DNA of 64,000 nt from sequence record MW630116.1; one strand, given 5' to 3'. This document shows positions 1 through 64,000 of this stretch, in pieces. Under the pieces are notes generated by a model. That model was not told the origin of the DNA, ran no database searches, and worked only from the letters and a program-made list of their open reading frames with translations. Positions within the stretch are counted from its first letter, which is position 1; each line of letters opens with the position of its first letter. This DNA is from Escherichia phage vB_EcoM-ZQ3. The position numbers and the translations under genes were made by a program.

Positions 1-83
1 GTTCTATCCATTCAAATTAAACATTGGGCCGGAGATAGAGTCTCTGCTAATTATTTTGATATTATTATTTATAATGGTGATTT

Positions 84-1082
84 ATGTTTAAGAAATACAG
101 CAGTCTTGAAAACCACTACAACTCTAAGTTTATTGAAAAACTCTACACTAATGGTTTGACTACTGGTGTTTGGGTAGCACGTGAGAAAATCCATGGGACT
201 AACTTCTCGTTAATAATTGAACGTGACAACGTCACATGCGCCAAGCGCACAGGCCCTATTCTTCCAGCAGAAGATTTTTATGGTTATGAAGTCGTACTCA
301 AGAAGTATGATAAAGCTATTAAAGCCGTTCAGGAATTAATGCACACAGTTCGAGCCGTATCATATCAAGTATTCGGTGAATTCGCTGGCGGTGGAATCCA
401 GAAAGGTGTTGACTACGGTGAAAAAGATTTTTATGTGTTCGATATCCTTATCAATACAGAAAGTGGTGATAATACGTATTTGACCGATTACGAAATGCAA
501 GATTTTTGTAATGAATTCGGTTTTAAAATGGCACCAATGCTTGGTCGTGGAACATTTGATTCTCTTATCATGATTCCAAATGACCTTGATTCCGTCTTAG
601 CCGCTTATAATGCTACTGCGTCAGAAGACCTTGTAGAAGCAAATAATTGTGTATTTGATGCTAATGTTATTGGCGATAATACGGCAGAAGGTTATGTTCT
701 GAAGCCTTGTTTCCCTAAATGGCTGCCAAACGGTACTCGTGTAGCTATTAAGTGCAAGAACTCTAAATTCAGTGAAAAGAAAAAGTCAGATAAGCCTATT
801 AAAACTCAGGTTCCATTATCCGAAATTGACAAAAACTTGCTTGATGTTCTAGCTTGTTATGTTACATTAAATCGTGTTAATAATGTGATTTCTAAGATTG
901 GGACTGTAACGCCAAAAGATTTTGGCAAAGTGATGGGATTGACTGTTCAAGATATTCTGGAAGAAACTTCTCGTGAAGGTATTGTATTAACATCATCTGA
1001 TAATCCGAATCTTGTTAAGAAAGAATTAGTCCGAATGGTGCAAGATGTTCTGCGTCCTGCATGGATTGAATTAGTATCATAA
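84..1082 (+). CDS. rnlB: RNA ligase 2 (Rnl2)
   Basis: 332 aa ORF; nucleotidyltransferase motif I KIHGTN near N-terminus; collinear with T4 Rnl2 as recalled; RBS GGTGA 5 nt upstream. Confidence 0.9.
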
Positions 1083-1088
1083 CGAAAA

Positions 1089-1106
1089 AGGGACCTTACG
1101 GTCCCT
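1089..1106. terminator. bidirectional intrinsic terminator hairpin between convergent rnlB and gene 24
   Basis: AGGGACC-TTAC-GGTCCCT perfect 7-bp stem, A-run upstream and TTGTTTTATT downstream. Confidence 0.5.
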
Positions 1107-1111
1107 TTGTT

Positions 1112-2395
1112 TTATTCATCAATAATAATTTTTGGTAGCTTAACACCTAATAAAACAGACAAATCTGAACGTCCTGCCATTTTATCCATGTCCCCACCAT
1201 CAATTACTCTCGCTTCTTTTTCATCTTTTGCTACTGTGTAAGGATTCGCAGATAAAGCATATCTAACCAATAATCCGATAGATGGTTGCAAGCTTTCTGG
1301 ATCAACTACGACTTTAAATGCACCGACATGTTCCGGGTCATCTAAATCTACTCCTTCAGTGTATGGAGCATAAAAGATGGACCCCACAATTTCTTTTTCG
1401 CCGATATTTTCTACAACACCCACAATAACATAATCTAACGGACTGTTGGTATCGCAGTAAAGAGGTAATCCATTTGCCAAGAATCCATAAGCATTTTGTG
1501 AAAGATACTTGTCATCTTCTGGCTTATGTTTTAACCAACCAGAAGCAGCAAGAATAGCAGCTGCACGAGCTGAGGCTACACAAAACGTTGCAGTATAAGT
1601 TGTCTCTTTTTGAATGTGTGATACCATTTCACACACCATTCGATATAATGAACGACCTGCTTCTGGAGCGGATGCATAGCTCAAGTCAATAAATCCGGTG
1701 TCAGTAATTCCAGTAACTTTATAACGTTTCGATACAGTAATTAAAGACTGAAGAATATCTTTATTAATTTCATCAGCCATTTCAGTAGCAAGCAAATCTT
1801 CTAAGAAGTTAGGGGCATCAAATCCATTCGCTTCCAAATCTTGCGCTAATTCAACCGTGAGGCCAGTTTTAAGTTTACGAGATTTGACTGAAGTTTGCCA
1901 TTTATTAATCTGGAATCTTGCATCAGAAATTTCGCTATCAGAGCTTTCAAATTTGCTTGTTACCGCTGCATCTGAAAATAACCGTACCTTTAAATGAACG
2001 ATTGCAATCTGAAGAGCTAATTCTAGATCACTTTCTTGAATATCTGCAAATGGTGTATCTTCTAACACTTTATAGACGATATTATTATATTTGAAAAAAT
2101 CGCCTTTATTTAGTGTGACTTTTGATTCTTCTGTGAGCTCAGTAATTTTTTCTCGGTCTACATATCCAACTTCGCCCGCATAAGTAGCACCAGTTTTAAA
2201 TGTGAATTCGTTATCTGGGTTAAGATATTTGATACCATAAAAAGCAGCAACAGGTTGATTAGTTCTTTGTGTTGCTACAATGTCAGAATATATTAATTTA
2301 GTCGTAGCGCGAGTCAAAGCAACGAGATTTGGGCGACCAATTGAGTTGCTAATAGACGTTGTAGATTCACGCAATAATTTTTGGATTTTACTCAT
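1112..2395 (-). CDS. 24: head vertex protein gp24
   Basis: 427 aa; gp23-like fold paralog; position next to gene 23; length matches T4 gp24. Confidence 0.92.
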   Translation of the reverse strand: MSKIQKLLRESTTSISNSIGRPNLVALTRATTKLIYSDIVATQRTNQPVAAFYGIKYLNPDNEFTFKTGATYAGEVGYVDREKITELTEESKVTLNKGDFFKYNNIVYKVLEDTPFADIQESDLELALQIAIVHLKVRLFSDAAVTSKFESSDSEISDARFQINKWQTSVKSRKLKTGLTVELAQDLEANGFDAPNFLEDLLATEMADEINKDILQSLITVSKRYKVTGITDTGFIDLSYASAPEAGRSLYRMVCEMVSHIQKETTYTATFCVASARAAAILAASGWLKHKPEDDKYLSQNAYGFLANGLPLYCDTNSPLDYVIVGVVENIGEKEIVGSIFYAPYTEGVDLDDPEHVGAFKVVVDPESLQPSIGLLVRYALSANPYTVAKDEKEARVIDGGDMDKMAGRSDLSVLLGVKLPKIIIDE

Positions 2396-2422
2396 TGCAT
2401 TTTTTCCTTATGTGATATAGAT

Positions 2423-2430
2423 TATTTATA
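2423..2430 (-). promoter_or_regulatory. T4-type late promoter TATAAATA for gene 24
   Basis: exact TATAAATA on minus strand about 28 nt upstream of gene 24 ATG. Confidence 0.5.
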
Positions 2431-2436
2431 AAGATT

Positions 2437-2466
2437 GTTTACAACGTATTTGGTATGTGATACTAT
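2437..2466 (+). promoter_or_regulatory. early promoter cassette (GTTTAC -35, TACTAT -10)
   Basis: GTTTAC-N18-TACTAT followed by conserved leader TAGACTTATCAACTACAGAGGAG and ATG at 2497; same cassette recurs about 20 times downstream. Confidence 0.5.
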
Positions 2467-2496
2467 AGACTTATCAACTACAGAGGAGTAAACAAA

Positions 2497-2766
2497 ATGA
2501 CTAAAGCACGTTTCTTACGAGACACTTTAAAAGTTCTGGAAGCTGAAGCAGTTAAGTTGGTAGAAAAATATGGTGCAAAAGTTAATGGTAATGCCTTCAA
2601 CAAAGTATGGATGAAAGTTGATTCTGAAGCTCGAGCTAAAGGTTATTGGGCCACTGATAAACTTGCATCATTCAAAAACAAAGATGGTTCTCCTGCATAT
2701 GTCCAAGAAGGTATGCCTAATTGGCAAAATATTTTGAAAACTTACATCGAAATTGCGCAGAAATAA
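2497..2766 (+). CDS. hypothetical small protein (89 aa) encoded opposite to the capsid operon
   Basis: ORF with GAGGAG RBS 8 nt upstream; occupies the 23-24 intergenic position where T4 carries segD. Confidence 0.6.
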   Translation: MTKARFLRDTLKVLEAEAVKLVEKYGAKVNGNAFNKVWMKVDSEARAKGYWATDKLASFKNKDGSPAYVQEGMPNWQNILKTYIEIAQK

Positions 2767-2776
2767 AACCAAAAAT

Positions 2777-2794
2777 GGGAGACCGAAGTCTCCC
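2777..2794. terminator. hairpin GGGAGAC-CGAA-GTCTCCC, terminator downstream of gene 23
   Basis: perfect 7-bp GC-rich stem with tetraloop; T-run follows on minus strand. Confidence 0.45.
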
Positions 2795-2818
2795 AAAATA
2801 AGATTTAATCAATTAAGA

Positions 2819-4387
2819 TTAGATGCCTTTTACATATACACGGCGGAAGTAAGCGTTCTTACCAAGACTGTTCAGGATAGACGGCATACCGGACTGGATG
2901 CGAGCACCTGGAGCCTGCAGGGAACTTTCAGCAAACGGGTTAACACCGATACCGTAACGAGTTTTAAAGCCCATTACCGGCTGGAAGTTCTTAGGATCGG
3001 AACCACGCAGTGGGGTAAGTGCAACGTAAGGAGCATAGTAAATACCTGCATCCATTTCGTTAGCGCCTTTGTAACCAACGGTGAAGTAATCCTGTTTAGC
3101 ATACTGGTCGATGTATACGCGGTATTTACCACCAAGTACACCGGCAAATACAGACTTAGTAGTGTCGGTATTAAAACCAGAAGCCAGACCCTGTGCAGCG
3201 TAAGAAATACCAGTATCAACCGAAGCCAGTACGTTAACTACGTTACGGGAAGCGATAATGAAGTTACCTTCACCACGACCGGTTTGACGAGCAATTTCAA
3301 CTGCTTCTTTATCAATCTGGAACAACAGAGCTTTAAAGCTTTCACCGGCCCAACGAGCACCACGGATATCAATCGGGTCCTGGAAGTCAAATACACCAGC
3401 TTTAGAACCAACGATATTAGTCATACCAGATTTACCAACCTGAGCGGAGTAGTTAATCCAGTCAACAACTTCACGGTTGATTTCCAGCATAATTTCAGTA
3501 GCAAGAATACCGCTCAGTTCAGCATCAGCATCCATACCATGTACTGCACGGAGGTCTTGTGCCAATTCGATGGAGTAAGCTGCTTTCAACTGACGAGATT
3601 TAGCTTCAATAACTTGTTTGTCGATACGGAAGCCCATTTCGTTCCACGGGTTGTCGGTAGAACCATTGAAGCCTTCCTGAAGTTCAGCGATAGAAGTAGC
3701 CATACCTTCAGCGATTTCTACCAGTGCACCAGCTTCCATTTGTTTCTTAATTTCAGCATCTAATTTAGTTGCATCGGTAGCGCTAGCATCAATTGTTACT
3801 ACAGCGGAAGCTTGTAGATACACAGTACCGGTGTCCTGGAAGAAGTGAGTATAGATATCACCTACAACGGTTTGTGTGCTAGCAGCCAGAGCTGGGAATT
3901 TCTTAGCAGCACCCTGACCAGAGAACATCGCGTCTGGAGCATACATCGGATGGAAAGCTTCTTTAGCGTCAGCAGCGATAGGGTCTTTACCATATACTGC
4001 ACGGAGAGCAAATACCTGACCGGTAGGGCTGTTCATAGGCTGAACACCACAAATATCAAAAGCGATCAGATTAGGAATAGCACGACGAACCATACCCATA
4101 ACTGCCGGCCCAATTTGGGTTACTGCACCAGAGGTTTGACCTGCTGCGATGTTCTGAGCATTATAACCATGGTCCCCACCAATTTCAGCTTCGGTCAAGA
4201 AAGAACCAAATGCCTGAGCGATTTTCTCGTCTTTATATTCAGGGGATACTTCGAAATCTTTTTCCTGGTTTTCGAAGATTTTAGCGATAATAGCCTGCTT
4301 GCTATTAGCGATTTCCGGCAGGCCTTCACCTTCCAGCAGTTCTTTCCATTTGTCTACGAGCTGAGCTTTAGTTTTGATAGTAGTCAT
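2819..4387 (-). CDS. 23: major capsid protein gp23
   Basis: 522 aa; N-terminal propeptide region followed by HK97-like fold sequence recalled from T4 gp23; synteny 24-23-22. Confidence 0.97.
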   Translation of the reverse strand: MTTIKTKAQLVDKWKELLEGEGLPEIANSKQAIIAKIFENQEKDFEVSPEYKDEKIAQAFGSFLTEAEIGGDHGYNAQNIAAGQTSGAVTQIGPAVMGMVRRAIPNLIAFDICGVQPMNSPTGQVFALRAVYGKDPIAADAKEAFHPMYAPDAMFSGQGAAKKFPALAASTQTVVGDIYTHFFQDTGTVYLQASAVVTIDASATDATKLDAEIKKQMEAGALVEIAEGMATSIAELQEGFNGSTDNPWNEMGFRIDKQVIEAKSRQLKAAYSIELAQDLRAVHGMDADAELSGILATEIMLEINREVVDWINYSAQVGKSGMTNIVGSKAGVFDFQDPIDIRGARWAGESFKALLFQIDKEAVEIARQTGRGEGNFIIASRNVVNVLASVDTGISYAAQGLASGFNTDTTKSVFAGVLGGKYRVYIDQYAKQDYFTVGYKGANEMDAGIYYAPYVALTPLRGSDPKNFQPVMGFKTRYGIGVNPFAESSLQAPGARIQSGMPSILNSLGKNAYFRRVYVKGI

Positions 4388-4404
4388 TTGTGTTAACCTT
4401 TAAA

Positions 4405-5217
4405 TTAGAAACGAGATGCGACTTTCGCATATAAACTTACATTAGAATTCTGTTCTACCTGAGTTGTGGTAGTGTCAACTGCTTCGGCAACAAAATTAAG
4501 ACCGGCAGCGTCATTGTCAACTGTATTTATATTTTCGGTAATAGCGGCTTCTTCTTTAGTAGAACCTTTAACCATTTCTACAATAGCAGTTAACTTAGTA
4601 CCAAATGCGTCAGAATAATCCATACCTTCAACCAGGCCAATAACTTTTTCTTTCTGAGATTCAGTCAGGTCTTTTACGCTTTCATTAATAGCGGTTTCAC
4701 GCTGAACGTAATTGATATATGCATCACGTTTGGTAACTTCTTCGAACAAACGAGCGGTTTCTTCTTTATGTTCGGCCAGCTCTTCTTCCATTTCTGCTAC
4801 AACATCTACAGATTCTTCTGGAACAACAACGTTATGTTCAACAAACAGTTCTTTCAGACCACCAAGCATGGATTCGAACAAATCAGCTTTAATGCCTTTA
4901 TCAACTGCGATTTGGTTTTCTGCGAGCCATTCTTTTGCAAGATGGTCTAGGAATTTAGAAGCTTGTTCAGCCAATTTTTTATCAGCTTTCTCTTCAGCAT
5001 CTTCTTTGGCCTTTTCAACTTCTTCTTCGGCCTTTTCGGCGATGGCTTTGATATGAGATTCAGCCAGTTTGACTGCTTCCTGCTTAACGGTGGCTTCGAA
5101 TACAGTGCTGAAATTAGCTTTAACGTCCGGAGACAGTTCTACTGATTCGAAAACACTATTAAGAGCAACTGAAGTCTCGATGTTTTGAGCTTCTTTCAAA
5201 AGTTGTTCTTTGATCAT
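4405..5217 (-). CDS. 22: prohead core scaffold protein gp22
   Basis: 270 aa, highly acidic/helical, Glu/Lys-rich; position between 21 and 23. Confidence 0.9.
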   Translation of the reverse strand: MIKEQLLKEAQNIETSVALNSVFESVELSPDVKANFSTVFEATVKQEAVKLAESHIKAIAEKAEEEVEKAKEDAEEKADKKLAEQASKFLDHLAKEWLAENQIAVDKGIKADLFESMLGGLKELFVEHNVVVPEESVDVVAEMEEELAEHKEETARLFEEVTKRDAYINYVQRETAINESVKDLTESQKEKVIGLVEGMDYSDAFGTKLTAIVEMVKGSTKEEAAITENINTVDNDAAGLNFVAEAVDTTTTQVEQNSNVSLYAKVASRF

Positions 5218-5250
5218 TTTAGTGTCCTGTGGTTTAGATTACATTATTAT

Positions 5251-5898
5251 TTATAATGCTTTTAAACTCTCTGCGAGAGCTTTAAATGCTTCATCAGCAC
5301 TGTTTTTGGTGGTTTCCACCGAATTTTCTGATTCTGATTCTGATATTTGTTTAGGAGTAACCCAAGCATCTGGAGCAGAAGGTCCCCATACGGCATCTAC
5401 GCCGACGGTTAATTTAAATCCTTCGTTCACGATACGGTACCCTTTATTGGTGTCGGTTAAAGAACCAAGACCACGAGAGGAAACACCTGGAATCCAACCA
5501 GCTCGTATATTAGCAGCTAATTTATCACCGGGACCATGGTCGCCTTCAATAATTCTAGCACGTCCATATACATCGTTTCCTTTCCACCACATATCTTCAA
5601 TAATGATAGCGGCTTGCATGGGGTCAACATTTGCACGAGGTGGATGGTTTAATTCTCCAAGGGCTTGTTTGGTTTCGACTTGTTCTTTAATATAGTCACT
5701 TACTGCTTTTTCCAAAACGCGTTTAGGATATAAACGTTTATTTCGGTTAACAACCTCTGCCTGAAGAAAAATACCTTCTATATAAAGCCCTGGTTTTAAG
5801 CCAGAATCTTTTCCATCATGAGATTCCAACATTGGAACGCCATCAATAATCTCACCGGGTTGACCCCAAGTTTCAATAAGTAACTCGGGTTTATTCAT
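5251..5898 (-). CDS. 21: prohead core protease gp21
   Basis: 215 aa; strong match to recalled T4 gp21 sequence; synteny. Confidence 0.92.
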   Translation of the reverse strand: MNKPELLIETWGQPGEIIDGVPMLESHDGKDSGLKPGLYIEGIFLQAEVVNRNKRLYPKRVLEKAVSDYIKEQVETKQALGELNHPPRANVDPMQAAIIIEDMWWKGNDVYGRARIIEGDHGPGDKLAANIRAGWIPGVSSRGLGSLTDTNKGYRIVNEGFKLTVGVDAVWGPSAPDAWVTPKQISESESENSVETTKNSADEAFKALAESLKAL

Positions 5899-6323
5899 TA
5901 GCTTAATCCTAATGCTTTACGACGTTTAAGAGCTTTTTTACGCTTACGCAAGCCTTTAACTTGGCCTGAAGGGTTAGCTTTTTTAGCTTTAACGACCTTA
6001 CGAGCGATTTGTCTACGTTTTGCTTTAGAAAGACCAGTTGTTTGGAACGCGTTACGTTCACGAGTTTTACGGTCTTTAGTGCGGGTGACTTCACCACGAG
6101 AAGAAACATGTTTAACGATAAACTCATTTAACTGCTCTTCATTAATAATGGAAGCCATTGCAACAGCTAAATCCGTTTCAGTTTCAAGCATGTTCTCGAT
6201 AATAGTATTTATATCGTCAATATCGAGAGCGGAAGACAATGCATCGATTCGGCCCTGTGCTTCAGGAATAAGTGCTTCGACATTTTCGAGTACCAATTCA
6301 TAAGATTCAGGGATAAGATACAT
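5898..6323 (-). CDS. 68: prohead core protein gp68
   Basis: 141 aa, basic C-terminus; position and length as T4 gp68. Confidence 0.8.
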
Positions 6324-6562
6324 TATTCATCGTCCTCATCATCTTCGTCTTCGTCGTCATCGCCTTCATCAGCATTGTCTTCCGAAGCTTTAGCTTTCTT
6401 TTCTTCTTCTTCAGGTTCTTCGCCTTCAATCAAAAATTGAGAAGCGATTTCTGCTTTGCGTGCTTCAATCAAACGAACCGTTTTTTCTGCCATTGCACTT
6501 TCAAAAAACTTTCGAGTAGCAACGAGGTCGTTTGATTTAATAGCTTGAATTAAATCGTCCAT
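6323..6562 (-). CDS. 67: prohead core protein gp67
   Basis: 79 aa with poly-acidic C-terminus ([15 protein letters not shown]); position and length as T4 gp67. Confidence 0.8.
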
Positions 6563-8133
6563 TAAAAATCCTCTTGTTCTTGGTCGGGGTCTTGGAAACG
6601 AGCCTCTTTCGACTCTTCTTCAATTTGCTTAGCCTCTTGTTCAATTTCCTCGTCAGACATCTGAAGAATATCTTTCATAGCTGTTCTGTGAGAAATATAT
6701 TTACCAATAAATGGTTCGGCCATCTGAAGCATATTAATGCGACGCTCCAGAATCTCAGCATCCTTTAATTCCGAGAAATAACTATCCCGATGAAATTTTA
6801 TCTTAATATTATTTATTTCATCATTCCACTCATCTTCTGTAATAATTCCTTTAAGAATTAAATTAGTTTTAAGCGGGTCTAGGAATATCTCTTCAAATTT
6901 ATGTTGCAGCTCACGAATAAATTTACCAAATGACAATTCATCTCGTGTAATAGAAGTACCAGCATCAAACTGTATACCACCTTGGTCACTTGGAATACGG
7001 GTAATAGGAATACGTAAAGCCATATAAAGCGCATTACGGAACCAACGTACATCTTCCATATTTCCAGTATTATCTGCACCTGGTAATGTGTCAACTTCTG
7101 TTACTGCTTTACCATCACGTCGTTGTAACCAATAATCTTCGGTCATCGACATAATATGCTGCTGGTTTTTAATCTTGCCTGTAGTAGCATCATATGCAAT
7201 ACGGTTTTTCATCGTATTCATAACATGTTGCATATGTTCTGCTGCTTTTCTTGAAGGCATATTACCTGTATCAACGTACCATACACGACGATCGGGAGCA
7301 CGAGTAATACGATAAATTACGACGGCATCTTCAAGAAGTTTTAATTGGTTCGCTGGCTTAATAGCCCGATGCAAATAACCGATGATATTTTTACCACAGC
7401 AATCAACTAAACCAGAATGGGCATAAACAATCGCGGCTTTAGGGATTTTTATTTTTGTGCCAGCTTCATATATGCGACCATCACAAGCATAAGATTCGTG
7501 TGACGTGTCATAAATGAAATATTCTTTATAACCCTTGACTATTTTAACACCGGCTTCAGTGGTTGTAATAACTTCACGGACATATTGAACTTGACGTGGG
7601 TCTAAACGACGAAGCTCTTTAATACCTTCTTTAGGGCGTTTAGGGTCAATAATTTTATGGAAGAAAATTCGAGAATCCACATACCAACGTCTAAAATGAT
7701 CTGAACCTTTACGTTGGAAAGATAAATGATTTAACACTTCATTAAATTCATCCAACATCATTGATTTGATATTTGGACTAAATTTTGTGTTGTCTAAATT
7801 TATAGAAACGACTTCTGTATCATCTTCATACACGATAGCATCGGAAACTATTTCAGAGACCGCGTTATCCACTTCATAGTTCGTCATCAAATTTCGATAC
7901 GTATCGATTAATTCACGGGTTGATTTGAGCCCTGGTTCTTGACTACCGAACATTCTCTGAAACATAGCATTATATGTTTGCTGTGCTTCATTTTCAGATA
8001 CTTCGTATTCTTTAGCGCCGTCGTCTAATTTTGGTGTGGTGATAGATTCTAAATTTTCTTTTTCTTGGTCTTTGTAATCACGTTCGTCCATTTTTGCCCA
8101 TGGAGCAAACAAACTTAAGATATTAAATTTCAT
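6562..8133 (-). CDS. 20: portal vertex protein gp20
   Basis: 523 aa; length and synteny as T4 gp20. Confidence 0.93.
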
Positions 8134-8161
8134 TGTATTCTCCGAATGGGAATTATAGTTA

Positions 8162-8169
8162 TATTTATA
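8162..8169 (-). promoter_or_regulatory. late promoter TATAAATA for gene 20
   Basis: exact TATAAATA on minus strand about 29 nt upstream of gene 20 ATG. Confidence 0.5.
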
Positions 8170-8217
8170 TGGACTTCTCCGTCATCACGGGAAGCTGGGG
8201 ATTTCTCCCCAACCAGA

Positions 8218-8709
8218 TTATTCCCACCAATCAAGAGCAAGAGTTACTTCGAACGTTTCAATCTCGTTATTGCTGTCCCAGTCAAGAGATACTTCACCAA
8301 CGTTAGTAGGCCACAAGCCAACAATTTCAACTTCTTTAGTGACCGTTTTAGCATCACGAGCAAATTGACGAACGATAGCAGTCTTTTTATATTCAGCAGG
8401 TTTACCACCGGTAATTTCATTACCTTGTCCTGCTGCAATACCTTGCCAATCAACAAATTTCTGACGAATGCTATGAGCATCATCGTTCATTACTGTAATA
8501 GTCCAATCATCGAATGTACGATCACCAGCCACGTTAATTTTACGGTTCATATAAGAAACAGGAACCTTTTCAACGATCGCAGCAGGAAGAGCCGTAGCAC
8601 GACACTGGAAGCTAAAGTTTTGCCCAAGATAAGAGATTTCTACTTCGAACAGGTTAGGGCGAGCGAAATCACCAGATTCGAAGGCACGAGTTACGTCATC
8701 TACAAACAT
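8218..8709 (-). CDS. 19: tail tube protein gp19
   Basis: 163 aa; length and synteny as T4 gp19. Confidence 0.9.
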   Translation of the reverse strand: MFVDDVTRAFESGDFARPNLFEVEISYLGQNFSFQCRATALPAAIVEKVPVSYMNRKINVAGDRTFDDWTITVMNDDAHSIRQKFVDWQGIAAGQGNEITGGKPAEYKKTAIVRQFARDAKTVTKEVEIVGLWPTNVGEVSLDWDSNNEIETFEVTLALDWWE

Positions 8710-8781
8710 ATTAGCCTCTGTAGTAATATGGGCTTAGGATTAACCGGATGCCCATAGAATTAATTTTTAAACGATATAGTA

Positions 8782-8789
8782 TATTTATA
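8782..8789 (-). promoter_or_regulatory. late promoter TATAAATA upstream of gene 19
   Basis: exact TATAAATA on minus strand between gene 18 stop and gene 19 start. Confidence 0.45.
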
Positions 8790-8810
8790 TGGGCTACCGA
8801 AATAGCCCAT
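8789..8810 (-). terminator. stem-loop ATGGGCTA-CCGAAA-TAGCCCAT after gene 18
   Basis: perfect 8-bp inverted repeat immediately downstream of gene 18 stop; no strong U-run, so may be an RNA-stabilising hairpin rather than a terminator. Confidence 0.35.
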
Positions 8811-8821
8811 CAGACGTCTTA

Positions 8822-10804
8822 TTAACCACCTACAGCACCAATCAGTTCGTCGAAATCAGCACCAGTTGCTGTTGCTACAAAGTTCAACGTAATATAATTT
8901 ATCGAGCGGGAAGGTTGTAAGTAGAAAGTAGCTACAAATTCATTACGGTCGATAACTGCTGGGGTGTTATTGGTAGTATCACAAACAACTTTAAAGTTAT
9001 ATACACCACCGAGAGCTTTAATACCCTGTAGATATTGAGAAGTCTCTGTACGGAAAGAAGAACGGGTAAATGCGTTGTTCAATTCAAACAGGCGATATTT
9101 AGATGCTGAACCAATGTTCGTTTTAACCATATTGAACAAACGACGAACGTTAATACGGTCAAATGGTGAAGGAACGGAAGTGGCAGTTTTATCACCATAC
9201 AGAACATATCCATCACCGCCGGTACCAGTAACAGGGTTAATAGCTTCCTGATACAAACGATCACGTTGTGGTTGACGAGTTTCAATTGCAAGCTTAATAA
9301 CGTTAAGAATTTGTCCACGGTTATAACCGGCCGGAGACATCCAAGGCTGAGAAATATTGTCTGTGCGAGCACAAAGACCTGCAATATCAGCAGCTAACGG
9401 AACCCAACGATTCACGTCATTATATTTGTCATATTGATATTTATAGTTACCGTCAATAGCAGCATAAGTAGAACTTACATTAAAGTTATTATCAGTGTAA
9501 GTTCCTGATGCAGTACGCCAATCAACCAGATTATCAACTGCACGATTAACAGGAATACCGACTATAGTTGAACGTGGTGGTGAGCAAAGAACCAAGCAAT
9601 CTTGGCGAGAATCACCAATTGCTACAACATGTTTCTGAACTGTAGAAGCAACTTCTAAAGATTCACCTGCACAAGAACCGGCAATAAACAACTGCGCATT
9701 AACAGATTCGCGGTCAGCAAACAAATCCCAAGCTTCCATTAAATCACCAGCGTCAACCGTTTCATTAGATGATAAGCCACCACCCAGTTTGATTACGCCA
9801 GAGAAACCTTTTGGCCAACCTTGCGCAGTAGCGAAAATATAATTGCTTGCGCCTTTAGCAAAGAAATCATCAATGAAGATATTGCTACCATAAATATCTC
9901 GTTCACCACGTTTAGTAGAAAGAACTACGCTCTGGACTACAGCATCGTTACGACGAACGATAATTGCATATTGGTCATCAGTTTGTGGGCCATATCCAAA
10001 GATTGCTTTAGCAGTAGATGCACGAGTACCGCCATCAGGATAAATTTTTAACTGAGCTGAAGCACCTTTGTCATAGTCTGCTTTAGATACGATTTCAATT
10101 TCGAGCTGGTCGCCAAGTTCACCAGGATAAAGAGCAACTACGCCTGGGACACCATATTTTTTAATAGATTCTTGGAAAGTTAGAGAAGTAATAGCTTCTT
10201 CAGAAGTTTCAACTTCAGTTAACAGAATACCCGAATCGGTTACGATAGAACCAATTGTAATAACACCAGAAAGTCCAGAAGAAGAACTGGCAACTTCGGC
10301 GGTCCAATTAGAACCCAATGCCGGATATTCATTAATTTCTTTTGCACGAGCAATAATTTTACCGGTTGGGATGTAAATGTTAAGAATTTTACCATCGACA
10401 TCAACTGAAGTGACATAACCATCTGCTTCAACAGTTTCGGTCAAATACTTAACGATAATTTTATCACCAACTGCATAGTTACTACCAGTAGCAGAGATTG
10501 TGAATTCAATATTGCCTGCTACAGGAGATGAGTTCTTAGCAGTAGCACGATCAACTGCGCGTACAACACGAAGGTCATTACCATATTGAAGGAAGTTCAT
10601 AGCAGACATGAAATAATCTGCTGTATCCGTATTAGGAGTACCAAACATATCAACTAATGCAACTTCATCAGTGATTTGTTTAATCTGGAATGCCGGTCCC
10701 CATTGGAATTTTCCAGCCAGGGCAGCGGTACCAGTGGAGTTATTAACTACAGTACTCTGTACGGTAGTTTCTTTGAGCTCAACGCCCGGAGAGAGAAGTG
10801 CCAT
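8822..10804 (-). CDS. 18: tail sheath protein gp18
   Basis: 660 aa; length and synteny as T4 gp18. Confidence 0.95.
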   Translation of the reverse strand: MALLSPGVELKETTVQSTVVNNSTGTAALAGKFQWGPAFQIKQITDEVALVDMFGTPNTDTADYFMSAMNFLQYGNDLRVVRAVDRATAKNSSPVAGNIEFTISATGSNYAVGDKIIVKYLTETVEADGYVTSVDVDGKILNIYIPTGKIIARAKEINEYPALGSNWTAEVASSSSGLSGVITIGSIVTDSGILLTEVETSEEAITSLTFQESIKKYGVPGVVALYPGELGDQLEIEIVSKADYDKGASAQLKIYPDGGTRASTAKAIFGYGPQTDDQYAIIVRRNDAVVQSVVLSTKRGERDIYGSNIFIDDFFAKGASNYIFATAQGWPKGFSGVIKLGGGLSSNETVDAGDLMEAWDLFADRESVNAQLFIAGSCAGESLEVASTVQKHVVAIGDSRQDCLVLCSPPRSTIVGIPVNRAVDNLVDWRTASGTYTDNNFNVSSTYAAIDGNYKYQYDKYNDVNRWVPLAADIAGLCARTDNISQPWMSPAGYNRGQILNVIKLAIETRQPQRDRLYQEAINPVTGTGGDGYVLYGDKTATSVPSPFDRINVRRLFNMVKTNIGSASKYRLFELNNAFTRSSFRTETSQYLQGIKALGGVYNFKVVCDTTNNTPAVIDRNEFVATFYLQPSRSINYITLNFVATATGADFDELIGAVGG

Positions 10805-10831
10805 TTTAATTCCTCTTAATTTGCTTTATTT

Positions 10832-13157
<2,326 letters not shown>

Positions 13158-13982
13158 TTATTGTTTTCTAGGACCAGGAGGGGTTGGTGGAGTCGGGATT
13201 GGAATATCATGAGTATAAGTTTGTTCAACTTCACCATTCCAATCTTGGGCTTCAACGTCTCTCGGTTTAATTTCTGTATCAACTGATTCAAAAACGCTGG
13301 CGGCTGTTTGAAGGTCTCGTTCATTAGCATGAAAATCAAGATAAGTCGTTTTAATAAGGCCTTCAGCTGCGCCTACCGGAGGATACATCCATCCATTTAC
13401 TTCAAATGTTAATGACCACTCTAAACGTCGACGGGATAAATTATCACCGTCTATTTGTTCATCCATTGCTGCTGCCATCCATACGACTTTAATATCCCTT
13501 TCAAATGGAATATCCTGCCCATATTGCTCAATCATAGTCGTATTAAAATGCGGCTGAAAATATGGAATAATTTGCTCAACGATTTGGAACATATCATCTT
13601 CATAACGAGTAAAGATGCTCAGTTCAAAAATCATTTTAATTGGTGATGGGTTGTATTGGTCTACAATATCCTTAGTCGATTTACTCAAAAGAGAGTTATT
13701 CAATATATTCGTTTTAAACGTCGGGTTATAAACGAAATCTACCATTTGGAGATTTATACGTGGTAGAATAGTTTCGACTTTAGCCACATCTTCTTGTGAG
13801 TTTATAGAGGTCCATTTATTAAGTTTCATCATAAAGTGCTCTTTAGATGCATACGTAATAGGAACTCTAATTAATTTATTGCCTGTAGACAATTGACGGT
13901 TAACTTGGATATTTGAAAACAAATCGCCCATCATTGTGATATATCGCCTGAACGACGAGTTGTAAAAATAGCCAAACATCAT
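13158..13982 (-). CDS. 15: tail sheath stabiliser / tail completion protein gp15
   Basis: 274 aa; N-terminus MFGYFYNSSFRRY as recalled for T4 gp15. Confidence 0.85.
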   Translation of the reverse strand: MMFGYFYNSSFRRYITMMGDLFSNIQVNRQLSTGNKLIRVPITYASKEHFMMKLNKWTSINSQEDVAKVETILPRINLQMVDFVYNPTFKTNILNNSLLSKSTKDIVDQYNPSPIKMIFELSIFTRYEDDMFQIVEQIIPYFQPHFNTTMIEQYGQDIPFERDIKVVWMAAAMDEQIDGDNLSRRRLEWSLTFEVNGWMYPPVGAAEGLIKTTYLDFHANERDLQTAASVFESVDTEIKPRDVEAQDWNGEVEQTYTHDIPIPTPPTPPGPRKQ

Positions 13983-14031
13983 TTCTCCTAACCGGCCTTT
14001 CGACCGGTGTTTGCTTTATCTTATCTATTTA

Positions 14032-14796
14032 TTAATTCATAAACCCATCGTCAAACGGTGAATTTTGTCTACCACGGTTGTTAACTACTACGTATGGTTC
14101 AACGTATTCACTTGCCTCTGAATTGATTTGCTCAACTTCAGAATATTCATCGATATTAATGTCATGGATACCGTCAAGATTTCTAACAGGGTTAAGTTCC
14201 AAGTCACTAAATTCAGGTATATTGATACCTTCATTTTTCTGAAGCACCGGATTGATTTCTTCACCAGAGTAAATAAACTTGCCTGCAGTAATTTTACGAA
14301 TTGCATTTTTACCTACTTGATAGAATGGGTCATATGGTTCAACCCAGTTAATCTCAAACAAACTGTTGTCCATTGGGAAGTATATTAAATCACCTTCCTT
14401 AGGCTCCTGATTGTTGACCTGGTGTTTGAAAAGACCTGGGTTAATAGATAATGTAACTTCGTCTTGAACTTGCATTCCGAAGTTGCTGAAGAACGATTTC
14501 GCTCCTTCATAACCTTCAAATGAGTTCAGATATGCTGCAAATTTCCATGCTTTAGTAAATTTATTTTTAAGGTCCTCGCCAAAGATAAGGTCCACAGCAA
14601 CATATTCACGTGGAACATAAAAACATTCAATACCACGCATCTGTATGCTTTCTGCCACTAGAACATCGGCTAATGTCTGGCTATTCTCATAGTTATTAAA
14701 ATTGACAAATGGATTGAGGATTTCAGTCTCATTTGTCTGAGAATACCCACCACGATTTTCCAGCTTGGCGAAAAGATTTTTATCATAAGTAGCCAT
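14032..14796 (-). CDS. 14: neck protein gp14
   Basis: 254 aa; synteny and length. Confidence 0.85.
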
Positions 14797-14797
14797 A

Positions 14798-15724
14798 TTA
14801 ACCTACCAAAATACCTGCAGGAGGGTCCAGTAAATATAACTCTTCTCGTAAAGCTTCTTTCTCTAAACGAGCTTCTTCAATTAATCGAACACCATCAACA
14901 GTGACGCCACCAGGTAACATCATACCTTGATGTTTAGCAAGAATTTGTCCATTAAGCTCTTTAGCTAATGCAGTTGCATAATCTTTAACCCAGCGGTTGT
15001 TATATGCGCCTTGTTTAGTTGCAGGATCTTCACCAACTCGGCGTCCGACCAAATTATGGTCTGGATTATCATAACGTTCAGAAATAGACCATGAATCACG
15101 AGGACCTACCTGTCCGTACCCTACTGTATTTCCTACCATCTTATGGGTCTCGATATAAGAGCGAACATACGATTCAACGATAATGACATCTTTCTGTCTA
15201 AAGTTACCCATTACTTTTAATTGCTCGTTTGCAGAGTTAAACCAAAAATCTGGAAGAGGAGCAATCATATCTTGAAGCATACCCATATAAGATACTAATT
15301 GAGAATAATACCCGAGATCAGCGCCAAAAGCGTTCGGGCCGTAGAATTTACCGCAATTACTACCCATACCACCTGAAACACCTGCCATTCCTAAAAGGAA
15401 ATCAGTGAACCATGGATAAGTTGCATTACCATCCATTGAAGTAATAGAGCCAACGTTTGTTCTTATAATTCTTGTTACAGCAAATACGTTAGAACCACGC
15501 ATATCAAATACGCCGTGACGGTATTTTTCTTCGTCATCAACAAAAAATACGTGGAAACCTTTATTCAACCCGTCAAAATGGTATTCGCCATAAAGTTCTA
15601 ACGCTCGTGAAATACAATCATAAATTTGATCTGTAGTTAATTCAACATTTACAATAGGAGCGCCTAAACGACGTAATATTACGTCCTTTAATTCTTTAGG
15701 GTTTTGTGCATTATAACCTGACAT
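14798..15724 (-). CDS. 13: neck protein gp13
   Basis: 308 aa; synteny and length. Confidence 0.85.
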
Positions 15725-15736
15725 ATAAATCCTTTA

Positions 15737-15750
15737 GGGCCCGAAGGCCC
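15737..15750 (-). terminator. hairpin GGGCC-CGAA-GGCCC between wac and gene 13
   Basis: perfect 5-bp GC stem with tetraloop directly after wac stop. Confidence 0.4.
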
Positions 15751-15756
15751 TTTTCA

Positions 15757-17205
15757 TTAAGCTGTAGGAAGTTCAACCCATGCACCGTCTTTGCGAACAT
15801 AGAATTTACCGTCTGAAGGAGCATCTTCAATATATCCAGCTTCCTTAAGAGTTTGGATTTCAGCTTCTGCGGCGGCCAAATCAGTTTCAAGAGTAGCAAT
15901 TCTAGAAGTTAAACCATTAATTGTCGTATCGTGACTTTTAACTGTAGGCAATATACCACGTTCTTCAACAGTCGAACCATTTGGGTTGGTGCCGTTTATA
16001 AGAGTATTTAATGTGTTTACAGAACCCTTAATCCCTGTGGTATTAGTCCCAACATCAGTTTGAATGTTCTGAATGTCATTACTCATCTCACCGATAGATC
16101 CTTCAAGCGCTCGAGTACGATAAAGCAAAGAGCCGGCTGGTTCCGGTTTCCCACCTGAAGCGTCAACACCAACTACGTTATTTAACCATGACACATTAAA
16201 ACGCAATCCTGACGAAGAATCAGAGCCGACAACAGTGTTCAATGCTCCGATAGCATCAGTATTGAGTTTAATACGTCCTTGGATTGTAGTAGGCAAATCA
16301 TCGGTGCCAATGGCAGTTTCTACTGTAGTCAAACGAGGTTTAATACCACCTGATTGATTGAGCTCAAGATTAATGTCGTTTATTGCTGAACTATTCGCAT
16401 TAGTTGTAGTAATAATAGAAGTCGTATTAGGATACCCAATAGACTGTTTAATGCCATCTAAGTCAGCATTTTGACGCGACAAAGTTAAATCAATACCGGA
16501 AAGACGACTAAATACTGGAGTAGTGAAAGAAGTGCGAGGTCCCATTTCTTCGCGTAAGTGTTCGACTTCATTAGTTAAAGAGCCGACGTCAGAATCAGCA
16601 AATTTAGTTTCTAGATCAGTTAATCGAACACCGTGGTCAACAATCACGGAGCTATTAGTCATAATACGGCGTTTCATACCAGTGCTATCATTTCCTGGAG
16701 TAGGAACCCCATTAATATCTTGACCAGTATATTGTCCTAATTCATTTTTAATCCAAAGCAGGTCGTTACGAACGGTTCTATAAACTGAATCTGTTTCCTG
16801 ATTATAAACACCAATATCATCAGTATTCGCATCAATATGTTCATTCAAATCATTCAATTCACTAGCATGGGTTTGAACTGTGACTTTAATGACATCAATA
16901 TCTTGGGTGTTCTGACCAATCTGTGCAAGTGCTTCGACGTCCCCGGAAACATCTAAAATACCTTGAATAACTTTTATATCTTCATTGGCTGTATTCAAAG
17001 AAGATGCTATAGTTTTAATATTAGTATCTAACGCTTCTACGTTACGTTGAACTTCAACAATAGGACGGTTCATTACACCTTCAGAACCGTATTTTGTATC
17101 AGCACCGGTAATTTCTTCGTCGTTTTTAATCCATTCAATACGACTCTGACCCGCGTCTGGCGGGCCGTCAACATATGGTAAATCTACCAGAGTTATATCA
17201 GCCAT
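15757..17205 (-). CDS. wac: fibritin (whisker antigen control)
   Basis: 482 aa; coiled-coil segments; C-terminal foldon-like GYIEDAPSDGKFYVRKDGAWVEL. Confidence 0.9.
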   Translation of the reverse strand: MADITLVDLPYVDGPPDAGQSRIEWIKNDEEITGADTKYGSEGVMNRPIVEVQRNVEALDTNIKTIASSLNTANEDIKVIQGILDVSGDVEALAQIGQNTQDIDVIKVTVQTHASELNDLNEHIDANTDDIGVYNQETDSVYRTVRNDLLWIKNELGQYTGQDINGVPTPGNDSTGMKRRIMTNSSVIVDHGVRLTDLETKFADSDVGSLTNEVEHLREEMGPRTSFTTPVFSRLSGIDLTLSRQNADLDGIKQSIGYPNTTSIITTTNANSSAINDINLELNQSGGIKPRLTTVETAIGTDDLPTTIQGRIKLNTDAIGALNTVVGSDSSSGLRFNVSWLNNVVGVDASGGKPEPAGSLLYRTRALEGSIGEMSNDIQNIQTDVGTNTTGIKGSVNTLNTLINGTNPNGSTVEERGILPTVKSHDTTINGLTSRIATLETDLAAAEAEIQTLKEAGYIEDAPSDGKFYVRKDGAWVELPTA

Positions 17206-18788
17206 TATTTTACCTTAATAATATAGTTTAAAGAAATATTCCATGGACGAGTTTCATTTCCAATTAATTCTGGACGATTCATGGTATATTTAGAGTTACG
17301 CTGAGACGCTGGATCAATTTCATATCCTTCGTTAGTAAAATATGAACGGTTATCCCAGTCAAGTCCTTTACGAGTACCAACAAAGTTTGAACGACGAGTA
17401 TTACCAAATGCACCGGAATCATTGTGTTCGCCAAAACCACCAGCATGTTTATGATATGACATCTGTTGTTTTTGCACTTCACCGACATATCCACCAGTAC
17501 AACCAACTCCTAAACGAGGTTTACCAAATTGGTCATTACCATTAACATTAGGGTTAGTTAAATGTGTACCACGACCTGAGCCGCGAACAAATAATCCACG
17601 CATATCAGGCAAGCCCGGGTTAGAAGAGCTACCACCATATCGTGTCCCAATTCTGGAAGCATATACCGGACATTCTGAAGCAGAAACGGTCCCACCGTGA
17701 CAGAAGCGCCAGTCAGAACTCGGTAAACTATCTGCAGCCCACATTGTAATAGAGCCAACAGGAAGAATTCGGTCTAATTCATTTTGAGTCACAATACGAT
17801 TGCCTTGAATATAACCACCAGTCATATTGACATTACCAGTTATATTAGCTCCACCAGAACCAACCGTCAACGTATTATTAATGCGAAGCGTGCCGTTAAT
17901 AGTTTGTCCACCTCGTTGGTGGATAACATCAGCATTCCAAGCAAGGGCAGAAGAACCATCACCACCTGATTGGCTACCAGCTTGTGTAGTTAAACGAACA
18001 ACTCCACGTAAAGAAGTTGTAGCCCCACGCCCGTTTAATGTTGCGCCTGTCACTACAGCTGAAGAGTTGTTACTATTTACTTCAGTCTGTGTCCCTAGTT
18101 TAACGACGCCTTTATTAGTTTCTGATGCTACTGAATTCATAAAGGTATAAGGTGAAATTGCATAGCCTTCACGCAGGGTGCCTTGTTGTGCTTGAGCAAC
18201 TGTAGCCAAACGAACAACACCTGTAATAGATTCGGTGGCGTCACTATTATTTGGAGCAATTTGTGAAATAAGTTTAATTGCTAATTGTTGCGTTTTTAAC
18301 GGAGTCATTGCCGTTGTATCGTCAGAACCAGCTAATGCCGCAGCAGAAGTTGAAATTTTAATTACACCATTTGTTGCTTCTGTTGACACTTTTGTCTGAA
18401 ATACATTGTCTATTTTTTGATTCAATTTAAGCGGAGTAATTGATGCATCGTCAATAGCTCCGGTTACTGCTTCATCTTCAGTAGCATAACGAGTTAAACC
18501 ATATTGTGTTTCGGTTGCATTAGGATATTGTAGACGAGCATTCAGTGTTGCCGGAGTAACAGCTTTACTATTATCTAATCCATCAATAACTTCTTGTGGA
18601 GTAGCTATTTGAATAATTCCTGGTGTAGTAGTTGTTGCTTCCGGTACGCCATTAACACCTGAAGGAGAAATAGCAGCTAATGCGGCTTGGACATTAGTGA
18701 CTGTATCTGGAAAATTCGACCCCGTAGGGTCGAATTCAACGTAAACGGATTCGTTTGAAACGTGTTGGTATGTATTGTTATTACTCAT
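17205..18788 (-). CDS. 12: short tail fibre protein gp12
   Basis: 527 aa; length identical to T4 gp12; synteny. Confidence 0.9.
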
Positions 18789-19444
18789 GAGGCTCTCACA
18801 AAGTGGTAGAAAACGGTAGGAGTATCATGGTTATCAAGAGTAACCGTTTGGGCACCCAATAAATTCCATGTTCCGTATCCGGATTTTGCTTCAGACAAAA
18901 TTTCTTGCGAAATTGTTACACCAAACGAAGCATATGTTGGCAACACATGACGTTGGTTATCTAAATATGTCACCTGAAGTTTATTACCTTCAGACGGATG
19001 GTCTTTATAAGAAGAAATAGCGATTTGATTAGCAATGGCTTCTTGTAAAGCTATACGAACTTGTGCCGTTAATTCGTTATCAGTCATACCGATTGTTGCT
19101 TTAACAGCAAGTCCAAATACGTTAATAACGACTGGCGTTCCAGTGTCCAAAGTATCGTCGAGAACATCACCAGAAAAAGTCCAATAATCAACTTGTGCTG
19201 TACCTTCAGGCGATATGCCTGAAGTGTTTGTGACAACAGTACCAATATCGGCTCGTGCCATATTATGGACATCATTTATTGCAGATTCTACGTTAGCATC
19301 ATAAAAACCGCGAGCTAACTGAGAAATAGTTACGGAACCTACAGCTTGGTTGTTTAAAACATCAATTTGAGCTGGGTTTTTTCTGTAATTCAAAAAATCA
19401 GCATGACGGGAAATAACTCCCGCCTTTGTATTAAGTACAGTCAT
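18785..19444 (-). CDS. 11: baseplate wedge / short tail fibre attachment protein gp11
   Basis: 219 aa from ATG at 19444 (TAATG overlap with gene 10 stop); the longer 225-aa ORF start lies inside gene 10. Confidence 0.88.
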
Positions 19445-21249
19445 TATGCAATCCTTACCCAACGGTATACAGTTATAGATGGCTGAATATTAGTTATAGA
19501 ACGCGCTGGAACATGAGATCCATTAGTCTTTGCATAGTCTTCACGATATTTAGTGTAAATAGGACCTTCTTCATCTGGGTCATATTGGCAACCGCCTATA
19601 ATTACTGTACCATTATCATCAGAAATAAGAACCTTTTCGTCGGTTTGTGTAGCTGGTAAATCAGCATTTTCTAATGTGATGGTTGTTACACCAACGGTAC
19701 CACCTGCGGTATGAGTAGGGTTACCATTGACGTCAAGGTCATTATTATTTAATGCAAAATTAGGATCCGACGCGTCGTCATTCCAACCTGCTAATACTTT
19801 GCCTTGTCCCCAAATTTTCCACGAACCAAAACCTAAATAAGTTGCCGGATTATTAGGGTTAACCGCATTTTCGTAAATAGTCCCAACAGGATAAATTGTA
19901 TCAAATATTGCTGAGATAGTCGAGAATTCACGTTCATACTTAGGAACAGGTTCTACATTAGGCCATCCAATTTTATCGAAATCGGTTAATGCAACGTCAC
20001 CAGTAATTTCAACGTTAGACCCTTGAGAAACATATTTCTCATCAGCGACATCAAGGATTTCTTCCATTTCAAGAAGAGTTCCTAAATCGTTATTAAACCA
20101 TGTGATGGTAATAATGTCTTGGTCTTCAAATTGACGGTCAAACAGAATTGCGCTAGGGATATTATCAGTATATTCAATCGCATAATCTGTGTACGATTGA
20201 GTCCATGTCCCACCGAGATTAGCGCATGACTCTTCAGAATCGGCATCCACACCTTCGCAACGGAAAATAGGAGTTCCAACAGTACCAGCTAATTCTTGGA
20301 GAATACCGTTGAAGCGAACTTCTAACGAATTAGGGTTAGGTGGTTCCGTAGGATTAATACCAAATGCTGTAAATGGAATAGACCGGAACGTACTCAAATC
20401 AGTGACGTAAATACTTCCATCAATAGACTTTTTAGCAGTCAATTTACTATCTAAAATGCGAACTTGGCGACGAGTATATGAACTACGCCACTGAGAAACA
20501 CCATCTAGGAATGTCTCAATTTGTACAGTGTCCCCAACATTACATGGTTGGCGTAATCTAATATTAAATCCATCAAGTGCAACCAGTTCACCAGGATTAG
20601 CGCCTGGAGAACCAAAATCACTATTATCACTGAATACATCACCATAATACAATTCGTTGCCACGATGTTTTACACGAATGTTGTTAACGTTATAAGAAGT
20701 CCCGTTAAAAACATCCATGAAATCGGTCTGACCTTGTGTTTCAACCAGATATTCTCTACGAGCAACATTACTAATGTCAGAGCTAACTATTTTATCAATT
20801 TGTTTGTTCTTGATGTATTCCCAACGTCCAGGAGCACAATAAACTAATTCTAAATCAGAGAACTGAACGTTAATTTCTACCGGAGATGAAGAACCTTTAA
20901 TAGTGTCTCCGTTTGCCGGAATTAAAGTAACAGGGTTAATGTTCCAAGTTGCAAATACGTCACGAGCACGAATAACTTTATTATAGTCTGCAATTGTCCC
21001 TTTAGGAAGATTTACCGAAACTCGTCCAGAAGTAGTATTAATTGCATAAGATTTACCCCAAGCGGCATTAAGATTAAGACCATCAGCCGCATCATAAGTC
21101 TTCCATGCGCCAGCGGAATAAGGAACTTCACCATCACCTAATTCATAATAGATTTCGTCAAAGTTCTCATTTATTTTTTCACCACCTCGACGAAGGTAAT
21201 CGCCTTGTCCGTCATCAACGACGTTACCAATTTTAATATTTTGTTTCAT
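19444..21249 (-). CDS. 10: baseplate wedge protein gp10
   Basis: 601 aa; synteny and length. Confidence 0.9.
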
Positions 21250-22121
21250 TATTGAGCGACCCCAATTTTCTGAGTTGAGATAATTTTAACTGCTGAACGT
21301 AATCCAATAATATCAGATGTAATCGTCATAGTAGCAAAGTTGTTAATAATACTAAAGCTAATATTAGCAATCTCGTCGGTTTCATCTACATTACCAACTC
21401 GCATTACTGCAAATTCGGTAGAAAGAACTTCTGAGTTAATTGTATCTATTAGAATATTTATTTCGCATGTTTTTATTTTTCTACCGTCGGCGGATTGGCA
21501 TGTAACAAGCAATTTAGCCATGTTATAATCCGTGCGATAAAACAGAGGAATAGAAACTGTGTTTCCTGTAAGACTCCAAGTCCCATCGACAGGAGATTCT
21601 TTCTGCCCAAACATGCTATCAGTAGAATAATTCCATACTGAAGTTGGCCCATTAAGTTCAATACAACGAAGAACAACATGGGTATAAGGGGTGGAAATAA
21701 CAAGATTATTAAGAACGCCTTTAATTGAACCATCGGTTACTTGGATACTTAAAGGATTGTTAACAGAAATAGACCCATTAGAGTTTATGAATTCTACAGA
21801 GTCACCTAATTCAGGACGGTCAATAATAACAATCACACCACCATCAGAAGCATCAATATCATGCATGGTGCCTGGTTTAATAGGAGTTTGATAATCGACA
21901 GCCTTTCCTTTTTGATAATAGCCTGTGGCATGAATAGTTTGACCTGTAGGTCCGGTTCCATCTGCTACAGCCATTTTACGTTGATCGCCAAATGCATTGT
22001 AAATAGCGTTGATATCGTCATTTATTTTATTACCACCGTCGAATAAGATATCACCTGTTGAGGCATTACCAATTTCGCCGGTATCGATTAATTGTTTAGG
22101 AGTTTGCTTAAAAAATGCCAT
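21249..22121 (-). CDS. 9: baseplate wedge / long tail fibre socket protein gp9
   Basis: 290 aa; synteny and length. Confidence 0.88.
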   Translation of the reverse strand: MAFFKQTPKQLIDTGEIGNASTGDILFDGGNKINDDINAIYNAFGDQRKMAVADGTGPTGQTIHATGYYQKGKAVDYQTPIKPGTMHDIDASDGGVIVIIDRPELGDSVEFINSNGSISVNNPLSIQVTDGSIKGVLNNLVISTPYTHVVLRCIELNGPTSVWNYSTDSMFGQKESPVDGTWSLTGNTVSIPLFYRTDYNMAKLLVTCQSADGRKIKTCEINILIDTINSEVLSTEFAVMRVGNVDETDEIANISFSIINNFATMTITSDIIGLRSAVKIISTQKIGVAQ

Positions 22122-22153
22122 AATTCTGCCTTTTGTTGTCCGATATTATATTC

Positions 22154-22161
22154 TATTTATA
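22154..22161 (-). promoter_or_regulatory. late promoter TATAAATA for gene 9
   Basis: exact TATAAATA on minus strand 34 nt upstream of gene 9 ATG. Confidence 0.5.
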
Positions 22162-22172
22162 GATACAAAAAT

Positions 22173-22190
22173 GGGAGCCCGAAGGCTCCC
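22173..22190 (-). terminator. hairpin GGGAGCC-CGAA-GGCTCCC after gene 8
   Basis: perfect 7-bp stem with tetraloop immediately downstream of gene 8 stop. Confidence 0.4.
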
Positions 22191-22193
22191 TAA

Positions 22194-23198
22194 TTAAAAC
22201 ATAAACAAAATGTTAATTTCTTCTGTTTGGTCCATTGCCATAATAACAGGTGGTCGGTTTTCCATATAAATCATTTCACCGGAATGACGCTGCAGATCTC
22301 TAGGGTCGTAATAATCCTTTTCTGCTTTAACATTAGGGTCATTTGGATTTTTCTTAGCTTCTAACGGGTTTGTGATAATTGATATCTGTCTAAAACCCTT
22401 GTTACCAGGCAAAGCTGCCTCAGGGAAATAAACAGAATCAAAATATGCTTTAAACCGCATCGTATTAGCTTTAACACGGTAAATCAAGCCGTAGTCATCT
22501 TGTTGCCAAGTTAAGTTATTTTCATATCCCCAACGGGCGGGGTCTTCTTTAATTTCTTCCGGCCATGGAACTACAAGATATTCGTTAGTGCAACGGTTAA
22601 TTGACACATCGGCAGGAATCTCATAAAGATACTCCCAAATATATCCATCACCGGTTTCGATAACCCCATTAGCATCGCCTCTGCCTTCAGGAGGAGACAT
22701 AGAACGAACAGACGGAGTCCATTTACCACCTAATTTAAGACATTCATCTTTATTATCTAAAGATTCTATTGAACAGAGCCCTACATCAGGGACATCTAAA
22801 CAACGGTAAATTAACCAACCAGCTCCAACTTCTGTCGCGTTGTACGGAGCAGTATTACATGCGACTATATCGTTAATTCTAAACGTGTAAGGGTCTGGAT
22901 ATCGCACATCTCCCCAATCACGTCTAGGAATAACAGAATCTAACATTGAAGGTAAAACTTTAACTGTACCCATCATATGGGTCCACATATCAGTAACACC
23001 AAGAACAGAATCTGTAGGATAAGGCGGGGCGAAGCCCACCTCATTTTCATTTGACGCCCAAGGCTCTGAACGTCCAAACGTAATATAAATGGAGTTCTTA
23101 TCATCTCCATCCCCAACTGAATTATAAAAATTCAGCATTTTCTCTGTTCTAAATTTTGATGTAACTATTGCACGATAGATAACACTTGAATCATTCAT
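22194..23198 (-). CDS. 8: baseplate wedge protein gp8
   Basis: 334 aa, same length as T4 gp8; synteny. Confidence 0.9.
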   Translation of the reverse strand: MNDSSVIYRAIVTSKFRTEKMLNFYNSVGDGDDKNSIYITFGRSEPWASNENEVGFAPPYPTDSVLGVTDMWTHMMGTVKVLPSMLDSVIPRRDWGDVRYPDPYTFRINDIVACNTAPYNATEVGAGWLIYRCLDVPDVGLCSIESLDNKDECLKLGGKWTPSVRSMSPPEGRGDANGVIETGDGYIWEYLYEIPADVSINRCTNEYLVVPWPEEIKEDPARWGYENNLTWQQDDYGLIYRVKANTMRFKAYFDSVYFPEAALPGNKGFRQISIITNPLEAKKNPNDPNVKAEKDYYDPRDLQRHSGEMIYMENRPPVIMAMDQTEEINILFMF

Positions 23199-26100
23199 CT
23201 AATTTAACCTGTGGTGGATTCACGGGGTCTCTTGGATTTCCTACATTATCGATTAACCGTTGTTCAACCAAATCTCTAAATCTAGAGAATGTTGTTCCGG
23301 ACGCATCAAATAATGGGCTCATCAGTTTACGTCGTTCCGATGGAAGTTGACCTTGAAATATGGAGTTATTGTTTTCAGCGTTATAATCTTCAGGCAATGG
23401 ATAATCTTGACCAGCCATAGGGCCTATTTCATATATCGCTTCACCTGTAATAGGGTCAAACTCAACATTTCCTTGTGGGTCTAATTTAGCCACTCGGTCT
23501 GCATATTTAGTCGGTAATCCAGAATCCCACTTATAGTTTTTGTATTTATTAATAATGGTTTCAACATGTTTAAGTGTTAATCCGGTGTTAATAAACATTG
23601 TGAGAAGGGTAATTGCGATAAATCCAAATCCAACCGGATGAACAAAACGTAATACGTCTGATTTCCAACGAGATGATGGAAGTTTAGATTTAATCTTCAT
23701 TACGTAGTATGCTCTACCACGATTTATGTAATCGATGTTGTTCTGAGAAAGCTCCTTACCTTTAATACCACGAACAATTTCACCTTCAAAACTAGGGAGT
23801 CTTTCAGCTTTAACTTCCTGACCTTGAATTAAACGACCTAAGAGGTTGTGAATTGTTACAGTCCATTGTAATTTACCTTTAGAGTAACTTCTCTCGATAT
23901 ACGTTACATTACAACGTCCTGTAGCGGTGTATATGGTTTGTCCGACCAAATCTTCTGTCAACGAATCAGATTCAATGATGATATCATATTCGGTCCCGGA
24001 ACTAGATTCAATTTCAATTTCAACATCTTCGTTATAAAGCACTTTAAACAAGAATTTATATGATGCTTCAGTTCCTTTAGTTGAATAGAAGTCATAACTT
24101 CTTGATTCAAAGAAACGAGACACTAAATCGCGTTTTTCAGCGTTTAAGTAAATGTTTCGTTTATAAATCTCAGACCATAAATATTCCCACGCATGCTCTT
24201 CGCGCGGATATTGATTTTTAATAAGATTTAAAAGGTTGTTATAATGGGTCCCATAGCCGTCAGAAAGATACTGAATATAAGCCTCGCAGAATGCTTCGAA
24301 GTTTGTATTATCTAAAAGATAAGACTCTGGCATCATTGTAGTGAGCAATGGACGTAAATCCGGGTCCGCAATACCATTCTCTTCCACAGGAGTCCATGTG
24401 GTATCTTTTTCTTGGTTTTGTAATGATGCTGTTAAGAATATATTAGTAGGCTTCCAAATTATAGAAACATTATCTCTAACACGATAACTAAAATCATAAT
24501 AAGAAATAATCTCACCTGATGCTTTATAGAAAATCATGCCAGATGCATATTTTTTAAATCCGGTGAAATCTACGTTAGGCATCACTATTGTACAGTCACC
24601 GTCATTCCAATATTCATGAACTTCACGGTCTGAAGAACTAAGTGGATGATTCTCAATAACCTTAGTGTAAAGTAAATCAGAATAAATTACAACGGCTTTG
24701 TCTGAGTTATTAATCCAACACCGAGTACCAGACTTTCTAGAATAACTAAAGAATGGCTCAGCATAGTATTCCATCGGTTGAGGAGTGAACGATTCCCATT
24801 GAGAGTCTTCAGTTGAAATAAATGACATCATATGATAATGTTTATCAGCCAACCATTCGCGAGGATACTCGTATTTAACAGCACCGATTAAACCGTACTT
24901 GACTTGTGTTTTTGGGTCATCAACAATATCTGATTCTAAAAATTTAAAATTACTAGATGAAATAGATAACTCAACACCATCAGTAGACATACTGGTGTAC
25001 CCAGGTTCAATACGACGGCGTTCTTCTTCAGTATTACCAAACACACGTTTAAATGTGCCAGCGTCATGGTCTAGAACGTAAACACCCTTATCAACAGAAT
25101 CAACAATAGGAGTGGTCCTCGGGTCGTCGTTAAGATTAACAACTTCGCCGATAATCAGTGCAAATATTTTACCACCGACAGAATCCATTTTATAGCAAAC
25201 TGCCTTAGGGTTACCTGTGATGTTAAATGTTTCTTGTTCAAACAAACGTTCGGAATATGTCGGAGATAATGGGTCTGAATCAATAGGGGCATTACTAGTT
25301 TTAATAAAACGAACTTTATCTCGAGCAGCAACGTATACATAATCGTCATTGCAAACGATAGCTTCTGCAATACGTGATACGTTAGCAGGTAATGATGCAT
25401 AGTTACCAAATATTTCTACATCAAATCCTAAATTTAACTGGTCACCAATTTTAGCAAATGTTATATCTTGAGAACTAAATCTCACATCATCAGCAGACCA
25501 ACGAACGTCAGTTGATTTACGGCCGTAAAATAATTTATCATACCCAAGAACATACGTGGTGTGATCTGTCTGGTAATACACTGTTCTTGATACAGGGTAC
25601 CCTACACGGTCATTAAACAATTTAACCGATTTCCAGGTTTGTCCCTTATCATTAGAGACTTTAACCACAGGCTGATACCGTTCAAACAAATAAAGAATTC
25701 CTTCGGATTCCATCAAATAAACACGGTTTATATCATGACACACCTGTTGAATCGAACCTTGAATTTCATGATACTCATTTTCGCCAATAATGAAATTTTT
25801 AATAGATGAAATATCAGCATAAGCAGGGCTAAATTGGAACGATTCATTCATTAGAGCTGCCATTATAGTGTCGTTATTAAAATCGACATAAGCCATGTTG
25901 TTATTTGTAAATTTTTCTCTAATAAAAGTGTTAGCCAATTGCATTTCAATCATATGTTGAAATGTATAAGCGTTGGTCTGAAATGATTCAAATATTTCGG
26001 TATATACCCAATCAGATCTCTCGAAGCCTTCAGCGGCAGTTGATACACGAATAATATAAGAAGTTAATGGGTCTAAGCTATTTTCGAACCAGTCGCTATT

Positions 26101-26289
26101 AGGAGTATATCCTAAATTTACCCATCTGTAGCTGGCAGGGGGAATTATTTCCCCGTCTGCCGTTTTAGTCTCAGCGATTTCTACGAAATAGTAGAAATTA
26201 GCACCAACGTCATCCCAGCGTATTTGAACTTGGTTAGCGGACAACTTGGATATTCTGAGACTTGTGACTGCTGGCGCTTTTACTGTCAT
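23191..26289 (-). CDS. 7: baseplate wedge initiator gp7
   Basis: 1032 aa, same length as T4 gp7; synteny. Confidence 0.92.
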   Translation of the reverse strand: MTVKAPAVTSLRISKLSANQVQIRWDDVGANFYYFVEIAETKTADGEIIPPASYRWVNLGYTPNSDWFENSLDPLTSYIIRVSTAAEGFERSDWVYTEIFESFQTNAYTFQHMIEMQLANTFIREKFTNNNMAYVDFNNDTIMAALMNESFQFSPAYADISSIKNFIIGENEYHEIQGSIQQVCHDINRVYLMESEGILYLFERYQPVVKVSNDKGQTWKSVKLFNDRVGYPVSRTVYYQTDHTTYVLGYDKLFYGRKSTDVRWSADDVRFSSQDITFAKIGDQLNLGFDVEIFGNYASLPANVSRIAEAIVCNDDYVYVAARDKVRFIKTSNAPIDSDPLSPTYSERLFEQETFNITGNPKAVCYKMDSVGGKIFALIIGEVVNLNDDPRTTPIVDSVDKGVYVLDHDAGTFKRVFGNTEEERRRIEPGYTSMSTDGVELSISSSNFKFLESDIVDDPKTQVKYGLIGAVKYEYPREWLADKHYHMMSFISTEDSQWESFTPQPMEYYAEPFFSYSRKSGTRCWINNSDKAVVIYSDLLYTKVIENHPLSSSDREVHEYWNDGDCTIVMPNVDFTGFKKYASGMIFYKASGEIISYYDFSYRVRDNVSIIWKPTNIFLTASLQNQEKDTTWTPVEENGIADPDLRPLLTTMMPESYLLDNTNFEAFCEAYIQYLSDGYGTHYNNLLNLIKNQYPREEHAWEYLWSEIYKRNIYLNAEKRDLVSRFFESRSYDFYSTKGTEASYKFLFKVLYNEDVEIEIESSSGTEYDIIIESDSLTEDLVGQTIYTATGRCNVTYIERSYSKGKLQWTVTIHNLLGRLIQGQEVKAERLPSFEGEIVRGIKGKELSQNNIDYINRGRAYYVMKIKSKLPSSRWKSDVLRFVHPVGFGFIAITLLTMFINTGLTLKHVETIINKYKNYKWDSGLPTKYADRVAKLDPQGNVEFDPITGEAIYEIGPMAGQDYPLPEDYNAENNNSIFQGQLPSERRKLMSPLFDASGTTFSRFRDLVEQRLIDNVGNPRDPVNPPQVKLDE

Positions 26290-28259
26290 TGTGAAATAGG
26301 CTCCAAATCTATAGTTAAGTACTGAGGACGTAAGTCATTTTCGAATACGATTAAAGAACCATCCTTTGTAAAAATAATATCATCTGCAGGGTCGGAATAA
26401 AGTTCAATTGTTTGAACTTCAAAACGGTCTGAAGTGAGGTCAATTTTAGCAATGTTCCAATAAATCGAATCGGCGGGATAATTCACTTCACCAATTGAAT
26501 AGTATTTGTTTCGTCCGTCAGTAACAGTAAGTTTATTAAAATCATTACCTGTATAAGGTTGTATATTTTCGTTTTCAACAACATCGCCGTCTGCAAATGG
26601 ACCGATAATAACTTGACCTATGCCACGGTCATTACGGTCAGAAGATACTATGCGAACACCATATTTAATAGTTTCGTTTGCATTTTCTGGATTAGGTCTG
26701 TGCGAATCAAACGAGAATATATTAGATTCCATCGATCTATCTTTAATCTGATTATTGTATTTAATACCGGCCTCAGGCGTTTTATAGAAGTTTTGTACTT
26801 CGCGAACCATTTGAATAGTAGCTGAAGAACCAATAATAGAAATATCTGCATCATCGACATAAGTTAGCATTTTAGATTTTGCAAATGATGAGTTAAAAAT
26901 TTCTACATCTTCAATATAATAACGGTCTATTTTATTAATAATCTGCCCTTCAAGATATTGTTCTGATTCTTGGAGTTTATTCAACGCGTACGTAACTTTG
27001 ATATTCATTTTGATAAACAAATAATCAGGCGAAATAACAACAGGTGTAATAGTCCCTAAGTTATAATCATTTAAATAGTTTTTGATATCATCACGTTGAA
27101 CAGAAGTCAAATACAACCCAGACTTAGGTTTAGCAGCAATAAATGCGTACCCTGGTTTAGATGAATCTGTGAATGTTTGAACCGCTTGAATAATAGAACC
27201 AAACCGCTCAGAGACGAATGTGTCATAGTCGGAAGCTGTTACACAACGTTGTTGAGTTTCGCGTTTAATTGTGCCTAATTCGCGGATACGTTCAATATCT
27301 TCAGGGTCGCCACCACCATCAGCCCCAACAAAGTCTGGGTTATTGCTAGGATTCTCGTTAATACCGATTACCGTGATATTAGCTAATGTATCAGCATAAG
27401 AAAATCCTACAGCACCGTTAGCATCTGCGCCGTTAGTAGAAATATACTCAATTACGATTTTAGAACCCTGAACAGGTTTAAGGCCGCCAATGTAGTTAGA
27501 TGTTAACGCACCTTCTGATGTGTTAATAGAGATTTCGCCTTCACCAAAATAAAATTCAGTGTTCCCATCAACTGTTTCACGCATATAATAGATTGTTGAC
27601 GTAGAACCAGCGTGAACCATCGACTTACGAGTCCAGTTAATCCATTCTGCTCCGTCAACATACAACTTAACCAAATTACGGTCAATATTCTTATCACGAA
27701 TAATGATAGGTTTTAATCTATCAAATGTTAATTCAGTGCGAACAATACGTCCTTGAGCTAATCGAAGACGTGGAAAATATTGGTTATTTTTGTCTTTAAC
27801 TACAATGACATCTTCAGTAGAAACAAAGTTATACGGGTTAACAGAAGTATCTTTAGCGTATGCTAAGAAACGAGTGCCACGTGGAATGGTGATATAGTTT
27901 CTATTTAATGCATCCGTACATGTGAGCATAATTTCTGTTTGTGCTGCTGATTTAGATGAAGGCAGATATCCGTTATCTTGAGCCGCTTGTACAACAGAAC
28001 TACGCAAGTTTGCAGTACGCATAAAACTTTCATACACTGCACTATTACTGAACTGTTGGATGTAAAGAGTGTTATATGCTAAAAGGTCACATAATACGTT
28101 TAAACGCGAACCTTCAAAATCATAATCAAGAAATTCATTCTGTCCATTGAGCCATTCGATAATGTTCTGTTTGATTTCGGCAAATGTGCCCCCGATAAAA
28201 ATCTCGGGAATAGCATTCGCTGTTCGGGTTAATTGATAATTTACAGGAGTGTTTGCCAT
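26286..28259 (-). CDS. 6: baseplate wedge protein gp6
   Basis: 657 aa from ATG at 28259 (MANTPVNYQLTRTANAIPEIF, RBS AGGA upstream); longer ORF start rejected. Confidence 0.9.
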   Translation of the reverse strand: MANTPVNYQLTRTANAIPEIFIGGTFAEIKQNIIEWLNGQNEFLDYDFEGSRLNVLCDLLAYNTLYIQQFSNSAVYESFMRTANLRSSVVQAAQDNGYLPSSKSAAQTEIMLTCTDALNRNYITIPRGTRFLAYAKDTSVNPYNFVSTEDVIVVKDKNNQYFPRLRLAQGRIVRTELTFDRLKPIIIRDKNIDRNLVKLYVDGAEWINWTRKSMVHAGSTSTIYYMRETVDGNTEFYFGEGEISINTSEGALTSNYIGGLKPVQGSKIVIEYISTNGADANGAVGFSYADTLANITVIGINENPSNNPDFVGADGGGDPEDIERIRELGTIKRETQQRCVTASDYDTFVSERFGSIIQAVQTFTDSSKPGYAFIAAKPKSGLYLTSVQRDDIKNYLNDYNLGTITPVVISPDYLFIKMNIKVTYALNKLQESEQYLEGQIINKIDRYYIEDVEIFNSSFAKSKMLTYVDDADISIIGSSATIQMVREVQNFYKTPEAGIKYNNQIKDRSMESNIFSFDSHRPNPENANETIKYGVRIVSSDRNDRGIGQVIIGPFADGDVVENENIQPYTGNDFNKLTVTDGRNKYYSIGEVNYPADSIYWNIAKIDLTSDRFEVQTIELYSDPADDIIFTKDGSLIVFENDLRPQYLTIDLEPISQ

Positions 28260-28267
28260 TTTAATTC

Positions 28268-28561
28268 CTATTTTATAAAGACTTTTGACGAGGCCTGAGA
28301 AACAGTATCCCCGCATGAAATTGGGTCAGCCATTTGAACAGCCTTTTTACCGGTGACGTATACTTTAGATGTACGAGGTTCAGTAACACCTCCATGAGTC
28401 TCGTATGGTTTTTTAATTTCTGTATGAGGTGTTATTTGGTCTCCTGCCACAAGAACAGGAATACCGCCGGTGAATACTTTAGATTGGGAAGCATTTATTA
28501 CAGTAGGAGGCCATGCTTCATGACCTGTTGTAACGCACTTGTCGTAACTTAAGCCAGACAT
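28268..28561 (-). CDS. 5.4: baseplate spike tip PAAR-like protein gp5.4
   Basis: 97 aa from [11 protein letters not shown]; matches recalled T4 gp5.4; GAGG RBS. Confidence 0.85.
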
Positions 28562-28563
28562 TT

Positions 28564-29079
28564 TCACGGCCTCACATAAACATAGTTTCGTAATTGTTGA
28601 GCCCATTTGCTCCAATTTCCTACTATAGTTTTTGTATAAACCTTAGTAAGAGTTTTTTGTACTGGAGCCGGTGGAGGTTCTGTACCAGAGGCACTTCTAG
28701 AATCGCCTGATGAACTTTCTTCTTGGTAGTTATAAATCATTTCAACCGTATAACTAAACACTTTACGAAGATTCTGAGGAGCTCTCCACAAATATAACTG
28801 TGTGGATTCATCTTTTGGTAAATCATCCCATGAAGATGCGGTTTCAAAATCGTCATTTAATCGGTATTTCAATGCATCTGAAGAAAAGCTAAACACACTT
28901 TCATATGTTCCATATAAACGATTACCATCTACCGTAATGCCTTGTGTCGGTTCATAATCTGTTATATTTATTGACACTAAAGTTTCGGTTGTTTCTAACT
29001 GTGGAGTAAAAAGGACGTCAATAGACGCCCCTTCCATGTCTTCTCCTAAGTCGGTATTTAAAGGAAGTATATTAGCCAA
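28564..29079 (-). CDS. conserved protein between genes 5 and 5.4 (gp5.1-like)
   Basis: 171 aa ORF in the 5.1 position; assignment by synteny only. Confidence 0.55.
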
Positions 29080-29935
29080 TTACTGAATTCTCCAATGGTG
29101 TAAATTTATAATCACATTTTTTCAATGCTTTTAAAATTGCGTTATAACTTACATCCGGTAGATTATGTTCAATTGCTTTTTCTCTAAACCATTTATATTT
29201 CTGCGGATGAGGTTTTCCCAAATCCTCCCAAAGTTTTTTGACTTTTTCAATACTAATCCAAGGTTCAACTGATCTTAGTTTTTTATTTCTAGTATCTAAT
29301 CTTGATTTTCTTATTAAAGGATTATTCCAGGATTTTTTCGTTCCTTCTATTTTTCCTGGATGATTAATTAATTTGTTTCTATATTCATCGGATTTCCATA
29401 AAGATTTGACAGTATTAGAAATACGAATTTTTAATGTGGGATCATTTTCAAAAGCAGTTTTCATCGCATTACTCATTTTCTTTCGATATTCCGATTCCGA
29501 ACATCTAAGTTTATTAATTTTTGAAATTTTTTCTGAAAATTCTTTTGTAGATTTTCCTTTTGCCAAAGCTTTAAGTTGAGTTTCTCGATACTCAGGATTA
29601 GACCACATTCGTTTTAAATCGTTTGAAGAAAATCCATCTCCACCGTCTTTTATATTAACACACTGGCCTGTTTTTCTATATTCAGATATCCAAAATTTTT
29701 CTCTTTCATTTAAAACATCGAGTGTTGAAACGAATTCGATAATTTCGAAATCTATAGCATAGCCTGGTTTGTTTTTAATCTTTTGTATATAATCCCCGCT
29801 TCCTACGTAATTATCATCCTCTAGATTAAAATATCTGGATTCATGCTTTCCTATATATATTCGAACCAACCCCTTTGGGTTGGTTACTGTTGATTTATAA
29901 ATGTAACGGAATTGTATGGTTTTGGATTTCTTCAT
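29072..29935 (-). CDS. GIY-YIG homing endonuclease (Seg-like), free-standing mobile gene
   Basis: 287 aa; N-terminal YIY...YIGK...EREKFWI GIY-YIG core as in T4 Seg proteins; C-terminal repeated basic helix motifs (WSNPEYR, WKSDEYR, NUMOD-like). Confidence 0.8.
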   Translation of the reverse strand: MKKSKTIQFRYIYKSTVTNPKGLVRIYIGKHESRYFNLEDDNYVGSGDYIQKIKNKPGYAIDFEIIEFVSTLDVLNEREKFWISEYRKTGQCVNIKDGGDGFSSNDLKRMWSNPEYRETQLKALAKGKSTKEFSEKISKINKLRCSESEYRKKMSNAMKTAFENDPTLKIRISNTVKSLWKSDEYRNKLINHPGKIEGTKKSWNNPLIRKSRLDTRNKKLRSVEPWISIEKVKKLWEDLGKPHPQKYKWFREKAIEHNLPDVSYNAILKALKKCDYKFTPLENSVIG

Positions 29936-29951
29936 AATTTACCTCTGGAAT

Positions 29952-29959
29952 TATTTATA
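29952..29959 (-). promoter_or_regulatory. late promoter TATAAATA upstream of homing endonuclease gene
   Basis: exact TATAAATA on minus strand 17-24 nt upstream of endonuclease ATG, overlapping gene 5 stop. Confidence 0.4.
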
Positions 29960-31691
29960 ACCCGACATCCACACGGCTACCATCAATTGTGTATTGTCCT
30001 GAAGCTACTGAGCTCATTGTAGACATTGTTTCCGCCCAATCCCCAGCAACAGTCATATCAACATTACCATTAACAGTCCATTTAACGTTTCCGTTGACTG
30101 TGTAATCATGATTCCCTTCGACCTGAGTTTTAGCATCGCCTTTAACAAGAATATCTGCATTTCCGTCAACAACTATTTTGATATTACCCTTAACGTAAAG
30201 AGTTCCATCGCCTTCAACAGTTTTAGATTGGTTACCACGAATAAAGATTGTATCATTGCCGTCTATTTGATGGAGGCGGTCTGCCATGTTATAATATATT
30301 TCATTAGCACCAACGTTAACAAGCTTATCGCCAGAAATCAAGAAGTTCCCATCGCCATTAGTGATGTCAAAAAGGTCTTCTACAGTTTTACGAGTACGTC
30401 GCCCAGACGGAGAAACTTCCTCATATGACCCTGTTGGATGAACTAAGCGATAACGTTCATTACCTGGAGTATCGTCAAATTCTTGGATATGACCGCTTTC
30501 TGTTTCCATAGCATGAACGTATGGATACTCACCACGATAACTTGATTCAGGTTCTTTAAAAAGGATACGTGAATCTAACGGAACAGGAGGACCAGCTGGG
30601 TCTTCTGGATCGGTATTTCTAGTAACTAAATCGGCACCAACTCCTGGTGAAGGTGGTGTTTTAACAGGAACGCCATATGATTCCATGTTACCGGTTAAAA
30701 TAATTGTTGTTACACGTGAAGCACGCCCTTTAGTCTGTTGGAACCATAATGAATCACGTCCGGATTTGTATGCGGTTTTCCAATCACCTGTGGCCATTGC
30801 TTTAAGCATAGTATTGAATTTTGCTACACCACCAACGCCCATCTGGAAGCACATGTTTTCTAATGCCATTTGGCGAGATCTGTTCATTTTAGCATAAACA
30901 GGACCTACTTTAGAATTAGAACGAATGTCTTTCTGCATCTTAGCAAGGTCCTTCTCAAATAACGCTGTTGCTTCTTCTAATGTAATAGTTCCCGGATTTC
31001 CTGTTACTTCACGCCCTACTTGATCAGATAACAATTTATTAATTCGAGACATATCTCGGGTTTTTTCCATTACTATAAGATGTCCAATACCTACTGTAGG
31101 ATACCCGAGATGGTCCCAATACACTTTATCACGAAGACCTTCGTCACGACGTAACATTTCTGTTATTGTAAAATTAGGGTCATCATCTTCTGGAATATTT
31201 GCTAAATCTGTATCGTCTGGGTTTATACCATAATCCAAGTTGTTATCTTGAATTACGTTAGAGTTCGAATAATAACCAGCTTCACCACCTTGGTTTAGTA
31301 CGTTCGTATCATTACCTAAACGTCGCGGATACTGGCCTGTCGGGTCTGAAAAACCTTCAAGTCTATTAGGCTTTTCACGTACTATTCCGCCATATGTACC
31401 AAGTACAATCCCGTTTGTTTTCCATTTGTCTAAGAAATGACCATATACTCGAGTTCCTTCAACAGGACCTGTAACAGAACCACCAATACCTGACATTGAT
31501 GCAGACGTAATAGGTTGAATAACAGTCATCCATGGAAGTTTTTCTGTAGGAATACCTTGTACATCACCTTGTGTTCTCTGCGCCGGATGAAGACCAACGA
31601 CTCGAACTCGAACTCGCCCTTGTTTTAATGGGTCCATTCTGTCCTCGACAACACCCACGAACCAATTAAGGCTACTGCTAATCATTTCCAT
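29955..31691 (-). CDS. 5: baseplate hub subunit and tail lysozyme gp5
   Basis: 578 aa; central lysozyme domain (LRRDEGLRDKVYWD...GIGHLI) and C-terminal beta-helix VxGxxxxxV repeats. Confidence 0.95.
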   Translation of the reverse strand: MEMISSSLNWFVGVVEDRMDPLKQGRVRVRVVGLHPAQRTQGDVQGIPTEKLPWMTVIQPITSASMSGIGGSVTGPVEGTRVYGHFLDKWKTNGIVLGTYGGIVREKPNRLEGFSDPTGQYPRRLGNDTNVLNQGGEAGYYSNSNVIQDNNLDYGINPDDTDLANIPEDDDPNFTITEMLRRDEGLRDKVYWDHLGYPTVGIGHLIVMEKTRDMSRINKLLSDQVGREVTGNPGTITLEEATALFEKDLAKMQKDIRSNSKVGPVYAKMNRSRQMALENMCFQMGVGGVAKFNTMLKAMATGDWKTAYKSGRDSLWFQQTKGRASRVTTIILTGNMESYGVPVKTPPSPGVGADLVTRNTDPEDPAGPPVPLDSRILFKEPESSYRGEYPYVHAMETESGHIQEFDDTPGNERYRLVHPTGSYEEVSPSGRRTRKTVEDLFDITNGDGNFLISGDKLVNVGANEIYYNMADRLHQIDGNDTIFIRGNQSKTVEGDGTLYVKGNIKIVVDGNADILVKGDAKTQVEGNHDYTVNGNVKWTVNGNVDMTVAGDWAETMSTMSSVASGQYTIDGSRVDVGL

Positions 31692-32266
31692 TATGCAATC
31701 TCCATCTCACGAATCAAATCTGTGATAAACGAGTTTATATCTTCTTTTGCAACAATTTTTATTTTACGAAGTTTTTCATTATCTAATACTGCCGCTTCAT
31801 AAGTATCTACTGCAGCTAAAGGTCCTTTATATTGCGGATACTTACGAGCTTCATCACCTTTATCGTACCACACTAAAGGCTCGTCCGGATATGAAACCAA
31901 ATTGTAAAATTTCTCACGGTTTTCATTAATATGATAAAGAATTTGGTCGCCGCCAGCATTAGCATATTTCTGAATAGACGCTTGATATGCTGCTTCCTGA
32001 GATGTAATCCAACCATAATACGGATCATAGTTGTCATTACACATCAAAAGGACCCAGTATAATTGAGGATTGCCATAAATTATATTTGCTAGTTCTTCAG
32101 GACGCGGAGAGCCTTTAATATAATAAGAACGTAATCTATAATTGGCAGCAACACGCTTAAAGTACTCTTTATAGTTACGAAATATGTCTGTCATAGGAAT
32201 AGTAGGTGCGTTCTTATTAACTGTTTTAGCACTATATCCTATTGGGTCGAAGAATGTAAATAACAA
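31691..32266 (-). CDS. 53: baseplate wedge protein gp53
   Basis: 191 aa; synteny next to gene 5. Confidence 0.85.
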   Translation of the reverse strand: MLFTFFDPIGYSAKTVNKNAPTIPMTDIFRNYKEYFKRVAANYRLRSYYIKGSPRPEELANIIYGNPQLYWVLLMCNDNYDPYYGWITSQEAAYQASIQKYANAGGDQILYHINENREKFYNLVSYPDEPLVWYDKGDEARKYPQYKGPLAAVDTYEAAVLDNEKLRKIKIVAKEDINSFITDLIREMEIA

Positions 32267-32293
32267 GATAGTCTCCTTCCAATATGAAATTGG

Positions 32294-32301
32294 TATAAAT
32301 A
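32294..32301 (+). promoter_or_regulatory. late promoter TATAAATA for gene 4
   Basis: exact TATAAATA 27 nt upstream of gene 4 ATG. Confidence 0.5.
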
Positions 32302-32308
32302 ATAATAC

Positions 32309-32316
32309 TATTTATA
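32309..32316 (-). promoter_or_regulatory. late promoter TATAAATA for gene 53 (divergent)
   Basis: exact TATAAATA on minus strand about 43 nt upstream of gene 53 ATG. Confidence 0.45.
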
Positions 32317-32327
32317 AGGAGGACAAC

Positions 32328-32777
32328 ATGGCCTACTCTGGTAAATGGGTCCCAAAAAATTTAAAAAAATACCGTGGAGACCATACCAAAATAACGTATC
32401 GTTCAAACTGGGAAAAATTCTTTTTCGAATGGTTGGATAAAAATCCAGAAATTATTGCATGGGGTAGTGAAACAGCAGTAATTCCATATTTTTGTAATGC
32501 TGAAGGTAAGAAACGTCGATACTATATGGACATATGGATGAAAGATGCATCAGGTCAAGAGTTCTTTGTAGAAATAAAACCAAAGAAAGAAACTCAACCA
32601 CCTATTAAGCCTGTAAATCTTACGACCGCAGCAAAGAAACGTTATATGAATGAAATATATACCTGGTCTGTGAACTGTGATAAATGGAAAGCTGCCTCAG
32701 CTGTTGCTGAAAAGAGAAATATAAAATTCCGAGTTCTAACCGAAGATGGTCTTAGAAAACTCGGATACAAGGGGTAA
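32328..32777 (+). CDS. 4: head completion protein gp4
   Basis: 149 aa from [11 protein letters not shown] with AAGGAGG RBS; longer ORF start overlapping gene 53 rejected. Confidence 0.88.
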
Positions 32778-32779
32778 TT

Positions 32780-33601
32780 ATGAGCATATTCAAAATTATA
32801 TCTGAAGGCGTACAAGCCCCTAAGATTGCTCAGTCTATGAATGAAAGAAAATGGATTGAGATAGGATTAGAATACAAGAAAGCTAAAGAGAAAGGAATCA
32901 CTGCAAAAGCATTTGCAGAATCAAAAGGAATAAAATACTCGTCGTTTACATCTGCAATGTCTAGATATGCATCATCTATTAAGACTGCACAGAAAATTGA
33001 AACGCTTGAATCTAAACCTAAAAATAAACTCAATAAGCAAGAACGTCAACTTCTGATGATAAACTCGTTTCGCAGTTCAATACGAGAAAAGATTAGAAAT
33101 GAAGGCGCAGCAGTAAACAACAAATCATCTAAATGGTTTATTGAAACAATTAAGAAAAGTGTAAAAGGTCATAAAGTAGTCAAGCCTACTCCAGGCAAAA
33201 TTTATACTTACGTGTATGATGCTAAACATAAAGATACTCTGCCGTATTGGGACAGATATCCTTTGATTATTTATTTAGGATTGGGTAAACATAATTTGAT
33301 GTATGGGTTAAACTTGCACTATATCCCACCTAAAGCGCGACAACAGTTTCTTGAAGAATTGCTGAAGCAATATGCTAGCACAACTACTATTACTAATAAC
33401 ACGAAGTTGAAGATAGACTGGAGCAAGGTGAAAGGATTTCAAGGTGCTGACAAAATGATTAAAGCATATCTGCCAGGTCACATTAGAGGAACAATAACAG
33501 AAATAGCTCCCAAAGACTGGGCTAACATAATCATGTTACCTACCCAGCAGTTTATGTCAAAAGGAAAACGTTTCTCTGCGAATACTGTTTGGAAATCTTA
33601 A
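32780..33601 (+). CDS. 2: DNA end protector protein gp2
   Basis: 273 aa; length and position as T4 gp2. Confidence 0.88.
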
Positions 33602-33703
33602 TTCTATTCTCTTCCGTTCTTCTGATATTCTGTTGAACCGGATTAATGGAAGAGACCTAAAACCATTATACTGCATTTTTATTAAAGCGTTTTTGAGGTG
33701 CTT

Positions 33704-34288
33704 ATGACTCGTCCAGCGAGACAGATTTTTAACCAAACAAATATAACAAACTTTGTTGTGGATATCCCGGATAGTACACGAACGTCAGGTTTTGTGCTCA
33801 ATGCCCAAACGGCTCCATTGCCAGGTGTGAGAATTCCTGTTGTTGAAACTGTGACAGGCACAATGGGGTTAGGACGTGCAATGCGTGCAGGCACCACATT
33901 TGAATACGACCCTTTTGTTGTACGATTTATAGTTGATGAAGACATGACGTCCTGGATGAACATGTATAAATGGATGCTCAGCACTAATAACTATATAACC
34001 GGACATAATACGGCCCACTCCGATGGTCCTGAGTTTGTTACTTTGCACATTTTAAACAACAATAAGACAGAAGTAGTTTTGACGGCGAATTTCTATAAAC
34101 CATGGATTTCTGATTTGAGTGAAATTGAATTTAGTTACACCGAAGACTCCGACCCTGCCGTTACGTGCGTAGCAACTATTCACTACGCGTATATGACGAT
34201 AGAAAAGGATGGTGAAGTCATTGTATCTCAACAACCACGTCAAGCGGTCGAATCTAAATCCATTTCTAGACACCCTTCCTTGCGTTAA
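33704..34288 (+). CDS. 3: tail completion / sheath stabiliser protein gp3
   Basis: 194 aa from ATG 33704 with GAGG RBS; synteny between genes 2 and 1. Confidence 0.8.
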   Translation: MTRPARQIFNQTNITNFVVDIPDSTRTSGFVLNAQTAPLPGVRIPVVETVTGTMGLGRAMRAGTTFEYDPFVVRFIVDEDMTSWMNMYKWMLSTNNYITGHNTAHSDGPEFVTLHILNNNKTEVVLTANFYKPWISDLSEIEFSYTEDSDPAVTCVATIHYAYMTIEKDGEVIVSQQPRQAVESKSISRHPSLR

Positions 34289-34341
34289 TCGCTTCTAGCT
34301 CCGTATGTTATAATCACTCATAAATTATATGAGGAAAACCT

Positions 34342-35076
34342 ATGGAGCTAATCTTTTTAAGCGGCATCAAACGTAGTGGTAAAGACACTACTGCCGATTA
34401 CATCAATTCAAACTTTAAATCCGTAAAATACCAATTGGCATATCCTATTAAAGACGCTCTAGCAATAGCCTGGGACCGTAAACATGCCGAAAACCCTGAT
34501 GTATTCACTGAGTTGAAATATGAATACTTTGAAGGTGTTGGATATGACCGTGAAACACCATTAAATCTCAATAAGTTGGATGTTATTGAATTATTAGAAG
34601 AAGCGCTAATTTATTTACAAAGTCAATATTTACCAATTAATAATGTTAAAGTATTATCATCATTAGAAGGTGGGTATTCATATCTAGATATTAAACCATA
34701 TGAAGCCCTGCGTGAAGCTATAAATAATATCAACGACACATGGTCAATCCGCCGTCTTATGCAAGCCCTCGGTACGGATGTTGTCGTTAATTTATTTGAC
34801 CGTATGTATTGGGTTAAACTTTTTGCATTAAACTATATGGATTATATTGGAAGTGATTTCGATTACTATGTTGTAACCGATACACGCCAAGTCCATGAAA
34901 TGGAAACCGCTAGAGCGATGGGTGCTACAGTTATTCATGTGGTTCGCTCTGGTACGGAATCCACTGATAAACATATTACAGAAGCTGGGTTGCCTATTGA
35001 AGAAGGCGATTTAGTTATTACAAACGACGGCTCTTTAGAAGAGCTTTATTCTAAAATTGAAACAATCTTAAGGTAA
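34342..35076 (+). CDS. 1: deoxynucleoside monophosphate kinase gp1
   Basis: 244 aa; P-loop LSGIKRSGKDT; matches recalled T4 gp1. Confidence 0.92.
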   Translation: MELIFLSGIKRSGKDTTADYINSNFKSVKYQLAYPIKDALAIAWDRKHAENPDVFTELKYEYFEGVGYDRETPLNLNKLDVIELLEEALIYLQSQYLPINNVKVLSSLEGGYSYLDIKPYEALREAINNINDTWSIRRLMQALGTDVVVNLFDRMYWVKLFALNYMDYIGSDFDYYVVTDTRQVHEMETARAMGATVIHVVRSGTESTDKHITEAGLPIEEGDLVITNDGSLEELYSKIETILR

Positions 35077-35080
35077 TAAA

Positions 35081-35766
<686 letters not shown>

Positions 35767-35778
35767 TTTAACAAAACA

Positions 35779-35814
35779 GTTTACATAAGGATGATGGCGT
35801 GTTACTATCATCCT
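35779..35814 (+). promoter_or_regulatory. early promoter cassette with palindrome
   Basis: GTTTAC...TACTAT with AGGATGAT/ATCATCCT inverted repeat flanking the -10. Confidence 0.5.
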
Positions 35815-35842
35815 ATCAAATAAACGACCTCAAGGAAATAAA

Positions 35843-36130
35843 ATGAAAACCTATAAAGAATTTATATCACCTGTTGCTAACGTTTCTACTCTGACCGAAG
35901 CAACCCTTACTTCCGAAGTTATTAAAGCAAATAAAGGACGTGAGGGTAAACCAATGATTAGTCTGGTTGACGGCGAAGAAGTAAAAGGTACTGTTTACTT
36001 AGGGGATGGATGGTCTGCTAAGAAAGATGGCGCTACTATTGTTATCTCTCCGGCTGAAGAGACTGCACTGTTTAAAGCTAAGCATATTTCTGTAGCTCAG
36101 CTTAAAATTGTTGCAAAAACTCTTCTGTAA
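35843..36130 (+). CDS. internal protein (IPI-like) with capsid-targeting N-terminus
   Basis: 95 aa; N-terminus MKTYKEF resembles T4 internal-protein capsid targeting sequence MKTYQEFIAE; position after 57B as T4 ipI. Confidence 0.7.
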   Translation: MKTYKEFISPVANVSTLTEATLTSEVIKANKGREGKPMISLVDGEEVKGTVYLGDGWSAKKDGATIVISPAEETALFKAKHISVAQLKIVAKTLL

Positions 36131-36133
36131 GTA

Positions 36134-36173
36134 GTTTACATGCTGATAGGACTATGTTATAGTAGTCCTATCA
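36134..36173 (+). promoter_or_regulatory. early promoter cassette with palindrome
   Basis: GTTTAC then GATAGGACTAT/ATAGTAGTCCTATC inverted repeat. Confidence 0.5.
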
Positions 36174-36199
36174 AATCAACAACCAAACGGAAAAAACAA

Positions 36200-36463
36200 A
36201 TGAAAACGTATAAAGAATTTATCGCTGAATCTCAATCTTCTACTCTGTCAGAGAACTACGAATCATTCTCTTACAACAACGACCATGCAATGTTCTACGA
36301 CCGAAACATCGGTACTTATGTCCATGTGTGGGGTGTTAAAGATGGTAACGTAGTTGTTAAGAAAAACTCTAAAGAAGGCAATGGTCGTGGCCAGGTAAAA
36401 ATTACCAGCAAGAAAGCTATCCAAGCTTACGTCGATTATGTTAAACGCGAAGCTGGTATTTAA
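36200..36463 (+). CDS. internal protein-like small protein with capsid-targeting N-terminus
   Basis: 87 aa from MKTYKEFIAE-SQSS; gp21-type cleavage context after Glu10. Confidence 0.6.
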   Translation: MKTYKEFIAESQSSTLSENYESFSYNNDHAMFYDRNIGTYVHVWGVKDGNVVVKKNSKEGNGRGQVKITSKKAIQAYVDYVKREAGI

Positions 36464-36465
36464 TA

Positions 36466-36505
36466 GTTTACATGATGATAGGACTATGTTATAGTAGTCC
36501 TATCA
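36466..36505 (+). promoter_or_regulatory. early promoter cassette with palindrome
   Basis: near-identical copy of cassette at 36134. Confidence 0.5.
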
Positions 36506-36525
36506 AAACATGAGAGGATAATAAA

Positions 36526-36711
36526 ATGAAACGCGCTGAACTGATTCGTAATGTTGCTGTAGTAATTGCTTCAATGGCTTTTAGTTTTTCGATGTTTGTA
36601 GGATTCATTTGTGGACTACTGACGACAACCGAAAACTCTATCTCATTGGTAGTGGCATTTCTAATCGGCTTAATCGCCATCGTTATGGATAAAATTGCAA
36701 AAGGTGAGTAA
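36526..36711 (+). CDS. small membrane protein (two predicted TM helices)
   Basis: 61 aa, hydrophobic; GAGAGGA RBS. Confidence 0.5.
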   Translation: MKRAELIRNVAVVIASMAFSFSMFVGFICGLLTTTENSISLVVAFLIGLIAIVMDKIAKGE

Positions 36712-36712
36712 A

Positions 36713-37075
36713 ATGAAATATCATGTATATGCTGATTTTGAAGCTAATCCTTCTAAAGACCCTGATTGTCGTTTGTTACGTGAACCGTTTGATTCAGCCA
36801 CAGAAGCATGGCACTGGATTAAATCTAAATCACCCGGTTATATGTTCTTTGAAGTAGTCGATGACAATGGTGCACTGCATCCAGCCCCTACGGAAACTAT
36901 TAATTTCCTTCTGTTTGCTGGTTATGAATACTATCCTTATGGTGGTATCGACGACCTTTACGCTAAAGGTAAAACTGTCGAAGCTCTTCGTGAAATATAT
37001 AAGAACGCTGAAGAAAATTTCGACTGGTACCATATTGTTAATGCCCATACCTTTGAAGTGGTGGAACATTCATGA
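36713..37075 (+). CDS. hypothetical protein
   Basis: 120 aa from MKYHVYADF; RBS AAGGTGAG; start overlaps upstream stop. Confidence 0.5.
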   Translation: MKYHVYADFEANPSKDPDCRLLREPFDSATEAWHWIKSKSPGYMFFEVVDDNGALHPAPTETINFLLFAGYEYYPYGGIDDLYAKGKTVEALREIYKNAEENFDWYHIVNAHTFEVVEHS

Positions 37076-37362
37076 TTCTTTATGCTAAAGTAAAATCTGT
37101 TGAGAATGGTTATGAAAGCGATCAGCAAGCAGCTAAAGCATTGGTCAATGATTACGGTATTTTGACTAACTTTGAAGTTGAAAAAGTTTACATCGACCGT
37201 TCATCTTCGCAGGTTAAATTACTCTGGGAAGACGGTAAATTTAATAGCGTGAATTTTGATTTCTTTATTGAAACAGAAAAAGGTCCTCTTGAATATGATA
37301 TTTTCAAGAATCCTTTGAAATTACGTTGCATTGAATATAATTACATTAATATGGTACGGTGA
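37072..37362 (+). CDS. hypothetical protein
   Basis: 96 aa; ATGA overlap with upstream gene. Confidence 0.5.
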   Translation: MILYAKVKSVENGYESDQQAAKALVNDYGILTNFEVEKVYIDRSSSQVKLLWEDGKFNSVNFDFFIETEKGPLEYDIFKNPLKLRCIEYNYINMVR

Positions 37363-37366
37363 GTAA

Positions 37367-37882
37367 ATGAATATTTGTTTAGGCAGTACAATTCCTAAGG
37401 GCTACGTAATTGATGTCACTACCTATGAAAATGATGGTGACAACTATAAAACCAAAACATTGTTTGAAGTGGAAGAGCATGAGCTCCAACAGTTTAAATA
37501 TCTCTTGAAGAAATTTAAGAGCCGTCATTCTAGCACTAAAGCCGAACGTTATTGCGGTAATACACCATTCAGTGATTGTTCGCTTTTAATCTATGAATAC
37601 TTGGTTGAAGGACTGTTCTCAGACCAGCTTTATCCAGAATTCATTAAAAAGGTCTTTGGTATCGAAGTTGACCTTGGTGACAAATCCGAAGAAGATGAAA
37701 CACGTGTATTCGACCTATTCTTTGAGAGCGGAGATGAGATATCTCAAGGACTTATTGATATTCTTGGCTATGCTTCTGAATACTATGATTACGATTTCTT
37801 GCGTGTAGTTGAACGTGTTGAATTCGCTTATATTGAAGAAGAAATTGTTTTGCCGACTGTTAAAATGATTGATTTGCTTTAA
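37367..37882 (+). CDS. hypothetical protein
   Basis: 171 aa, acidic. Confidence 0.55.
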   Translation: MNICLGSTIPKGYVIDVTTYENDGDNYKTKTLFEVEEHELQQFKYLLKKFKSRHSSTKAERYCGNTPFSDCSLLIYEYLVEGLFSDQLYPEFIKKVFGIEVDLGDKSEEDETRVFDLFFESGDEISQGLIDILGYASEYYDYDFLRVVERVEFAYIEEEIVLPTVKMIDLL

Positions 37883-37961
37883 GAATTATGTGTTATTATT
37901 AATTCATACCCTCTATTACCAAAGGTGCTCTAAAGTGCCTTTCATAATAGAAAGTTATTAA

Positions 37962-38036
37962 GGCCCTGTAGCTCAATGGGAGAGCTGTCAGCTCATAACT
38001 GATAGGTAGCTGGATCGAAACCAGCCAGGGTCACCA
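37962..38036 (+). tRNA. tRNA, anticodon CAT (Met or Ile2/lysidine)
   Basis: hand-folded cloverleaf: acceptor GGCCCTG/CAGGGTC, D stem GCTC/GAGC, anticodon loop CTCATAA, T arm GCTGG-ATCGAAA-CCAGC, encoded CCA. Confidence 0.8.
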
Positions 38037-38042
38037 AACAAA

Positions 38043-38114
38043 TGGTGCATCGTATAAAGGTTATTACGGGGAGCTGTTAACTCCTTTATCTTGGTTCGAG
38101 TCCAAGTGCGCCAG
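38043..38114 (+). tRNA. tRNA-Asn (anticodon GTT)
   Basis: acceptor TGGTGCA/TGCGCCA, anticodon stem GGGAG/CTCCT loop CTGTTAA, T arm CTTGG-TTCGAGT-CCAAG; D stem only 3 bp; no encoded CCA. Confidence 0.65.
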
Positions 38115-38188
38115 TAATTTAAACGAAGTAAATTAAGTGCTCTATCCAAATAATAAATACTCCTATATTTTATAGGAGATAATTGGTA

Positions 38189-38854
38189 ATGAGCATTTGT
38201 AAACATTGTAATATGGAATTTGATATTTCTAATAAACCTAAAGGATGGATGGCTAACCACACTAGATGGTGTAAATCCAACCCTAAATTGGAATTGTATA
38301 AAGAAAGTTCTAAATCAGCCATTGCAGCAATGAATAAAGCACGTATAGCTTCAGGTAATTTAAACCAGTATGTTGTATCTAAAAAGACTGGTGTCCCTGT
38401 AGTAATTTCGGAAGAGACTAGACAAAAATTGTCAGCCGCTTCATTAGGTAGAGAACACTCTGAGGAATCTAGAATAAAAATATCTAATGCTCGGAAAAAA
38501 TGGTTGAATGAAAACCCTGATAAACATCCTTGGAAGAAAAATACAAAATTTAAATCTGTGCCTTGTGAATTTTTGAAATCTAAATTAATAGAAAACGGAA
38601 TTTCATTTATTGAAGAATACCAACCGGTTAAAAACCGAGCGTATTGCACGGATATTGCTTTAATAGATAAAAAGATTATTATTGAAGTTAATGGAAACCA
38701 ACATTACTCCAATCCTAAGAAAAAGATTTTGGCCCCTTATTATAAAGAACGCCATGATATTATAAAATCATTAGGATGGGAAATATATGAACTTCATTAT
38801 GCTGAAGTTTATAAAGAAGATATTGTAAATAATTTAATTGCCTCTATAGTGTAA
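38189..38854 (+). CDS. putative homing endonuclease (Zn-finger / NUMOD3-like / C-terminal Vsr-DUF559-like nuclease domain)
   Basis: 222 aa from MSICKHC; CxxC...H..C N-terminus, NUMOD3-like ETRQKLSAASLGREHSEESRIKISNARKKW, C-terminal IIEVNGNQHY...D...GWEIYEL; located in tRNA cluster like T4 segB. Confidence 0.6.
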   Translation: MSICKHCNMEFDISNKPKGWMANHTRWCKSNPKLELYKESSKSAIAAMNKARIASGNLNQYVVSKKTGVPVVISEETRQKLSAASLGREHSEESRIKISNARKKWLNENPDKHPWKKNTKFKSVPCEFLKSKLIENGISFIEEYQPVKNRAYCTDIALIDKKIIIEVNGNQHYSNPKKKILAPYYKERHDIIKSLGWEIYELHYAEVYKEDIVNNLIASIV

Positions 38855-38915
38855 TGGATAGCATATAATCGTTCTAAGGTTAATGGTGAGAGTTCAAATC
38901 TTTCTAGAGGCACCA
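38840..38915 (+). tRNA. tRNA-Arg (anticodon TCT)
   Basis: acceptor GCCTCTA/TAGAGGC, anticodon stem TAATC/GGTTA loop GTTCTAA, T arm GAGAG-TTCAAAT-CTTTC, encoded CCA; overlaps last 15 nt of upstream ORF. Confidence 0.8.
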
Positions 38916-38933
38916 ACTTTAAGTGAGGAAAAT

Positions 38934-39278
38934 ATGAAAGGCAATATTTATTTGGTAGTTCATGATTTAACGTTTTATTTTAACGAACAGGATACAGTTA
39001 TTTCCGACCGGTTGATTAATTCGTTATATCAACACGCTGATTACGTTTATTTTCAAAATGAATTCGGACATTGGAAGTTTCTTAAAAACCGTTCCGGGTT
39101 AACTAGTTTTGAATACTTTGACCGTAAAGACCTTTTAAACGAAATTCCATTACAACATCGGTTCCAGAAACGCGAATCACTATACTATTGTCGCCATATA
39201 CCAAATGCTGAATGTGTTTATGAAGCGATTAATCTATGGCGTCGGCGTCGAGAGCAAATTGATGATATGCCAAAATAA
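38934..39278 (+). CDS. hypothetical protein
   Basis: 114 aa from MKGNIYLVVHDL; RBS GAGGAA; longer ORF start lies inside tRNA-Arg. Confidence 0.5.
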   Translation: MKGNIYLVVHDLTFYFNEQDTVISDRLINSLYQHADYVYFQNEFGHWKFLKNRSGLTSFEYFDRKDLLNEIPLQHRFQKRESLYYCRHIPNAECVYEAINLWRRRREQIDDMPK

Positions 39279-39279
39279 G

Positions 39280-39588
39280 AAGCCGGGTCGCTACCGGCAA
39301 GACGTCGGACTGATGTTCCCTGAGTAAGGATTGGTCTTAATAAATCTTTACGATTTGTTAATACCCCCTTACATCACAGCAGAAACGGCGCACAGAATTA
39401 TCGATTCGAGGAAATATCTTTGCCGTAAGCCGAGTAGCGTTTTTGACGGAACGTTCGGATATGGTCGAGATATGGCCTTTTAAAAATATTGAGTAGCGTC
39501 AACTGCTTAATAACCGGGTTCGAATCCCGGCGTTTCGTACAAACACTTACCTAGTAGGTGGAAACCCGACAAGGTTGCCGCAAGGCAT
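39280..39588 (+). ncRNA. ORF-free structured region, candidate small stable RNA(s) or decayed tRNA genes
   Basis: about 310 nt without ORF; hairpin GCCGG-GTCGCTA-CCGGC at 39282-39298; tRNA-like T arm CCGGG-TTCGAAT-CCCGG (39514-39530) with acceptor-like pairing CGGAACG/CGTTTCG but no canonical D/anticodon arms. Confidence 0.3.
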
Positions 39589-39617
39589 AGCCCCTTCCGA
39601 AAGGTTGGGGCTTTTTT
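39589..39617 (+). terminator. intrinsic terminator
   Basis: AGCCCCTTCC-GAAA-GGTTGGGGCT followed by TTTTTT. Confidence 0.55.
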
Positions 39618-39618
39618 G

Positions 39619-39626
39619 TATAAATA
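39619..39626 (+). promoter_or_regulatory. late promoter TATAAATA upstream of IP-like gene
   Basis: exact TATAAATA 36 nt upstream of ATG 39662. Confidence 0.45.
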
Positions 39627-39661
39627 TAGTAAACAATAAACCTACTTTCTAAGGACCATCA

Positions 39662-40282
39662 ATGTATACTTTTAATGAATTTTTAGCCGAAACGGAAGTA
39701 ATCACCGAAGCCGGCGTACGTATGACAAAAGAGAAATGGCAAGCTGCTTACGATGCTATTTCTGGTACAAAAACTAGTACAGAGTTTTTCAAAAACGTTC
39801 AAGCCATGTACGGTATCGACACTTCTAGCCAAAAAGAATATTACAGAGCTTCTAAAGCATTCAAAGATATTGTTAGTGGTGGTGTTTCTGCTAAATCGGG
39901 TTCGCCTAAAGTAAAACCTGCTCCTACCATTCCTAAACCTGCGACCCCTAAAGCAAAACCTGAGCCTAAGCCTGAAGTAAAAGCAACTCCTAAAGCTCCT
40001 GCTCTTAAGTTTGATACTTCTAGCCTGGAAAAAAAATATAAACAACTATCTTCGCTTGTTCGTGATATTGAATCCGATACATCTTCACTCGTTCGTGAAT
40101 TCAATATTCTTCGTAATGGCCAACATATCAACAACCTTGATACTCCAGACCTTTATCGTCTTTATTTGACTATCGAAGGTTTGAAGTATACTCAACCACT
40201 TCACGATGCGATTAAAGAAAAACTTCGTCAGGCAGGTCGTTTGGCTGCTGACGCTGCTCAGTATGCAAAAACTCGTAAGTAA
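39662..40282 (+). CDS. internal protein-like protein with capsid-targeting N-terminus and Pro/Lys-rich linker
   Basis: 206 aa; N-terminus MYTFNEFLAE-TE (variant of MKTYQEFIAE); low-complexity KPAPTIPKPATPKAKPEPKPEVK segment. Confidence 0.55.
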   Translation: MYTFNEFLAETEVITEAGVRMTKEKWQAAYDAISGTKTSTEFFKNVQAMYGIDTSSQKEYYRASKAFKDIVSGGVSAKSGSPKVKPAPTIPKPATPKAKPEPKPEVKATPKAPALKFDTSSLEKKYKQLSSLVRDIESDTSSLVREFNILRNGQHINNLDTPDLYRLYLTIEGLKYTQPLHDAIKEKLRQAGRLAADAAQYAKTRK

Positions 40283-40285
40283 AGA

Positions 40286-40305
40286 ATGGGGACTTCGGTC
40301 CCCAT
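40286..40305 (+). terminator. hairpin ATGGGGAC-TTCG-GTCCCCAT
   Basis: perfect 8-bp stem with UUCG loop immediately after stop of 39662 ORF; weak U-run. Confidence 0.4.
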
Positions 40306-40334
40306 TAGGGGGTCTATAACTTACTAAAAAAGTT

Positions 40335-40370
40335 GTTTACTTCTTCCCTAGTTGTGTTACTATAGTCCTA
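40335..40370 (+). promoter_or_regulatory. early promoter cassette
   Basis: GTTTAC-N17-TACTAT then conserved leader TTAAAACATGAGGAG. Confidence 0.5.
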
Positions 40371-40391
40371 TTAAAACATGAGGAGAATATT

Positions 40392-40895
40392 ATGAGTCTT
40401 TACACTGAACTGAATAAAAAATCTGAAGAATCCGCTGAAACTATTTTTAAAAACGTGCAAAAGCGTATTTTAGAAAAGATGTATAACACTGCAGCTAAAG
40501 GTGAAAAATCTTGCCGGTTTCCGATGAGGTGTTCTTCCGATTTATGCGCAAATACTATTGAATGGCTGGAAAGTGAAGGTCTTACGGTAGAGAAAAACCC
40601 GGCGTCTTCTATTGACAGTGAATCATATATTAGTATTTCTTGGGATAAATCAAGGGTAGAAGAGAAAGATGGTGATTGGGTTGTAGATGTTAAAACTTCT
40701 GATGGCGGACGTTCTGTTGAAGTTTCAGCTGTAGTTAAAGGTACCCACGAACAAAGGACTTGGGGTTGGGGTGGTGAAGAAAAAGAAATTGTTCTTAGTG
40801 TGATTGCCAGGTCAACTAGTAATAAAATTGCACAAAGCATCATTGACGCTGCAATTGCTGAAGCAGAAAAAATTTGCAAAATTAAAAATAAATGA
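40392..40895 (+). CDS. hypothetical protein
   Basis: 167 aa; GAGGAG RBS. Confidence 0.55.
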   Translation: MSLYTELNKKSEESAETIFKNVQKRILEKMYNTAAKGEKSCRFPMRCSSDLCANTIEWLESEGLTVEKNPASSIDSESYISISWDKSRVEEKDGDWVVDVKTSDGGRSVEVSAVVKGTHEQRTWGWGGEEKEIVLSVIARSTSNKIAQSIIDAAIAEAEKICKIKNK

Positions 40896-40934
40896 TGTAC
40901 AAACGCCAAGGACGGTGTTACTATAGACCTATCA
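40895..40934 (+). promoter_or_regulatory. early promoter cassette (variant -35 TGTACA)
   Basis: TGTACA...TACTAT then conserved leader TAGACCTATCAACTACAGAGGAG. Confidence 0.4.
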
Positions 40935-40953
40935 ACTACAGAGGAGAAACAAA

Positions 40954-41181
40954 ATGGCTACAGTTAGTATTGATGTCGTTGATTATGAATACACCGAAGA
41001 AGTTATTCGCAGCCGTCACCCTGAAGTTCGTATCGATTCAGTCCAAGATTCCAAGTTTTGGACAACCGAGCTTAATCTGAGTGGTCCTTATGAAGCTGTT
41101 AAGAAGTTCATGGTTGAAGAATACTGCGAAGGCATGCACCCCGAAGACGCCGAGTTTTATGTCAATTTGATTAAAAAATAA
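40954..41181 (+). CDS. hypothetical protein
   Basis: 75 aa acidic protein; GAGGAG RBS. Confidence 0.5.
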   Translation: MATVSIDVVDYEYTEEVIRSRHPEVRIDSVQDSKFWTTELNLSGPYEAVKKFMVEEYCEGMHPEDAEFYVNLIKK

Positions 41182-41253
41182 TTTACAAACTCTTGAGAGC
41201 AGAGTATAATGCTCTCATTGGATAATAAACACCACCAATTGAAAGGTAATAAT

Positions 41254-41847
41254 ATGAACACACTGAAGAAACTTGTTGAATTCATCCGCACTAAACTGGG
41301 TACTGCTATGGCTAAAAATCTGACTGTCGAAGAACAGTATAACGCAGCTGCAGATAAGTTGATTACCCAAATCAAAGAACTAAAAACGGCTTCTGTTAAA
41401 TCTATTAATGAAGAAAAACGTATTCGCGAACTTGTTATTGAAAAGAATAAGCAAGCCGCTTCTAAGGAACGTGAAATTCGTAAGCTCCTGGCTGAAGGAC
41501 AAGATGTTACCATGCATGCTAAGCTTGGTCTTCTGTATCGTCGAACTGCCGAACAACTTAATACAAAAGCTGACGGGTACGCTGCTATGCGAATTGAAAT
41601 TGCTCGTAAGGTGGTTGAACTTGACGATGCTCGTCAGAATCTGGCAATCAAACTCGAATACATTCGTGAAACTCGAGCAGCTAATGCCCTTGGTATCTCT
41701 ACGGCTGATGATGTAATTGAAATCGCTGCACTAACTAAGGTTGATATCGAAGACACTCTGACTCGTGTTGAAACGTTCAATGGCACACCAGCTGGTGTCG
41801 AAACCACTTCTGCTGATGTACAAGAATATATTAACTCTTTGAAATAA
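41254..41847 (+). CDS. hypothetical coiled-coil protein
   Basis: 197 aa from [10 protein letters not shown]; heptad-rich; RBS GAAAGG. Confidence 0.5.
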
Positions 41848-41856
41848 AATAATACG

Positions 41857-41880
41857 GAGGACTCCGGTCCTCCTTTTGGA
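41857..41880 (+). terminator. intrinsic terminator
   Basis: GGAGGAC-TCCG-GTCCTCC followed by TTTTGG. Confidence 0.55.
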
Positions 41881-41896
41881 TAATAAAGGAGTTAAC

Positions 41897-42319
41897 ATGC
41901 GAAACCAAAATAATGATATTGACTCAATGTTCGAAGAGTTCCGAAATAAGGTAAATCCACCTACGTCTTTAGTTGATTCATTACGATATGTTGCAACTGG
42001 ACGTAAATGGTACTGGTCGTCTTCTTATGAGACAACTGAATATGCAAATAACCGAAAATCTTTATTAGCCCCAGGTATTATGATTCATGATATCGGAGCT
42101 ATTGCTAAACTAGTTGCGGACCATGATATTAGATTCACTGATTTCGTTGCTCCTACGTGGTCTGTTTGTTGTTTAAACACTGAATGGGACTATATCAGTG
42201 AACGCTCTGAAGATTATTATGGTTTTAGAGATAAGCTCTTAAGGTCTAACATGTTTTATATCGATACTGAAGTTCTAGTCGATAATAAAATATTACTTTA
42301 CGTTAATCGTCGATTCTGA
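41897..42319 (+). CDS. hypothetical protein
   Basis: 140 aa from MRNQNNDIDSMFEEF; RBS AAAGGAG. Confidence 0.5.
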   Translation: MRNQNNDIDSMFEEFRNKVNPPTSLVDSLRYVATGRKWYWSSSYETTEYANNRKSLLAPGIMIHDIGAIAKLVADHDIRFTDFVAPTWSVCCLNTEWDYISERSEDYYGFRDKLLRSNMFYIDTEVLVDNKILLYVNRRF

Positions 42320-42323
42320 AACT

Positions 42324-42491
42324 ATGTATGAAGGCAAGCCTTTGCTTAAAAGAGTTGATGCTTTAAGTGCTATTGATGCGCTTTATGAAACCATGGTTGT
42401 TAGTCCTAATTTCACTAACAATTTAATCCTTGAGCAATTTATTATGGAATGTAGAGAATATGTCAAAGCCAACCCTATACATGCCAATTAA
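42324..42491 (+). CDS. small ORF ending in conserved FIMECR peptide
   Basis: 55 aa; carries the FIxECR junction motif shared with three other loci; overlaps next gene start. Confidence 0.3.
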   Translation: MYEGKPLLKRVDALSAIDALYETMVVSPNFTNNLILEQFIMECREYVKANPIHAN

Positions 42492-42855
42492 GCCCTGGGC
42501 ATACGAATACAAACGTAAATTAATCCCAAACGAAGTACTATTTGGCCCTATTTTAGCTTTAGCGTTTTTAATCTTTATGATTATAGGAGCTGTTTTAGAT
42601 TCCAATAAAGTTATATCGTCTGATGCAGCGTTTTCATTAATGTTCGTCGCACCACTTATTGTACCATTTTTATTAATGCCTATTAATTGGGCAGGATATT
42701 GGCACCAAGGCCGTCATCACAGAGCTCGAGTTCGTGAGTGGAAAGTTCAGTGCGCAAAAGCCCAAGCTCAGTATGATGAAGCTGTTAAAAAGTATGAATA
42801 CGAAGAAGCTATGGAATTCGTTAAGGAAATAAGATGCAAAAGCCTCAACTCTTAA
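42460..42855 (+). CDS. membrane protein
   Basis: 131 aa from MSKPTLYMP; two hydrophobic helices; basic C-terminus. Confidence 0.5.
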   Translation: MSKPTLYMPIKPWAYEYKRKLIPNEVLFGPILALAFLIFMIIGAVLDSNKVISSDAAFSLMFVAPLIVPFLLMPINWAGYWHQGRHHRARVREWKVQCAKAQAQYDEAVKKYEYEEAMEFVKEIRCKSLNS

Positions 42856-43085
42856 CCGTATGGCCGTCTCTTGGTGAGAACATTCTAATTTTTATTATGA
42901 GTATTGGCATGGGATTTGCCTTTGGATTAGTTGGATTTCTTATTGACGGCGTTGTGTTAGGATTTATAGGGAACACTGGTGGATTCACAGACCAATGGCA
43001 GGACCTAAGATACACCCAAGCCTTTGCATCTATCGCATCATTTTGTACTGTAAGTCTATTTTTACTACGATTTTATAAACCATAA
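42834..43085 (+). CDS. small membrane protein
   Basis: 83 aa, Gly-rich TM segments. Confidence 0.5.
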   Translation: MQKPQLLTVWPSLGENILIFIMSIGMGFAFGLVGFLIDGVVLGFIGNTGGFTDQWQDLRYTQAFASIASFCTVSLFLLRFYKP

Positions 43086-43190
43086 CAAGAAAAATAAAAA
43101 GGTTTACGCTTCTCAAATGATTAGTTATAATGAACTCCTAGCTAGACGTGAAAATGAAACAATAGAAAACTTTATTAAGGAATGTAGAAA

Positions 43191-43496
43191 ATGAGTAAGA
43201 TTATTGAAATTAAAGTACCAGAGTTTAATGATGCTAAATCCGCTTCAGATGCAATTTATAAACTTCTGAATCAAGCTGAACGTATCGAAGAAGAAGCAAC
43301 AAAGATCGCAGACCAATATGCCGTATCATTTTCTGTAGGTGATTATGGTAGTGGTCGTACTTATTATCCTAAGGGTGAAATTGTATCCCAGTGGATGAAA
43401 GATGAAATTGAAAATAATGGTGGTGATGTTAAACGTGAAGGTAATGGTTACGTTATTACTGAAGGTGCTTGGGTTTCGTCTTCTTCGATGTGCTAA
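43191..43496 (+). CDS. small protein, paralog 1 of C-terminal GxWVSSSxxC family
   Basis: 101 aa; ends GAWVSSSSMC; RBS AAGGAA. Confidence 0.55.
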   Translation: MSKIIEIKVPEFNDAKSASDAIYKLLNQAERIEEEATKIADQYAVSFSVGDYGSGRTYYPKGEIVSQWMKDEIENNGGDVKREGNGYVITEGAWVSSSSMC

Positions 43497-43505
43497 GGAA
43501 TCATT

Positions 43506-43778
43506 ATGTCTAAAGAACAAACCGAACTGGCTGAAGCCGTAGCAAAAATCTATGCAGCTATTGAGGCTGCCAAAGAAATTGCTGATAAACAAAACACAAC
43601 ATTCGACTTGTATCCGGCTTATGGTATGGGTGGAACCTATCATTCACCCGGACAACTTAAAGCCGATCTTGAACGTTGTACAAAAAACGGCTATGCTGAA
43701 TGGGCTGACGTTTACCAATACGACTACAACCTGAGCCTCGAAACTGGTGGTTGGATTGCATCTTCTCATACTTGCTAA
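43506..43778 (+). CDS. small protein, paralog 2 of C-terminal GxWVSSSxxC family
   Basis: 90 aa; ends GGWIASSHTC; preceded by TGCTAAGGAA..ATG. Confidence 0.55.
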   Translation: MSKEQTELAEAVAKIYAAIEAAKEIADKQNTTFDLYPAYGMGGTYHSPGQLKADLERCTKNGYAEWADVYQYDYNLSLETGGWIASSHTC

Positions 43779-43787
43779 GGAAACCAT

Positions 43788-43985
43788 ATGTCTCGTGAAT
43801 TAGATTGTGCTGTACGTACCGCAGTAGCTGCTCTGGAAAACCTGTTCCAAATTGCAACAGAAGAACGCGAAGAAGTTACATTGTGGATTGAAGATAACGC
43901 AGGTCTGAATCTCCAGGACGCGATCTCATTATCCAATAATAGCATTACTGTTCAAGGCTGGGTATCATCTAGTTATTCTTGCTAA
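43788..43985 (+). CDS. small protein, paralog 3 of C-terminal GxWVSSSxxC family
   Basis: 65 aa; ends QGWVSSSYSC; preceded by TGCTAAGGAA..ATG. Confidence 0.55.
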   Translation: MSRELDCAVRTAVAALENLFQIATEEREEVTLWIEDNAGLNLQDAISLSNNSITVQGWVSSSYSC

Positions 43986-43989
43986 AACA

Positions 43990-44029
43990 GTTTACAACAA
44001 GATAGGGCTATGTTATAGTAGTCCTATCA
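43990..44029 (+). promoter_or_regulatory. early promoter cassette with palindrome
   Basis: GTTTAC then GATAGGGCTA/TAGTCCTATC inverted repeat. Confidence 0.5.
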
Positions 44030-44047
44030 AATTAAATGGAGTCCACA

Positions 44048-44287
44048 ATGATTTATTACGAAAGTATCGGAACCAAAGTGGTTGGTAAAACCATTACTCG
44101 TGAAAAGTTTGCAAAGATATTCGATATGCGTTATAAAAAATCTGAACACAAAGGCATCCGATTCGAAGATGCACATTGTACAATTTGCCCTTATAATGAA
44201 GATATAAATGGTACAATCGTTCCATTGGTAGAGGCTTCACATGACGACCTCTGGGATGAATATAATATCGCATGTCGCGAAATTTAA
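44048..44287 (+). CDS. hypothetical protein
   Basis: 79 aa from MIYYESIG; GGAG RBS 7 nt upstream. Confidence 0.5.
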   Translation: MIYYESIGTKVVGKTITREKFAKIFDMRYKKSEHKGIRFEDAHCTICPYNEDINGTIVPLVEASHDDLWDEYNIACREI

Positions 44288-44312
44288 GTAATCTAAATTC
44301 GAGGAAATTATT

Positions 44313-45269
44313 ATGATGTTAGTTATTGGTTCTCGTGCACTTCACTATCACGGTCTTATTGATTCTAACGCTATCAAAAATAGTGACTGGGACTTTATTG
44401 CAGACCAAGGTTCTTGGAATGCATTCAAAAATCAAATGATGGGTGTATATGTTCATCAAGATAACCCTGATGTCCAAGTTTTCAAATGCTTCCATAACGG
44501 ACGCGAAACTCATTTTGAAGCATATATTGTTCCGGCAATCACTAATGTCCGTGAACTAGTCGGTGAACTCACTCCTGAAGATTTCACGTCTTCTTATGAC
44601 CTTTTAAAATACGCCAAGAAAAATTTGACTAAAGACCGTTTGAACGGGTTTTACTGGGCAACTCCTGAGATGTGCCTTGCAATTAAGATGTCTCATCGTT
44701 TCAAGAAAAATAATCCATTCTTTTTAAAGACTATGAACCATATTCAGTATCTTCGTGGTAAAGGTGTTAAACTGAATGATGAACTTACTGAAATTATGCT
44801 GAAACGTCAGAAAGAAACCTTGAACTATGCTCACCCAGTTCTTGACACTTCTAAAAGTGCGTTCTTTAAAGATGACATCTATACATATGACCATGATACT
44901 ATTCATGAAGCCATTGCACTAACAGACCGTCCAGCATATACATTTTATATGAAAGACGGTTCTGAAGTCATGACCTCACGCGAGAAGTTCGAATCGTTAC
45001 CAGAAATGGTCAAATTGGCCGGTGTATATGAAGAATCATGTGTACTAGCATTAGAACGTTCTCAGATTCCTAATGGCTTTGAAATCCATCCTCGTGATAG
45101 TTTTATGATGGCATTAGAAAAGGTCTGTACTTCAATCACATCAGGCTGGTTCCGTGAGTATGCCTGGGAGAACTACAGCAAAGTAGTAAGTATGTACCAA
45201 AGCTTAGGACATGATGATTACGTCAAACGTTTCAAACAAAATTTCCATATGGTAAAACCTTTCAAATAA
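44313..45269 (+). CDS. hypothetical protein with possible Pol-beta-type nucleotidyltransferase N-terminal motif
   Basis: 318 aa; N-terminus VIGSRALHYHGLIDSNAIKNSDWDFIAD fits hGS...D-x-D pattern loosely. Confidence 0.5.
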   Translation: MMLVIGSRALHYHGLIDSNAIKNSDWDFIADQGSWNAFKNQMMGVYVHQDNPDVQVFKCFHNGRETHFEAYIVPAITNVRELVGELTPEDFTSSYDLLKYAKKNLTKDRLNGFYWATPEMCLAIKMSHRFKKNNPFFLKTMNHIQYLRGKGVKLNDELTEIMLKRQKETLNYAHPVLDTSKSAFFKDDIYTYDHDTIHEAIALTDRPAYTFYMKDGSEVMTSREKFESLPEMVKLAGVYEESCVLALERSQIPNGFEIHPRDSFMMALEKVCTSITSGWFREYAWENYSKVVSMYQSLGHDDYVKRFKQNFHMVKPFK

Positions 45270-45282
45270 TTTCACCAAACTG

Positions 45283-45322
45283 TTTACAAGGTCTGTAGTT
45301 GTTGATACTATAGACCTATCAA
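45283..45322 (+). promoter_or_regulatory. early promoter cassette
   Basis: GTTTAC...TACTAT with AGGTCT/AGACCT inverted repeat. Confidence 0.5.
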
Positions 45323-45348
45323 AACAAATGAGTGAATGGAGATACAAA

Positions 45349-45549
45349 ATGACTACTTTGAATAAACGTTTCGGTAAAGCTAAACCTGGCTGTGCAGCAG
45401 AACGTCGTTACATTTTCGCTCAGTTAGAAGATGTAGAGTATCAGATTAATCAAGTTCACATTACTGGCATCGAGCCTATGTGTGGCCTTGAAGCTCTTCG
45501 TGAAGTTCGTGACGGGTATCGTCGTGATATCGAAGAAATGTCAAAATAA
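45349..45549 (+). CDS. hypothetical protein
   Basis: 66 aa from MTTLNKRFGK; GGAG RBS. Confidence 0.5.
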   Translation: MTTLNKRFGKAKPGCAAERRYIFAQLEDVEYQINQVHITGIEPMCGLEALREVRDGYRRDIEEMSK

Positions 45550-45589
45550 GTGTACAAACTGATAGGGCTATGTTATAGTAGTCCTATTA
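45550..45589 (+). promoter_or_regulatory. early promoter cassette (variant -35 GTGTAC)
   Basis: near-identical to cassette at 43990. Confidence 0.45.
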
Positions 45590-45607
45590 AAACATGAGGA
45601 GAATAAT

Positions 45608-45913
45608 ATGAAATTAACAGAAACCAACCGAATTGGCCTTTTAACGATACTTACATCACCTTTTTATGCTGTGCTTTCTGTTGCAGTATTACAAAAGGCC
45701 TATGGCATGGACGGTGTTCCTGGTTGTGTATTTTTATCACCGTTTTTGTTATTAGTTGGTGCTCTGTTATTATACGCGACAACAGGTTTCGACCATAATG
45801 TTTGGGTCAAGTTTAAACGTAGATTAACTGAAGAAGAACACGCTGAAGCTCGTAAAAAAGCTATTGAATCTACCAATCTAGAAAATTTCATTAAAGAATG
45901 TCGAGGAAAATAA
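45608..45913 (+). CDS. membrane protein ending in conserved FIKECR peptide
   Basis: 101 aa; two TM helices; C-terminus ENFIKECRGK. Confidence 0.55.
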   Translation: MKLTETNRIGLLTILTSPFYAVLSVAVLQKAYGMDGVPGCVFLSPFLLLVGALLLYATTGFDHNVWVKFKRRLTEEEHAEARKKAIESTNLENFIKECRGK

Positions 45914-45914
45914 T

Positions 45915-46601
45915 ATGAATAGTTCTAAAGTGTTTAATAGTCAAGCTCGTGCAGTAGGTGGTTTTGCTCATGCGATTAAAAATGACCAGATTAAAAACGA
46001 GCCTATGTTCTTCAACTGTAGTTTAGAATTTGCTTATAATAACGGTGGTCCTATTACTCGCAGCTTCATCATGAACTTGCCTGATGATTGGAACACCGAC
46101 CAGGTTGTATTTGATTCACGGGTCCACATGCTGATGCCTGGTTGGTACCCTGCTATCCCGGGTTATCACCATGATGATGTACCACGCCCGGATATTCCGG
46201 TTGGTCAACACTTTATTACTGCAGGACAACCTGATTATGACAATCCTCGCTATTTGTCTGAACATATTCTTGGTCTTGTTAACGCTGATGTGTGTCCTAC
46301 TCATTTTGCAACAGGAACTGCAGAGTTCAGTCAGATTCCTGATGGCGAACTTATCTATCGCCAGTGGCACAAAGAAGTCCTCGAAAAAATTGAAAAAGGT
46401 GAACTAGAGAAATGGGAAGCTCCAGATCGTACTCTTCTTCAGTTTGATTGGCAAACATGGCACACTGGTTCTCGTGCAATTAGTAATGGATGGCGTTGGT
46501 TCGGACGTGTATCTCGTAATACAGACCGAGTTAAAAAGATTACCAATGAAATTCGTGTCAATGCTCAAGTTTATCTGGAATTCCCTATGGAAGGCTGGTA
46601 A
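45915..46601 (+). CDS. hypothetical protein
   Basis: 228 aa; His/Trp-rich; no motif recognised. Confidence 0.55.
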   Translation: MNSSKVFNSQARAVGGFAHAIKNDQIKNEPMFFNCSLEFAYNNGGPITRSFIMNLPDDWNTDQVVFDSRVHMLMPGWYPAIPGYHHDDVPRPDIPVGQHFITAGQPDYDNPRYLSEHILGLVNADVCPTHFATGTAEFSQIPDGELIYRQWHKEVLEKIEKGELEKWEAPDRTLLQFDWQTWHTGSRAISNGWRWFGRVSRNTDRVKKITNEIRVNAQVYLEFPMEGW

Positions 46602-46694
46602 TGATTAACAAAACATATTGGTCTTAATATAGACGATGGCAACGAAGGTATTTCATACTATTCAGTAGATTGGACAGGATGTCCATCCTACTTA

Positions 46695-47006
46695 GTGAAA
46701 CATATTTGCCAAGAATTTAAAATCGACCAGCCAGCAGGTATTATCGTGAACAGATACATTAATGGATATCAACCTATCGATGAAGTAATACGAACAACTC
46801 AAGCTGAGCTTGAAAAGTTTTTCAATAAGTGCCAATGGATAACAGGATGGATTATATTTGTACCGTCTATATGGTTTTTCAGTACTAAGGTGAGTTCTTT
46901 CGGTTTTGTTGATATTATTGCTATCTTATTAGCATCTAGTATCATAAGTGTTGTTGGTGGCATCATTGGCGGCGGTACCGCCGCCATCATTATTAAATCT
47001 TATTAA
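46695..47006 (+). CDS. hypothetical membrane protein (GTG start, uncertain)
   Basis: 103 aa; Gly-rich hydrophobic C-terminus; no convincing RBS. Confidence 0.35.
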   Translation: MKHICQEFKIDQPAGIIVNRYINGYQPIDEVIRTTQAELEKFFNKCQWITGWIIFVPSIWFFSTKVSSFGFVDIIAILLASSIISVVGGIIGGGTAAIIIKSY

Positions 47007-47091
47007 AAGTAGTTTACAAGAACATAAAGCCAAGATAAAGGCCAAGAATAATGAAGTTGAACGTTTTATTACCGAATGCAGGAATTTGAGA

Positions 47092-47327
47092 TGAGTATAG
47101 CAATTTACATTAAATCAGAATCATGTGATAGTTATCTGTACACATACGATAAAGACGTGTCAGAAGAAAAAATCAAAGACGATCTTAATATGGACCTTGA
47201 TATGTTCTGTCCTATTGCAGATTACAAACTTGCGGTCTCTAATAGTGAAAGTCCATCTAAAGAAACGCGCATTGAAGAATTTATGTCCGAATTAATGGCT
47301 AAATCATGGGACCGAGATGATGAGTAA
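47092..47327 (+). CDS. hypothetical acidic protein
   Basis: 78 aa from MSIAIYIK; RBS AGGAATTTGAG. Confidence 0.45.
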
Positions 47328-47774
47328 GAAAAATAAAGTGAAAGAACTATCAGCCGGTATTATTTTCCTTACCGAAGATAAAGAATTATTCATGGGGCGT
47401 GTAACTGGTTCTCGTCCTAAAGGTTCTTTAGCTCATCGGTGGGATATTCCTAAAGGACGTGTCGAGCCCGCCGAATCTCCTATTGAAGCCGCTATTCGCG
47501 AATGCGAAGAAGAAACTGGGTTTACACAATATGACCTGCCTTCCTGAAAGACCTAGGTGAACATCATTACTCAGACAATAAGAATATTCATCTGTTCCTA
47601 TATACCATCCCTGTAGAGCACGAGCAATTCAGAAACAGTGTTTGTAATTCCTATCATACATTCCCAGACGGACGACAGATTCCTGAATTTGATGCATTCG
47701 CTTTAATTAAACCTTCTCAATGGGAATATGTAATGGGCAAATCATTATATAAGGTGCTCACTACCCTCCTATAA
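47320..47774 (+). pseudogene. nudE: Nudix hydrolase NudE homologue interrupted by a -1 frameshift near 47535-47545
   Basis: N-terminal 74 aa with Nudix box GRVEPAESPIEAAIRECEEETG ends at TGA 47545; C-terminal 77 aa continue in the -1 frame to 47774; sum 151 aa equals intact T4 NudE. Confidence 0.6.
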
Positions 47775-47808
47775 GTAATAAATACCTCCTATAAACGTGG
47801 GAGGTATT

Positions 47809-48297
47809 ATGAATATATTTGAAATGCTTCGTAATGACGAAGGTCTTAGACTGACTTTATACAAAGACACCGAAGGCTTTTGGACGATTGGCATAGGCCA
47901 TTTAGTAACAAAGAACCCGTCTTTAGCCGTAGCTAAAGCTGAACTTGACAGAATGATCGGTCGTAAATGCAACGGTACAATTACCCTTGATGAGGCTGAA
48001 AAGCTATTTAATGAAGACGTTGATAAAGCCGTTCGCGGAATCTTGGGTAATGCTAAACTTAAACCGGTATATGATTCTTTAGATGCAGTTCGTCGATGTG
48101 CATTGGTCAATATGGTCTTCCAAATGGGTGTAGCAGGCGTCGCAGGTTTTACTAATTCTCTTCGTATGCTTCAACAGAAACGTTGGGATGAAGCGGCAGT
48201 AAATCTAGCCCAATCTAAATGGTATCGTCAGACACCTAATCGCGCGAAACGCGTAATCTCAACATTTAAAACAGGAACTTGGAAAGCGTATATATGA
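47809..48297 (+). CDS. e: lysozyme (endolysin)
   Basis: 162 aa from [31 protein letters not shown]; catalytic Glu11/Asp20/Thr26 context conserved as in T4 lysozyme. Confidence 0.95.
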
Positions 48298-48575
48298 AAA
48301 CATATAGTGAATTTTTATCAGAATCTATTCTTAACGAAGCTACTGACACATTTGCAACTAAGCTAGGTGCAGCTTTGGTTGAAGCTGAAAGTCTATTAGC
48401 ACGTATTTCTGAACTTGCTAGTAAGATAGATACTCGCAAATTTGAGCGCACCAGTGATATCGTTAAGCTTGAAGCCTTGTTGCGTATGTGTGATAAACCG
48501 GAAGAAATCGCTAAGAACGGCTCGCTGATGAAACAACGTCTTGAAAAATATATTTCAGGCGCTTCAGAAAAATAG
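48294..48575 (+). CDS. internal protein-like protein with capsid-targeting N-terminus
   Basis: 93 aa from [11 protein letters not shown]; ATGA overlap with e stop. Confidence 0.6.
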
Positions 48576-48576
48576 T

Positions 48577-48615
48577 GTTTACTTCCTCCAAGGGTTTTGA
48601 TACTATACATTCATC
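48577..48615 (+). promoter_or_regulatory. early promoter cassette
   Basis: GTTTAC-N18-TACTAT; spacer CCTCCAAG pairs with downstream CTTGGAGG containing the denV SD. Confidence 0.5.
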
Positions 48616-48633
48616 AACTACTTGGAGGAAATT

Positions 48634-49047
48634 ATGACTCGTATCAATTTAACACTTGTTTCTGAACTGACCGACCAACATCTTATGGCTGAGTATCGTG
48701 AATTACCACGCGTATTTGGTGCAGTCCGTAAACATGTTCAAAACGGTAAACGTGTAAAGGATTTTAAAATCTCCCCGACATTTATCTTAGGCACAGGTCA
48801 TGTAACATTCTTTTACGACAAACTCGAATTTTTACGTTTACGTCAAATCGAGCTAATCGCTGAATGCTTGAAACGTGGTTTCAAAATCAAGGACACGACT
48901 GTCCAAGATATTTCCGACATCCCTGCCGAATTTCGTAATAATTATGTCCCGTCCGAAGCGTCCATTGCGATAAGTCAAGCACGCTTAGACGAAAAAATTG
49001 CTCAACGTCCTACTTGGTACAAATACTATGGTAAATCAATTTACTAA
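48634..49047 (+). CDS. denV: endonuclease V (pyrimidine dimer DNA glycosylase)
   Basis: 137 aa from [34 protein letters not shown]; matches recalled T4 DenV. Confidence 0.92.
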
Positions 49048-49078
49048 GGAAAAAGGTTGCGATGGTAAAGCTTAAACA

Positions 49079-49118
49079 GTTTACGCTTAAGTATTAATAT
49101 GGTATAATTACTCTATCA
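49079..49118 (+). promoter_or_regulatory. early promoter cassette (-10 TATAAT)
   Basis: GTTTAC-N18-TATAAT. Confidence 0.5.
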
Positions 49119-49138
49119 AAACAAACAAGGAAACAAAA

Positions 49139-49441
49139 ATGAAAACATATCAAGAATTTATTACTGAAGCGCGAGTGAGTGCAGGTAAATTAGAAGCCGC
49201 TATAAATAAAAAGGCCCATTCATTTCACGATTTGTCCGATAAAGACCGTAAGAAACTTGTAAGCCTTTATATTGACAAAGAGCGTATTCTCGCTCTTCCT
49301 GGCGCTAATGAAGGTAAACAGGCCAAGCCTTTGAATGCTGTTGAAAAGAAAATTGATAACTTTGCTTCTAAATTCGGTATGTCTATGGATGACCTTCAGC
49401 AAGCGGCTATCGAAGCAGCTAAAGTAATTAAAGGTAAATAA
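49139..49441 (+). CDS. internal protein (IPII/IPIII-like)
   Basis: 100 aa from MKTYQEFITE-ARVSAGKLEAA; canonical capsid-targeting sequence. Confidence 0.7.
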   Translation: MKTYQEFITEARVSAGKLEAAINKKAHSFHDLSDKDRKKLVSLYIDKERILALPGANEGKQAKPLNAVEKKIDNFASKFGMSMDDLQQAAIEAAKVIKGK

Positions 49442-49443
49442 CA

Positions 49444-49485
49444 GTTTACTTTCTCCTAGAATTGTGATAGTATAATCATAATTAC
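49444..49485 (+). promoter_or_regulatory. early promoter cassette followed by decayed 3-codon ORF
   Basis: GTTTAC-N21-TATAAT then RBS GAGAGG and ATG ACT CGA TGA (49499-49510). Confidence 0.4.
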
Positions 49486-49713
49486 TTGGAGAGGTAAAAT
49501 GACTCGATGAAAAAATTTTAATGAAGCCACACTGGTATAAGTATTAAGGCAAAAATATTTACATTCAAATAACATGGGAACAAGCTGGACCTCATGATTC
49601 TATGAGGGATTCCCGCCAACCTGTAATAAGGTCGAGCCCAAGTGCGGTAATGGGTAAATACAGAAATGGACAATTCATGTGCCATGGAATGGCCCAAACT
49701 TAGAGAGAACAAA

Positions 49714-50253
49714 ATGAAAACATTTTTAACTGGACCTTATCTATCCCTGATGAATGCTTTTACACACCATTCTGATGCTAGAGTAGAAGAAATTTGTAAG
49801 AACGGTTATGTCCCACCATTTGAAGACATACTCAAGCAGTACTGTACACTTCGTTTAGACGGTGGCAGACAATCAGGTAAATCCACTGCAGTAACTAATT
49901 TTGCTGCTAATTGGCTGCACGACGATGGAACAGTTATTGTTCTTTCTAATACTTCAGCTTATGCTAAAATTTCTGCTGGCAACATTAAAAAAGAATTTTC
50001 TCGTTATTCTAGCGATGATATTCGATTCCGTTTATTTACTGATTCTGTCCGTAGTTTTATTGGCAATGAAGGTTCTAAATTCCGTGGATTAACGCTTTCT
50101 CGTATTCTATACATAATTGACGAGCCTATTAAAGCTCCTGATATGGATAAGATTTACAATGTCCATATTAAATCAGTACAGCACTGCTGCAAAAGCAAAT
50201 ATTGCATAGGCGGTACTGCTCGTCCTCAATTTTTTGTGATTGGAATGCAATGA
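49714..50253 (+). CDS. P-loop NTPase-like protein
   Basis: 179 aa from MKTFLTGPY; Walker A GGRQSGKST. Confidence 0.55.
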   Translation: MKTFLTGPYLSLMNAFTHHSDARVEEICKNGYVPPFEDILKQYCTLRLDGGRQSGKSTAVTNFAANWLHDDGTVIVLSNTSAYAKISAGNIKKEFSRYSSDDIRFRLFTDSVRSFIGNEGSKFRGLTLSRILYIIDEPIKAPDMDKIYNVHIKSVQHCCKSKYCIGGTARPQFFVIGMQ

Positions 50254-50558
50254 TGACCACTATTGAAGTTTTTGAGTATTGTTATAACAGTCCAGTATGC
50301 AATAAAAGGGCTCTTGTAGAAAATTACGAGATCTACCATTTTAAACCTAAACGATATCGTTTGACTAAAGGTCCGTTCGCAGGTCAGCAGGTTCTTTGTA
50401 CTGCTCCTAATGCACGGTTGATGACTAGTATTCCGCATTTCAAAATGGAATTTATTGATGGGCCATTTAAGGGATTAATCACTCAAAGTTTAATGGCGTT
50501 TAATTCCGACCCATTTTTGATTAAAGAAAAATCTTGGATAAATTTATTTTCTAATTGA
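50250..50558 (+). CDS. hypothetical protein
   Basis: 102 aa; ATG overlaps upstream stop. Confidence 0.5.
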   Translation: MMTTIEVFEYCYNSPVCNKRALVENYEIYHFKPKRYRLTKGPFAGQQVLCTAPNARLMTSIPHFKMEFIDGPFKGLITQSLMAFNSDPFLIKEKSWINLFSN

Positions 50559-50564
50559 GGTTAT

Positions 50565-50927
50565 ATGAAAGCATATCAAATTCTTGAAGGCACACACAAA
50601 GGCACTATTTATTTTGAAGACGGTACTCAAGCCCGGATTATTGTCTCTAAGACTTTTAAAGAAGACGCTATTGTAGACCCGGAAATTTTCTACGGTTTGA
50701 ATGCCCGTGAAATTGAAATTGAACATCAACCTAAAGTTAAAATTGAAGGTGGTCAACACCTGAACGTTAATGTTCTGCGTCGTGAAACTCTGGAAGATGC
50801 AGTTAAGCATCCAGAAAAATATCCGCAGTTGACCATCCGTGTATCCGGTTATGCAGTTCGCTTTAACTCTCTGACTCCGGAACAGCAGCGCGACGTTATC
50901 GCTCGTACCTTTACTGAGAGTCTATAA
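50565..50927 (+). CDS. autonomous glycyl radical cofactor (GrcA/YfiD-like)
   Basis: 120 aa; C-terminal glycyl-radical motif [27 protein letters not shown]. Confidence 0.75.
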
Positions 50928-51151
50928 TGGCTAAATTGATTATAGAAGGGTCTGAAGATGTTTTAAAATGTTTTGCCGCCTGGTTTAGTTGCTCAGGCGA
51001 GCAATCATTCATTGAAGCATTTAGAATGGGTGATATTACTGGAAACTATCCGGCAACTGATATCACTGTACGTGGATATGGTATTAATGAGCCTATCCAA
51101 TTGGTCGAATATGACCTTGCCACTGATGAGGAAATTCCTTATGTCGATTGA
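50927..51151 (+). CDS. hypothetical protein
   Basis: 74 aa; ATGA-type overlap with upstream gene. Confidence 0.45.
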   Translation: MAKLIIEGSEDVLKCFAAWFSCSGEQSFIEAFRMGDITGNYPATDITVRGYGINEPIQLVEYDLATDEEIPYVD

Positions 51152-51407
51152 AGATATTAAAGGCTACAAGCCACATACCGACGATAAAATCGGTAAAGTG
51201 AACGCTATTAAAGATGCAGAAGTCCGTCTTGGATTGTTGTTTGATGCTCTGATTGAAGAAGCATATATCTTGAAAGAAAATGAAACAGAGCAACAAACCA
51301 AAGAAGATATGGATGCAGTACAGGCTCTTAAGTATGCTAAGCAACATCTAAAAGAAGCCAGCATGTGGGCCTGTCGTGCAGTATTTCGACCTGAGGAAAA
51401 ATACTAA
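51141..51407 (+). CDS. hypothetical protein
   Basis: 88 aa from [10 protein letters not shown]; longer alternative-frame ORF start rejected. Confidence 0.45.
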
Positions 51408-51706
51408 TGGCTCAAATCCTATCAGGCTTTGGAACTCATTATGAATCATCTAGACGCATAACTGAAAGCAATCCTTTTGGCCTTGTTCCGAAGCACAAAA
51501 AAATTCAAAGCCTTGATGACTTTGAGAACCGCCTATGGGCCCTCTTTAATGAGTACAAGGCATATCTGAAAGAAGACGCTGACGATTGTCTTGAAGAAGA
51601 TGAGATTGCGTATTACGAACAACGCCTTGAACAGCTCAAGAACTTCCACCAGGTTCGTGACGAAGTATCTAAAGCAGTTAAAAAGTTAATTCCTTTCAAA
51701 GAGTAG
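51407..51706 (+). CDS. hypothetical protein
   Basis: 99 aa, acidic helical. Confidence 0.5.
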
Positions 51707-51745
51707 TTTACTTCTCCTCTAGATGTGTTACTATAGACCTGTCAA
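51706..51745 (+). promoter_or_regulatory. early promoter cassette with anti-SD arm
   Basis: GTTTAC-N17-TACTAT; CTCCTCTAG (51714-51722) is perfectly complementary to CTAGAGGAG (51746-51754) containing the SD. Confidence 0.5.
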
Positions 51746-51762
51746 CTAGAGGAGAAATCAAA

Positions 51763-52221
51763 ATGACTATCAATTCAGACGTTTTTATCCGCCGCAATAA
51801 ACTCCGTCGAATCTTTGAAACGGAGTTCCGCAAAATAAATGCCAGTATAAAAGATGCTGCAAAGTCTCTTGGACTACCAGGCTTTCATATCAAGTATTCT
51901 CAACATCTCTTAGATCGTGCCATCCAGAGAGAAATAGATGAGAACTACGTTTTTGAATTATTTCGTAAAGTAAAAAATCATGTTAAAGAAGTTGCAGAAT
52001 TTTTATCAATGCCGGCACGTCCGGATGTTGATGAAGATTTTGTCGAAGGCGTCGAATATCGCCCAGGCCGTTTAGAAATAACTGATGGAAATCTTTGGTT
52101 AGGACTTACAGTTTGTCGCGAAAATCCAGCATTCAAAATGAAGACTCTTCAATGCAGAATGGCTATTATTAACAGTAAACGACTACCAGGAAAAGCTTCT
52201 AAAGCAGTGATTAAAATCTAG
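51763..52221 (+). CDS. regB: RegB-like site-specific endoribonuclease
   Basis: 152 aa; N-terminus MTINSDVFIRRNKLRR and C-terminus RLPGKASKAVIK as recalled for T4 RegB; position between denV and tk. Confidence 0.6.
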   Translation: MTINSDVFIRRNKLRRIFETEFRKINASIKDAAKSLGLPGFHIKYSQHLLDRAIQREIDENYVFELFRKVKNHVKEVAEFLSMPARPDVDEDFVEGVEYRPGRLEITDGNLWLGLTVCRENPAFKMKTLQCRMAIINSKRLPGKASKAVIKI

Positions 52222-52229
52222 AGGTAAAC

Positions 52230-52772
52230 ATGAGAAAAGCACTACTCGCTGGTCTATTTGCTCTTTCATTATCAGCACATAGCTCCGAGCATACTTTTAG
52301 TAATGTCCAACTCGATAACTTGAATTATGCTTATCAGTTTGGGGAACAGTTTTCTAAGGACGGAAAATTTAAAACGCATGAAAATATGCATAAGAAAGGA
52401 CTTGGATACATAATGGCCGCAATACTATGGCAGGAATCATCTGCTGGTATTAATCTTAAAGATAAGAAAGGTCACCATGCGTATGGAATGTTCCAAAATT
52501 ATCTACCAACAATGAGGGCAAGAATTAACCAGCTTGGTTATAATATGTCTGATGCCCAAATTAAGAAAATGCTATCTAAGCGGTCTAATTCAGCCAGATG
52601 GGCTTATATCGAATTTTCTTATTGGTTAAATATACATAACGGGGATATAAGAAAAGCTATATCCTCATATAATGCGGGATGGAAGACAAGTGCTGGAAGT
52701 AAATATGCTTCTGAAGTCCTAGAAAAGGCTAATTACCTTAAATCAAATAAACTACTGGAAATAAAAGAATGA
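52230..52772 (+). CDS. secreted lytic transglycosylase-like protein (SLT domain)
   Basis: 180 aa; signal peptide; SLT motifs ILWQESS, YGMFQ, SYNAGW. Confidence 0.6.
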   Translation: MRKALLAGLFALSLSAHSSEHTFSNVQLDNLNYAYQFGEQFSKDGKFKTHENMHKKGLGYIMAAILWQESSAGINLKDKKGHHAYGMFQNYLPTMRARINQLGYNMSDAQIKKMLSKRSNSARWAYIEFSYWLNIHNGDIRKAISSYNAGWKTSAGSKYASEVLEKANYLKSNKLLEIKE

Positions 52773-53116
52773 CCAAAATGTTGGCTTTAATAGTTGGCTT
52801 GGTTTCATTTAACGCTCTTGCTAATACTACATATACTGATGTAACGGAGTATACAAACAGAACAGCGTCTGATTATTGTGGTAAAAGTCAAGAGTGTAAA
52901 GTAGATTTTTCACAAAAATTGTTATATGCGTATAAAGACGGAGAAAAAGATGGGGCGTCTAGTAGGTTCAAGGCGTCTACCTTAATTAAAAGATACTATA
53001 AAAAATGGCAAATATTAGAATGCTCGGTGGCGGAACCTAAAGATAAGGCAGCATGCAATTCTATGGTGGACCGTCTAGTTGACTCTTATACTAGAGGACT
53101 TGCAGCAAGTGATTAA
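52769..53116 (+). CDS. secreted protein
   Basis: 115 aa; signal peptide MTKMLALIVGLVSFNALA; four Cys. Confidence 0.5.
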   Translation: MTKMLALIVGLVSFNALANTTYTDVTEYTNRTASDYCGKSQECKVDFSQKLLYAYKDGEKDGASSRFKASTLIKRYYKKWQILECSVAEPKDKAACNSMVDRLVDSYTRGLAASD

Positions 53117-53576
53117 AAACTATATCAAGGGCGATATTGTCGCCCTGTTTTCTAAAGGTAATAATATTGCTCATGGGTGTAATTGTTTTCATACAATGGG
53201 CGCCGGTGTGGCAGGACAATTAGCAAAGGCTTATCCAAAAATTCTAGAAGCCGATAAACTTCAAACCGAATTCGGAGACGAGTCTAAACTCGGGACTTAT
53301 TCGGTTTATGAAAAATATTTTAAGACCCACAAAGCTTATTGCTTTAATCTTTATACGCAGTTTGAGCCGGGACCTAATTTTGAGTACTCTGCTTTAATGA
53401 ATTGTATAATAGAATTAAATAAATTCGGAAAGAATAAGATAACAAAGCCTGTAATTTATATGCCAAGAATTGGTGCAGGTATCGGTGGTGGAAACTGGGA
53501 CGTCATCGAAGAGATTTTAGATACGTATTCCACTAAACTAGAAATTGTGATTGTTGATTGGGAACCATTATTATGA
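53109..53576 (+). CDS. macro domain protein (ADP-ribose binding/hydrolase fold)
   Basis: about 155 aa, GTG start inferred from RBS spacing; motifs IAHGCNC..MGAGVAGQL and PRIGAGIGGG match macro-domain signatures. Confidence 0.7.
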   Translation: MIKNYIKGDIVALFSKGNNIAHGCNCFHTMGAGVAGQLAKAYPKILEADKLQTEFGDESKLGTYSVYEKYFKTHKAYCFNLYTQFEPGPNFEYSALMNCIIELNKFGKNKITKPVIYMPRIGAGIGGGNWDVIEEILDTYSTKLEIVIVDWEPLL

Positions 53577-53785
53577 ATATACATTATCCACATCCATATG
53601 ACCCAAAGAATAAGGCAGTAATTATTCGTCAATGGGAACGCATTTGTCGTACCAAATGTCCAATTAATAGTCCACATGATGTAGATAAAGACTACATCGG
53701 AACATTCGTTGAATATACTTTTATCGATAAGAAAGGCCGTAAACAACATGTAGAAGAATATTGCTTAAAGGTGACATGGTTATGA
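53573..53785 (+). CDS. hypothetical protein
   Basis: 70 aa from MNIHYPH; ATGA overlap; Cys/His-rich. Confidence 0.45.
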   Translation: MNIHYPHPYDPKNKAVIIRQWERICRTKCPINSPHDVDKDYIGTFVEYTFIDKKGRKQHVEEYCLKVTWL

Positions 53786-53967
53786 GTTTAAGTAAAGAAC
53801 AAAAAGACAGACTGTTTTCTCTTATTCACGAAGTTATGGATAAAAATAGTGAATTGGAAAAAGTTTGCGATGAATGCGGTCCTTTTAATACCGACGAATA
53901 CGAAGAACTGTGTAAAGATTTCGACGATAAAGAACAAGAACTTATTGATTATATAAATTCCTTATGA
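53782..53967 (+). CDS. hypothetical protein
   Basis: 61 aa from MSLSKEQ; acidic. Confidence 0.45.
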   Translation: MSLSKEQKDRLFSLIHEVMDKNSELEKVCDECGPFNTDEYEELCKDFDDKEQELIDYINSL

Positions 53968-54161
53968 TTACTCGCGAACAAAAGAATGAAATACGATTTT
54001 TAATCAGCGAAATTATTAGTTTAGAACGAGATTTATCTTTTGAATTGGCTTCGGATTATGGAGATGCTGAAACATACTACGAATTAGTAAAATCTATCGA
54101 TAAAGCTGAAAATGATTTAGAAACATATTTAGAAAATTTAACTAAGGACTCTTATGGCTAG
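53964..54161 (+). CDS. hypothetical protein
   Basis: 65 aa; ATGA overlap. Confidence 0.45.
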   Translation: MITREQKNEIRFLISEIISLERDLSFELASDYGDAETYYELVKSIDKAENDLETYLENLTKDSYG

Positions 54162-54735
54162 TTTAATTTTTACATATGCCGCTATGAACGCTGGTAAGTC
54201 TGCTTCATTACTTACTGCCGCACATAACTATAAAGAACGTGGCATGGGTGTATTAGTTCTTAAACCGGCTATTGATACTCGCGATTCAAAAGGTGAAATA
54301 GTCTCTCGTATTGGTATTCGTCAGGACGCCAATATAATTACAAAAGACATGGATATCTTTGAATTCTATAAATGGGCTGCAGCACAAAAGGATATTCATT
54401 GTGTATTTGTTGACGAAGCTCAGTTCTTAACTACTGAAAAGGTGTATCAACTTAGTCGTATTGTTGACGTATACAATGTGCCGGTAATGGCATATGGACT
54501 ACGAACAGATTTTAAAGGTAATCTATTTGAAGGTTCTCAAGCATTAATGGCTATTGCCGATAAGCTTGTTGAACTTAAAGGCGTCTGTCATTGTGGTAAA
54601 AAGGCCACAATGGTAGCTAGAGTCACGGAAGACGGACTTCCAATTACAGATGGCAGTCAAATTGAAATTGGTGATACTGATAGATATGTGTCATTATGCC
54701 GGAAGCATTGGAATGATTTGACAGGGTTGTTATAA
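54154..54735 (+). CDS. tk: thymidine kinase
   Basis: 193 aa; P-loop MNAGKSAS; Zn ribbon CHCGKKAT...LCRKH; same length as T4 Tk. Confidence 0.92.
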   Translation: MASLIFTYAAMNAGKSASLLTAAHNYKERGMGVLVLKPAIDTRDSKGEIVSRIGIRQDANIITKDMDIFEFYKWAAAQKDIHCVFVDEAQFLTTEKVYQLSRIVDVYNVPVMAYGLRTDFKGNLFEGSQALMAIADKLVELKGVCHCGKKATMVARVTEDGLPITDGSQIEIGDTDRYVSLCRKHWNDLTGLL

Positions 54736-54762
54736 ATACTAATATCTAACCAAGAGGTATAT

Positions 54763-54975
54763 ATGCAGCAATTAAACGAAAGACAACTTCGTAATCTTAC
54801 TGTAACCCAACTGGATGAAATCCGAAGAGAATTAGGACATTCTATTTCTCATTTAAACGAGGATATCCGTCAAACTGGTTCTAAAGCTGATTATACACGC
54901 AAGCGCAAGCTGGAAAAATACCTCACAGATGTTAAGGCCGTCCAAAGGCGAAAAATAAATACTGGCCAAAATTAA
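54763..54975 (+). CDS. hypothetical protein (rI.1 position)
   Basis: 70 aa basic protein between tk and rI. Confidence 0.5.
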
Positions 54976-54987
54976 CAGGAGGCCTAT

Positions 54988-55290
54988 ATGGCCTTAAGAG
55001 CGATAGCTGTCATGGCGATGCTGGGGTTTTTTGCAGCAACAACTCCTATCGTTGGTACTGCGTACACCGACCCATATTTTGATAACTTTATGGAATCAGG
55101 GATTAAAAACGTATATACTTTGTTTGAAATTCAAAATGTCGAGAATTCTGAAAAATTCTATAAGTATATGGCAAAGCATTACAAAAATAGCCCCTGTGAT
55201 GATGCATTTGAATGTCATGAACAAGGCATAAAAACTGCCAGACAATTTGCCGAGTTCATGAAAATAAAATTAGAGCCTACATCTATCTAA
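54988..55290 (+). CDS. rI: lysis inhibition regulator RI (antiholin)
   Basis: 100 aa; signal-anchor then DPYFDNFMESGIKNVYTLFE...CDDAFECHEQG as recalled for T4 RI. Confidence 0.85.
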   Translation: MALRAIAVMAMLGFFAATTPIVGTAYTDPYFDNFMESGIKNVYTLFEIQNVENSEKFYKYMAKHYKNSPCDDAFECHEQGIKTARQFAEFMKIKLEPTSI

Positions 55291-55296
55291 TTTAAT

Positions 55297-55326
55297 AGCC
55301 CCTTCCTTATGGTTGGGGCTTTTTTG
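55297..55326 (+). terminator. intrinsic terminator
   Basis: AGCCCCTTCC-TTAT-GGTTGGGGCT then TTTTTTG; near-duplicate of terminator at 39589. Confidence 0.55.
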
Positions 55327-55335
55327 CATTTAGCA

Positions 55336-55375
55336 GTTTACTTCTCCTCAGGTTGTGTTATAGTAGTCCTTACTT
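55336..55375 (+). promoter_or_regulatory. early promoter cassette with anti-SD arm
   Basis: GTTTAC...TTATAGTAG; TCTCCTC in spacer complementary to GAGGAGA at SD. Confidence 0.5.
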
Positions 55376-55391
55376 ACTAGAGGAGAACGTT

Positions 55392-55571
55392 ATGTCACGT
55401 AAAGAAAAAATTTCTAAGTTAATGTTTTTGATTGAAGAGTACGCTAATGCGGTATCTGATTGGGAAAATGCTCATGGTTGCGAAGATGGAGACATCGACA
55501 TTAACAGAGCTATGAAAAAGATGGCTGATACGCACACCGAATTGCAAATGTATGTTAACGAGATTATGTGA
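55392..55571 (+). CDS. hypothetical small protein
   Basis: 59 aa from MSRKEKISKL. Confidence 0.45.
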   Translation: MSRKEKISKLMFLIEEYANAVSDWENAHGCEDGDIDINRAMKKMADTHTELQMYVNEIM

Positions 55572-55578
55572 GGATATT

Positions 55579-55743
55579 ATGCTTTACGATTATACTGGAA
55601 AATCTGAAGACGGTGTACTTGAACTTTTACCTGAAAGCGCTGAAGATGATATGGTGGTGATATATTGTGTTGGTTGTCAATCAATGCATGATGAAATTTT
55701 TAAACGTGAACCAAGAAACTGTTGGCACAGGAGCATGAGATGA
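55579..55743 (+). CDS. small Cys-rich protein, paralog A (MLYD..SEDGV)
   Basis: 54 aa; RBS GAGGAT. Confidence 0.4.
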   Translation: MLYDYTGKSEDGVLELLPESAEDDMVVIYCVGCQSMHDEIFKREPRNCWHRSMR

Positions 55744-55834
55744 TTTATTATCTTGAACCTTGGGCTTGGTTAACAATGGCTGTAGGACCTGTTTTAATTG
55801 GTTTATTCTTTTCATGGTTAGCGAGGAAACTGTA

Positions 55835-56050
55835 ATGTTATATGACCCAAGCGGTTGTTCTGAAGATGGTGTGATTGTTCTGGAGCCTGAGCATCCAGTT
55901 GGTGATGTATATCGCACCGTTGAAGTATGCGAATGTAATTTCGTTGAAGGTAATACTGGCGGAATTTCCATTGAGCAAGATGATGATGTTATTTACCTGG
56001 ATGCAAGCCAAGTAGAAGCTCTTTATAGCATTTTAAAACATAATCGGTAG
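55835..56050 (+). CDS. small Cys-rich protein, paralog B (MLYD..SEDGV)
   Basis: 71 aa; RBS GAGGAA; shares N-terminal MLYDxxGxSEDGVxxLxPE with paralog A. Confidence 0.45.
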   Translation: MLYDPSGCSEDGVIVLEPEHPVGDVYRTVEVCECNFVEGNTGGISIEQDDDVIYLDASQVEALYSILKHNR

Positions 56051-56090
56051 TTTACGTCTTGGTAGGACTATGATATAGTAATCCTACCAA
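56050..56090 (+). promoter_or_regulatory. early promoter cassette with palindrome
   Basis: GTTTAC then GGTAGGACTA/TAATCCTACC inverted repeat. Confidence 0.5.
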
Positions 56091-56214
56091 AACAAATGGA
56101 GAACAAAATGAAACTTTTGCTTATCGCTTATGTTGTAGTACAATACAATTATCCGATGTTTACTTATAACATGGTAAACGGCATAGTGAATCTTATTGAA
56201 ACGAGTATGGTAAA

Positions 56215-56394
56215 ATGACCCGTGAACAAGCTAATAAATTGATGGACCTTATCCGTGACTTACGTGAAGCCGATTCAGATTTGAGTGATGTAGCTTATCA
56301 TGCGGTAAATGATAACGGAGACTTTTATGAAAATCAGGTTGATGCTTGCCAGAATGCTTTGGTGAATTTTGTTGAAACTTTAATTGGTGAATAA
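56215..56394 (+). CDS. hypothetical small acidic protein
   Basis: 59 aa from MTREQANKLMDLIRDL. Confidence 0.4.
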   Translation: MTREQANKLMDLIRDLREADSDLSDVAYHAVNDNGDFYENQVDACQNALVNFVETLIGE

Positions 56395-56395
56395 T

Positions 56396-56926
56396 ATGAA
56401 AACTGTAATTGAAACAACCGAGTTGTTTGGTGATTTATGTATCGAAAAACGTGGTTATGTGTATGTTCTGACACAAGAAGATGATGCTGCTACTATTCTT
56501 CCTATGGAACTGGACAAGATTTTGAAACTCAATCCACCAGGTCATGCATCTGTAATTAACATTAATGAAGACCTTCAAGTTCGTTTTTATCATGGACTTT
56601 ATAGTGGGGTTAATATCGAAACTGAAGACGAATGTTTTTCTATTAATAATTGGAAAACATTCGTCACTAAGGTGAAAGAATTCGTGGAATCTGAAACAGC
56701 CAAAAAGGCCAAACTTCAATGGGCTAAATGCCGTAATGCTTTTATTACAAATCCGGCCAACCCTGTCTCTACAACGGTCTTAGGCGTTAATCCTTCTTAT
56801 GAAGATGGTGATGTCGTAGTTATTCGTCAAATTGATGACCTTCGTCAACATATCATTACATTAGACAAAGATGAAGCAGTTGCTCTTAAAGCTTATCTTG
56901 ATTCTATTATCCCGACTTTGAAATAA
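56396..56926 (+). CDS. hypothetical protein
   Basis: 176 aa from MKTVIETTELFG. Confidence 0.5.
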   Translation: MKTVIETTELFGDLCIEKRGYVYVLTQEDDAATILPMELDKILKLNPPGHASVININEDLQVRFYHGLYSGVNIETEDECFSINNWKTFVTKVKEFVESETAKKAKLQWAKCRNAFITNPANPVSTTVLGVNPSYEDGDVVVIRQIDDLRQHIITLDKDEAVALKAYLDSIIPTLK

Positions 56927-56935
56927 GGAATTATT

Positions 56936-57409
56936 ATGATTATCAATGAAAACTCTTGGCACTTTAAAATTTATGCCGCGTTCAATAGTACATGGAATCG
57001 TCCGAAAACGTTGTGTGCTTATTTTTGGAAAACGTTAATCCCGGTATTGGCTGTTTCAATTATTGGATTTGCGATTTTAGCAGCAGTAACAATCATTGGC
57101 CAAGAAATTTTAACTAGATTCTTTGTTTTTAGCAGTCTATGGACATTAGTTCCGGCCTCAATTGGTGTAGGCATTTTAATGGTAGCAGTCATGGCTTTTA
57201 TTTCTGCCGGGTTGGTAATTGGTCCGTCTTGGTTGTTAGACAAATATAACGACAGAAAATATTATAAAGAAATTGAGCTCATTGCGCGAAACCAAGAACG
57301 AATTAAAAATGGACTTGAGCCTATTGAACGTAAGAAATCATTAATAGGTGAATACCTTAAAGCTCGTAAAGAAAAAATCTGTCCTACTCTTGAATATAAG
57401 GCTAAATAA
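56936..57409 (+). CDS. membrane protein
   Basis: 157 aa; three hydrophobic helices. Confidence 0.5.
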   Translation: MIINENSWHFKIYAAFNSTWNRPKTLCAYFWKTLIPVLAVSIIGFAILAAVTIIGQEILTRFFVFSSLWTLVPASIGVGILMVAVMAFISAGLVIGPSWLLDKYNDRKYYKEIELIARNQERIKNGLEPIERKKSLIGEYLKARKEKICPTLEYKAK

Positions 57410-58395
57410 TGAAAACGATTGTTAAGGCTTACTTTGGTAGCCACCTTTATGGAACGTCTACTCCTGAATCTGACGTCGATTTTAAAGAAATTTATGTCCC
57501 TCACGCTCGTGATATCTTGACCGGTAACGTTAAAGAACACATGAGCAAGAACACGAATAACACATCTTCTAAGAACACAAAAGACGACGTGGACCATGAG
57601 TTGTATAGTCTCAAATATTTCTTTAAACTAGCTGCAGATGGCGAAACCGTCGCATTAGATATGCTTCACACTCCACCAAGTTTAGTAGTTAAATCTGATT
57701 TGCCTGATGTATGGAAGTATATTCAAGATAACAGGTCTCGTTTCTATACCACTAACATGAAATCTTATTTAGGGTATGTCCGTAAGCAAGCTTCTAAATA
57801 CGGTGTCAAGGGTTCTCGACTGGCTGTTCTTCGTCAAGCCCTTAAACGTTCTAATGAATGGGGACAATACTTTGATAATGGTGCAGTAATTCGTTTATCA
57901 CATATGAAGAATGTTCTGCCTGTAGGTGAATTTGCTTCGTGGGTTGAAACCGAAAACGAGAAAACAGGTAAGCAAACATTCTATAATCTGTTAGACCGTA
58001 AATTCCAAGACACATTAACCAATAAAGAGTTCAATGCCATCCTGGTTAAACTAGAAGAGAACTATGGCGAACGTGCTCGTAAGGCAGAAGCTAACGAAGG
58101 TATTGACTGGAAAGCATTGAGTCATGCATGTCGTGGTGGACTTCAACTATTAGAAATTTATAAAACCGGCGACCTGGTTTACCCACTTCAGGATGCTCCA
58201 TTTATTCTCGATGTTAAGCTTGGTAAACATACGTTTAAAACTGTACAAGAATTCCTAGAAGATATCGTTGACCAAGTTGAACATGCGTCAGAACAAGCTG
58301 CCAAGAACGGTATGCAACAAAAAGTAGATATGAGTTTCTGGGATGATTTCCTTGAACAAGTCTATCTCGAAAATCATAATTCTTACTATAAATAA
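57409..58395 (+). CDS. predicted nucleotidyltransferase (Pol-beta superfamily)
   Basis: 328 aa; N-terminal motif YFGSHLYGTSTPESDVDF (hG[GS]x9-13Dh[DE]h). Confidence 0.6.
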   Translation: MKTIVKAYFGSHLYGTSTPESDVDFKEIYVPHARDILTGNVKEHMSKNTNNTSSKNTKDDVDHELYSLKYFFKLAADGETVALDMLHTPPSLVVKSDLPDVWKYIQDNRSRFYTTNMKSYLGYVRKQASKYGVKGSRLAVLRQALKRSNEWGQYFDNGAVIRLSHMKNVLPVGEFASWVETENEKTGKQTFYNLLDRKFQDTLTNKEFNAILVKLEENYGERARKAEANEGIDWKALSHACRGGLQLLEIYKTGDLVYPLQDAPFILDVKLGKHTFKTVQEFLEDIVDQVEHASEQAAKNGMQQKVDMSFWDDFLEQVYLENHNSYYK

Positions 58396-58426
58396 GTAGA
58401 TAAATAACCATTAACTTGAGGTAAAT

Positions 58427-58690
58427 ATGAAAAAATTAGTAATTGGTTTATTCGCAGTAATGATGGCATTCTCTGTTGGTGCTACCACGGGTGCAGTTGG
58501 TGGTAACCAGACTTCTGGGCCTTCTAATGGTTCGGTAAATGCATCACATTCTCAGGGTATTGAGAACATTAGATCAAGCTATATTAATAGCACAGCCGGA
58601 CAAGCAACTGAAGCATGGTCAAAGGGCCGAGTAGTTACTCGCTCCGTATTCTGTGATATGCCTAATTATGTTGCTAAGTGCGATAAGTAA
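58427..58690 (+). CDS. small secreted protein
   Basis: 87 aa; signal peptide MKKLVIGLFAVMMAFSVGA. Confidence 0.5.
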   Translation: MKKLVIGLFAVMMAFSVGATTGAVGGNQTSGPSNGSVNASHSQGIENIRSSYINSTAGQATEAWSKGRVVTRSVFCDMPNYVAKCDK

Positions 58691-58695
58691 ATGTG

Positions 58696-58711
58696 GGGAC
58701 CTTCGGGTCCC
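58696..58711 (+). terminator. hairpin GGGACC-TTCG-GGTCCC
   Basis: perfect 6-bp stem with UUCG loop right after stop at 58690. Confidence 0.4.
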
Positions 58712-58743
58712 TTTAGGGGGTTAAAATATTTTTAAAAAAGTAG

Positions 58744-58783
58744 TGTACATGCTTTTAGGATATGTTATTATAGACCTATCGAA
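58744..58783 (+). promoter_or_regulatory. early promoter cassette (variant -35 GTGTAC)
   Basis: GTGTAC...TTATTATAGACCTATC leader. Confidence 0.4.
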
Positions 58784-58809
58784 ACGAAATGAGTAAATTG
58801 GAGAATAAA

Positions 58810-59790
58810 ATGTTCAACGTTCAAATCAAAAAAGGTATCTATCGTAATAACGAAATCTCTGGTTCTTATGTCGCCACAAAGACATGGTTCCCGGCAAAGC
58901 TTAATCCTGAATGTTCCCACTTAGGTGATGGTAAAATTTTCGTTATGATTGATGGTTCTGAACGTGGAGTATGGGTCTTCAAATCAGACATCGTAATGGA
59001 AGGAGTTGAGACATCACCAGTTGCAGTTGTTGAAAGCACTGAAGATATGAAAACTCGTATCAACAAACGCTTTAAAGTAATGAACATGATGACGAATGGC
59101 ATTATCGATGGCAAAATTCGTTCACTCATTATTTCAGGTGCAGCTGGTATTGGTAAGACGTATTCTCTGGATAAAGCACTTAATAATGCTAATGATAATG
59201 GTTTCATCAAATACAAAAGCATTAATGGTAAAATCTCTGGTATTGGCCTTTACGAACAACTTTGGCTCAACCGTGATGCAGACAGCGTTCTCTTAATCGA
59301 CGACGTTGACGTATTCTCGGATATGGACATCTTGAACCTTCTTAAAGCAGCATTAGATACTGGAGATAAACGCAAAGTTTGCTGGAGCACTGCGTCATCT
59401 TATCTCGATGATAAGGGTATTGATAAAGAATTTGAGTTTGAAGGTACTATCGTTTTCATTACAAACGTTGATATCGATAAAGAGTTAGAACGCGGTTCGA
59501 AGCTTGCCCCACACCTTCAAGCTTTAGTATCTCGTTCAGTGTATCTCGACCTTGGAGTACACTCTAATGAAGAGATTATGGTTCGAGTTGAAGATGTAAT
59601 ATTATCTACTGACATGATGCAGAAACGTGGTCTGACAGATGCAGAAACGTATAAAGCATTGTCCTGGATGAAGGCCAACGTATCTCGTCTTCGCAATGTA
59701 TCATTACGTACGGCTCTTTATGTAGCAGATTTTATTTCAACTGATAAAGATGGTTGGGAAGAAATCTCTGAAGTAACTTTACTGAAATAA
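58810..59790 (+). CDS. P-loop ATPase (AAA-like)
   Basis: 326 aa from MFNVQIKKG; Walker A GAAGIGKT; Walker B VLLIDDVD. Confidence 0.6.
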   Translation: MFNVQIKKGIYRNNEISGSYVATKTWFPAKLNPECSHLGDGKIFVMIDGSERGVWVFKSDIVMEGVETSPVAVVESTEDMKTRINKRFKVMNMMTNGIIDGKIRSLIISGAAGIGKTYSLDKALNNANDNGFIKYKSINGKISGIGLYEQLWLNRDADSVLLIDDVDVFSDMDILNLLKAALDTGDKRKVCWSTASSYLDDKGIDKEFEFEGTIVFITNVDIDKELERGSKLAPHLQALVSRSVYLDLGVHSNEEIMVRVEDVILSTDMMQKRGLTDAETYKALSWMKANVSRLRNVSLRTALYVADFISTDKDGWEEISEVTLLK

Positions 59791-59928
59791 GCTTATAGGA
59801 AGTTCTGAGGTAACAAAAGCCATAAAGATGAATAATCATATGGCTTACCTCAAAGAAGGACACCAGGAACCTACTGAGGGCATAGAAATATTTAAAAATA
59901 ATGGTGTACAAATCAAAGAGGATATGTT

Positions 59929-60216
59929 ATGGATTTTATGCAAAAAATTAAAGCCGCAGTCGAACTGTATGCTCATCGTATGGTTAGTTCTACGATGCAA
60001 TACAGCGAGGAGGTTCGCCAGGACTCTTCCTTGAAAGGAAAAACTAAAGCCTTAATTACCTTAGACCGTCTACAAAAGAATGCCCTAGAGTTGTTACAGT
60101 ACGACAAGGATGCATATAAGAAAGAACAGGAAGAGAAACTTAAATCTGAAAAATTACAAAAAATCCCGAAATCGGTTTGGTTCAGCGGAAAAAATACCGA
60201 AAAAAGTTTCTTTTAG
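59929..60216 (+). CDS. hypothetical protein
   Basis: 95 aa; RBS AGAGGA 8 nt upstream; Lys/Glu-rich. Confidence 0.45.
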   Translation: MDFMQKIKAAVELYAHRMVSSTMQYSEEVRQDSSLKGKTKALITLDRLQKNALELLQYDKDAYKKEQEEKLKSEKLQKIPKSVWFSGKNTEKSFF

Positions 60217-60217
60217 T

Positions 60218-60257
60218 TGTTTACAAGGTCTATGGTTGTGTTATTATAGACCTATCA
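60218..60257 (+). promoter_or_regulatory. early promoter cassette
   Basis: GTTTAC with AGGTCTA/TAGACCT inverted repeat. Confidence 0.5.
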
Positions 60258-60274
60258 ACTACTGGAGGTAAAAC

Positions 60275-60715
60275 ATGAACGCTAAAGATATTTTCAACCT
60301 GGTAAATTATAACGACGGTAAATTTAAATCTGAAGCACAAAGCAAGTTCTTTAATGACGTTGCTTATGGTAACGAGATTACCGTAGACGGAGGTCAGATT
60401 TTCAAATCTCGCTGGAATTGGATTGTTATCATCGATTCAGTTGGAATTGTGGAAGTCTACAAAAACACTAACAAAAAACGTACATTATTCTGGTCTCGTG
60501 AAACTAACGAGCAGTACAAAAAGGATAAAGCATCTCGTTTATCCAAAGTAACCCAGGAAGATATCGAGTTTATCAAGAAAGATATCGAGATGTACGAAAA
60601 TTTAATCGCTGAAGACCAGGCAGTACTCGATAAGTTTGATGAAATTAAAGCTTCTCGTGAAATCCCTGACTTCATGAAAGAAACAGTAAATGAACGATAC
60701 GCTCTCACTTCATAA
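60275..60715 (+). CDS. hypothetical protein
   Basis: 146 aa; GGAGG RBS. Confidence 0.55.
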   Translation: MNAKDIFNLVNYNDGKFKSEAQSKFFNDVAYGNEITVDGGQIFKSRWNWIVIIDSVGIVEVYKNTNKKRTLFWSRETNEQYKKDKASRLSKVTQEDIEFIKKDIEMYENLIAEDQAVLDKFDEIKASREIPDFMKETVNERYALTS

Positions 60716-60864
60716 CGTATTGCAAACTATACAAAACAGAAATCAGAACGTATTAGTACTCTTCGGAAATTTGAAGAACGTTTAAAGACGGTTCACGCAT
60801 AAACGCTTTACCCAAGGACGGGTTATAATGGTTTTGAGTTCCAATTCAATCTGAGGAAATAGTT

Positions 60865-61860
60865 ATGAGCATTACATCTGATGCGGTAAAACATGAAATT
60901 AACGGTTTATGTGCTTCACAGATTAAAGTGTGGTTTAAAGACCATAATGATCGCAGAGCACTTAATTATGAGCAAATTGCTATCCAAGTTCATCAATTAC
61001 TGACTAGTAAATTTGATTTTCATATGCCGTCTGAAATCTATACTAATCTACCGCGAGCGCTTATTAAAGCGTGTAAAGGTTACGGAAAATCAATGGCCGA
61101 TGGAATCTTCAGCGCGCTGAATAAACTTAACGTTCTGTCGATGATTAACTCTAACAACATCCTGCGTAATCTAGGACGTACTGATTTGTTCGGTCGGGAA
61201 CAGTGTAAAATGCCTTTGAAATGGATTGTTGCTCATCTTAACGAGAACCAAACACGTTTTATGGCCGTATCAGCACGCTTACAAATGGGCCTAGATCGTC
61301 AGATGAACTTTAAAACTCATCCACGTTATTCAGGTTCAACTGTCTTTTATAAATGTGAGCTTCAAAAGGTCGGTGGCAAAACTGTCTTAGTAGTTCGTGT
61401 AACGTTTGAAGGACGACGTCAAGGATATTTTGACCTAATCGGCTCTGGTCTTAAACATTGTGGATTTATTGACGAAGTTGATATCAAGCGAGACGGCATT
61501 GGATACCGTATTGGATATGTTTGTACTCTTAAAGAAGAGATTTCAGGACCAGCACCAGGACTAAAAGACGTTAGATATAAAGACGAGCTCGTTGAAGAAA
61601 TAAAAGAAGTTGAATATGATATCAACCAAGAAGATGCTCTTAAAGACCTTATTGATGAACTGAACCAAGACGTTATTCCGGTTCAGAAATTTGAATCAAA
61701 ACATGCTGAGCAAATCAAATACTTTGAAGCTTTGATTAACGAACTTAATGTAACTATTCAACAGACTGACGATGAAATCTCACGATTAGCAGGCTTAAAC
61801 GGTAAAAATAAAACAGAACGAGCTAATCTTATTCAGGTAGTAAAACTTCTTAAGGAATGA
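60865..61860 (+). CDS. hypothetical protein with C-terminal coiled coil
   Basis: 331 aa; RBS GAGGAA; heptad-rich C-terminal 60 aa. Confidence 0.55.
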   Translation: MSITSDAVKHEINGLCASQIKVWFKDHNDRRALNYEQIAIQVHQLLTSKFDFHMPSEIYTNLPRALIKACKGYGKSMADGIFSALNKLNVLSMINSNNILRNLGRTDLFGREQCKMPLKWIVAHLNENQTRFMAVSARLQMGLDRQMNFKTHPRYSGSTVFYKCELQKVGGKTVLVVRVTFEGRRQGYFDLIGSGLKHCGFIDEVDIKRDGIGYRIGYVCTLKEEISGPAPGLKDVRYKDELVEEIKEVEYDINQEDALKDLIDELNQDVIPVQKFESKHAEQIKYFEALINELNVTIQQTDDEISRLAGLNGKNKTERANLIQVVKLLKE

Positions 61861-61895
61861 TGTACAACCAAGGATGGTTGGAGTATAATAAATTT
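61861..61895 (+). promoter_or_regulatory. early promoter cassette (TGTACA -35, TATAAT -10)
   Basis: shares 27 identical nt TACAACCAAGGATGGTTGGAGTATAAT with cassette at 62853. Confidence 0.5.
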
Positions 61896-61915
61896 TTCAA
61901 CATGAGGAATATAAA

Positions 61916-62848
61916 ATGGCTTTTATTACACGTAGAGAACTTATCAAAGAATTTACCTCGAACGCATATACTCCAGGACCTAATCCTATCCGTATGCCTG
62001 TAAAGACTCCTGAAGAGATTGAGGAAATCTGTTCATATTATGGGATTACTTCTCGTAAGTTTACTCAATTTGAATGCGTTACTAACACACCCGTTAAAGA
62101 GTTCATTAAAAATGGCGAGTTCAGCCGTTTATTAGCCAAACAGAAACTTCGTAATTTTTGTATTGGCGGTGAAGGACAATATTTCGCTAAGCAGTTCCGG
62201 AATAACCTTAACAATCTGATGGCCATTGCTTCTCGTATTCGTCCTCAAGCAATTAACATGAAACATTTGAAATATACTTACGATAAGTTGGAAATCATGG
62301 TTATCAGTGAGAATGAGTTCACTCTTACGTATAAACCTAAGAATGATAACGTTGCTCGTGTATTCCACCAAGCGTTGGAAGTGTTAGGTGATAATATTCA
62401 CCAGATTAAAGCAATTTATTCTCGTGAGCTTAATATTATCGACCCTATCAAGAATAAGGGCCATATCGCTATCCAGGCTCGTGTATCTATTGGTAAAAAG
62501 GTTCCTGCACCATGGTGGCACAAAGACTCTGAATACTATCAAAATCTTAAAAAGGAAAATGCAACGTTCGAAGCGTCAATTATTGTCGCCCCGACTATCG
62601 GTAAGATTAATTCAGCTTCAGCACAACCTGTTATGTTTAACGGCACACCGTCGACTAAACTGGAAATCTCTAACGGTCTTCTTCCTGCCGAAGATTACTA
62701 TTATAATCAAATCAAAGCCACTGCGGACCAACTGTCTGATGAACTTGACAAAGCACAAGCTAAGCTTCGTGATGCTCAACAAGTAGTTACCAAGCTCCAG
62801 TTGCAGTACTCTAAACTTTTTAACGCAATGAATGCATTAAAATCATAA
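61916..62848 (+). CDS. hypothetical protein with C-terminal coiled coil
   Basis: 310 aa; C-terminal LSDELDKAQAKLRDAQQVVTKLQLQYSKL. Confidence 0.55.
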   Translation: MAFITRRELIKEFTSNAYTPGPNPIRMPVKTPEEIEEICSYYGITSRKFTQFECVTNTPVKEFIKNGEFSRLLAKQKLRNFCIGGEGQYFAKQFRNNLNNLMAIASRIRPQAINMKHLKYTYDKLEIMVISENEFTLTYKPKNDNVARVFHQALEVLGDNIHQIKAIYSRELNIIDPIKNKGHIAIQARVSIGKKVPAPWWHKDSEYYQNLKKENATFEASIIVAPTIGKINSASAQPVMFNGTPSTKLEISNGLLPAEDYYYNQIKATADQLSDELDKAQAKLRDAQQVVTKLQLQYSKLFNAMNALKS

Positions 62849-62852
62849 ATCA

Positions 62853-62890
62853 GTTTACAACCAAGGATGGTTGGAGTATAATGAATCTAT
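62853..62890 (+). promoter_or_regulatory. early promoter cassette (GTTTAC -35, TATAAT -10)
   Basis: near-identical to cassette at 61861. Confidence 0.5.
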
Positions 62891-62910
62891 CTTAACGAGA
62901 GGAAAATATT

Positions 62911-63861
62911 ATGACACGTTCACATTATGTTGATTATTTTGCAGGTCTTATCGCTAACGTTCATGCCCAACGTGCTTCTGGTTCATTAGGATTTGATGTT
63001 CCACACCGAGTTGTAGTAAGTGGTATTCTTCGCGATTTTGGTACATACACAGGCCAAGAAAATCATATCTGTAAAGATACTCAGAATGCGTATTCTCATT
63101 CATTAGGGACACTGCTTCAATGGTTCAAACGTTCTCGTTTATTATCTTCTACTGTAGCTCGCGATAACATTAAAAACTTTATGAAGCCGAGCTTTATTAA
63201 ATCTGTGACATCTAAAACCGATTTGGTTGAATTTACTATTATTAACGATGTTAAAAAGACTCATTTGGCTGATTGGTTATCTACCATTCCTGAAACTAAA
63301 TTTGCTGATAAATTTGCTTGTGAATTCAATAACCAAGTGAATATGCTTTTTAAACATTCACGTAAATTATTCACAGGCGGCGACGGTCGTACAAATAAAG
63401 TTCATGTTAAAGATTGGGTTACTGCAGTATTCAAACCAACTGGTAATTGTAACGCATCATTGTCAATTGATATCCAGGTTCCTTATTACTACTCACGTAA
63501 TCTCGGTACCATGAAAGCTGAAGAAATTAATAAGCATAACAAAACCGTTCGTTCGTTGTCTTATAAACTTATTACATTGTTAGAGACTATGGATGTTGTT
63601 GAAACGTTCGACGAATCCGAAGATAACGGTTCAATGTTATACAGTTCTCGTACCCGAATTAAGCTGAAGAACCCTAATATGTATAAACCTAAGCTTATTA
63701 AAGAACCTAAAGCAGAAAAGGTTGATATCATGGCTGAAGAACGTGAATACCTCAAATCTCGTCTGAAAGAAGTCGAAGCCCAGATTGCAGAACAAACTAA
63801 ATCGTTAAAAGCTCTGAATGCGAAAGCGGACGGTTTACGAAATGCCATTGAGGTTTTATAA
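62911..63861 (+). CDS. hypothetical protein with C-terminal coiled coil
   Basis: 316 aa; C-terminal EEREYLKSRLKEVEAQIAEQTKSLKALNAKADGL. Confidence 0.55.
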   Translation: MTRSHYVDYFAGLIANVHAQRASGSLGFDVPHRVVVSGILRDFGTYTGQENHICKDTQNAYSHSLGTLLQWFKRSRLLSSTVARDNIKNFMKPSFIKSVTSKTDLVEFTIINDVKKTHLADWLSTIPETKFADKFACEFNNQVNMLFKHSRKLFTGGDGRTNKVHVKDWVTAVFKPTGNCNASLSIDIQVPYYYSRNLGTMKAEEINKHNKTVRSLSYKLITLLETMDVVETFDESEDNGSMLYSSRTRIKLKNPNMYKPKLIKEPKAEKVDIMAEEREYLKSRLKEVEAQIAEQTKSLKALNAKADGLRNAIEVL

Positions 63862-64000
63862 TGAAACTACGTCTTTTAGAGGATATTGATATGAGCACTA
63901 ATCACGGCTTGGTTAAGTTTATTGACGATAGTTCAAAGATTGAATTTGTTCAGCGAGATAAAATCCACGGTGAAGAAGAGTTCGTTCCTCCGGCATGGAA
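63861..64000 (+). CDS. hypothetical protein, 5' partial (runs off window end)
   Basis: ATG overlapping upstream stop (ATAATG); open to window end. Confidence 0.4.
   Translation, partial: MKLRLLEDIDMSTNHGLVKFIDDSSKIEFVQRDKIHGEEEFVPPAW

Follow-up and report, generated by a model that had tools for sequence, protein, structure and literature searches.

Organization of the gene 23/24 junction

The window analysed here is the whole 64,000-nucleotide stretch of Escherichia phage vB_EcoM-ZQ3 (MW630116.1), a Mosigvirus (RB69-like), and its first 6 kb hold a head-gene block of T4 type in reversed orientation. In this block, rnlB (84–1082, plus strand) is followed on the minus strand by gene 24, encoding the capsid vertex protein (1112–2395), gene 23, encoding the major capsid protein (2819–4387), gene 22 (4405–5217) and gene 21 (5251–5898). 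Between the convergent rnlB and gene 24 lies a perfect bidirectional terminator hairpin, AAAGGGACC-TTAC-GGTCCCTTT (1087–1108), that scored on both strands. The gap between genes 24 and 23 holds, on the opposite strand, an intact ORF of 89 aa with an ATG start (2497–2766, plus strand), hereafter called ORF89. The 451 bases around it were 99% identical to many Mosigvirus coliphages, and the region was covered over its full length at 95–99% identity by 120 Mosigvirus records.

The gap is bordered by two resident features. On the left, next to gene 24, is the late-promoter box of that gene, TATAAATA (2423–2430, minus strand), which stands back-to-back with the early promoter of ORF89 and is separated from its GTTTACA by 6 nt. 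The box was invariant in a 10-genome alignment, is also found in the empty sites of phages T2 and KPV15, and was predicted in RB69 as Pl:109573 (Nolan et al. 2006, Virol J 3:30). On the right, next to gene 23, is a hairpin with the minus-strand reading TGGGAGAC-TTCG-GTCTCCCA (loop CGAA on the plus strand) followed by TTTTTGGTTTT (2776–2795), the intrinsic terminator of gene 23. A reading made from the sequence alone, without database searches (the sequence-only reading), had placed ORF89 inside the late capsid operon. Because the gene-23 terminator and the gene-24 late-promoter box part genes 23 and 24, ORF89 lies between two late transcription units and not within one operon.

The hairpin downstream of ORF89 belongs to gene 23

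The same reading had the early cassette closed by a GC hairpin of its own. The hairpin in question lies beyond the coordinates given there (2437–2766), and a terminator scan recognized an intrinsic terminator solely in the minus-strand direction, where the T-run faces gene 23. A U-run after the hairpin was sought on the plus strand for the ORF89 transcript by scan and folding and was absent; AAAATAAG follows instead. The same kind of hairpin stands 3' of gene 23 in the gene-less gaps of T2 and KPV15. The RB69 terminator at 109234–109251, on the gene-23 strand, was named '23-><-RB69ORF188c' (Nolan et al. 2006, Virol J 3:30), and the gene-23 terminator was reported to be conserved in 6/6 T4-like genomes compared in 2006. 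The minus-strand T-run, the presence of the hairpin in empty sites and its conservation across those six genomes establish that it is the resident terminator of gene 23 and no component of the early cassette.

In phage VR7, the hairpin at this site has an A-run and a T-run on its two sides; judged from these runs, it looks bidirectional and seemingly able to stop plus-strand transcripts. A similar hairpin in the window (22171–22190) was considered as evidence that the hairpin is part of a repeated cassette and was rejected, since it merely marks the late junction of genes 8 and 9, with the same layout of late box and hairpin. This junction (22150–22196) is organized like an empty 23/24 site, with the late box TATAAATA on the minus strand, about 11 nt, and the hairpin GGGAGCC-CGAA-GGCTCCC, which abuts the stop codon of the upstream late gene.

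ORF89 is preceded by a T4-type early promoter and a repeated leader

A T4-type early (sigma-70) promoter was found at 2437–2466 (plus strand), consisting of GTTTACA (2437–2443), a 17-nt spacer, TG (2458–2459) and the −10 hexamer TACTAT (2461–2466). With TTTACA (2438–2443) as the −35 hexamer, a sigma-70 scan gave 9/12 matches with the TG present and a predicted +1 near 2473. Generic sigma-70 matches were no rarer than chance in this AT-rich DNA (6 found versus 9.2 expected from shuffles), and the case for the promoter therefore rests on the extended T4-type motif, all parts of which were found: GTTTAC, a spacer of 17 ± 1 nt, TAnnAT, the upstream TG and an A/T-rich tract (TATTTATAAAGATT). The promoter position was conserved across Mosigvirus, Dhakavirus, Gaprivervirus and T4. 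Its RB69 counterpart, predicted by Nolan et al. (2006, Virol J 3:30), is Pe:109605, with an early-promoter HMM score of 29.9; the RB69 early-promoter consensus of that study is already C-rich at −3 to −1. Thus, a small early-cassette-driven ORF on the opposite strand at the 23/24 junction, as originally noticed, is borne out.

The initial transcribed region and leader (AGACTTATCAACTACA, 2467–2496, plus strand) were also conserved and carry the SD sequence GAGGAG (2483–2488), 8 nt 5' of the ORF89 ATG. By analogy with T4 biology, the GGAG in this leader is a candidate RegB cleavage site.

The claim that this cassette and leader recur elsewhere in the genome was upheld. The 18-nt −10/leader string TACTATAGACYTATCAAC occurred 8 times in the window at ≤3 mismatches, all on the plus strand, versus 0.13 expected, and the combination of GTTTAC and TACTATAGACYTATCAAC recurred on the plus strand only, between 35 and 64 kb. 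Copies lie 5' of denV (48578–48636), of regB (51707–51765; the gene is present at 51763) and of a 146-aa ORF of phrog_2274 (60220–60277), all on the plus strand. The closest paralogous copy of the −10, leader and SD (40919–40956, plus strand) is near-identical to that of ORF89 from the −10 to the ATG and precedes a 75-aa ORF (phrog_1764), yet its −35 is degenerate (ATGTAC). This combination hints at recent conversion between cassette copies, rather than independent conservation, at 40890–40956. Small early ORFs, too, stand behind copies of the cassette.

ORF89 encodes a conserved protein of phrog_6003

The ORF89 protein is small (10.1 kDa), basic (pI 9.6), hydrophilic and soluble. The profile search proposed in the sequence-only reading identified it as a full-length member of phrog_6003, the family of RB69ORF188c/189c (E 2.1e-45, residues 1–89 on profile positions 1–90 of 90), but gave no domain or structure lead. 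As that reading had noted, the protein carries no endonuclease motif: neither GIY-YIG nor any other was found in Pfam, in which the sole match was a sub-threshold one to DUF4859. No match below E 0.5 was obtained with the ORF89 profile against PDB sequences, and no informative fold match was found for the family. The best AF2 model was a helix-helix-beta hairpin-helix arrangement with a pLDDT of 86.6, the other four of the five models scoring lower, so that one alone was confident. An exhaustive HMM search of 1.84 billion representatives returned family members and one cytochrome-b5-repeat protein, and nothing else. In this 655-aa metagenomic protein (P0013), which has six cytochrome-b5-like repeats, five repeats matched ORF89 residues 40–70 (W-T-x-E-K-L-A-x-Y-N-G-K-N-G-Q-P-A-Y-I). 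We rejected it as a homologue, since a 30-residue motif matched five times is motif-level similarity inflated by repetition.

The T4 internal protein (IP) family is marked by the N-terminal capsid-targeting sequence MKTYQEFIAE.... ORF89 was rejected as a member: its N-terminus is MTKARFLRDT, and its match to phrog_8765 ('internal virion protein') had an E value of 0.09. Two other early-promoter-driven ORFs, at about 35855 and 49152 in the window, start with MKTYKEFI... and MKTYQEFITEA..., resembling the IP targeting sequence.

Homologues of the protein were found by tblastn in about 240 phage records; about 120 of these were of the Mosig type, with ≥80% identity, and a further 120 showed 31–38%. 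The gene is thus conserved in relatives. ORF89 was intact in about 117 of the 120 Mosigvirus records at ≥95% amino-acid identity. In JS98 (Dhakavirus), VR7 (Gaprivervirus), 04086 and three metagenomic T4-like contigs, the homologue is likewise located in the gap of genes 24 and 23 and runs opposite to them. The family comprises 30 protein clusters, whose full-length members have 83–93 aa and are all unnamed. Its distant members outside T4-type phages sit at other loci, among small unannotated ORFs, in an rV5-like Acinetobacter phage, a 141-kb contig, a siphovirus-like contig and a contig with NinX and a primase-polymerase-like gene. We also tried to derive a function from neighbours in these non-T4 contexts and abandoned the attempt, as they are arrays of unannotated small ORFs.

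The homologue in PhAPEC2, annotated as similar to RB69ORF188c, differed from ORF89 only by synonymous changes (pS 0.09, pN 0), and the Dhaka-type allele gave dN/dS values of 0.125–0.14. By these substitution patterns, ORF89 is a real gene under purifying selection (dN/dS approximately 0.13). Disrupted copies occur in RB69 and mogra. In the RB69 reference (NC_004928), two compensating frameshifts split the ORF into ORF189c (29 aa) and ORF188c (41 aa) (1618–1858 of the extract); the first frameshift sits within a cluster of mismatches, and the split may reflect either a true pseudogene or an old sequencing error. Phage mogra carries a truncated copy. Since it is split in RB69 and truncated in mogra, ORF89 is dispensable; these losses are compatible with a weak or niche role, too. 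The GC content of ORF89 (35.9% versus 37.9% for the genome) is typical of the phage, and a foreign, moron-like composition was thus rejected.

The 23/24 junction exists in several states among T-even phages

The sequence-only reading had suggested comparing this junction across T4-like genomes, and the comparison revealed empty, ORF, ORF-plus-endonuclease and segD states. The extra DNA of the window runs from 2431, just past the late box, to about 2766, approximately the stop codon, limits that come close to the 2437–2766 of the sequence-only reading. In T2 and Klebsiella phage KPV15 the slot is empty: genes 24 and 23 are about 83 bp apart, a distance taken up by the late box TATAAATA and the hairpin, which stand about 18 nt apart. 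This short form was also present in most Tequatroviruses and Jiaodaviruses. Most Mosigviruses, JS98 and VR7 carry the promoter and the ORF. In 04086 and in LF82-4 (of the LF82 series), the promoter and ORF are accompanied by a segD-like GIY-YIG endonuclease gene that begins 4 nt past the ORF stop and is followed by the hairpin; this segD-like gene, which 04086 shares with the LF82 series, has 57.5% identity to T4 SegD. T4 itself carries the promoter and segD without the ORF, and the earlier statement that segD lies here was correct; it is on the opposite strand.

The states differ in frequency. segD was carried by 53 of the 921 records that matched the T4 junction. About 38 records had a homing endonuclease gene (HEG) ≥80% identical to that of LF82-4, a count taken from gene similarity rather than site by site, and about 200 records had the ORF without an HEG. 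Gain versus loss at the slot was judged from a handful of genomes.

In RB49 (NC_005066), the gap between genes 23 and 24 measures 740 bp (1866–2605 of the extract) and contains about 500 bp of unannotated DNA, a 50-aa ORF on the same strand and, immediately preceding gene 24, a hairpin terminator. The junction has another occupant here, which is no help in polarising the history of the slot. JS98, VR7 and contigs L007 and L012 (Dhaka/Gapriver-type) have two tandem gene-24 paralogues (24a and 24b) beside the slot; the window and T4 have one.

A module from a Dhakavirus was joined to the early leader in LF82-4

LF82-4 is a Mosigvirus whose flanks were 91–99% identical to the window. Its homology to the window ended at 2488, inside the SD GAGGAG; the Dhaka-type ORF and the HEG follow from the next base, and a match to the window began again at 2763. 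Across the ORF and the initial two thirds of the HEG, the foreign module showed 91–100% identity to Dhakavirus 04086. Near-identity to the window was regained about 100 bases past the start of the hairpin region, and the right junction is probably in the last bases of gene 23.

From the way this module was joined exactly at the SD of the conserved promoter/leader, it follows that the cassette has provided portable homology for swapping modules, in line with the published PeSL model. LF82-4 is the single documented case of an exchange joined at the cassette SD. The homing endonuclease is the more likely driver of the exchange, with the left junction in the conserved leader and the right junction in flanking core sequence, as expected for endonuclease-driven co-conversion. 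The endonuclease gene of LF82-4 (2887–3546 of the extract) was 94–100% identical to that of 04086 over its first two thirds and 64–72% identical over its last third. The last third is presumably the DNA-binding end, and the pattern suggests domain swapping within the HEG.

The allele type of the ORF does not track the flanks. The gp23 and gp24 of the window were both 95% identical to those of T4, and 84% and 70% identical, respectively, to those of JS98. Contig L007 has JS98-like flanks (82% and 71% at the amino-acid level), yet it carries a Mosig-type ORF (61% identity versus 34% for JS98).

A predicted early-type promoter lies upstream of segD in T4

In T4 (NC_000866, about 107,253–107,281, minus strand), TTTACA-17-TATTAT with a TG (10/12 matches) was found directly 5' of segD. 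It lies at the same distance from the late box as the ORF89 promoter. The T4 leader can be aligned with the leaders of phages that carry the ORF, and in this alignment the ORF89 ATG corresponds to the second ATG of segD. A 2010 review stated that a segD-specific promoter could not be identified and assumed very low transcript levels; in the 2022 T4 omics data, segD RNA was classed as early and the protein was detected. The motif and its position point to an early-type promoter for segD, in agreement with the early class of its RNA.

Discussion

We consider it probable that ORF89 and its promoter form a self-contained early transcription unit with a non-essential accessory gene (phrog_6003), situated in a polymorphic slot flanked by the terminator of gene 23 and the late promoter of gene 24. 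Much of this is not new. Annotations or predictions of the gene and its signals in RB69-like phages date back to 2003–2006, which makes the gene largely ordinary: RB69ORF188c/RB69ORF189c (NC_004928) is the same gene at the same locus, with 95% DNA identity to the window, and all three signals (the early promoter, the late promoter of gene 24 and the terminator of gene 23) had been predicted there (Nolan et al. 2006, Virol J 3:30). RB69 differs in that its ORF is broken into 29-aa and 41-aa pieces, whereas the window and nearly all other Mosigviruses have one intact 89-aa ORF. A literature search by the ORF names RB69ORF188c/189c returned the 2006 genome paper alone. Promoter-mediated module shuffling in T4-type phages has likewise been published. 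New are solely the comparison of slot states, the junction in LF82-4 and the promoter of segD.

The T4 segD locus occupies the same slot as ORF89, in the same opposite-strand orientation, is bordered by the same gene-24 late box and gene-23 hairpin, and has a positionally homologous promoter and leader. The payload, however, is different, namely an unrelated 223-aa free-standing homing endonuclease of the GIY-YIG type, a motif that ORF89 does not have. Lambdoid morons are promoter-gene-terminator units inserted between late genes, and the likeness lies in an autonomous unit that places an accessory gene between two structural genes and that only some of the related phages possess. Unlike morons, ORF89 has a phage-typical GC content, borrows its terminator from gene 23 and lies on the opposite strand, and from its sequence it appears to stand behind a phage-type early promoter of a lytic phage rather than to be expressed from a prophage.

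The PeSL cassettes of T4-type hyperplastic regions (Arbiol et al. 2010; Comeau et al. 2014) share with the ORF89 unit conserved early-promoter sequences that are repeated genome-wide and serve as points of homologous exchange for small accessory genes. They differ in having a stem-loop directly 5' of the promoter and in lying in hyperplastic regions, whereas the ORF89 promoter abuts a late promoter, its sole stem-loop, that of gene 23, lies downstream, and core capsid genes flank the site. The 41 nt from the gene-24 start to the promoter were inspected for such a stem-loop; they hold the late box and no GC-rich inverted repeat.

These differences bear on the proposal that the early promoter/leader cassette is itself mobile and recently seeded ORF89 among the capsid genes as a PeSL-type insertion comprising promoter, gene and its own closing hairpin. 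The repetition of the cassette within the window, the existence of empty sites and the left junction of LF82-4 inside the cassette SD favour this proposal, and the PeSL model has been published for RB49/phi1, T4/PST and KVP40/nt-1. However, the hairpin serves as the resident terminator of gene 23 and occurs in empty sites as well, the stem-loop 5' of the promoter that a composite PeSL requires is lacking, and the GC content of ORF89 is that of the genome. The one documented exchange includes a homing endonuclease and has its right junction about 100 bases past the hairpin start. Nor is the insertion recent, as ORF89 is syntenic in three genera at 31–38% amino-acid identity and is therefore old at this site. 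We regard the proposal as unlikely. Of the idea that the cassette seeds genes into structural operons, the polymorphic slot and the SD junction of LF82-4 survive, but nothing shows the cassette itself inserting genes.

A further reading goes beyond the accessory unit that we favour and takes the 23/24 gap as a dedicated T-even landing pad, in which a fixed promoter/leader socket receives swapped payloads (two deeply diverged ORF89 alleles, segD-like endonucleases, or both), and ORF89 as a counter-defence or host-takeover factor whose allelic diversity comes from an arms race. This reading is quite unlikely to hold; if it were true, T4 segD would be expressed from a previously unrecognised early promoter.

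ORF89 might instead be a cargo or partner of a segD-like HEG element (a helper, an immunity factor or a homing-site marker) that is kept by being dragged along in homing. The close linkage of the two genes in 04086 and LF82-4, the approximately 38 records with a related HEG and the joint movement of ORF and HEG into a Mosigvirus speak for such a partnership. It is nevertheless very unlikely, because the ORF occurs without the HEG in about 200 records and T4 has segD without the ORF, and because the family is found in rV5-like phages, siphovirus-like contigs and the contig with NinX and a primase-polymerase-like gene, with no adjacent HEG called.

Highly improbable is a main role at the RNA level, either as antisense to gene 23 past the U-less hairpin or through interference with the divergent gene-24 late promoter, with the ORF secondary. 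The plus strand indeed has no U-tract after the hairpin, the early promoter abuts the late box, and the promoter is retained in T4 although the gene behind it, segD, differs. On the other hand, the protein is under purifying selection, conservation extends to its SD and start codon, and most Tequatroviruses and Jiaodaviruses have no promoter at the site; in VR7, the hairpin with both runs seemingly stops plus-strand transcripts too, which would limit antisense RNA there. That ORF89 is a remnant, either silent or on its way to becoming a pseudogene, would accord with the split ORF of RB69 and the truncated one of mogra but is hardly credible, given about 117 intact copies in 120 Mosigvirus records, a dN/dS near 0.13 and full-length relatives throughout 30 clusters.

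For the accessory early unit that we favour, the following course of events may be envisaged. Host sigma-70 RNA polymerase would fire the ORF89 promoter in the first minutes of infection, a timing indirectly suggested by the early class of segD RNA behind the positionally homologous T4 promoter, and the SD GAGGAG would allow efficient translation and later inactivation by RegB. Transcription of ORF89 would converge on gene 23, but the two would be apart in time because late transcription begins after early-promoter shut-off. On the plus strand, the hairpin without a U-tract would act at most as a weak stop or a 3' stabiliser, and any read-through antisense RNA past it would be ended by Rho. 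By analogy with other small early proteins of T4-type phages, the ORF89 protein would most likely have a host or defence component as its target and would confer a conditional advantage that is not needed for growth on laboratory hosts. Modules would be turned over through homologous recombination, on one side in the conserved promoter/leader and on the other in the hairpin or the flank formed by gene 23; in many cases a segD-like homing endonuclease would drive the process and co-convert flanking sequence.

The comparison thus delimits a slot with precise borders and several states that separates two core capsid genes of T-even phages, and LF82-4 provides one clear inter-genus module transfer joined at the SD of an early leader. 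The ORF89 family, which is small, basic, putatively early and spread across unrelated virulent phages, may be a reasonable candidate for anti-defence and host-takeover screens.

Follow-up and report, generated by a model that had tools for sequence, protein, structure and literature searches.

A candidate Seg-type GIY-YIG homing endonuclease cassette in the 3' end of gene 5 of a Mosigvirus phage

The gene 5/5.1 junction and the inserted cassette

The window, by which we mean the whole stretch of 64,000 nucleotides of Escherichia phage vB_EcoM-ZQ3 that was analysed, has by its sequence a Mosigvirus backbone of the HX01/JS09-like type. The features described here are on the minus strand except where stated. 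Gene 5 (29955..31691) codes for gp5, the baseplate hub and tail lysozyme, and its product matches Gp5_OB (4e-62), lysozyme and Gp5_C in Pfam. The gp5.1 homologue (28564..29079; phrog_1168, 1e-71; PF26906 Phage_T4_Y07E) lies downstream. Between the two, on the same strand, is a gene for a protein of 287 aa (29072..29935, with the ATG at 29935 and the TAA at 29074..29072), which we call the homing endonuclease gene or HEG. The first-pass annotation had reported a 287-aa ORF between gene 5 and a gp5.1-like gene, and this ORF was recovered together with the strings FRYIYKS, VRIYIGKHES, and NEREKFWISEY quoted from it. It does lie between gp5 and gp5.1 but it is not strictly intergenic because the insertion is within the last codons of gene 5. 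Since no group I intron was found with Rfam at E<=1 in 28300-30600, where gp5 and 5.1 are complete ORFs, HEG is free-standing.

Comparison of alleles places a cassette of about 0.9 kb within gene 5, 9 nt short of its end. On the upstream side it carries a substitute, recoded 3' end of gene 5 (29955..29981; GGT AGC CGT GTG GAT GTC GGG TTA TAA, that is, GSRVDVGL*). This patch differs from T4 by 7 mismatches in 10 nt whereas its flanks have 0-1 mismatches per 20 nt, and the recoded tail is linked to HEG in three backbones. A cassette-borne T4-type late promoter, TATAAATA (29952..29959), overlaps the gp5 stop codon (TAA, 29957..29955), and thus the exact late promoter that had been claimed to overlap this stop is there, at 29959..29952. 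Exact copies of TATAAATA number 18 in the window against 7.6 expected, all 18 of them on the locally coding strand. The copy upstream of HEG is kept in all three diverged HEG lineages and is missing at the T4 and HX01 empty sites. A Shine-Dalgarno sequence, GAGG, was read from the sequence 6 nt before the HEG ATG (29942..29945). A hairpin of the I-TevI kind that sequesters the ribosome-binding site was looked for around the promoter and the Shine-Dalgarno sequence, and the fold was no better than that of shuffles (z 0.02).

Both ends of the cassette are bordered by donor-type sequence. The left tract (29936..29988) is T-even-like, and the Mosigvirus backbone resumes upstream of CAATACAC; in F2, L010, and L012 this tract is longer (~75 nt), and there are two left-tract classes among the carriers. 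The right tract, TTGGCTAATAT (29069..29079), is of the T-even type where HX01 has ATGGCACAAAT, with the crossover in ACTTCC, and this junction is common to all Mosigvirus carriers. The tracts are short: those on the left reach ~36-75 nt at most and those on the right no more than 17 nt. At the right end ATT GGC TAA (29072..29080), with which gene 5 originally ended, now forms the last two codons and stop of HEG, and it has the same sequence and frame as the T4 gp5 terminus, ATTGGCTAATATACTTCC. HEG reads over the right junction, and the native stop/start junction with gene 5.1 is thereby left intact.

An 8-nt overlap of the ORF with 5.1 had also been noted. It is there if the 5.1 homologue starts at TTG 29079 but it is absent if the start is ATG 29037. 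The T4 and F2 annotations start 5.1 at the ATG equivalent to 29037, which is preceded by AGGAG. The N-terminal extension is open in one frame only and has synonymous-type changes between phages, and thus use of a long, TTG-started form of 5.1 is plausible but unproven. The 8-nt overlap is a copy of the native gp5/5.1 overlap in T4. The idea that the insertion switched the 5.1 start from ATG to TTG was ruled out because the empty T4 site already reads TTG GCT AAT.

The HEG protein and a hairpin in its coding sequence

The GIY-YIG catalytic domain spans aa 9-101 (29633..29911). When the protein was compared with the I-TevI catalytic domain by hhalign (96.5% probability, E 8.6e-10), Y13, Y27, E79, and N94 fell on catalytic positions; in the alignment they correspond to Y6, Y17, E75, and N90 of I-TevI, and all four are invariant across a family alignment of 120 sequences. 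The alpha/beta fold of GIY-YIG nucleases, in which the GIY and YIG strands belong to a three-stranded sheet, is present, and structure searches of BFVD matched many Seg-like endonucleases (E 1e-13 to 1e-5). The family profile matches 3693 proteins, many with NUMOD3, SegE_GIY-YIG, or GIY-YIG domains. Among the direct family scans only PHROGs gave a result (phrog_314 'homing endonuclease', 7e-20). In Pfam the protein stayed below threshold: PF01541 gave 12.2 bits, where the cut-off is 22.6, and PF19835 was not reported. The NCBIfam scan of the protein gave no significant match, and phmmer against PDB gave a single marginal match to I-TevI (E 0.2). Thus, although the Pfam and NCBIfam scores are sub-threshold, profile and fold comparisons confirm the GIY-YIG core that had been proposed from its motifs.

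The catalytic Arg and Glu were also looked for by alignment. The Glu is there, as the invariant E79, but Arg27 of I-TevI is without an aligned counterpart: DFEKRW falls in a gap, R34 is nearby, and no helix is modelled between aa 33 and 48. T4 SegB, SegC, and SegE are likewise without an aligned Arg27 and yet they were listed as active in a 2010 review (PMC2988022). The missing Arg27 need therefore not speak against activity. Between the three HEG lineages dN/dS is ~0.04-0.11 in every domain, a ratio read at saturated synonymous sites, and this supports the view that HEG is still functional.

The rest of the protein is predicted to be helical. A linker/repeat region (aa 104-223; 29267..29626) has W-x-x-P-E-Y-R and K-I-S motifs, a match to phrog_22215 spans aa 106-223, and the AF2 model has helices with pLDDT of ~90 up to aa 190 and 55-72, a medium to low confidence, beyond it. 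On this model aa 104-223 are presumed to be an extended DNA-binding segment, and a three-helix module at the C-terminus (aa 229-287; 29075..29251) is possibly a helix-turn-helix. The C-terminal repeats had been called NUMOD-like. This was not confirmed, Pfam giving no match to NUMOD3 in the C-terminal part; the region has helical repeats of the W-x-x-P-E-Y-R and K-I-S type, and NUMOD3 is carried by family relatives. The gene is mosaic, the product of internal recombination of the nuclease half against the presumed DNA-binding half, and its breakpoint lies near nt 450.

Within the nuclease-coding sequence is an inverted repeat, perfect over 9 bp and with a loop of 4 nt (29864..29885, strand not assigned). 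It encodes TNPKGLV, a stretch by which the GIY-YIG beta-hairpin is 5 aa longer in this clade only. It folds at about -14 kcal/mol in all HEG lineages, 97% of its cells are paired, and three pairs change on both sides among the three lineages. A scan for sigma-70 promoters and terminators gave chance level, the hairpin at 29864-29885 excepted. On a reading that we regard as unlikely, the hairpin is a nucleic-acid element under selection, maintained by compensatory synonymous changes in three lineages whose synonymous sites are elsewhere saturated. With the late promoter that the cassette donates and the stop/start junction to 5.1 that it preserves, this would make the cassette a transcription-organising module for the baseplate operon and not only a selfish gene. 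If this were true, the hairpin could terminate antisense early transcripts that run into gene 5/oriE or, alternatively, be a signal for mRNA stability or translation.

Distribution, mobility, and function

HEG is present in 34 of ~650 related phage records. The junction is untouched in ~620, comprising ~470 records of the Tequatrovirus type and ~150 of the Mosigvirus type, and HX01 and T4 have precise empty alleles. The possibility that all relatives carry the ORF at this position is thus answered in the negative. T-even-type sequence is found at both junctions on the Mosigvirus backbone of the window, and the same cassette is in a third backbone, L015. Among eight carriers HEG diverged by 0.09% against 2.4% and 1.7% in the flanks; these loci were picked for an identical HEG protein and therefore only synonymous HEG differences could show. 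Four genomes (215Ecol030PP, ESh36, LF73P3, and LF73P1) have deletion-scar alleles whose end-points are the two copies of an 8-bp direct repeat, TTATAAAT, one at 29953..29960 and the other at 29104..29111, in the codons D-Y-K-F. A scan of IMG/VR by protein and by pattern gave one genome, which was already known, and a pattern scan of JGI metagenomes gave no match. The mobility that had been claimed for the element is thus argued for strongly by sequence comparison, namely, by empty sites that are the majority, hybrid junctions, co-conversion tracts that vary, near-zero HEG diversity, and deletion scars.

The most likely explanation of this locus, to which we assign a probability of roughly 85%, is that the element is a Seg-type GIY-YIG homing endonuclease cassette that sits in the end of gene 5 and homes into HEG-free relatives. 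By sequence comparison the cassette brings with it the recoded last codons of gene 5, a late promoter with a ribosome-binding site, and the endonuclease ORF. In a mixed infection the enzyme would be made late, from its own promoter and by read-through from gene 5. The presumed target is the 3' end of gene 5 in HEG-free phages: the C-terminal helical/HTH part would bind the gene 5 end/5.1 junction of the co-infecting cassette-free phage and the N-terminal GIY-YIG domain would cut both DNA strands at most a few tens of bp from the stop of gene 5. That the cut is near the insertion point is suggested by the short co-conversion tracts. Recombination repair would then copy the cassette and short flanks from the carrier genome, and the outcome would be localized marker exclusion. 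The carrier genome would be protected from its own enzyme since the insert interrupts the site and the left half-site has been recoded; the recoded tail presumably keeps the carrier allele from being cut. On this explanation the element has crossed from T-even-type phages into Mosigvirus, and it is occasionally lost by deletion between the two 8-bp repeats. The identity at the crossover points into Mosigvirus extends over only 6-8 nt, and therefore the element may first have entered this genus by illegitimate recombination rather than by homing. Nor is cleavage of the Mosigvirus empty site assured, because an 11-nt insertion and several substitutions set it apart from the T-even site.

Three other explanations were weighed against homing. 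The cassette could be an inactive or domesticated relic whose protein does not cut, kept for its late promoter and translational coupling of 5.1-5.4-6 or as a DNA-binding regulator. The sub-threshold Pfam score and the lack of an alignable Arg27 would fit a relic, as would a late promoter that comes with the cassette and is missing at empty sites, and I-TevI also acts as a repressor at an operator that overlaps its late promoter (PMC2988022). But the catalytic Tyr/Tyr/Glu/Asn are invariant, the nuclease domain is under strong purifying selection (pN 0.08-0.17 against pS 0.62-0.84), HEG diversity is ~20-fold below that of the flanks on diverged backbones, and ~95% of the relatives manage without the cassette. 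We therefore consider a relic quite unlikely. Somewhat less likely still is that the nuclease is active but has been selected mainly for something other than its own homing, possibly for cutting competitor genomes in general or for driving recombination or segmental amplification to the benefit of the phage, as with T6 SegB, which is reported to promote amplification of anti-defence loci through microhomology (2026 report, PMC13096335). The 8-bp microhomologies that flank the cassette have indeed recombined, but no amplified or duplicated arrangement was seen at the locus in the genomes examined, and empty, occupied, and scar alleles together with co-conversion at the junctions are what plain homing predicts. 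The least probable explanation, that the gene is ancestral at this site and is patchy through repeated deletion alone, has in its favour that deletion alleles exist, but true deletions leave a 32-nt HEG remnant whereas the common empty alleles of T4 and HX01 have neither this remnant nor the recoded gp5 tail, and T-even-type junctions within a Mosigvirus backbone and a near-identical HEG on backbones ~2% apart also speak against it.

Intronless homing and marker exclusion have their classic system in the T4-type phages. To our knowledge there is no description of a homing endonuclease at the gene 5 end, and our literature searches found no paper that describes this element, although some GenBank records already label the HEG protein a Seg-like homing endonuclease. 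HEG is an ordinary type of element at an unstudied site. The public genomes hold naive, occupied, hybrid, and scar alleles together with cross-genus transfer and internal domain-level recombination, and with so unusually complete a natural allele record target mapping and homing assays should be easy to design. The element also has practical relevance for phage cocktails because in mixed infection the gene 5-5.1 region of HEG-free relatives would probably be replaced by that of a carrier such as the present phage, including the C-terminal tip of the cell-puncturing spike, which would change from ...IDIG to ...VDVGL.

Comparison with known endonucleases

The Seg proteins of T4 are among the known systems closest to HEG. 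HEG has in common with SegB and SegE the N-terminal motif set YxYK.TN...IYIG.H...Y.GSG...KYG...E..(W)I...YN.K.GG.G and the lack of the I-TevI-type Arg27 helix, and the motif pattern of SegC matches as well. SegB and SegE, like HEG, have a nuclease followed by an extended C-terminal part and are free-standing between phage genes. By tblastn HEG is 31% identical to segB-annotated and 24% identical to segE-annotated genes of T4-like phages. It differs from SegB and SegE in being 65-80 aa longer, in the extra 5-aa hairpin insertion encoded by the palindrome and a 4-aa insertion before Y-x-GSG, in having no detectable NUMOD3, and in having its own late promoter. The insertion sites and presumed targets also differ, being the gene 5 end for HEG and the tRNA cluster or uvsW for SegB and SegE. 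SegC is a GIY-YIG Seg protein from the same small region, T4 segC being directly after gene 5.1, but it has 140 aa as compared to 287 aa in HEG, and the window has no gene at the segC site. An orthologous relationship of HEG to T4 segC was ruled out because the sites are different, the T4 5/5.1 junction being empty, and the identity is 23%. In some phages, for example T4_ev151, endonuclease genes flank 5.1 on both sides.

I-TevI, which is encoded in the T4 td intron, matches HEG in its catalytic fold and residues, in its two-part design, and in having a late promoter just ahead of the ORF. In I-TevI this promoter overlaps an operator that resembles the homing site (PMC2988022), and in HEG it overlaps the presumed target in its recoded form. 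Unlike I-TevI, HEG has no intron, no Arg27 helix, no Zn finger, no recognisable NUMOD or HTH Pfam domain, and no hairpin that sequesters the ribosome-binding site.

In the 'intronless homing' of SegF and SegG a neighbouring conserved gene is cut in HEG-free relatives, the flanks are co-converted, and the carrier allele is resistant (PMC2988022). By analogy, the same biology would be expected of HEG. SegG has a distant cleavage site (PMC2988022), whereas the short tracts of HEG suggest cutting close to the insertion. Unlike those of SegF and SegG, the HEG cassette rebuilds the end of its presumed target gene and borrows the stop codon of that gene.

The endonuclease gene and the family of its protein

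The ORF that the first-pass annotation took for a GIY-YIG homing endonuclease is real, codes for 287 amino acids including the motif strings quoted there, and occupies 29072..29935 on the minus strand with an ATG start and a TAA stop. This gene, hereafter HEG, is flanked on the same strand by gene 5 (29955..31691; Pfam Gp5_OB at 4e-62, phage lysozyme and Gp5_C repeats) and by a gp5.1 homologue (28564..29079; phrog_1168 at 1e-71), in a window whose backbone is that of a Mosigvirus with ~96% identity to HX01 and JS09 across 20 kb. GAGG is placed 6 nt upstream of the HEG ATG. The exact late promoter motif, TATAAATA, that had been noticed over the end of gene 5 was found at 29959..29952 on the minus strand, overlapping the gp5 stop at 29957..29955. 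The window has 18 exact copies of TATAAATA against 7.6 expected from shuffles; 18/18 are on the locally coding strand, which is the behavior of genuine T4-type late promoters.

Pfam and NCBIfam scans of the HEG protein gave nothing significant, the PF01541 score of 12.2 bits being below the 22.6 cut-off, and phmmer against the PDB gave only a marginal match to I-TevI. Though the curated libraries are silent, the GIY-YIG identity is clear from more sensitive tests. The protein is assigned in PHROGs to phrog_314, 'homing endonuclease' (7e-20), and a profile made from its first relatives retrieved 3693 proteins, many of them with NUMOD3, SegE_GIY-YIG or GIY-YIG domains. When a 120-sequence family alignment was compared by hhalign with the I-TevI catalytic domain the probability was 96.5% (E 8.6e-10). 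The AlphaFold model has a pLDDT of ~95 across the N-terminal 100 residues, and a Foldseek search of viral models with it matched dozens of Seg-like endonucleases. Every sequence in the family has Y13, Y27, E79, and N94, which align to I-TevI Y6, Y17, E75, and N90; the catalytic Glu is therefore present as E79. The helix that bears Arg27 in I-TevI is missing, as it also is from T4 SegB, SegC, and SegE, which have in common the pattern G-(K/V)-H-...-Y-x-G-S-G. These three lack the helix and yet are all given as active in a review table (PMC2988022), so that its absence is not decisive either way. The NUMOD-like C-terminal repeats that had been described were not detected by Pfam. In the model, confident helices carrying repeated W-x-x-P-E-Y-R and K-I-S motifs span residues 104-223, and the C-terminal 60 residues make up a three-helix unit, modeled with lower confidence, that weakly resembles a winged helix.

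There are three HEG lineages, namely, the window type, the T6 type (86% amino acid identity), and a metagenomic type from locus L015 (74%). Synonymous sites are saturated between them (pS 0.62-0.84; pN 0.02-0.17), and a dN/dS of ~0.04-0.11 in each domain despite this saturation shows that selection keeps the protein functional. The pS of the N-terminal half (0.84; window against loci L003 and L015) is above the usual saturation level. Identity between the window and T6 types is 63-80% at nt 1-450 and 88-98% at nt 450-864, or ~73% for the N-terminal half and ~95% for the C-terminal half. In the three-taxon comparison the T6 type groups with L015 in the N-terminal half and with the window in the C-terminal half. 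These conflicting groupings indicate recombination within the gene, at a breakpoint near nt 450 that separates the nuclease module from the DNA-binding module.

HEG codons 17-24 contain a perfect inverted repeat (29864-29885; 9-bp stem, 4-nt loop), and the TNPKGLV region encoded there is a 5-aa insertion peculiar to the HEG clade. Across the three diverged lineages, paired synonymous changes preserve the stem (97% of cells paired; 3 pairs altered on both sides), and quasi-palindrome self-correction could also be the cause of these changes. The plus strand of this hairpin scores terminator-like.

Anatomy of the insertion

In the empty site of T4, gene 5 ends with ...GATGG ATCGAGGATTGAC ATT GGC TAA TATACTTCC. 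In occupied genomes the T4-like flanks enclose, from left to right, TAGCCGTGTGGAT GTC GGG TTA TAA, which is a replacement gp5 tail, then ATAATTCCAGAGGTAAATT, ATG ... HEG ... TCA GTA, and again ATT GGC TAA TATACTTCC. The placement between genes 5 and 5.1 thus holds in that HEG is flanked by both, but the cassette, made up of the recoded tail, the late promoter, and HEG, is 9 nt inside gene 5. With it gp5 ends in GSRVDVGL* instead of the GSRIDIG* of the empty T4 site, the promoter supplied by the cassette overlaps the new gp5 stop, and the HEG frame crosses the right junction to end on the original last two codons and stop of gene 5. The five codons ahead of the junction are heavily recoded (Ser TCG to AGC, Arg AGG to CGT), and between T4 and an allele that has lost HEG but kept the recoded tail 7 of 10 nt differ at this patch, with 0-1 per 20 nt in the flanks. 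The recoded block, GGTAGCCGT, is linked to HEG in all three backbones and so travels with the cassette; it is the obvious candidate for cassette self-immunity.

Beyond the junction, TTG GCT AAT ATA CTT CC is native T-even sequence, and the gp5 stop overlaps this TTG likewise in T4. The proposed 8-nt overlap of HEG with gene 5.1 is plausible because the 14-codon gp5.1 extension from the TTG is open, in one frame only, and has synonymous-type changes between phages, but it rests on the TTG start at 29079 rather than the ATG at 29037. Mosigvirus empty sites, as at the HX01 gp5/5.1 junction, are 11 nt longer (ATATGGCACAA) than that of T4, so that the gp5 stop and the long-form 5.1 start, which overlap in T4, are separate there. 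Two 11-mers at the HX01 junction resemble a diverged tandem repeat.

Spread and loss of the cassette

Of 50,697 phage records, just 34 contain HEG DNA: F2 (2 records), CEV1 (2 contigs), and 30 of the T6 type, which include T6, ACG-C40, the PYPS2T group, and vB_SsoM_113. Flank queries found 506 Tequatrovirus-type records, 32 of them occupied (a span of 1851 bp at the junction versus 963 bp in the rest), and ~150 Mosigvirus-type records matching the window flanks, among which F2 alone is occupied. Empty-site alleles, the comparison that had been suggested, therefore exist and are in the majority. F2 (NC_054913) is filed as Tequatrovirus efftwo; its gp5-gp7 region has 97-98% identity to Mosigvirus HX01 and only ~77% to T6-type phages.

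The junctions in the window are hybrid, being HX01-like to CAATACAC, T-even-like via the cassette to TTGGCTAATAT, and HX01-like again from TTTAAATACC. The short left tract of the window (~36 nt) is shared by 5 of the 8 carrier contigs compared (L005-L012), a longer one (~75 nt) is found in F2, L010, and L012, and the right junction is identical in all carriers compared. Divergence among eight Mosigvirus carriers is 0.09% in HEG, against 2.4% in the upstream and 1.7% in the downstream flank; even though these loci were picked for identical protein, the 0-2 synonymous differences seen fall short of the dozen or so expected. L015 is a third backbone with the same cassette at the same position. 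No intron is present around HEG. The patchy distribution, hybrid junctions, variable tracts, low HEG diversity, and third backbone support the claim of mobility, and with the refinements described here the original observation and its interpretation are right.

A search with only the left junction found four genomes (215Ecol030PP, ESh36, LF73P3, and LF73P1; L020-L023) that have the recoded gp5 tail without HEG, the scar being near locus position 1200-1270. The first three have a T6-type left end, whereas the LF73P1 scar is a hybrid that joins the same two types that meet within HEG, with a window-type left end and a T6-type right end. In all four, ...GGTTTATAAAT is joined to TTACATCATTAGAGAATTCAACAATTGGCTAA, a clean deletion whose end-points are a pair of 8-bp direct repeats, TTATAAAT; the promoter contains one copy, and the D-Y-K-F codons close to the HEG C-terminus contain the other (29953-29960 and 29104-29111 in the window). 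Scar alleles are 37 nt longer than naive sites and keep the last 32 nt of HEG. In the HEG protein cluster the gene calls P0124, P0126, and P0129 look frameshifted or N-terminally truncated; such calls, P0131 included, are on long contigs of up to 123 kb and may reflect decay of the gene or mistakes in assembly.

Known Seg and I-TevI biology (PMC2988022, PMC2330249) suggests how the cassette would move. The enzyme would be expressed late, its C-terminal part would bind the gene 5 end/5.1 junction in a HEG-free co-infecting genome, the GIY-YIG domain would make a double-strand break, and the carrier genome would template the repair by which the cassette and short flanks are copied. Co-inheritance of the recoded patch in every case, together with the shortness of the tracts, makes it most likely that the predicted cut is no more than a few tens of bp from the gp5 stop of the naive site. 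Crossovers into Mosigvirus fall in 6-8 nt of identity which, with the 11 extra nt of its empty site, suggests that the cassette may first have entered the genus by a rare illegitimate event and then spread inside it.

Other endonuclease genes and comparison with known enzymes

The window contains another endonuclease-like ORF (38183-38851, plus strand; 223 aa), which matches the Seg family profile weakly (1e-6), scores 18.9 bits for NUMOD3, and has a DUF559/RAP (Vsr-like) signal at its C-terminus. In HX01, gene 4 is followed directly by an annotated 'homing endonuclease' (6505-7124 of locus L002), a position taken up by gene 2 in the window (32780-33601); the site after gene 4 is another polymorphic endonuclease site among close relatives. 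Gene 4 (head completion; 32184-32777, plus strand) has a Pfam Tn7_TnsA-like_N match in precomputed tables. Its called start varies, giving 197 aa in the window and F2 and 149 aa in others (L005-L010 compared), and the long form overlaps the start of the divergent gene 53.

Endonuclease genes are found on either side of 5.1 in some phages. T4_ev151 has a 196-aa homing endonuclease (3932-4522 of locus L024) between 5.1 and 5.4, which is the segC site, as well as HEG between genes 5 and 5.1, so that an insertion hot spot lies on each side of gene 5.1. Some HEG copies are already named 'homing endonuclease' or 'Seg-like, GIY-YIG family' in GenBank and UniRef, and a literature search found no paper describing the gene 5/5.1 element. 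As an uncharacterised representative of a well-known class it is of modest interest, but its natural history is neat. Among characterised proteins T4 SegB and SegE are closest and have the same motif set; by tblastn in T4-like phages HEG has 31% identity to segB-annotated and 24% to segE-annotated genes. T4 SegC is closest by location but differs in that its gene is after 5.1 and its product has 140 aa with 23% identity to the HEG protein.

Follow-up and report, generated by a model that had tools for sequence, protein, structure and literature searches.

Predicted early-promoter cassettes with built-in inverted repeats, and rearrangement edges close to them, in an RB69-like phage

The promoter-early stem-loops (PeSLs) described for T4-type phages (Arbiol 2010, PMC2839356; Comeau 2014, PMC4122927) join a sigma-70-like early promoter, with an AT-rich stretch upstream, to a stem-loop and to a Shine-Dalgarno/ATG; the stem-loop is mostly between the -35 and -10 or over the -10. 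They are clustered in hyperplastic regions and adjoin indels. RB69 is absent from the text of Arbiol 2010, though 57 early promoters have been predicted in it (Nolan et al. 2006, PMC1524935); a term search of the latter paper gives neither 'hairpin' nor 'stem-loop'. T4 early promoters, as described in Hinton 2010 (PMC2988021), consist of UP, -35, TGn and -10 elements with extra conserved regions; 'hairpin' occurs there twice, at least once for intrinsic terminators, and no mention of an in-promoter inverted repeat or anti-Shine-Dalgarno was seen. Hairpins that mask a translation start region are known for T4 e, soc, 49 and I-TevI, and in gene e it is the early RNAs that are masked, the internal promoter being a late one (Uzan and Miller 2010, PMC3014915).

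The window considered here is the whole 64,000 nucleotide stretch of Escherichia phage vB_EcoM-ZQ3 (MW630116.1). It is from an RB69-like Mosigvirus, has ~95% identity to Mosigvirus genomes, and its gene order, gp1-57A-57B-ipI-tRNA-e-denV-vs-regB-tk-rI-nrdC, is that of the T4 early region. There are 19 copies of one cassette in it, all on the + strand. All 19 have A-rich sequence upstream of GTTTAC, then a spacer of 16-17 nt and TGn plus -10; after the -10 come CCTATCAA, a GGAG-type Shine-Dalgarno and ATG. The original prediction had listed 19 positions, and the element is present at 19/19, within 1 nt. An nhmmer profile built from these copies, the type of check that had been proposed, picks up at E<1e-5 the same 19, each of them on the + strand, and nothing convincing beyond them (next best match 41170-41217, E=0.1). 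There are 10 + strand and 0 - strand matches to the strict pattern GTTTAC-N15-TGnTAnnnT, the expectation from dinucleotide shuffles being 0.08 for both strands together. That the cassette precedes most small ORFs was too strong, as there are 18 cassettes for ~62 genes at 34-64 kb. Nor is each copy followed by a gene: cassette 49444 (49424-49501), which duplicates that of denV, has a 3-codon denV remnant, ATGACTCGATGA, directly after it.

On sequence grounds the copies are T4-type sigma-70 early promoters fused to translation start regions. Equivalent elements before the same T4 genes, and published work on T4 and RB69 early promoters, point to promoter activity. The 19-copy model yields 88 copies in RB69, T4, a20, AV118 and AV111, every one on the early-transcription strand, and the T4 genes with a match upstream include denV, regB, ipI, trna.4, ipIII, nrdC.8 and nrdC.10. 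Like T4 early promoters (PMC2988021), the cassettes have a UP-like A-tract, GTTTAC (-36 to -31), TGn, a -10 in which -11 is A and -7 is T, and C-rich -3 to -1. The proposed PeSL match also holds, in that the window cassettes have all the sequence-level features of the published description: the PST/T4 consensus TTTACW N17 TAYWAT matches their -35 and -10, and they too cluster where genes are dispensable and border the indels that separate close relatives. Each copy would be a complete module for early expression in an RB69-like T4-type phage, with an A-rich UP-like stretch, -35 GTTTAC, TGn and -10, a start region CCT-A-TCAA (+1 presumably being the A, at an assumed 7 nt after the -10), an unstructured leader, the GGAG Shine-Dalgarno and ATG. 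Transcription from these modules, by host sigma-70 RNA polymerase, would begin directly after infection. The conserved leader matches the RegB/S1 site GGAGAAUAAAA, and the GGAG would double as a RegB/S1 cleavage site.

The inverted repeats exceed chance. When RNA from the -35 to the ATG is folded, the mean z is -2.44 across cassettes, against -0.39 in 200 61-nt windows drawn at random from that region (P=4e-6) and +0.23 in the 61 nt that precede 33 cassette-free gene starts (P=3e-6); RB69 and T4 show excess folding as the window does. Folding is stronger for the sense strand than for the reverse complement (z -2.31 vs -1.67, P=2e-5), which fits G.U pairs in RNA. Stems are AT-rich, of 8-12 bp and dG about -10 to -20 kcal/mol. 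In 17/19 main helices the 5′ arm is upstream of the predicted start, in the remaining two copies a spacer hairpin is likewise upstream of it, and the leaders of own-promoter transcripts fold at ~0 kcal/mol. Because the 5′ arm is almost always upstream of the predicted start site, the folding suggests that the hairpin is confined to read-through RNA from an upstream promoter and is absent from the module's own transcript. The repeat had been thought usually to bracket the -10, which is so in 8/19 copies only; in 4-6 copies the Shine-Dalgarno is the partner of the left arm, a 6-bp hairpin is within the spacer in 2, and a significant hairpin is missing in 3-4 of the 19.

The 8 copies with the hairpin around the -10 (class A) would leave the Shine-Dalgarno free, and its predicted accessibility is unchanged. 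Cassette 35779 (35759-35845), before an internal virion protein gene (35843-36130), has arms AGGATGAT/ATCATCCT overlapping the -10 (dG -14.6, z -3.0). Cassette 36134 (36114-36202) precedes an extra ip-like gene (36200-36463) and has GATAGGACTA/TAGTCCTATC around the -10 (dG -18.0, z -5.2); identical arms recur in cassette 36466 (36446-36528; dG -20.6, z -5.9) before the tRNA.4 gene (36526-36711), whose T4 orthologue has ATAGGGT/ACCCTAT. Cassette 43990 (43970-44050), before an RB69ORF135c homologue (44048-44287), has one G.U pair (dG -16.1, z -3.1). Cassette 45283 (45262-45351; accessory gene 45349-45549) has AGGTCTGTAG/CTATAGACCT (dG -16.6, z -2.8), and cassette 45550 (45530-45610), before an RB69ORF133c homologue (45608-45913), has a hairpin of dG -14.9, z -3.1. 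In cassette 56050 (56030-56110), before a 36-aa ORF (56108-56218) with tk.1 next, the arms are TGGTAGGACTA/TAATCCTACCA (dG -15.7, z -4.0), those of T4 mobD.2 being TTGACAAGATTA/TAATCTTGTCAA. The nrdC.8 cassette 60218 (60199-60277; gene 60275-60715) has AGGTCTAT/ATAGACCT (dG -13.6, z -1.5), while its T4 orthologue is of class B instead, with GTTCCTCTGTGG/CTACGGAGGAAC.

Other copies are weaker or lack the structure. Cassette 1 (2417-2499; nhmmer E 1.6e-10) lies outside the main region, before ORF 2497-2766 (phrog_6003, unknown function) and between - strand ORFs judged by their length to be g24 and g23; its -35 GTTTAC pairs with GTAAAC right after the Shine-Dalgarno (z -1.6). Cassette 40335 (40315-40394), before a gene for a mosaic protein of unknown function (40392-40895), has a weak anti-Shine-Dalgarno, TTCTTCCC (z +0.5). 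No significant hairpin is present in cassettes 40895 (40876-40956; frd.3, 40954-41181; z -0.8), 49079 (49059-49141; internal virion protein gene 49139-49441; z -0.5) and 58744 (58723-58812; nrdC.10, 58810-59790; z +1.1). Cassettes 61861 (61840-61918; nrdC.5, 61916-62848; z -1.9) and 62853 (62833-62913; nrdC.3, 62911-63861; z -1.3) have an identical 6-bp spacer hairpin, CAACCA/TGGTTG.

Pairing is kept as sequence varies. In the class A register there are two-sided changes at 7/12 pairs, matched by 0/500 shuffles, with the paired-cell percentage inflated by the choice of aligned sequences that fold in that register. An arm pairs better with its own partner than with that of another copy among window paralogues (-11.7 vs -9.2 kcal/mol; 2/20000 permutations), regB orthologues (-19.6 vs -13.2 kcal/mol) and denV orthologues (-15.4 vs -10.1 kcal/mol; 0/20000 permutations), though the sequences are akin to each other so that the permutation and Wilcoxon values overstate independence. 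These compensatory changes, in paralogues and orthologues alike, and the folding in excess of dinucleotide shuffles, random windows and cassette-free upstream regions, count against hairpins that come from base composition.

At denV, regB and mobD.2a (class B) the 5′ arm is an anti-Shine-Dalgarno. In the denV cassette 48577 (48557-48636; gene 48634-49047) the spacer TTCCTCCAAG pairs with CTTGGAGGAA, which has the Shine-Dalgarno inside (dG -19.1, z -4.7), and the duplicate at 49444, to which the T4 ipIII promoter is the closest T4 copy by eye, has a hairpin of the same class (dG -20.2, z -4.9). In the regB cassette 51706 (51686-51765; gene 51763-52221) TTCTCCTCTAG pairs with CTAGAGGAGAA (dG -17.3, z -3.1), and in the mobD.2a cassette 55336 (55316-55394; gene 55392-55571) TTCTCCTC pairs with GAGGAGAA (dG -13.5). 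The predicted unpaired probability of the Shine-Dalgarno-AUG is 0.71 in the own transcript vs 0.35 in read-through RNA for denV, 0.60 vs 0.24 for regB and 0.65 vs 0.32 for mobD.2a; predicted masking is thus partial, as the read-through values are still 0.24-0.37, and for T4 denV it is slight (0.70 to 0.60). Two different architectures are predicted to mask denV start regions in read-through RNA across nearly all T4-like lineages, and the anti-Shine-Dalgarno pairing is kept in many lineages via differing sequences. The known gene e hairpin, which serves as positive control, is in the window at ~47781-47808, 800 bp upstream of denV.

Read-through RNA of denV, its duplicate, regB and mobD.2a would have the ribosome-binding and RegB site masked, and for this reason translation would be mainly from their own early-promoter transcripts. 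The pairing suggests a mirror image of T4 gene e. As there, the Shine-Dalgarno/AUG pairs with an upstream segment containing or preceding a promoter, and the promoter's own transcripts, without the 5′ arm, would be translatable and longer ones masked; the difference is that the internal promoter of the predicted masking here is early sigma-70. In soc, 49 and I-TevI, just as in gene e, the internal promoter is late and the masked RNAs are early. If masking is true, any read-through RNA would be masked, possibly late transcripts too, although upstream of denV and regB the window yielded no late promoter. Ribosomes on the upstream gene could melt the hairpin. Masking of the Shine-Dalgarno was not seen as a role in the available sections of the PeSL papers (PMC2839356, PMC4122927), whereas a subset of the hairpins here is predicted to have it; the cassettes are a known kind of element with a role that is possibly under-described.

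The stem-loops could instead be terminators or attenuators of upstream polymerase, each cassette ending one unit and starting the next, and according to PMC2839356 an RB49 stem-loop did cut lacZ expression as much as rrnB T1. The hairpins are intergenic and predicted to form solely in RNA begun upstream. Jumbo-phage denV promoters have a true terminator, GGGTTGAC-ttcg-GTCAGCCC-T5, that overlaps their -35, and the one regB promoter without a hairpin (L027) has an intrinsic terminator directly upstream, so that stopping read-through is one solution in related phages. The window hairpins are nevertheless rejected as canonical terminators: 0/19 have a following T-run, tails are A-rich, the stems are AT-rich with the lengths and dG given above, and the 27 terminator-like sites from a scan of 35-55 kb include 0 at cassettes. 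The class B and B2 denV hairpins end within the Shine-Dalgarno/AUG, which fits translation control and not termination. With AT-rich hairpins and no T-run, the published PeSL terminator role lacks sequence support here, and we consider termination by the cassettes unlikely. For class A we infer that the most likely role is on the 3′ side of the upstream message, as a stabiliser or attenuator.

Rearrangements called against six Mosigvirus relatives gave 29 unique events (58 edges), and 30/58 edges are <=35 bp from a cassette (P=1.5e-16 with a uniform null, P=3e-4 with a gene-junction null). Both edges are at cassettes in 10 events (P=1e-4), and 8/8 repeat-bounded indels are at cassettes, each fusing two cassettes into one hybrid; inspection by eye confirmed the hybrid in events d and h. 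The suggestion that cassettes mark recombination joints is thereby borne out in gene content. Selection for intact genes would anyway put edges between genes, and 9/29 rearrangements, about one third, are without cassette involvement. Functional constraint can account for much of the similarity between copies without mobility, since the left arm must complement the conserved start region and ~5 unconstrained spacer bases vary from copy to copy; in T4 early promoters constraint is known to act on the -35, TGn/-10, start region and Shine-Dalgarno alike. That the copies are merely strong promoters under one consensus, the indel link coming from intergenic selection, is nonetheless already disfavoured and highly improbable: the enrichment of edges holds under the gene-junction null, the repeat-bounded indels are at cassettes only, and composition does not give the folding described above.

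As a whole, the repeat family with its strand bias, excess folding, covariation and cassette-bounded indels is probably best explained by early expression modules, with hairpins of read-through RNA only and recombination between module repeats; every RNA-level function in this we infer. Being 40-80 bp direct repeats scattered among dispensable genes, the modules would be crossed over by phage homologous recombination and the intervening genes deleted, duplicated or swapped. Lambdoid morons (promoter-gene-terminator insertions; Nolan 2006, PMC1524935) are similar in that small accessory genes with their own expression signals come and go. They differ from the window genes, which have no 3′-side terminator and come and go through homologous exchange between promoter repeats instead of illegitimate insertion, and from novel RB69 ORFs, whose GC content equals that of the rest of the genome (PMC1524935).

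Were the inverted repeats to act as DNA, cruciforms or single-strand hairpins would draw recombination or structure-specific nucleases such as endonuclease VII, or tune promoter opening, with the corollary that the repeats exist to make the cassette recombinogenic or mobile. The clustering of edges would agree with this, as would arms that vary in sequence with pairing kept, expected of a structure and not of a protein-binding site; PMC2839356 has one crossover mapped to the loop of a stem-loop, and mini-circles detected. A cruciform needs both strands, yet the sense strand folds better, and the link of class B arms to the Shine-Dalgarno is meaningless for DNA. Crossovers are spread over the cassette with no hairpin focus, some in the -35 hexamer and some in the first 20-30 nt of ip genes, and the hairpin-less cassettes 40895, 49079 and 58744 also serve as joints. 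A DNA-level role is on this evidence decidedly improbable, and exchange between module repeats is preferred. Breakpoints are at cassettes 35779 (35865|36166, 35865|35811) and 49079 (49054|49064, 49168|49616, 49168|49115), and cassettes 40335 and 51706 are the right edges of the 39617|40329 and 51412|51702 replacements. The ip-like gene 36200-36463 is missing from JS09, HY126, RB69 and a20 (junction overlap 76 bp), and the accessory gene 45349-45549 from RB69 and AV118, the junction lying at the -35. HY126 and DCP548 have an additional gene bordered by a second copy of cassette 40895 (overlap 46-74 bp), AV118 has one flanked by a duplicate of cassette 58744 (overlap 65 bp), and in a20 the mobD.2a cassette is in tandem duplicate. 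AV118 is also without nrdC.5, the crossover being inside 27 nt common to cassettes 61861 and 62853.

The element that the original prediction placed at 19 positions is present at every one of them, always on the + strand and in the same order. An A-rich stretch (alignment consensus ...TTTnAAAAAATA directly 5′ of the −35) is followed by GTTTAC, a 16–17 nt spacer ending in TGn and a −10 of the form TAnnnT, and the 3′ half opens with the conserved A(G/A)(T/A)CCTATCAA, which a brief leader rich in A separates from the Shine-Dalgarno sequence (GGAG or GAGG) and ATG. The −35 is xTTTAC or TGTAC in all 19 copies (TGTAC in three), TGn is present in most, and the Shine-Dalgarno sequence and ATG close every copy, with only a 3-codon remnant after them at the cassette starting at 49444. 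In its strict form, GTTTAC-N15-TGnTAnnnT, the pattern has 10 matches, all on the + strand and none on the −, whereas dinucleotide shuffles covering both strands predict 0.08. Searching the window with a profile made from the 19 copies returns the same 19 at E<1e-5 and no others (the next match has E=0.1), so that essentially the whole family had already been found. All but one of the 19 are found at 35.8–63 kb, within the ipI-tRNA-e-denV-vs-tk-nrdC region. The outlying one, 2437 (cassettes are named here by their start coordinate), is between two late-strand ORFs, presumably g24 and g23 to judge from their lengths. Those genes 3′ of cassettes that were scanned against PHROGs specify internal virion proteins or are of unknown function, and the entire window, scanned against Rfam at gathering thresholds, yields three tRNAs only, with no RNA family at any cassette.

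Within 49444–49510, cassette 49444 duplicates the denV cassette, 48577, in diverged form; after it comes ATGACTCGATGA, three codons from the start of denV and then a stop. As it is a partial repeat of the denV cassette, the ip gene at 49139–49441 sits between the denV promoter and that repeat; a DenV fragment is annotated in JS09 at the equivalent position. The leader CATGAGGAGAAUA(U/A)UAUGA, at 40379–40394 and 45595–45610, has an upstream AUG that opens a 5-codon frame whose UGA overlaps the real AUG (the upstream AUG is probably a side effect of the Shine-Dalgarno context).

The window region shares 94–97% identity with genomes of Mosigvirus, the T4-type coliphage group of RB69 and JS09, and by JS09, RB69 and T4 annotation its + strand at 34–64 kb forms a classic early, hyperplastic stretch. 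The gene order is gp1, 57A, 57B, ipI, tRNA.4-.2, tRNAs, e.x, nudE, e and denV, and after denV come ip genes, vs.x, regB, vs, tk.x, tk, rI, mobD.x and nrdC.11 to nrdC.3. When the 19 are made into a covariance model, from sequence only, it picks out another 88 in RB69, T4, a20, AV118 and AV111, all 88 on the early-transcription strand; those in T4 precede denV, trna.4, mobD.2, ipI, nrdC.10, e.8, nrdC.8, ipIII, regB and others. Two published reports describe 57 predicted early promoters in RB69 (Nolan et al. 2006, PMC1524935) and T4 early promoters composed of UP, −35, TGn, −10 and further conserved regions (Hinton 2010, PMC2988021). In its 3′ part the conserved leader agrees with GGAGAAUAAAA, the single-stranded RegB/S1 target (Durand et al. 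2006). Given the T4 and RB69 equivalents and these descriptions of promoters and of RegB/S1 sites, the cassettes are T4-type early promoters fused to translation start regions, promoter activity being assigned by analogy. From the equivalent elements before the same T4 genes, and from the literature, we infer that they start transcription in the first minutes of infection with unmodified host sigma-70 RNA polymerase.

Folded as RNA from −35 to ATG, the 19 copies have a mean z of −2.44 relative to dinucleotide shuffles, with z < −2 in 10. For 61-nt segments drawn at random from that region the mean z is −0.39 (P about 4e-6), and for the 61 nt upstream of 33 cassette-free gene starts it is +0.23 (P about 3e-6). 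The corresponding promoter means in RB69 and T4 are −2.0 and −2.2. About 15 of the 19 carry a hairpin, though the idea that it usually brackets the −10 was overstated, as that arrangement is confined to a class A of eight copies whose stem brackets or overlaps the −10 (35779, 36134, 36466, 43990, 45283, 45550, 56050 and 60218). In four clear class B copies (48577 before denV, 49444, 51706 before regB and 55336 before mobD.2a) the spacer after the −35 is instead the reverse complement of the Shine-Dalgarno region, and 40335 and 2437 are weak versions of the same. Two class C copies (61861 and 62853) have a 6-bp hairpin within the spacer, and three (40895, 49079 and 58744) have no significant hairpin.

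The predicted start site is 3′ of the 5′ arm in 17 of the 19 main helices, and in the remaining two the spacer hairpin is also upstream of it. Leaders of the cassette's own transcript, the RNA beginning at its predicted +1, fold with about 0 kcal/mol. With its 5′ arm upstream of +1, the hairpin cannot form in the own transcript; it could form in read-through RNA, which arrives from an upstream promoter, or in DNA. Transcription terminator or attenuator is the function published for the stem-loop of promoter-early stem-loop elements, PeSLs (Arbiol 2010, PMC2839356, and Comeau 2014, PMC4122927). No T-run follows the hairpin in any of the 19 copies, whose tails are A-rich, and a terminator scan of 35–55 kb calls no cassette hairpin. 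The missing T-runs rule out canonical intrinsic terminators, and the published terminator role has no sequence support here. Nor are the hairpins palindromic operators for a protein: arm sequences vary between copies with pairing kept, their register to the −35 and −10 is variable, and folding is stronger for the sense than for the antisense strand. This last comparison, made on 89 unique cassettes (window, T4 and six Mosigvirus relatives), gives a mean z of −2.31 for the sense strand and −1.67 for its reverse complement (P=2e-5), with a mean dG difference of 2 kcal/mol, an advantage to be expected from tolerance of G.U pairs in sense RNA.

That the pairing itself is under selection is indicated by several comparisons. 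A left arm and the right arm of the same copy average −11.7 kcal/mol, against −9.2 kcal/mol when the right arm is taken from another copy, a difference equalled in 2 of 20000 permutations, though here, for the strand comparison and for the tests at individual genes the P-values overstate independence because the sequences are mutually related. In the commonest class A register both sides have changed in 7 of 12 pairs (0/500 shuffles; shifted controls are far lower), as in T4 mobD.2 with GACAAGATTA/TAATCTTGTC and the window with GGTAGGACTA/TAATCCTACC; the percentage paired in class A is biased, since the alignment was picked for folding in that register, and the compensatory changes are less affected by this choice. 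A search for tRNA.4 orthologues gave T4-like and window-like sequences only, too few lineages for covariation. By eye, there is no clear association between class A hairpins and the quality of the downstream RegB site. Even so, that pairing has been re-invented repeatedly, each time from other sequences, would be difficult to account for if selection were absent.

For the four clear class B members the predicted unpaired probability of the Shine-Dalgarno sequence falls from 0.54–0.71 in the own transcript to 0.24–0.35 in read-through RNA; in class A copies accessibility is unchanged and there is no masking. At denV, compared over 28 distinct promoter sequences (DenV identity 99–60%), the Shine-Dalgarno sequence and AUG are predicted to be masked in read-through RNA in nearly all T4-like lineages, with an unpaired probability of 0.14–0.5 against 0.6–0.87 in the own transcript. 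Two architectures achieve this. In one the anti-Shine-Dalgarno sequence is right after the −35, and in the other the −10 hexamer and discriminator pair with the Shine-Dalgarno sequence through AUG. The denV arms average −15.4 kcal/mol with their own partners and −10.1 with others (0/20000 permutations).

At regB an anti-Shine-Dalgarno hairpin is kept in five lineages (12 distinct promoter sequences; RegB identity 97–40%), each with its own extension: CTAG/CTAG; CTTGACTG/CAGTTAAG; CTTTAT/ATAAAG; TGTAAG/CTTACA; and GGGCC/GGCCC plus TTTCCTT. Mean energies are −19.6 kcal/mol with the own partner and −13.2 with other partners. The sole regB promoter lacking such a hairpin, at a distant locus (L027, positions 51–165), has an intrinsic terminator, GGGCTCCTAGGAGCCC-T5, immediately upstream, as if a block to read-through and Shine-Dalgarno masking were alternative solutions at this gene. 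In the denV loci of jumbo phages of 345–378 kb (L056, L059, L062 and L064, positions 61–160) the −35 TTGAC is in a canonical terminator stem, GGGTTGAC-ttcg-GTCAGCCC-T5, whose T-run is the promoter spacer, making a compact terminator-promoter overlap.

Masking of this general kind has a precedent, the T4 genes soc, 49 and I-TevI sharing their logic with lysozyme gene e. In these genes the Shine-Dalgarno sequence or AUG is paired in long transcripts and free when the start is inside the hairpin (Uzan and Miller 2010, PMC3014915). The class B cassettes resemble them in that the signals are predicted to be paired in long RNA and the 5′ arm is upstream of an internal start. They differ from gene e in that the internal promoter at denV and regB is early, from which the reverse prediction follows: most translation of denV and regB would be of the short-lived early RNA that each gene's promoter makes, and not of read-through RNA. 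The genes upstream of denV include those for lysozyme and an internal head protein. Both are expressed late in T4. RegB is inhibited by secondary structure, so that the hairpin would also shield GGAG, the RegB site overlapping the Shine-Dalgarno sequence, in read-through RNA. For the class A hairpins, possible effects are stabilisation of the upstream message at its 3′ side or slowing of the polymerase.

The general proposal, which we hold to be evenly balanced, is that T4-type early promoters commonly carry, inside the promoter or directly after it and 5′ of the start site, the 5′ arm of an RNA hairpin that sets read-through transcripts apart from those begun locally, and that at denV and regB masking of the Shine-Dalgarno sequence, AUG and RegB site is kept in many lineages by at least two architectures, limiting translation to the brief period in which early promoters fire. 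If true, control of these two genes would be the reverse of that of the nearby lysozyme gene. [The known masking hairpin of gene e (ATG 47809) is present in the window as ATACCTCC..GGAGGTAT, at about 47781–47811, with a dG of −16.3; it is just downstream of a AATAAATA motif resembling a late promoter and 800 bp upstream of denV, which apparently follows the opposite logic.] In the parts of the T4 literature consulted there is no description of a read-through-specific promoter hairpin, nor of the denV or regB one in particular, though the older T4 literature may hold one; published T4 5′/3′-end maps were looked for there too, and none found. A hairpin specific to read-through RNA, above all the early-promoter anti-Shine-Dalgarno conserved at denV and regB, may be new. 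Where same-strand promoters are dense, an arm upstream of the start, like the anti-Shine-Dalgarno that covaries between lineages at denV and regB, would be a simple way to tie translation to a gene's own promoter. It may also bear on the shut-off of early expression, incompletely understood according to one review, and would be relevant to engineering of T4-like phages with genes inserted between cassettes.

The cassettes had also been proposed to mark recombination joints, and comparison with the gene content of relatives bears this out. Chained blastn alignments of the window with JS09, HY126, DCP548, AV118, RB69 and a20 give 29 unique indels or replacements at 34–64 kb, and 30 of their 58 edges are within 35 bp of a cassette, a zone that makes up 9.1% of the region (P=1.5e-16 for edge enrichment). 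Under a stricter null of gene junctions (by our own tally 18 of about 61 have a cassette) P is 3e-4. In ten events a cassette is found at each edge (P=1e-4), and all eight events with flank overlap of at least 20 bp, the signature of direct-repeat exchange, are at cassettes. The gene at 36200–36463 is missing in four relatives with a 76-bp overlap; that at 45349–45549 is missing in RB69 and AV118, the junction being the −35 hexamer; and nrdC.5 (966 bp) is missing in AV118 by a crossover within 27 nt common to cassettes 61861 and 62853. Hybrid cassettes can be seen by eye in the 45283/45550 and 61861/62853 events. Duplicates of cassette 40895 flank an extra gene in HY126/DCP548, duplicates of 58744 flank one in AV118, and a20 carries a tandem duplication of 55336. 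At ip genes the homologous stretch runs 20–30 nt into the conserved N-terminal coding sequence. By our tally 15 of 18 cassettes touch at least one event. That several copies before unrelated genes are nearly identical does not in itself demonstrate copying, since constraint acts on the −35, the TGn/−10 and the start region, and selection for a hairpin obliges the left arm to be complementary to that start region; about 5 free spacer bases differ between copies.

Such a distribution could also be read as the hairpin acting in DNA, as a cruciform or recombination signal, and in DNA it could form. That reading is less likely, as folding is asymmetric between the strands, cassettes with no hairpin are joints too, and crossovers are not centred on the hairpin. 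All the sequence-level defining features published for PeSLs are found here: an AT-rich stretch at the 5′ side, a sigma-70-like early promoter with about 17 nt spacing, a stem-loop in or over it, and a Shine-Dalgarno sequence and start codon at the 3′ end. The stem-loop positions match published subclasses (between −35 and −10; overlapping the −10), the setting is a hyperplastic region beside accessory or orphan genes, and the elements bound indels and replacements between close relatives. Excised mini-circles are a further feature reported for PeSLs by Arbiol 2010 (PMC2839356), in whose text the name RB69 is absent. On their sequence, then, the cassettes are PeSL members in the RB69 lineage, and a known kind of element; the original observation is confirmed and its interpretation supported, with corrections. 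A published element class is thereby re-identified in another T4-type lineage, and what is added is statistically controlled confirmation, at the level of sequence, that promoter cassettes are sites of accessory-gene exchange, internal virion proteins included.

Nine events do not involve cassettes, among them a tRNA block, a 4.2-kb deletion in a20, a homing-endonuclease insertion and a tk.2/tk.3 replacement. The window has three tRNA genes (37962–38033, 38043–38114 and 38840–38912), and an 874-bp block between 38037 and 38912, not cassette-bounded, is missing in JS09, RB69, a20 and AV118 and kept in HY126. Phage a20 (L011) lacks 4.2 kb at window 42189–46411 (parts of e.5 through RB69ORF132c), a 7-bp microhomology fusing two genes, and has a 770-bp homing-endonuclease gene just upstream of nrdC.11, at window 57400–57405, between that gene and the 56936–57409 ORF; neither change involves a cassette. 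Two non-cassette edges (39591–39626 and 58387–58394) coincide with the late-promoter motif TATAAATA, which suggests that other short regulatory motifs may be exchange points, and the edge at 39619 is directly after an intrinsic terminator, GCCCC..GGGGC-T6. Breakpoints can also be intragenic. The 167-aa product of 40392–40895 is a mosaic of PHROG 18312 (residues 1–92) and 8232 (residues 92–167), and relatives swap the 3′ part of this gene, from a breakpoint at 40652 to cassette 40895.

Follow-up and report, generated by a model that had tools for sequence, protein, structure and literature searches.

The ipI locus of an RB69-like phage encodes internal protein I and a second, unnamed candidate internal protein

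Positions 35843-36463 of the window (the whole 64,000-nt stretch of DNA analysed) are the ipI locus of an RB69-like T4-type phage, downstream of gene 57B. Loci of this type are already known; the second gene, ORF2, is a new and unnamed member. The explanation that best covers the whole locus, which we hold with moderate confidence, is that ORF1 is internal protein I (IPI) and ORF2 an extra injected internal protein, for which a GmrSD-family enzyme is the likeliest target. The main interest of ORF2 is evolutionary: it may be a natural case of the capture of a capsid-targeting sequence (CTS), and it lies in a clean promoter/stem-loop (PeSL) cassette.

The ipI locus and its first gene

The window comes from the genome of a Mosigvirus (RB69-like): its best DNA matches (97-99.5%) are Mosigvirus phages, and the relatives retrieved are assigned to that genus. 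The genes run in the order gp2, gp3, gp1, 57A, 57B, ORF1, ORF2, trna.4, trna.3, trna.2, then tRNA genes, and the order around ORF1 and ORF2 is that of the T4 ipI region. The features are as follows.

35311..35766, + strand: gene 57B, Acb1, anti-CBASS phosphodiesterase (Pfam PF23474 Acb1, E=1.3e-58)
35777..35823, + strand: PeSL 1, upstream of ipI; early-type promoter TTTACA-17-TACTAT with the -10 inside a stem-loop (dG -13.2, z -3.2)
35843..36130, + strand: ORF1, ipI, internal protein I precursor, 95 aa, start MKTYKEFISPVANVSTLTE (Pfam, 2JUB, phrog_4363)
35843-35899, + strand: ORF1 propeptide, residues 1-19, ending STLTE (gp21 motif L-T-E19)
35900-36127, + strand: mature IPI*, 76 aa (Pfam and 2JUB alignment)
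36132..36178, + strand: PeSL 2, early-type promoter TTTACA-17-TATAGT with a 12-bp stem-loop (dG -17.7, z -5.2)
36200..36463, + strand: ORF2, unnamed internal-protein candidate, 87 aa, start MKTYKEFIAESQSSTLSE (leader motifs, phrog_13302, dN/dS)
36200-36253, + strand: ORF2 leader, 18 residues, MKTYKEFIAE/SQSSTLSE/ (motifs IAE10 and LSE18)
36254-36460, + strand: predicted mature domain of ORF2 after LSE18, 69 aa, 7.9 kDa, pI 9.4
36464..36510, + strand: PeSL 3, 96%-identical direct repeat of PeSL 2, promoter of trna.4
36526..36711, + strand: trna.4-like small membrane protein (phrog_1692, 1.4e-32)
48294-48575 and 49139-49441: two further ORFs with a CTS-type start, beside the lysozyme gene e and a denV-like gene

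An earlier note on this DNA had described a pair of internal-protein-like genes next to 57B. Both ORFs were found on the + strand, at 35843-36130 (95 aa) and 36200-36463 (87 aa), and the adjacency to 57B is correct (35311-35766, Pfam Acb1). Gene 57B is the upstream boundary of the Ip locus, with an identical position in all relatives compared, and the trna.4-like gene is the conserved downstream boundary. Ip genes followed by trna.4 are also present in T4, WFK, Shf125875, AV113, KAW1E185, and 310Ecol104PP. Since 57B is Acb1, an anti-CBASS protein, ORF1 and ORF2 prolong an anti-defence stretch, in a known anti-defence neighbourhood.

The 64 kb were scanned in six frames for ORFs of at least 40 aa with a CTS-type N-terminus (M-[KR]-x-[YF]-x-[ED]-[FLIY]). 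Four ORFs only were obtained, namely ORF1, ORF2, and the two near gene e. Their positions are those of the two Ip loci of T-even phages as described (PMC12373910). BLASTP similarity between ORF1 and ORF2 covers residues 1-19 and 1-18, respectively, and stops exactly at the L-x-E site; the DNA of the two leaders has 27/30 and 13/15 nt in common. With 12 of 19 leader residues identical and only four such ORFs in the window, the common capsid-targeting N-terminus goes beyond chance. Both ORFs carry a T4-type propeptide with gp21 L/I-x-E cleavage motifs. The leader alone is common to ORF2 and IPI, the bodies being unrelated in sequence. On the leaders and the unrelated bodies, the note was right.

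Residues 20-95 of ORF1 align with the whole Pfam PF11634 IPI_T4 profile (1-76/76; 3.2e-50, 168.4 bits, with a cut-off of 25 bits). The same residues are identical to T4 IPI* at 71 of 76 positions (2JUB_A, the NMR structure of T4 IPI*; 93%, E 8e-42). ORF1 also matches phrog_4363 and is annotated as ipI/Ip1 in relatives. In common with T4 IPI, it has a length of 95 aa, a 19-aa propeptide ending x-T-E, a place after 57B, and a promoter/stem-loop upstream. The leader reads MKTYKEFISP where that of T4 reads MKTFKEFTST, and the mature part has five substitutions relative to T4, one more than the WFK and Shf125875 alleles. The processing junction is MKTYKEFISPVANVSTLTE followed by ATLTSEV, compared with STITE followed by ATLTSEV in T4, and holds the sole [LI]xE of ORF1. 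A processing site at position 10, as the note implied, does not apply to ORF1, which has P10; the predicted cut is after E19, as in T4 IPI. IPI* of the window has a computed mass of 8.0 kDa and a pI of 9.0.

Judged by its sequence, ORF1 is IPI, a known injected restriction inhibitor, and offers nothing new. T4 IPI* is the injected inhibitor of CT596-type GmrSD (PMC3012670; PMC12373910). ORF1 is an IPI orthologue, and "unknown specificity", as the note had it, is therefore wrong for this gene; its expected target is CT596-type GmrSD. RB69 IPI, which differs from T4 IPI at four residues, is reported to protect RB69 from GmrSD restriction (PMC6024577). Phage DNA is arabinosylated here, whereas that of T4 is glucosylated (PMC6024577; PMC13390438). 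ORF1 has an early-type promoter and would accumulate late, and its propeptide would carry the protein into the prohead scaffolding core. The prohead protease gp21 would then cut after L-T-E19, and the 76-aa IPI* would be ejected with the DNA and block the CT596-type GmrSD type IV restriction enzyme.

PeSL cassettes and variation of the locus

A 47-nt PeSL stands before each of ipI, ORF2, and trna.4, with its -10 box in a stable hairpin. The three hairpins have energies of -13 to -18 kcal/mol and z values of -3.2 to -5.2; a promoter scan matched 9-10/12 positions, with a TG extension. The arrangement upstream of T4 ipI is the same as that of PeSL 1. The published T4/PST PeSL consensus is TTTACW-N17-TAYWAT (PMC4122927), and two of the three -10 boxes here (TATAGT) are one base off it. 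Like the published PeSL cassettes, those of the window have a promoter with the -10 in a hairpin and flank variable small ORFs. Distinct from the anonymous early ORFs of the published PeSLs, proteins of the virion-targeted type are carried here. In T4-type phages, PeSLs are described as mediating the shuffling of modules (PMC4122927, Comeau 2014; PMC2839356, Arbiol 2010).

The ORF2 cassette is 332 bp long, with PeSL 2 as its 5' boundary and PeSL 3 as its 3' boundary. Phage WFK has a single PeSL copy and an empty slot, and the indel falls exactly between the two repeat copies. The ipI locus is best viewed as two independent promoter-plus-gene cassettes, and the ORF2 cassette may shift among genomes and slots via recombination at the flanking PeSL repeats. 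The interval between 57B and trna.4 holds one to three CTS genes, in combinations that vary among phages:

T4 and WFK: ipI only
The window and 27 other records: ipI and ORF2
Shf125875: ipI and Ip7
AV113: ORF2 directly after 57B (no ipI) and a 90-aa Ip
KAW1E185: ipI and a 77-aa Ip
310Ecol104PP: three Ips, no ipI

The slot of ORF2 is accordingly empty or occupied by Ip7 in sister phages. Such "genomic polymorphism" of Ip genes was described as early as Repoila 1994 (cited in PMC3012670 and PMC12373910).

The leader of ORF2 and its leaderless homologues

ORF2 occurs in 28 phage records at 95-100% identity, every one labelled "hypothetical". Phages with ORF2 include NicPhage, JK45, ST0, and phage 55. 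The dN/dS ratio is 0-0.07 (0.07 against AV113), and 0.16 against the Dhakavirus homologue; relative to phage 55, there are 0 nonsynonymous and 6 synonymous differences. ORF2 is under purifying selection and is a real gene; a pseudogene or non-coding stretch is ruled out by dN/dS. The mechanical ORF of 107 aa from the ATG at 36140 was rejected. This start falls within the promoter hairpin and lacks a ribosome-binding site, and none of the annotated relatives uses it; all of them start at the equivalent of 36200.

No match to ORF2 was found in Pfam or NCBIfam, and nothing significant among PDB sequences (best E 0.3, an ankyrin design). Neither its sequence nor its CTS strings occur in the supplements of Silas 2025. 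ORF2 goes without mention in the literature found and without an Ip name in any database source. The sources consulted never call it an Ip, and no database gives it one of the historical names Ip4-Ip13.

The CTS determinants Y4, F7, I8, and E10 are complete in ORF2, within MKTYKEFIAE. Mutagenesis of IPIII showed that the first ten CTS residues suffice for capsid targeting, even of foreign proteins, and that positions 4 and 7 govern targeting and positions 8 and 10 processing (PMC9026906). Cleavage by gp21 follows the motif L/I-x-E, and the propeptides of natural IPs span 10-19 aa (PMC9026906). ORF2 has two such motifs, IAE10 and LSE18, the latter aligned with the IPI cleavage site; no L/I-x-E motif is present in the remaining 69 residues. 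The leader is a hybrid, in which MKTYKEFIAE is of the IPIII type and STLSE of the IPI type. Cleavage at E10 and/or E18 would give a basic protein of about 8 kDa, delivered ready-made with the DNA. The mature domain is near IPI* in size and charge (7.9 kDa and pI 9.4 versus 8.0 kDa and pI 9.0).

No late promoter (TATAAATA) is present on the + strand at 34726-39619. The only near-matches (TATAAAGA) were discarded, being the Y-K-E codons of the CTS itself. Late in infection, the protein would have to be supplied by read-through, or by early mRNA or protein that is stable; T4 ipI likewise has no late promoter. Packaging does not conflict with an early promoter, since T4 ipI, ipII, and ipIII are classed as "early RNA, late protein" (PMC9697503 supplement). 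On the T4 model, the early promoter of ORF2 would drive its transcription, and the protein would enter the scaffolding core via the CTS, be trimmed by gp21, and leave the capsid with the DNA. We consider it probable that ORF2 is packaged, processed, and ejected.

The family profile phrog_13302 matches residues 16-87 of ORF2 only (profile 1-69/71, 2.2e-37). Deep searches (a 5.8-billion-cluster search, a 1.84-billion-representative search, and a profile search) returned four clusters only, and no larger family could be built. The homologues are as follows.

Dhakavirus (IME341, IME08, AnYang): 73 aa, start MKTLNINSFFYN, between topoisomerase gene 52 and motA, 63-67% identical
Klebsiella Marfavirus pzk-kv8: 67 aa, leaderless
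Metagenomic T4-like contig: 72 aa, downstream of DnaB-like (gp41-type) helicase and dexA-like exonuclease genes
Aeromonas Tulanevirus and Biquartavirus: 71 aa, between gp60/39 and rIIA
Pectobacterium PM2: degraded copy, between gp52 and motA

The homologues, encoded by other Straboviridae, are 67-73 aa long and lack the leader, and the family is basic throughout (pI 9.3-9.7). In Dhakavirus, a PeSL-like promoter lies immediately upstream, so there is no room for a leader. Because the leader is present in the Mosigvirus member only and the closest relative is leaderless, a single gain of the leader is most parsimonious. Given these leaderless homologues, ORF2 looks like a natural CTS capture. 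In the full scenario, an early protein of the Dhakavirus/Marfavirus/Mosugukvirus/Aeromonas type gained an 18-aa propeptide of the IPI/IPIII type and entered the ipI hotspot as a PeSL cassette; we put its chances at about even. By this fusion, an early protein that once acted in the cytoplasm would be sent into the capsid.

The arrangement resembles the engineered CTS fusions of Mullaney & Black 1996/1998 (CTS-GFP, CTS-nuclease), in which a short N-terminal CTS was likewise placed on an otherwise cytoplasmic protein; PMC9026906 describes these as directed into the T4 head and processed there. Compared with them, ORF2 would be a natural, evolutionarily fixed version whose packaging is predicted. 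Like the T-even Ips (Ip2-Ip13; Repoila 1994, Silas 2025), ORF2 has the conserved leader and a small, basic body of unrelated sequence; it also lies in the 57B-trna.4 hotspot and is present in some close relatives and absent from others. Its body differs in having leaderless homologues in other genera, of a kind that the literature found does not report for other Ips.

If the capture scenario is true, an effector once made after infection now enters together with the DNA, and the early-gene pool can be a source of new injected anti-defence proteins. Comparison of matched versions that have or lack a leader would then reveal the host defences that need disarming before the first phage transcript, and the target of ORF2 could be a defence class not previously tied to internal proteins. 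The leaderless homologues would provide a rare natural example of the T4 capsid-targeting tag recruiting an existing cytoplasmic protein into the virion. They allow the direct question of whether delivery timing matters for the ORF2 effector.

Structure and likely target of ORF2

The mature domain of ORF2 (residues 19-87) was modelled with AF2 from five family sequences (pLDDT 91.2, pTM 0.79). The model is compact, with five beta strands followed by a C-terminal helix; independent BFVD models, made for members of the family, agree with it (TM 0.93-0.98). The AF2 model of full-length ORF2 (three sequences) was unusable, with a pLDDT of 45.8. Structure prediction of the mature domain, as proposed in the earlier note, thus yielded a confident model; in a structure search, this had no convincing match to solved folds. 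IPI* (2JUB) is absent among the listed structural matches, and the mature part of ORF2 resembles IPI* neither in sequence nor in fold. AcrIF13 (PDB 7FI4) is 7% identical to ORF2 and is not recovered by Foldseek; the two have a generic sheet-plus-helix arrangement in common, which is a lead only and not a sign of membership.

Ip1, Ip2, and Ip3 each inhibit a different GmrSD-family type IV enzyme, and other genes in the two Ip loci have been proposed to target variants of the same kind of system (Silas 2025; PMC12373910). Mosigvirus DNA has arabinosylated cytosines and is cut by GmrSD-family enzymes (PMC6024577; PMC13390438). From these two points, an inhibitor of a type IV (GmrSD-family) restriction enzyme is the best guess for ORF2, a tentative one to which we give somewhat less than an even chance. 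ORF2 would neutralise a first-response host nuclease, the leading candidate being a GmrSD-family variant that attacks arabinosylated cytosine DNA. Phages of the JS98 type and of the Aeromonas phage 25 type carry gene 42 alleles (PMC2993671 Table 4), which implies modified cytosine in these phages. Modified cytosine in these phage types, which have leaderless homologues, fits weakly with a role tied to modified DNA.

NicPhage has an identical ORF2 together with IPI, yet BrxU, an enzyme of the GmrSD family, still restricts it (PMC13390438). BrxU is therefore not the target of ORF2, at least at the tested expression level. This result also fits a reading in which ORF2 is packaged and injected and acts on something other than a GmrSD-type enzyme, such as another first-response defence (a modification-dependent nuclease or a glycosylase) or the host-takeover target of the leaderless homologues. 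These homologues evidently work from intracellular expression, and the domain does not need injection, which makes a non-GmrSD target a serious rival. They are found among early host-takeover genes near topoisomerase, motA, and rIIA, and the ORF2 fold differs from that of IPI* and has no convincing match to a known inhibitor. However, all three functionally solved T4 Ips are GmrSD inhibitors although they are unrelated in sequence (PMC12373910), the slot of ORF2 is in the same hotspot as IPI, and the ORF2 family is found in modified-cytosine phage types. We regard a non-GmrSD target as possible and on the unlikely side.

It is improbable that ORF2 is instead an ordinary, unpackaged early cytoplasmic protein, whose CTS-like start is a by-product of recombination between neighbouring Ip cassettes at the promoter, ribosome-binding site, and start region that they have in common. 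The four critical residues and the two in-frame cleavage motifs are kept across the 28 records, no nonsynonymous change separates ORF2 from phages 308Ecol101PP and 55, and ten CTS residues package even foreign proteins (PMC9026906). An early-type promoter is the only one before the gene, as such a protein would have, but early RNA is also reported for the T4 Ip genes (PMC9697503 supplement). Function without a leader, as in the homologues, agrees with a cytoplasmic role, and IPIII made inside the cell likewise remains active when its CTS is removed (PMC9391042).

A packaged structural or DNA-associated protein (DNA charge neutralisation, head assembly) with no anti-defence role, as previously discussed for IPIII (PMC9026906), is very improbable. 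In its favour are the small size and basic charge of ORF2 (pI 9.4), the binding of T4 IPs to DNA at low salt, and the slower head assembly of IPIII mutants (PMC9026906). Against it, ORF2 is dispensable: sister Mosigviruses lack it or carry Ip7, and such presence/absence polymorphism is usual for arms-race genes. Its leaderless homologues are also not expected in virions.

An injected inhibitor of a GmrSD-family enzyme remains our preferred reading of ORF2. The idea of the earlier note that ORF2 is an injected anti-defence effector is plausible; it is still conjectural, and it is not new (Repoila 1994; Silas 2025). ORF2 is of modest importance, as a concrete candidate for one more anti-restriction protein injected by phages whose DNA is arabinosylated. 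Mosigvirus phages are under study against antibiotic-resistant E. coli (10.64898/2026.09.14.751387). Natural isogenic comparators exist: the slot is empty in WFK and holds Ip7 in Shf125875, and AV113 has ORF2 without IPI.

Anti-defence genes and possible late transcription at the ipI locus

Gene 57B (window 35311-35766) encodes the Acb1 anti-CBASS phosphodiesterase (Pfam, 1e-58); hence, Acb1, the internal protein IPI (ORF1, ipI), and the internal-protein candidate ORF2 constitute a single unbroken anti-defence stretch. Near the ipI locus, the + strand has a sole perfect late-promoter box, TATAAATA at 34719-34726; it falls within gene 1, at a distance of 355 bp upstream of 57A. Late read-through transcripts from this box could run across 57A, 57B, ipI, and ORF2. 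The hairpins of the early-type promoters with stem-loop (PeSL) are devoid of a T-run, and no terminators were called at them by the scan.

ORF2 alleles and homologues in other phages

In Mosigvirus AV113 (record 677-1276), the ORF2 allele is directly 3' of 57B, preceded by a PeSL of the ipI type and followed by a 90-aa protein bearing the capsid-targeting sequence (CTS). The internal protein (Ip) locus of AV113 is without ipI. AV113 naturally lacks IPI yet retains ORF2; therefore, it is a useful comparator.

A homologue of the ORF2 body, the part after the leader, lies between gp52 and motA in Pectobacterium phage PM2 (record 1462-1653). It has an apparent frameshift or truncation: the annotation gives 47 aa, and an in-frame stretch upstream of the annotated ORF has no start codon. 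The PM2 homologue is probably a decaying copy.

Possible leader-sharing families and the second Ip locus

The ORF1 N-terminus (residues 1-51, window 35843-35995) had a weak, sub-threshold Pfam match to DUF7412 (E 0.012). This N-terminal match hints that proteins of DUF7412 may also carry a CTS. Likewise, PHROGs 3966, 15565, 2667, 8765, and 3155 matched ORF1 or ORF2 in the leader only, a pattern that points to additional families with the CTS in common. The second Ip locus of the window spans 47797-49441:

47797-48297, lysozyme e
48294-48575, 93-aa CTS protein (phrog_3499)
48622-49047, denV-like gene
49139-49441, IpII-like 100-aa CTS protein, N-terminus MKTYQEFITE (phrog_7857)

With a pI of 5.5, the 93-aa CTS protein is unusually acidic; it contains four copies of L/I-x-E, the gp21 cleavage motif.

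Putative insertion in the tRNA cluster

The tRNA-cluster segment at window 37962-38915 includes the following features:

38043-38114, tRNA-Asn, on one side of the 223-aa ORF
38183-38854, 223-aa ORF with weak homing-endonuclease PHROG matches
38840-38915, tRNA-Arg, on the other side, its start overlapped by the 223-aa ORF

The arrangement resembles a mobile insertion in the tRNA cluster: the cluster of the relatives 308Ecol101PP and Shf125875 carries neither the 223-aa ORF nor an annotated tRNA-Asn, and there tRNA-Met adjoins tRNA-Arg.
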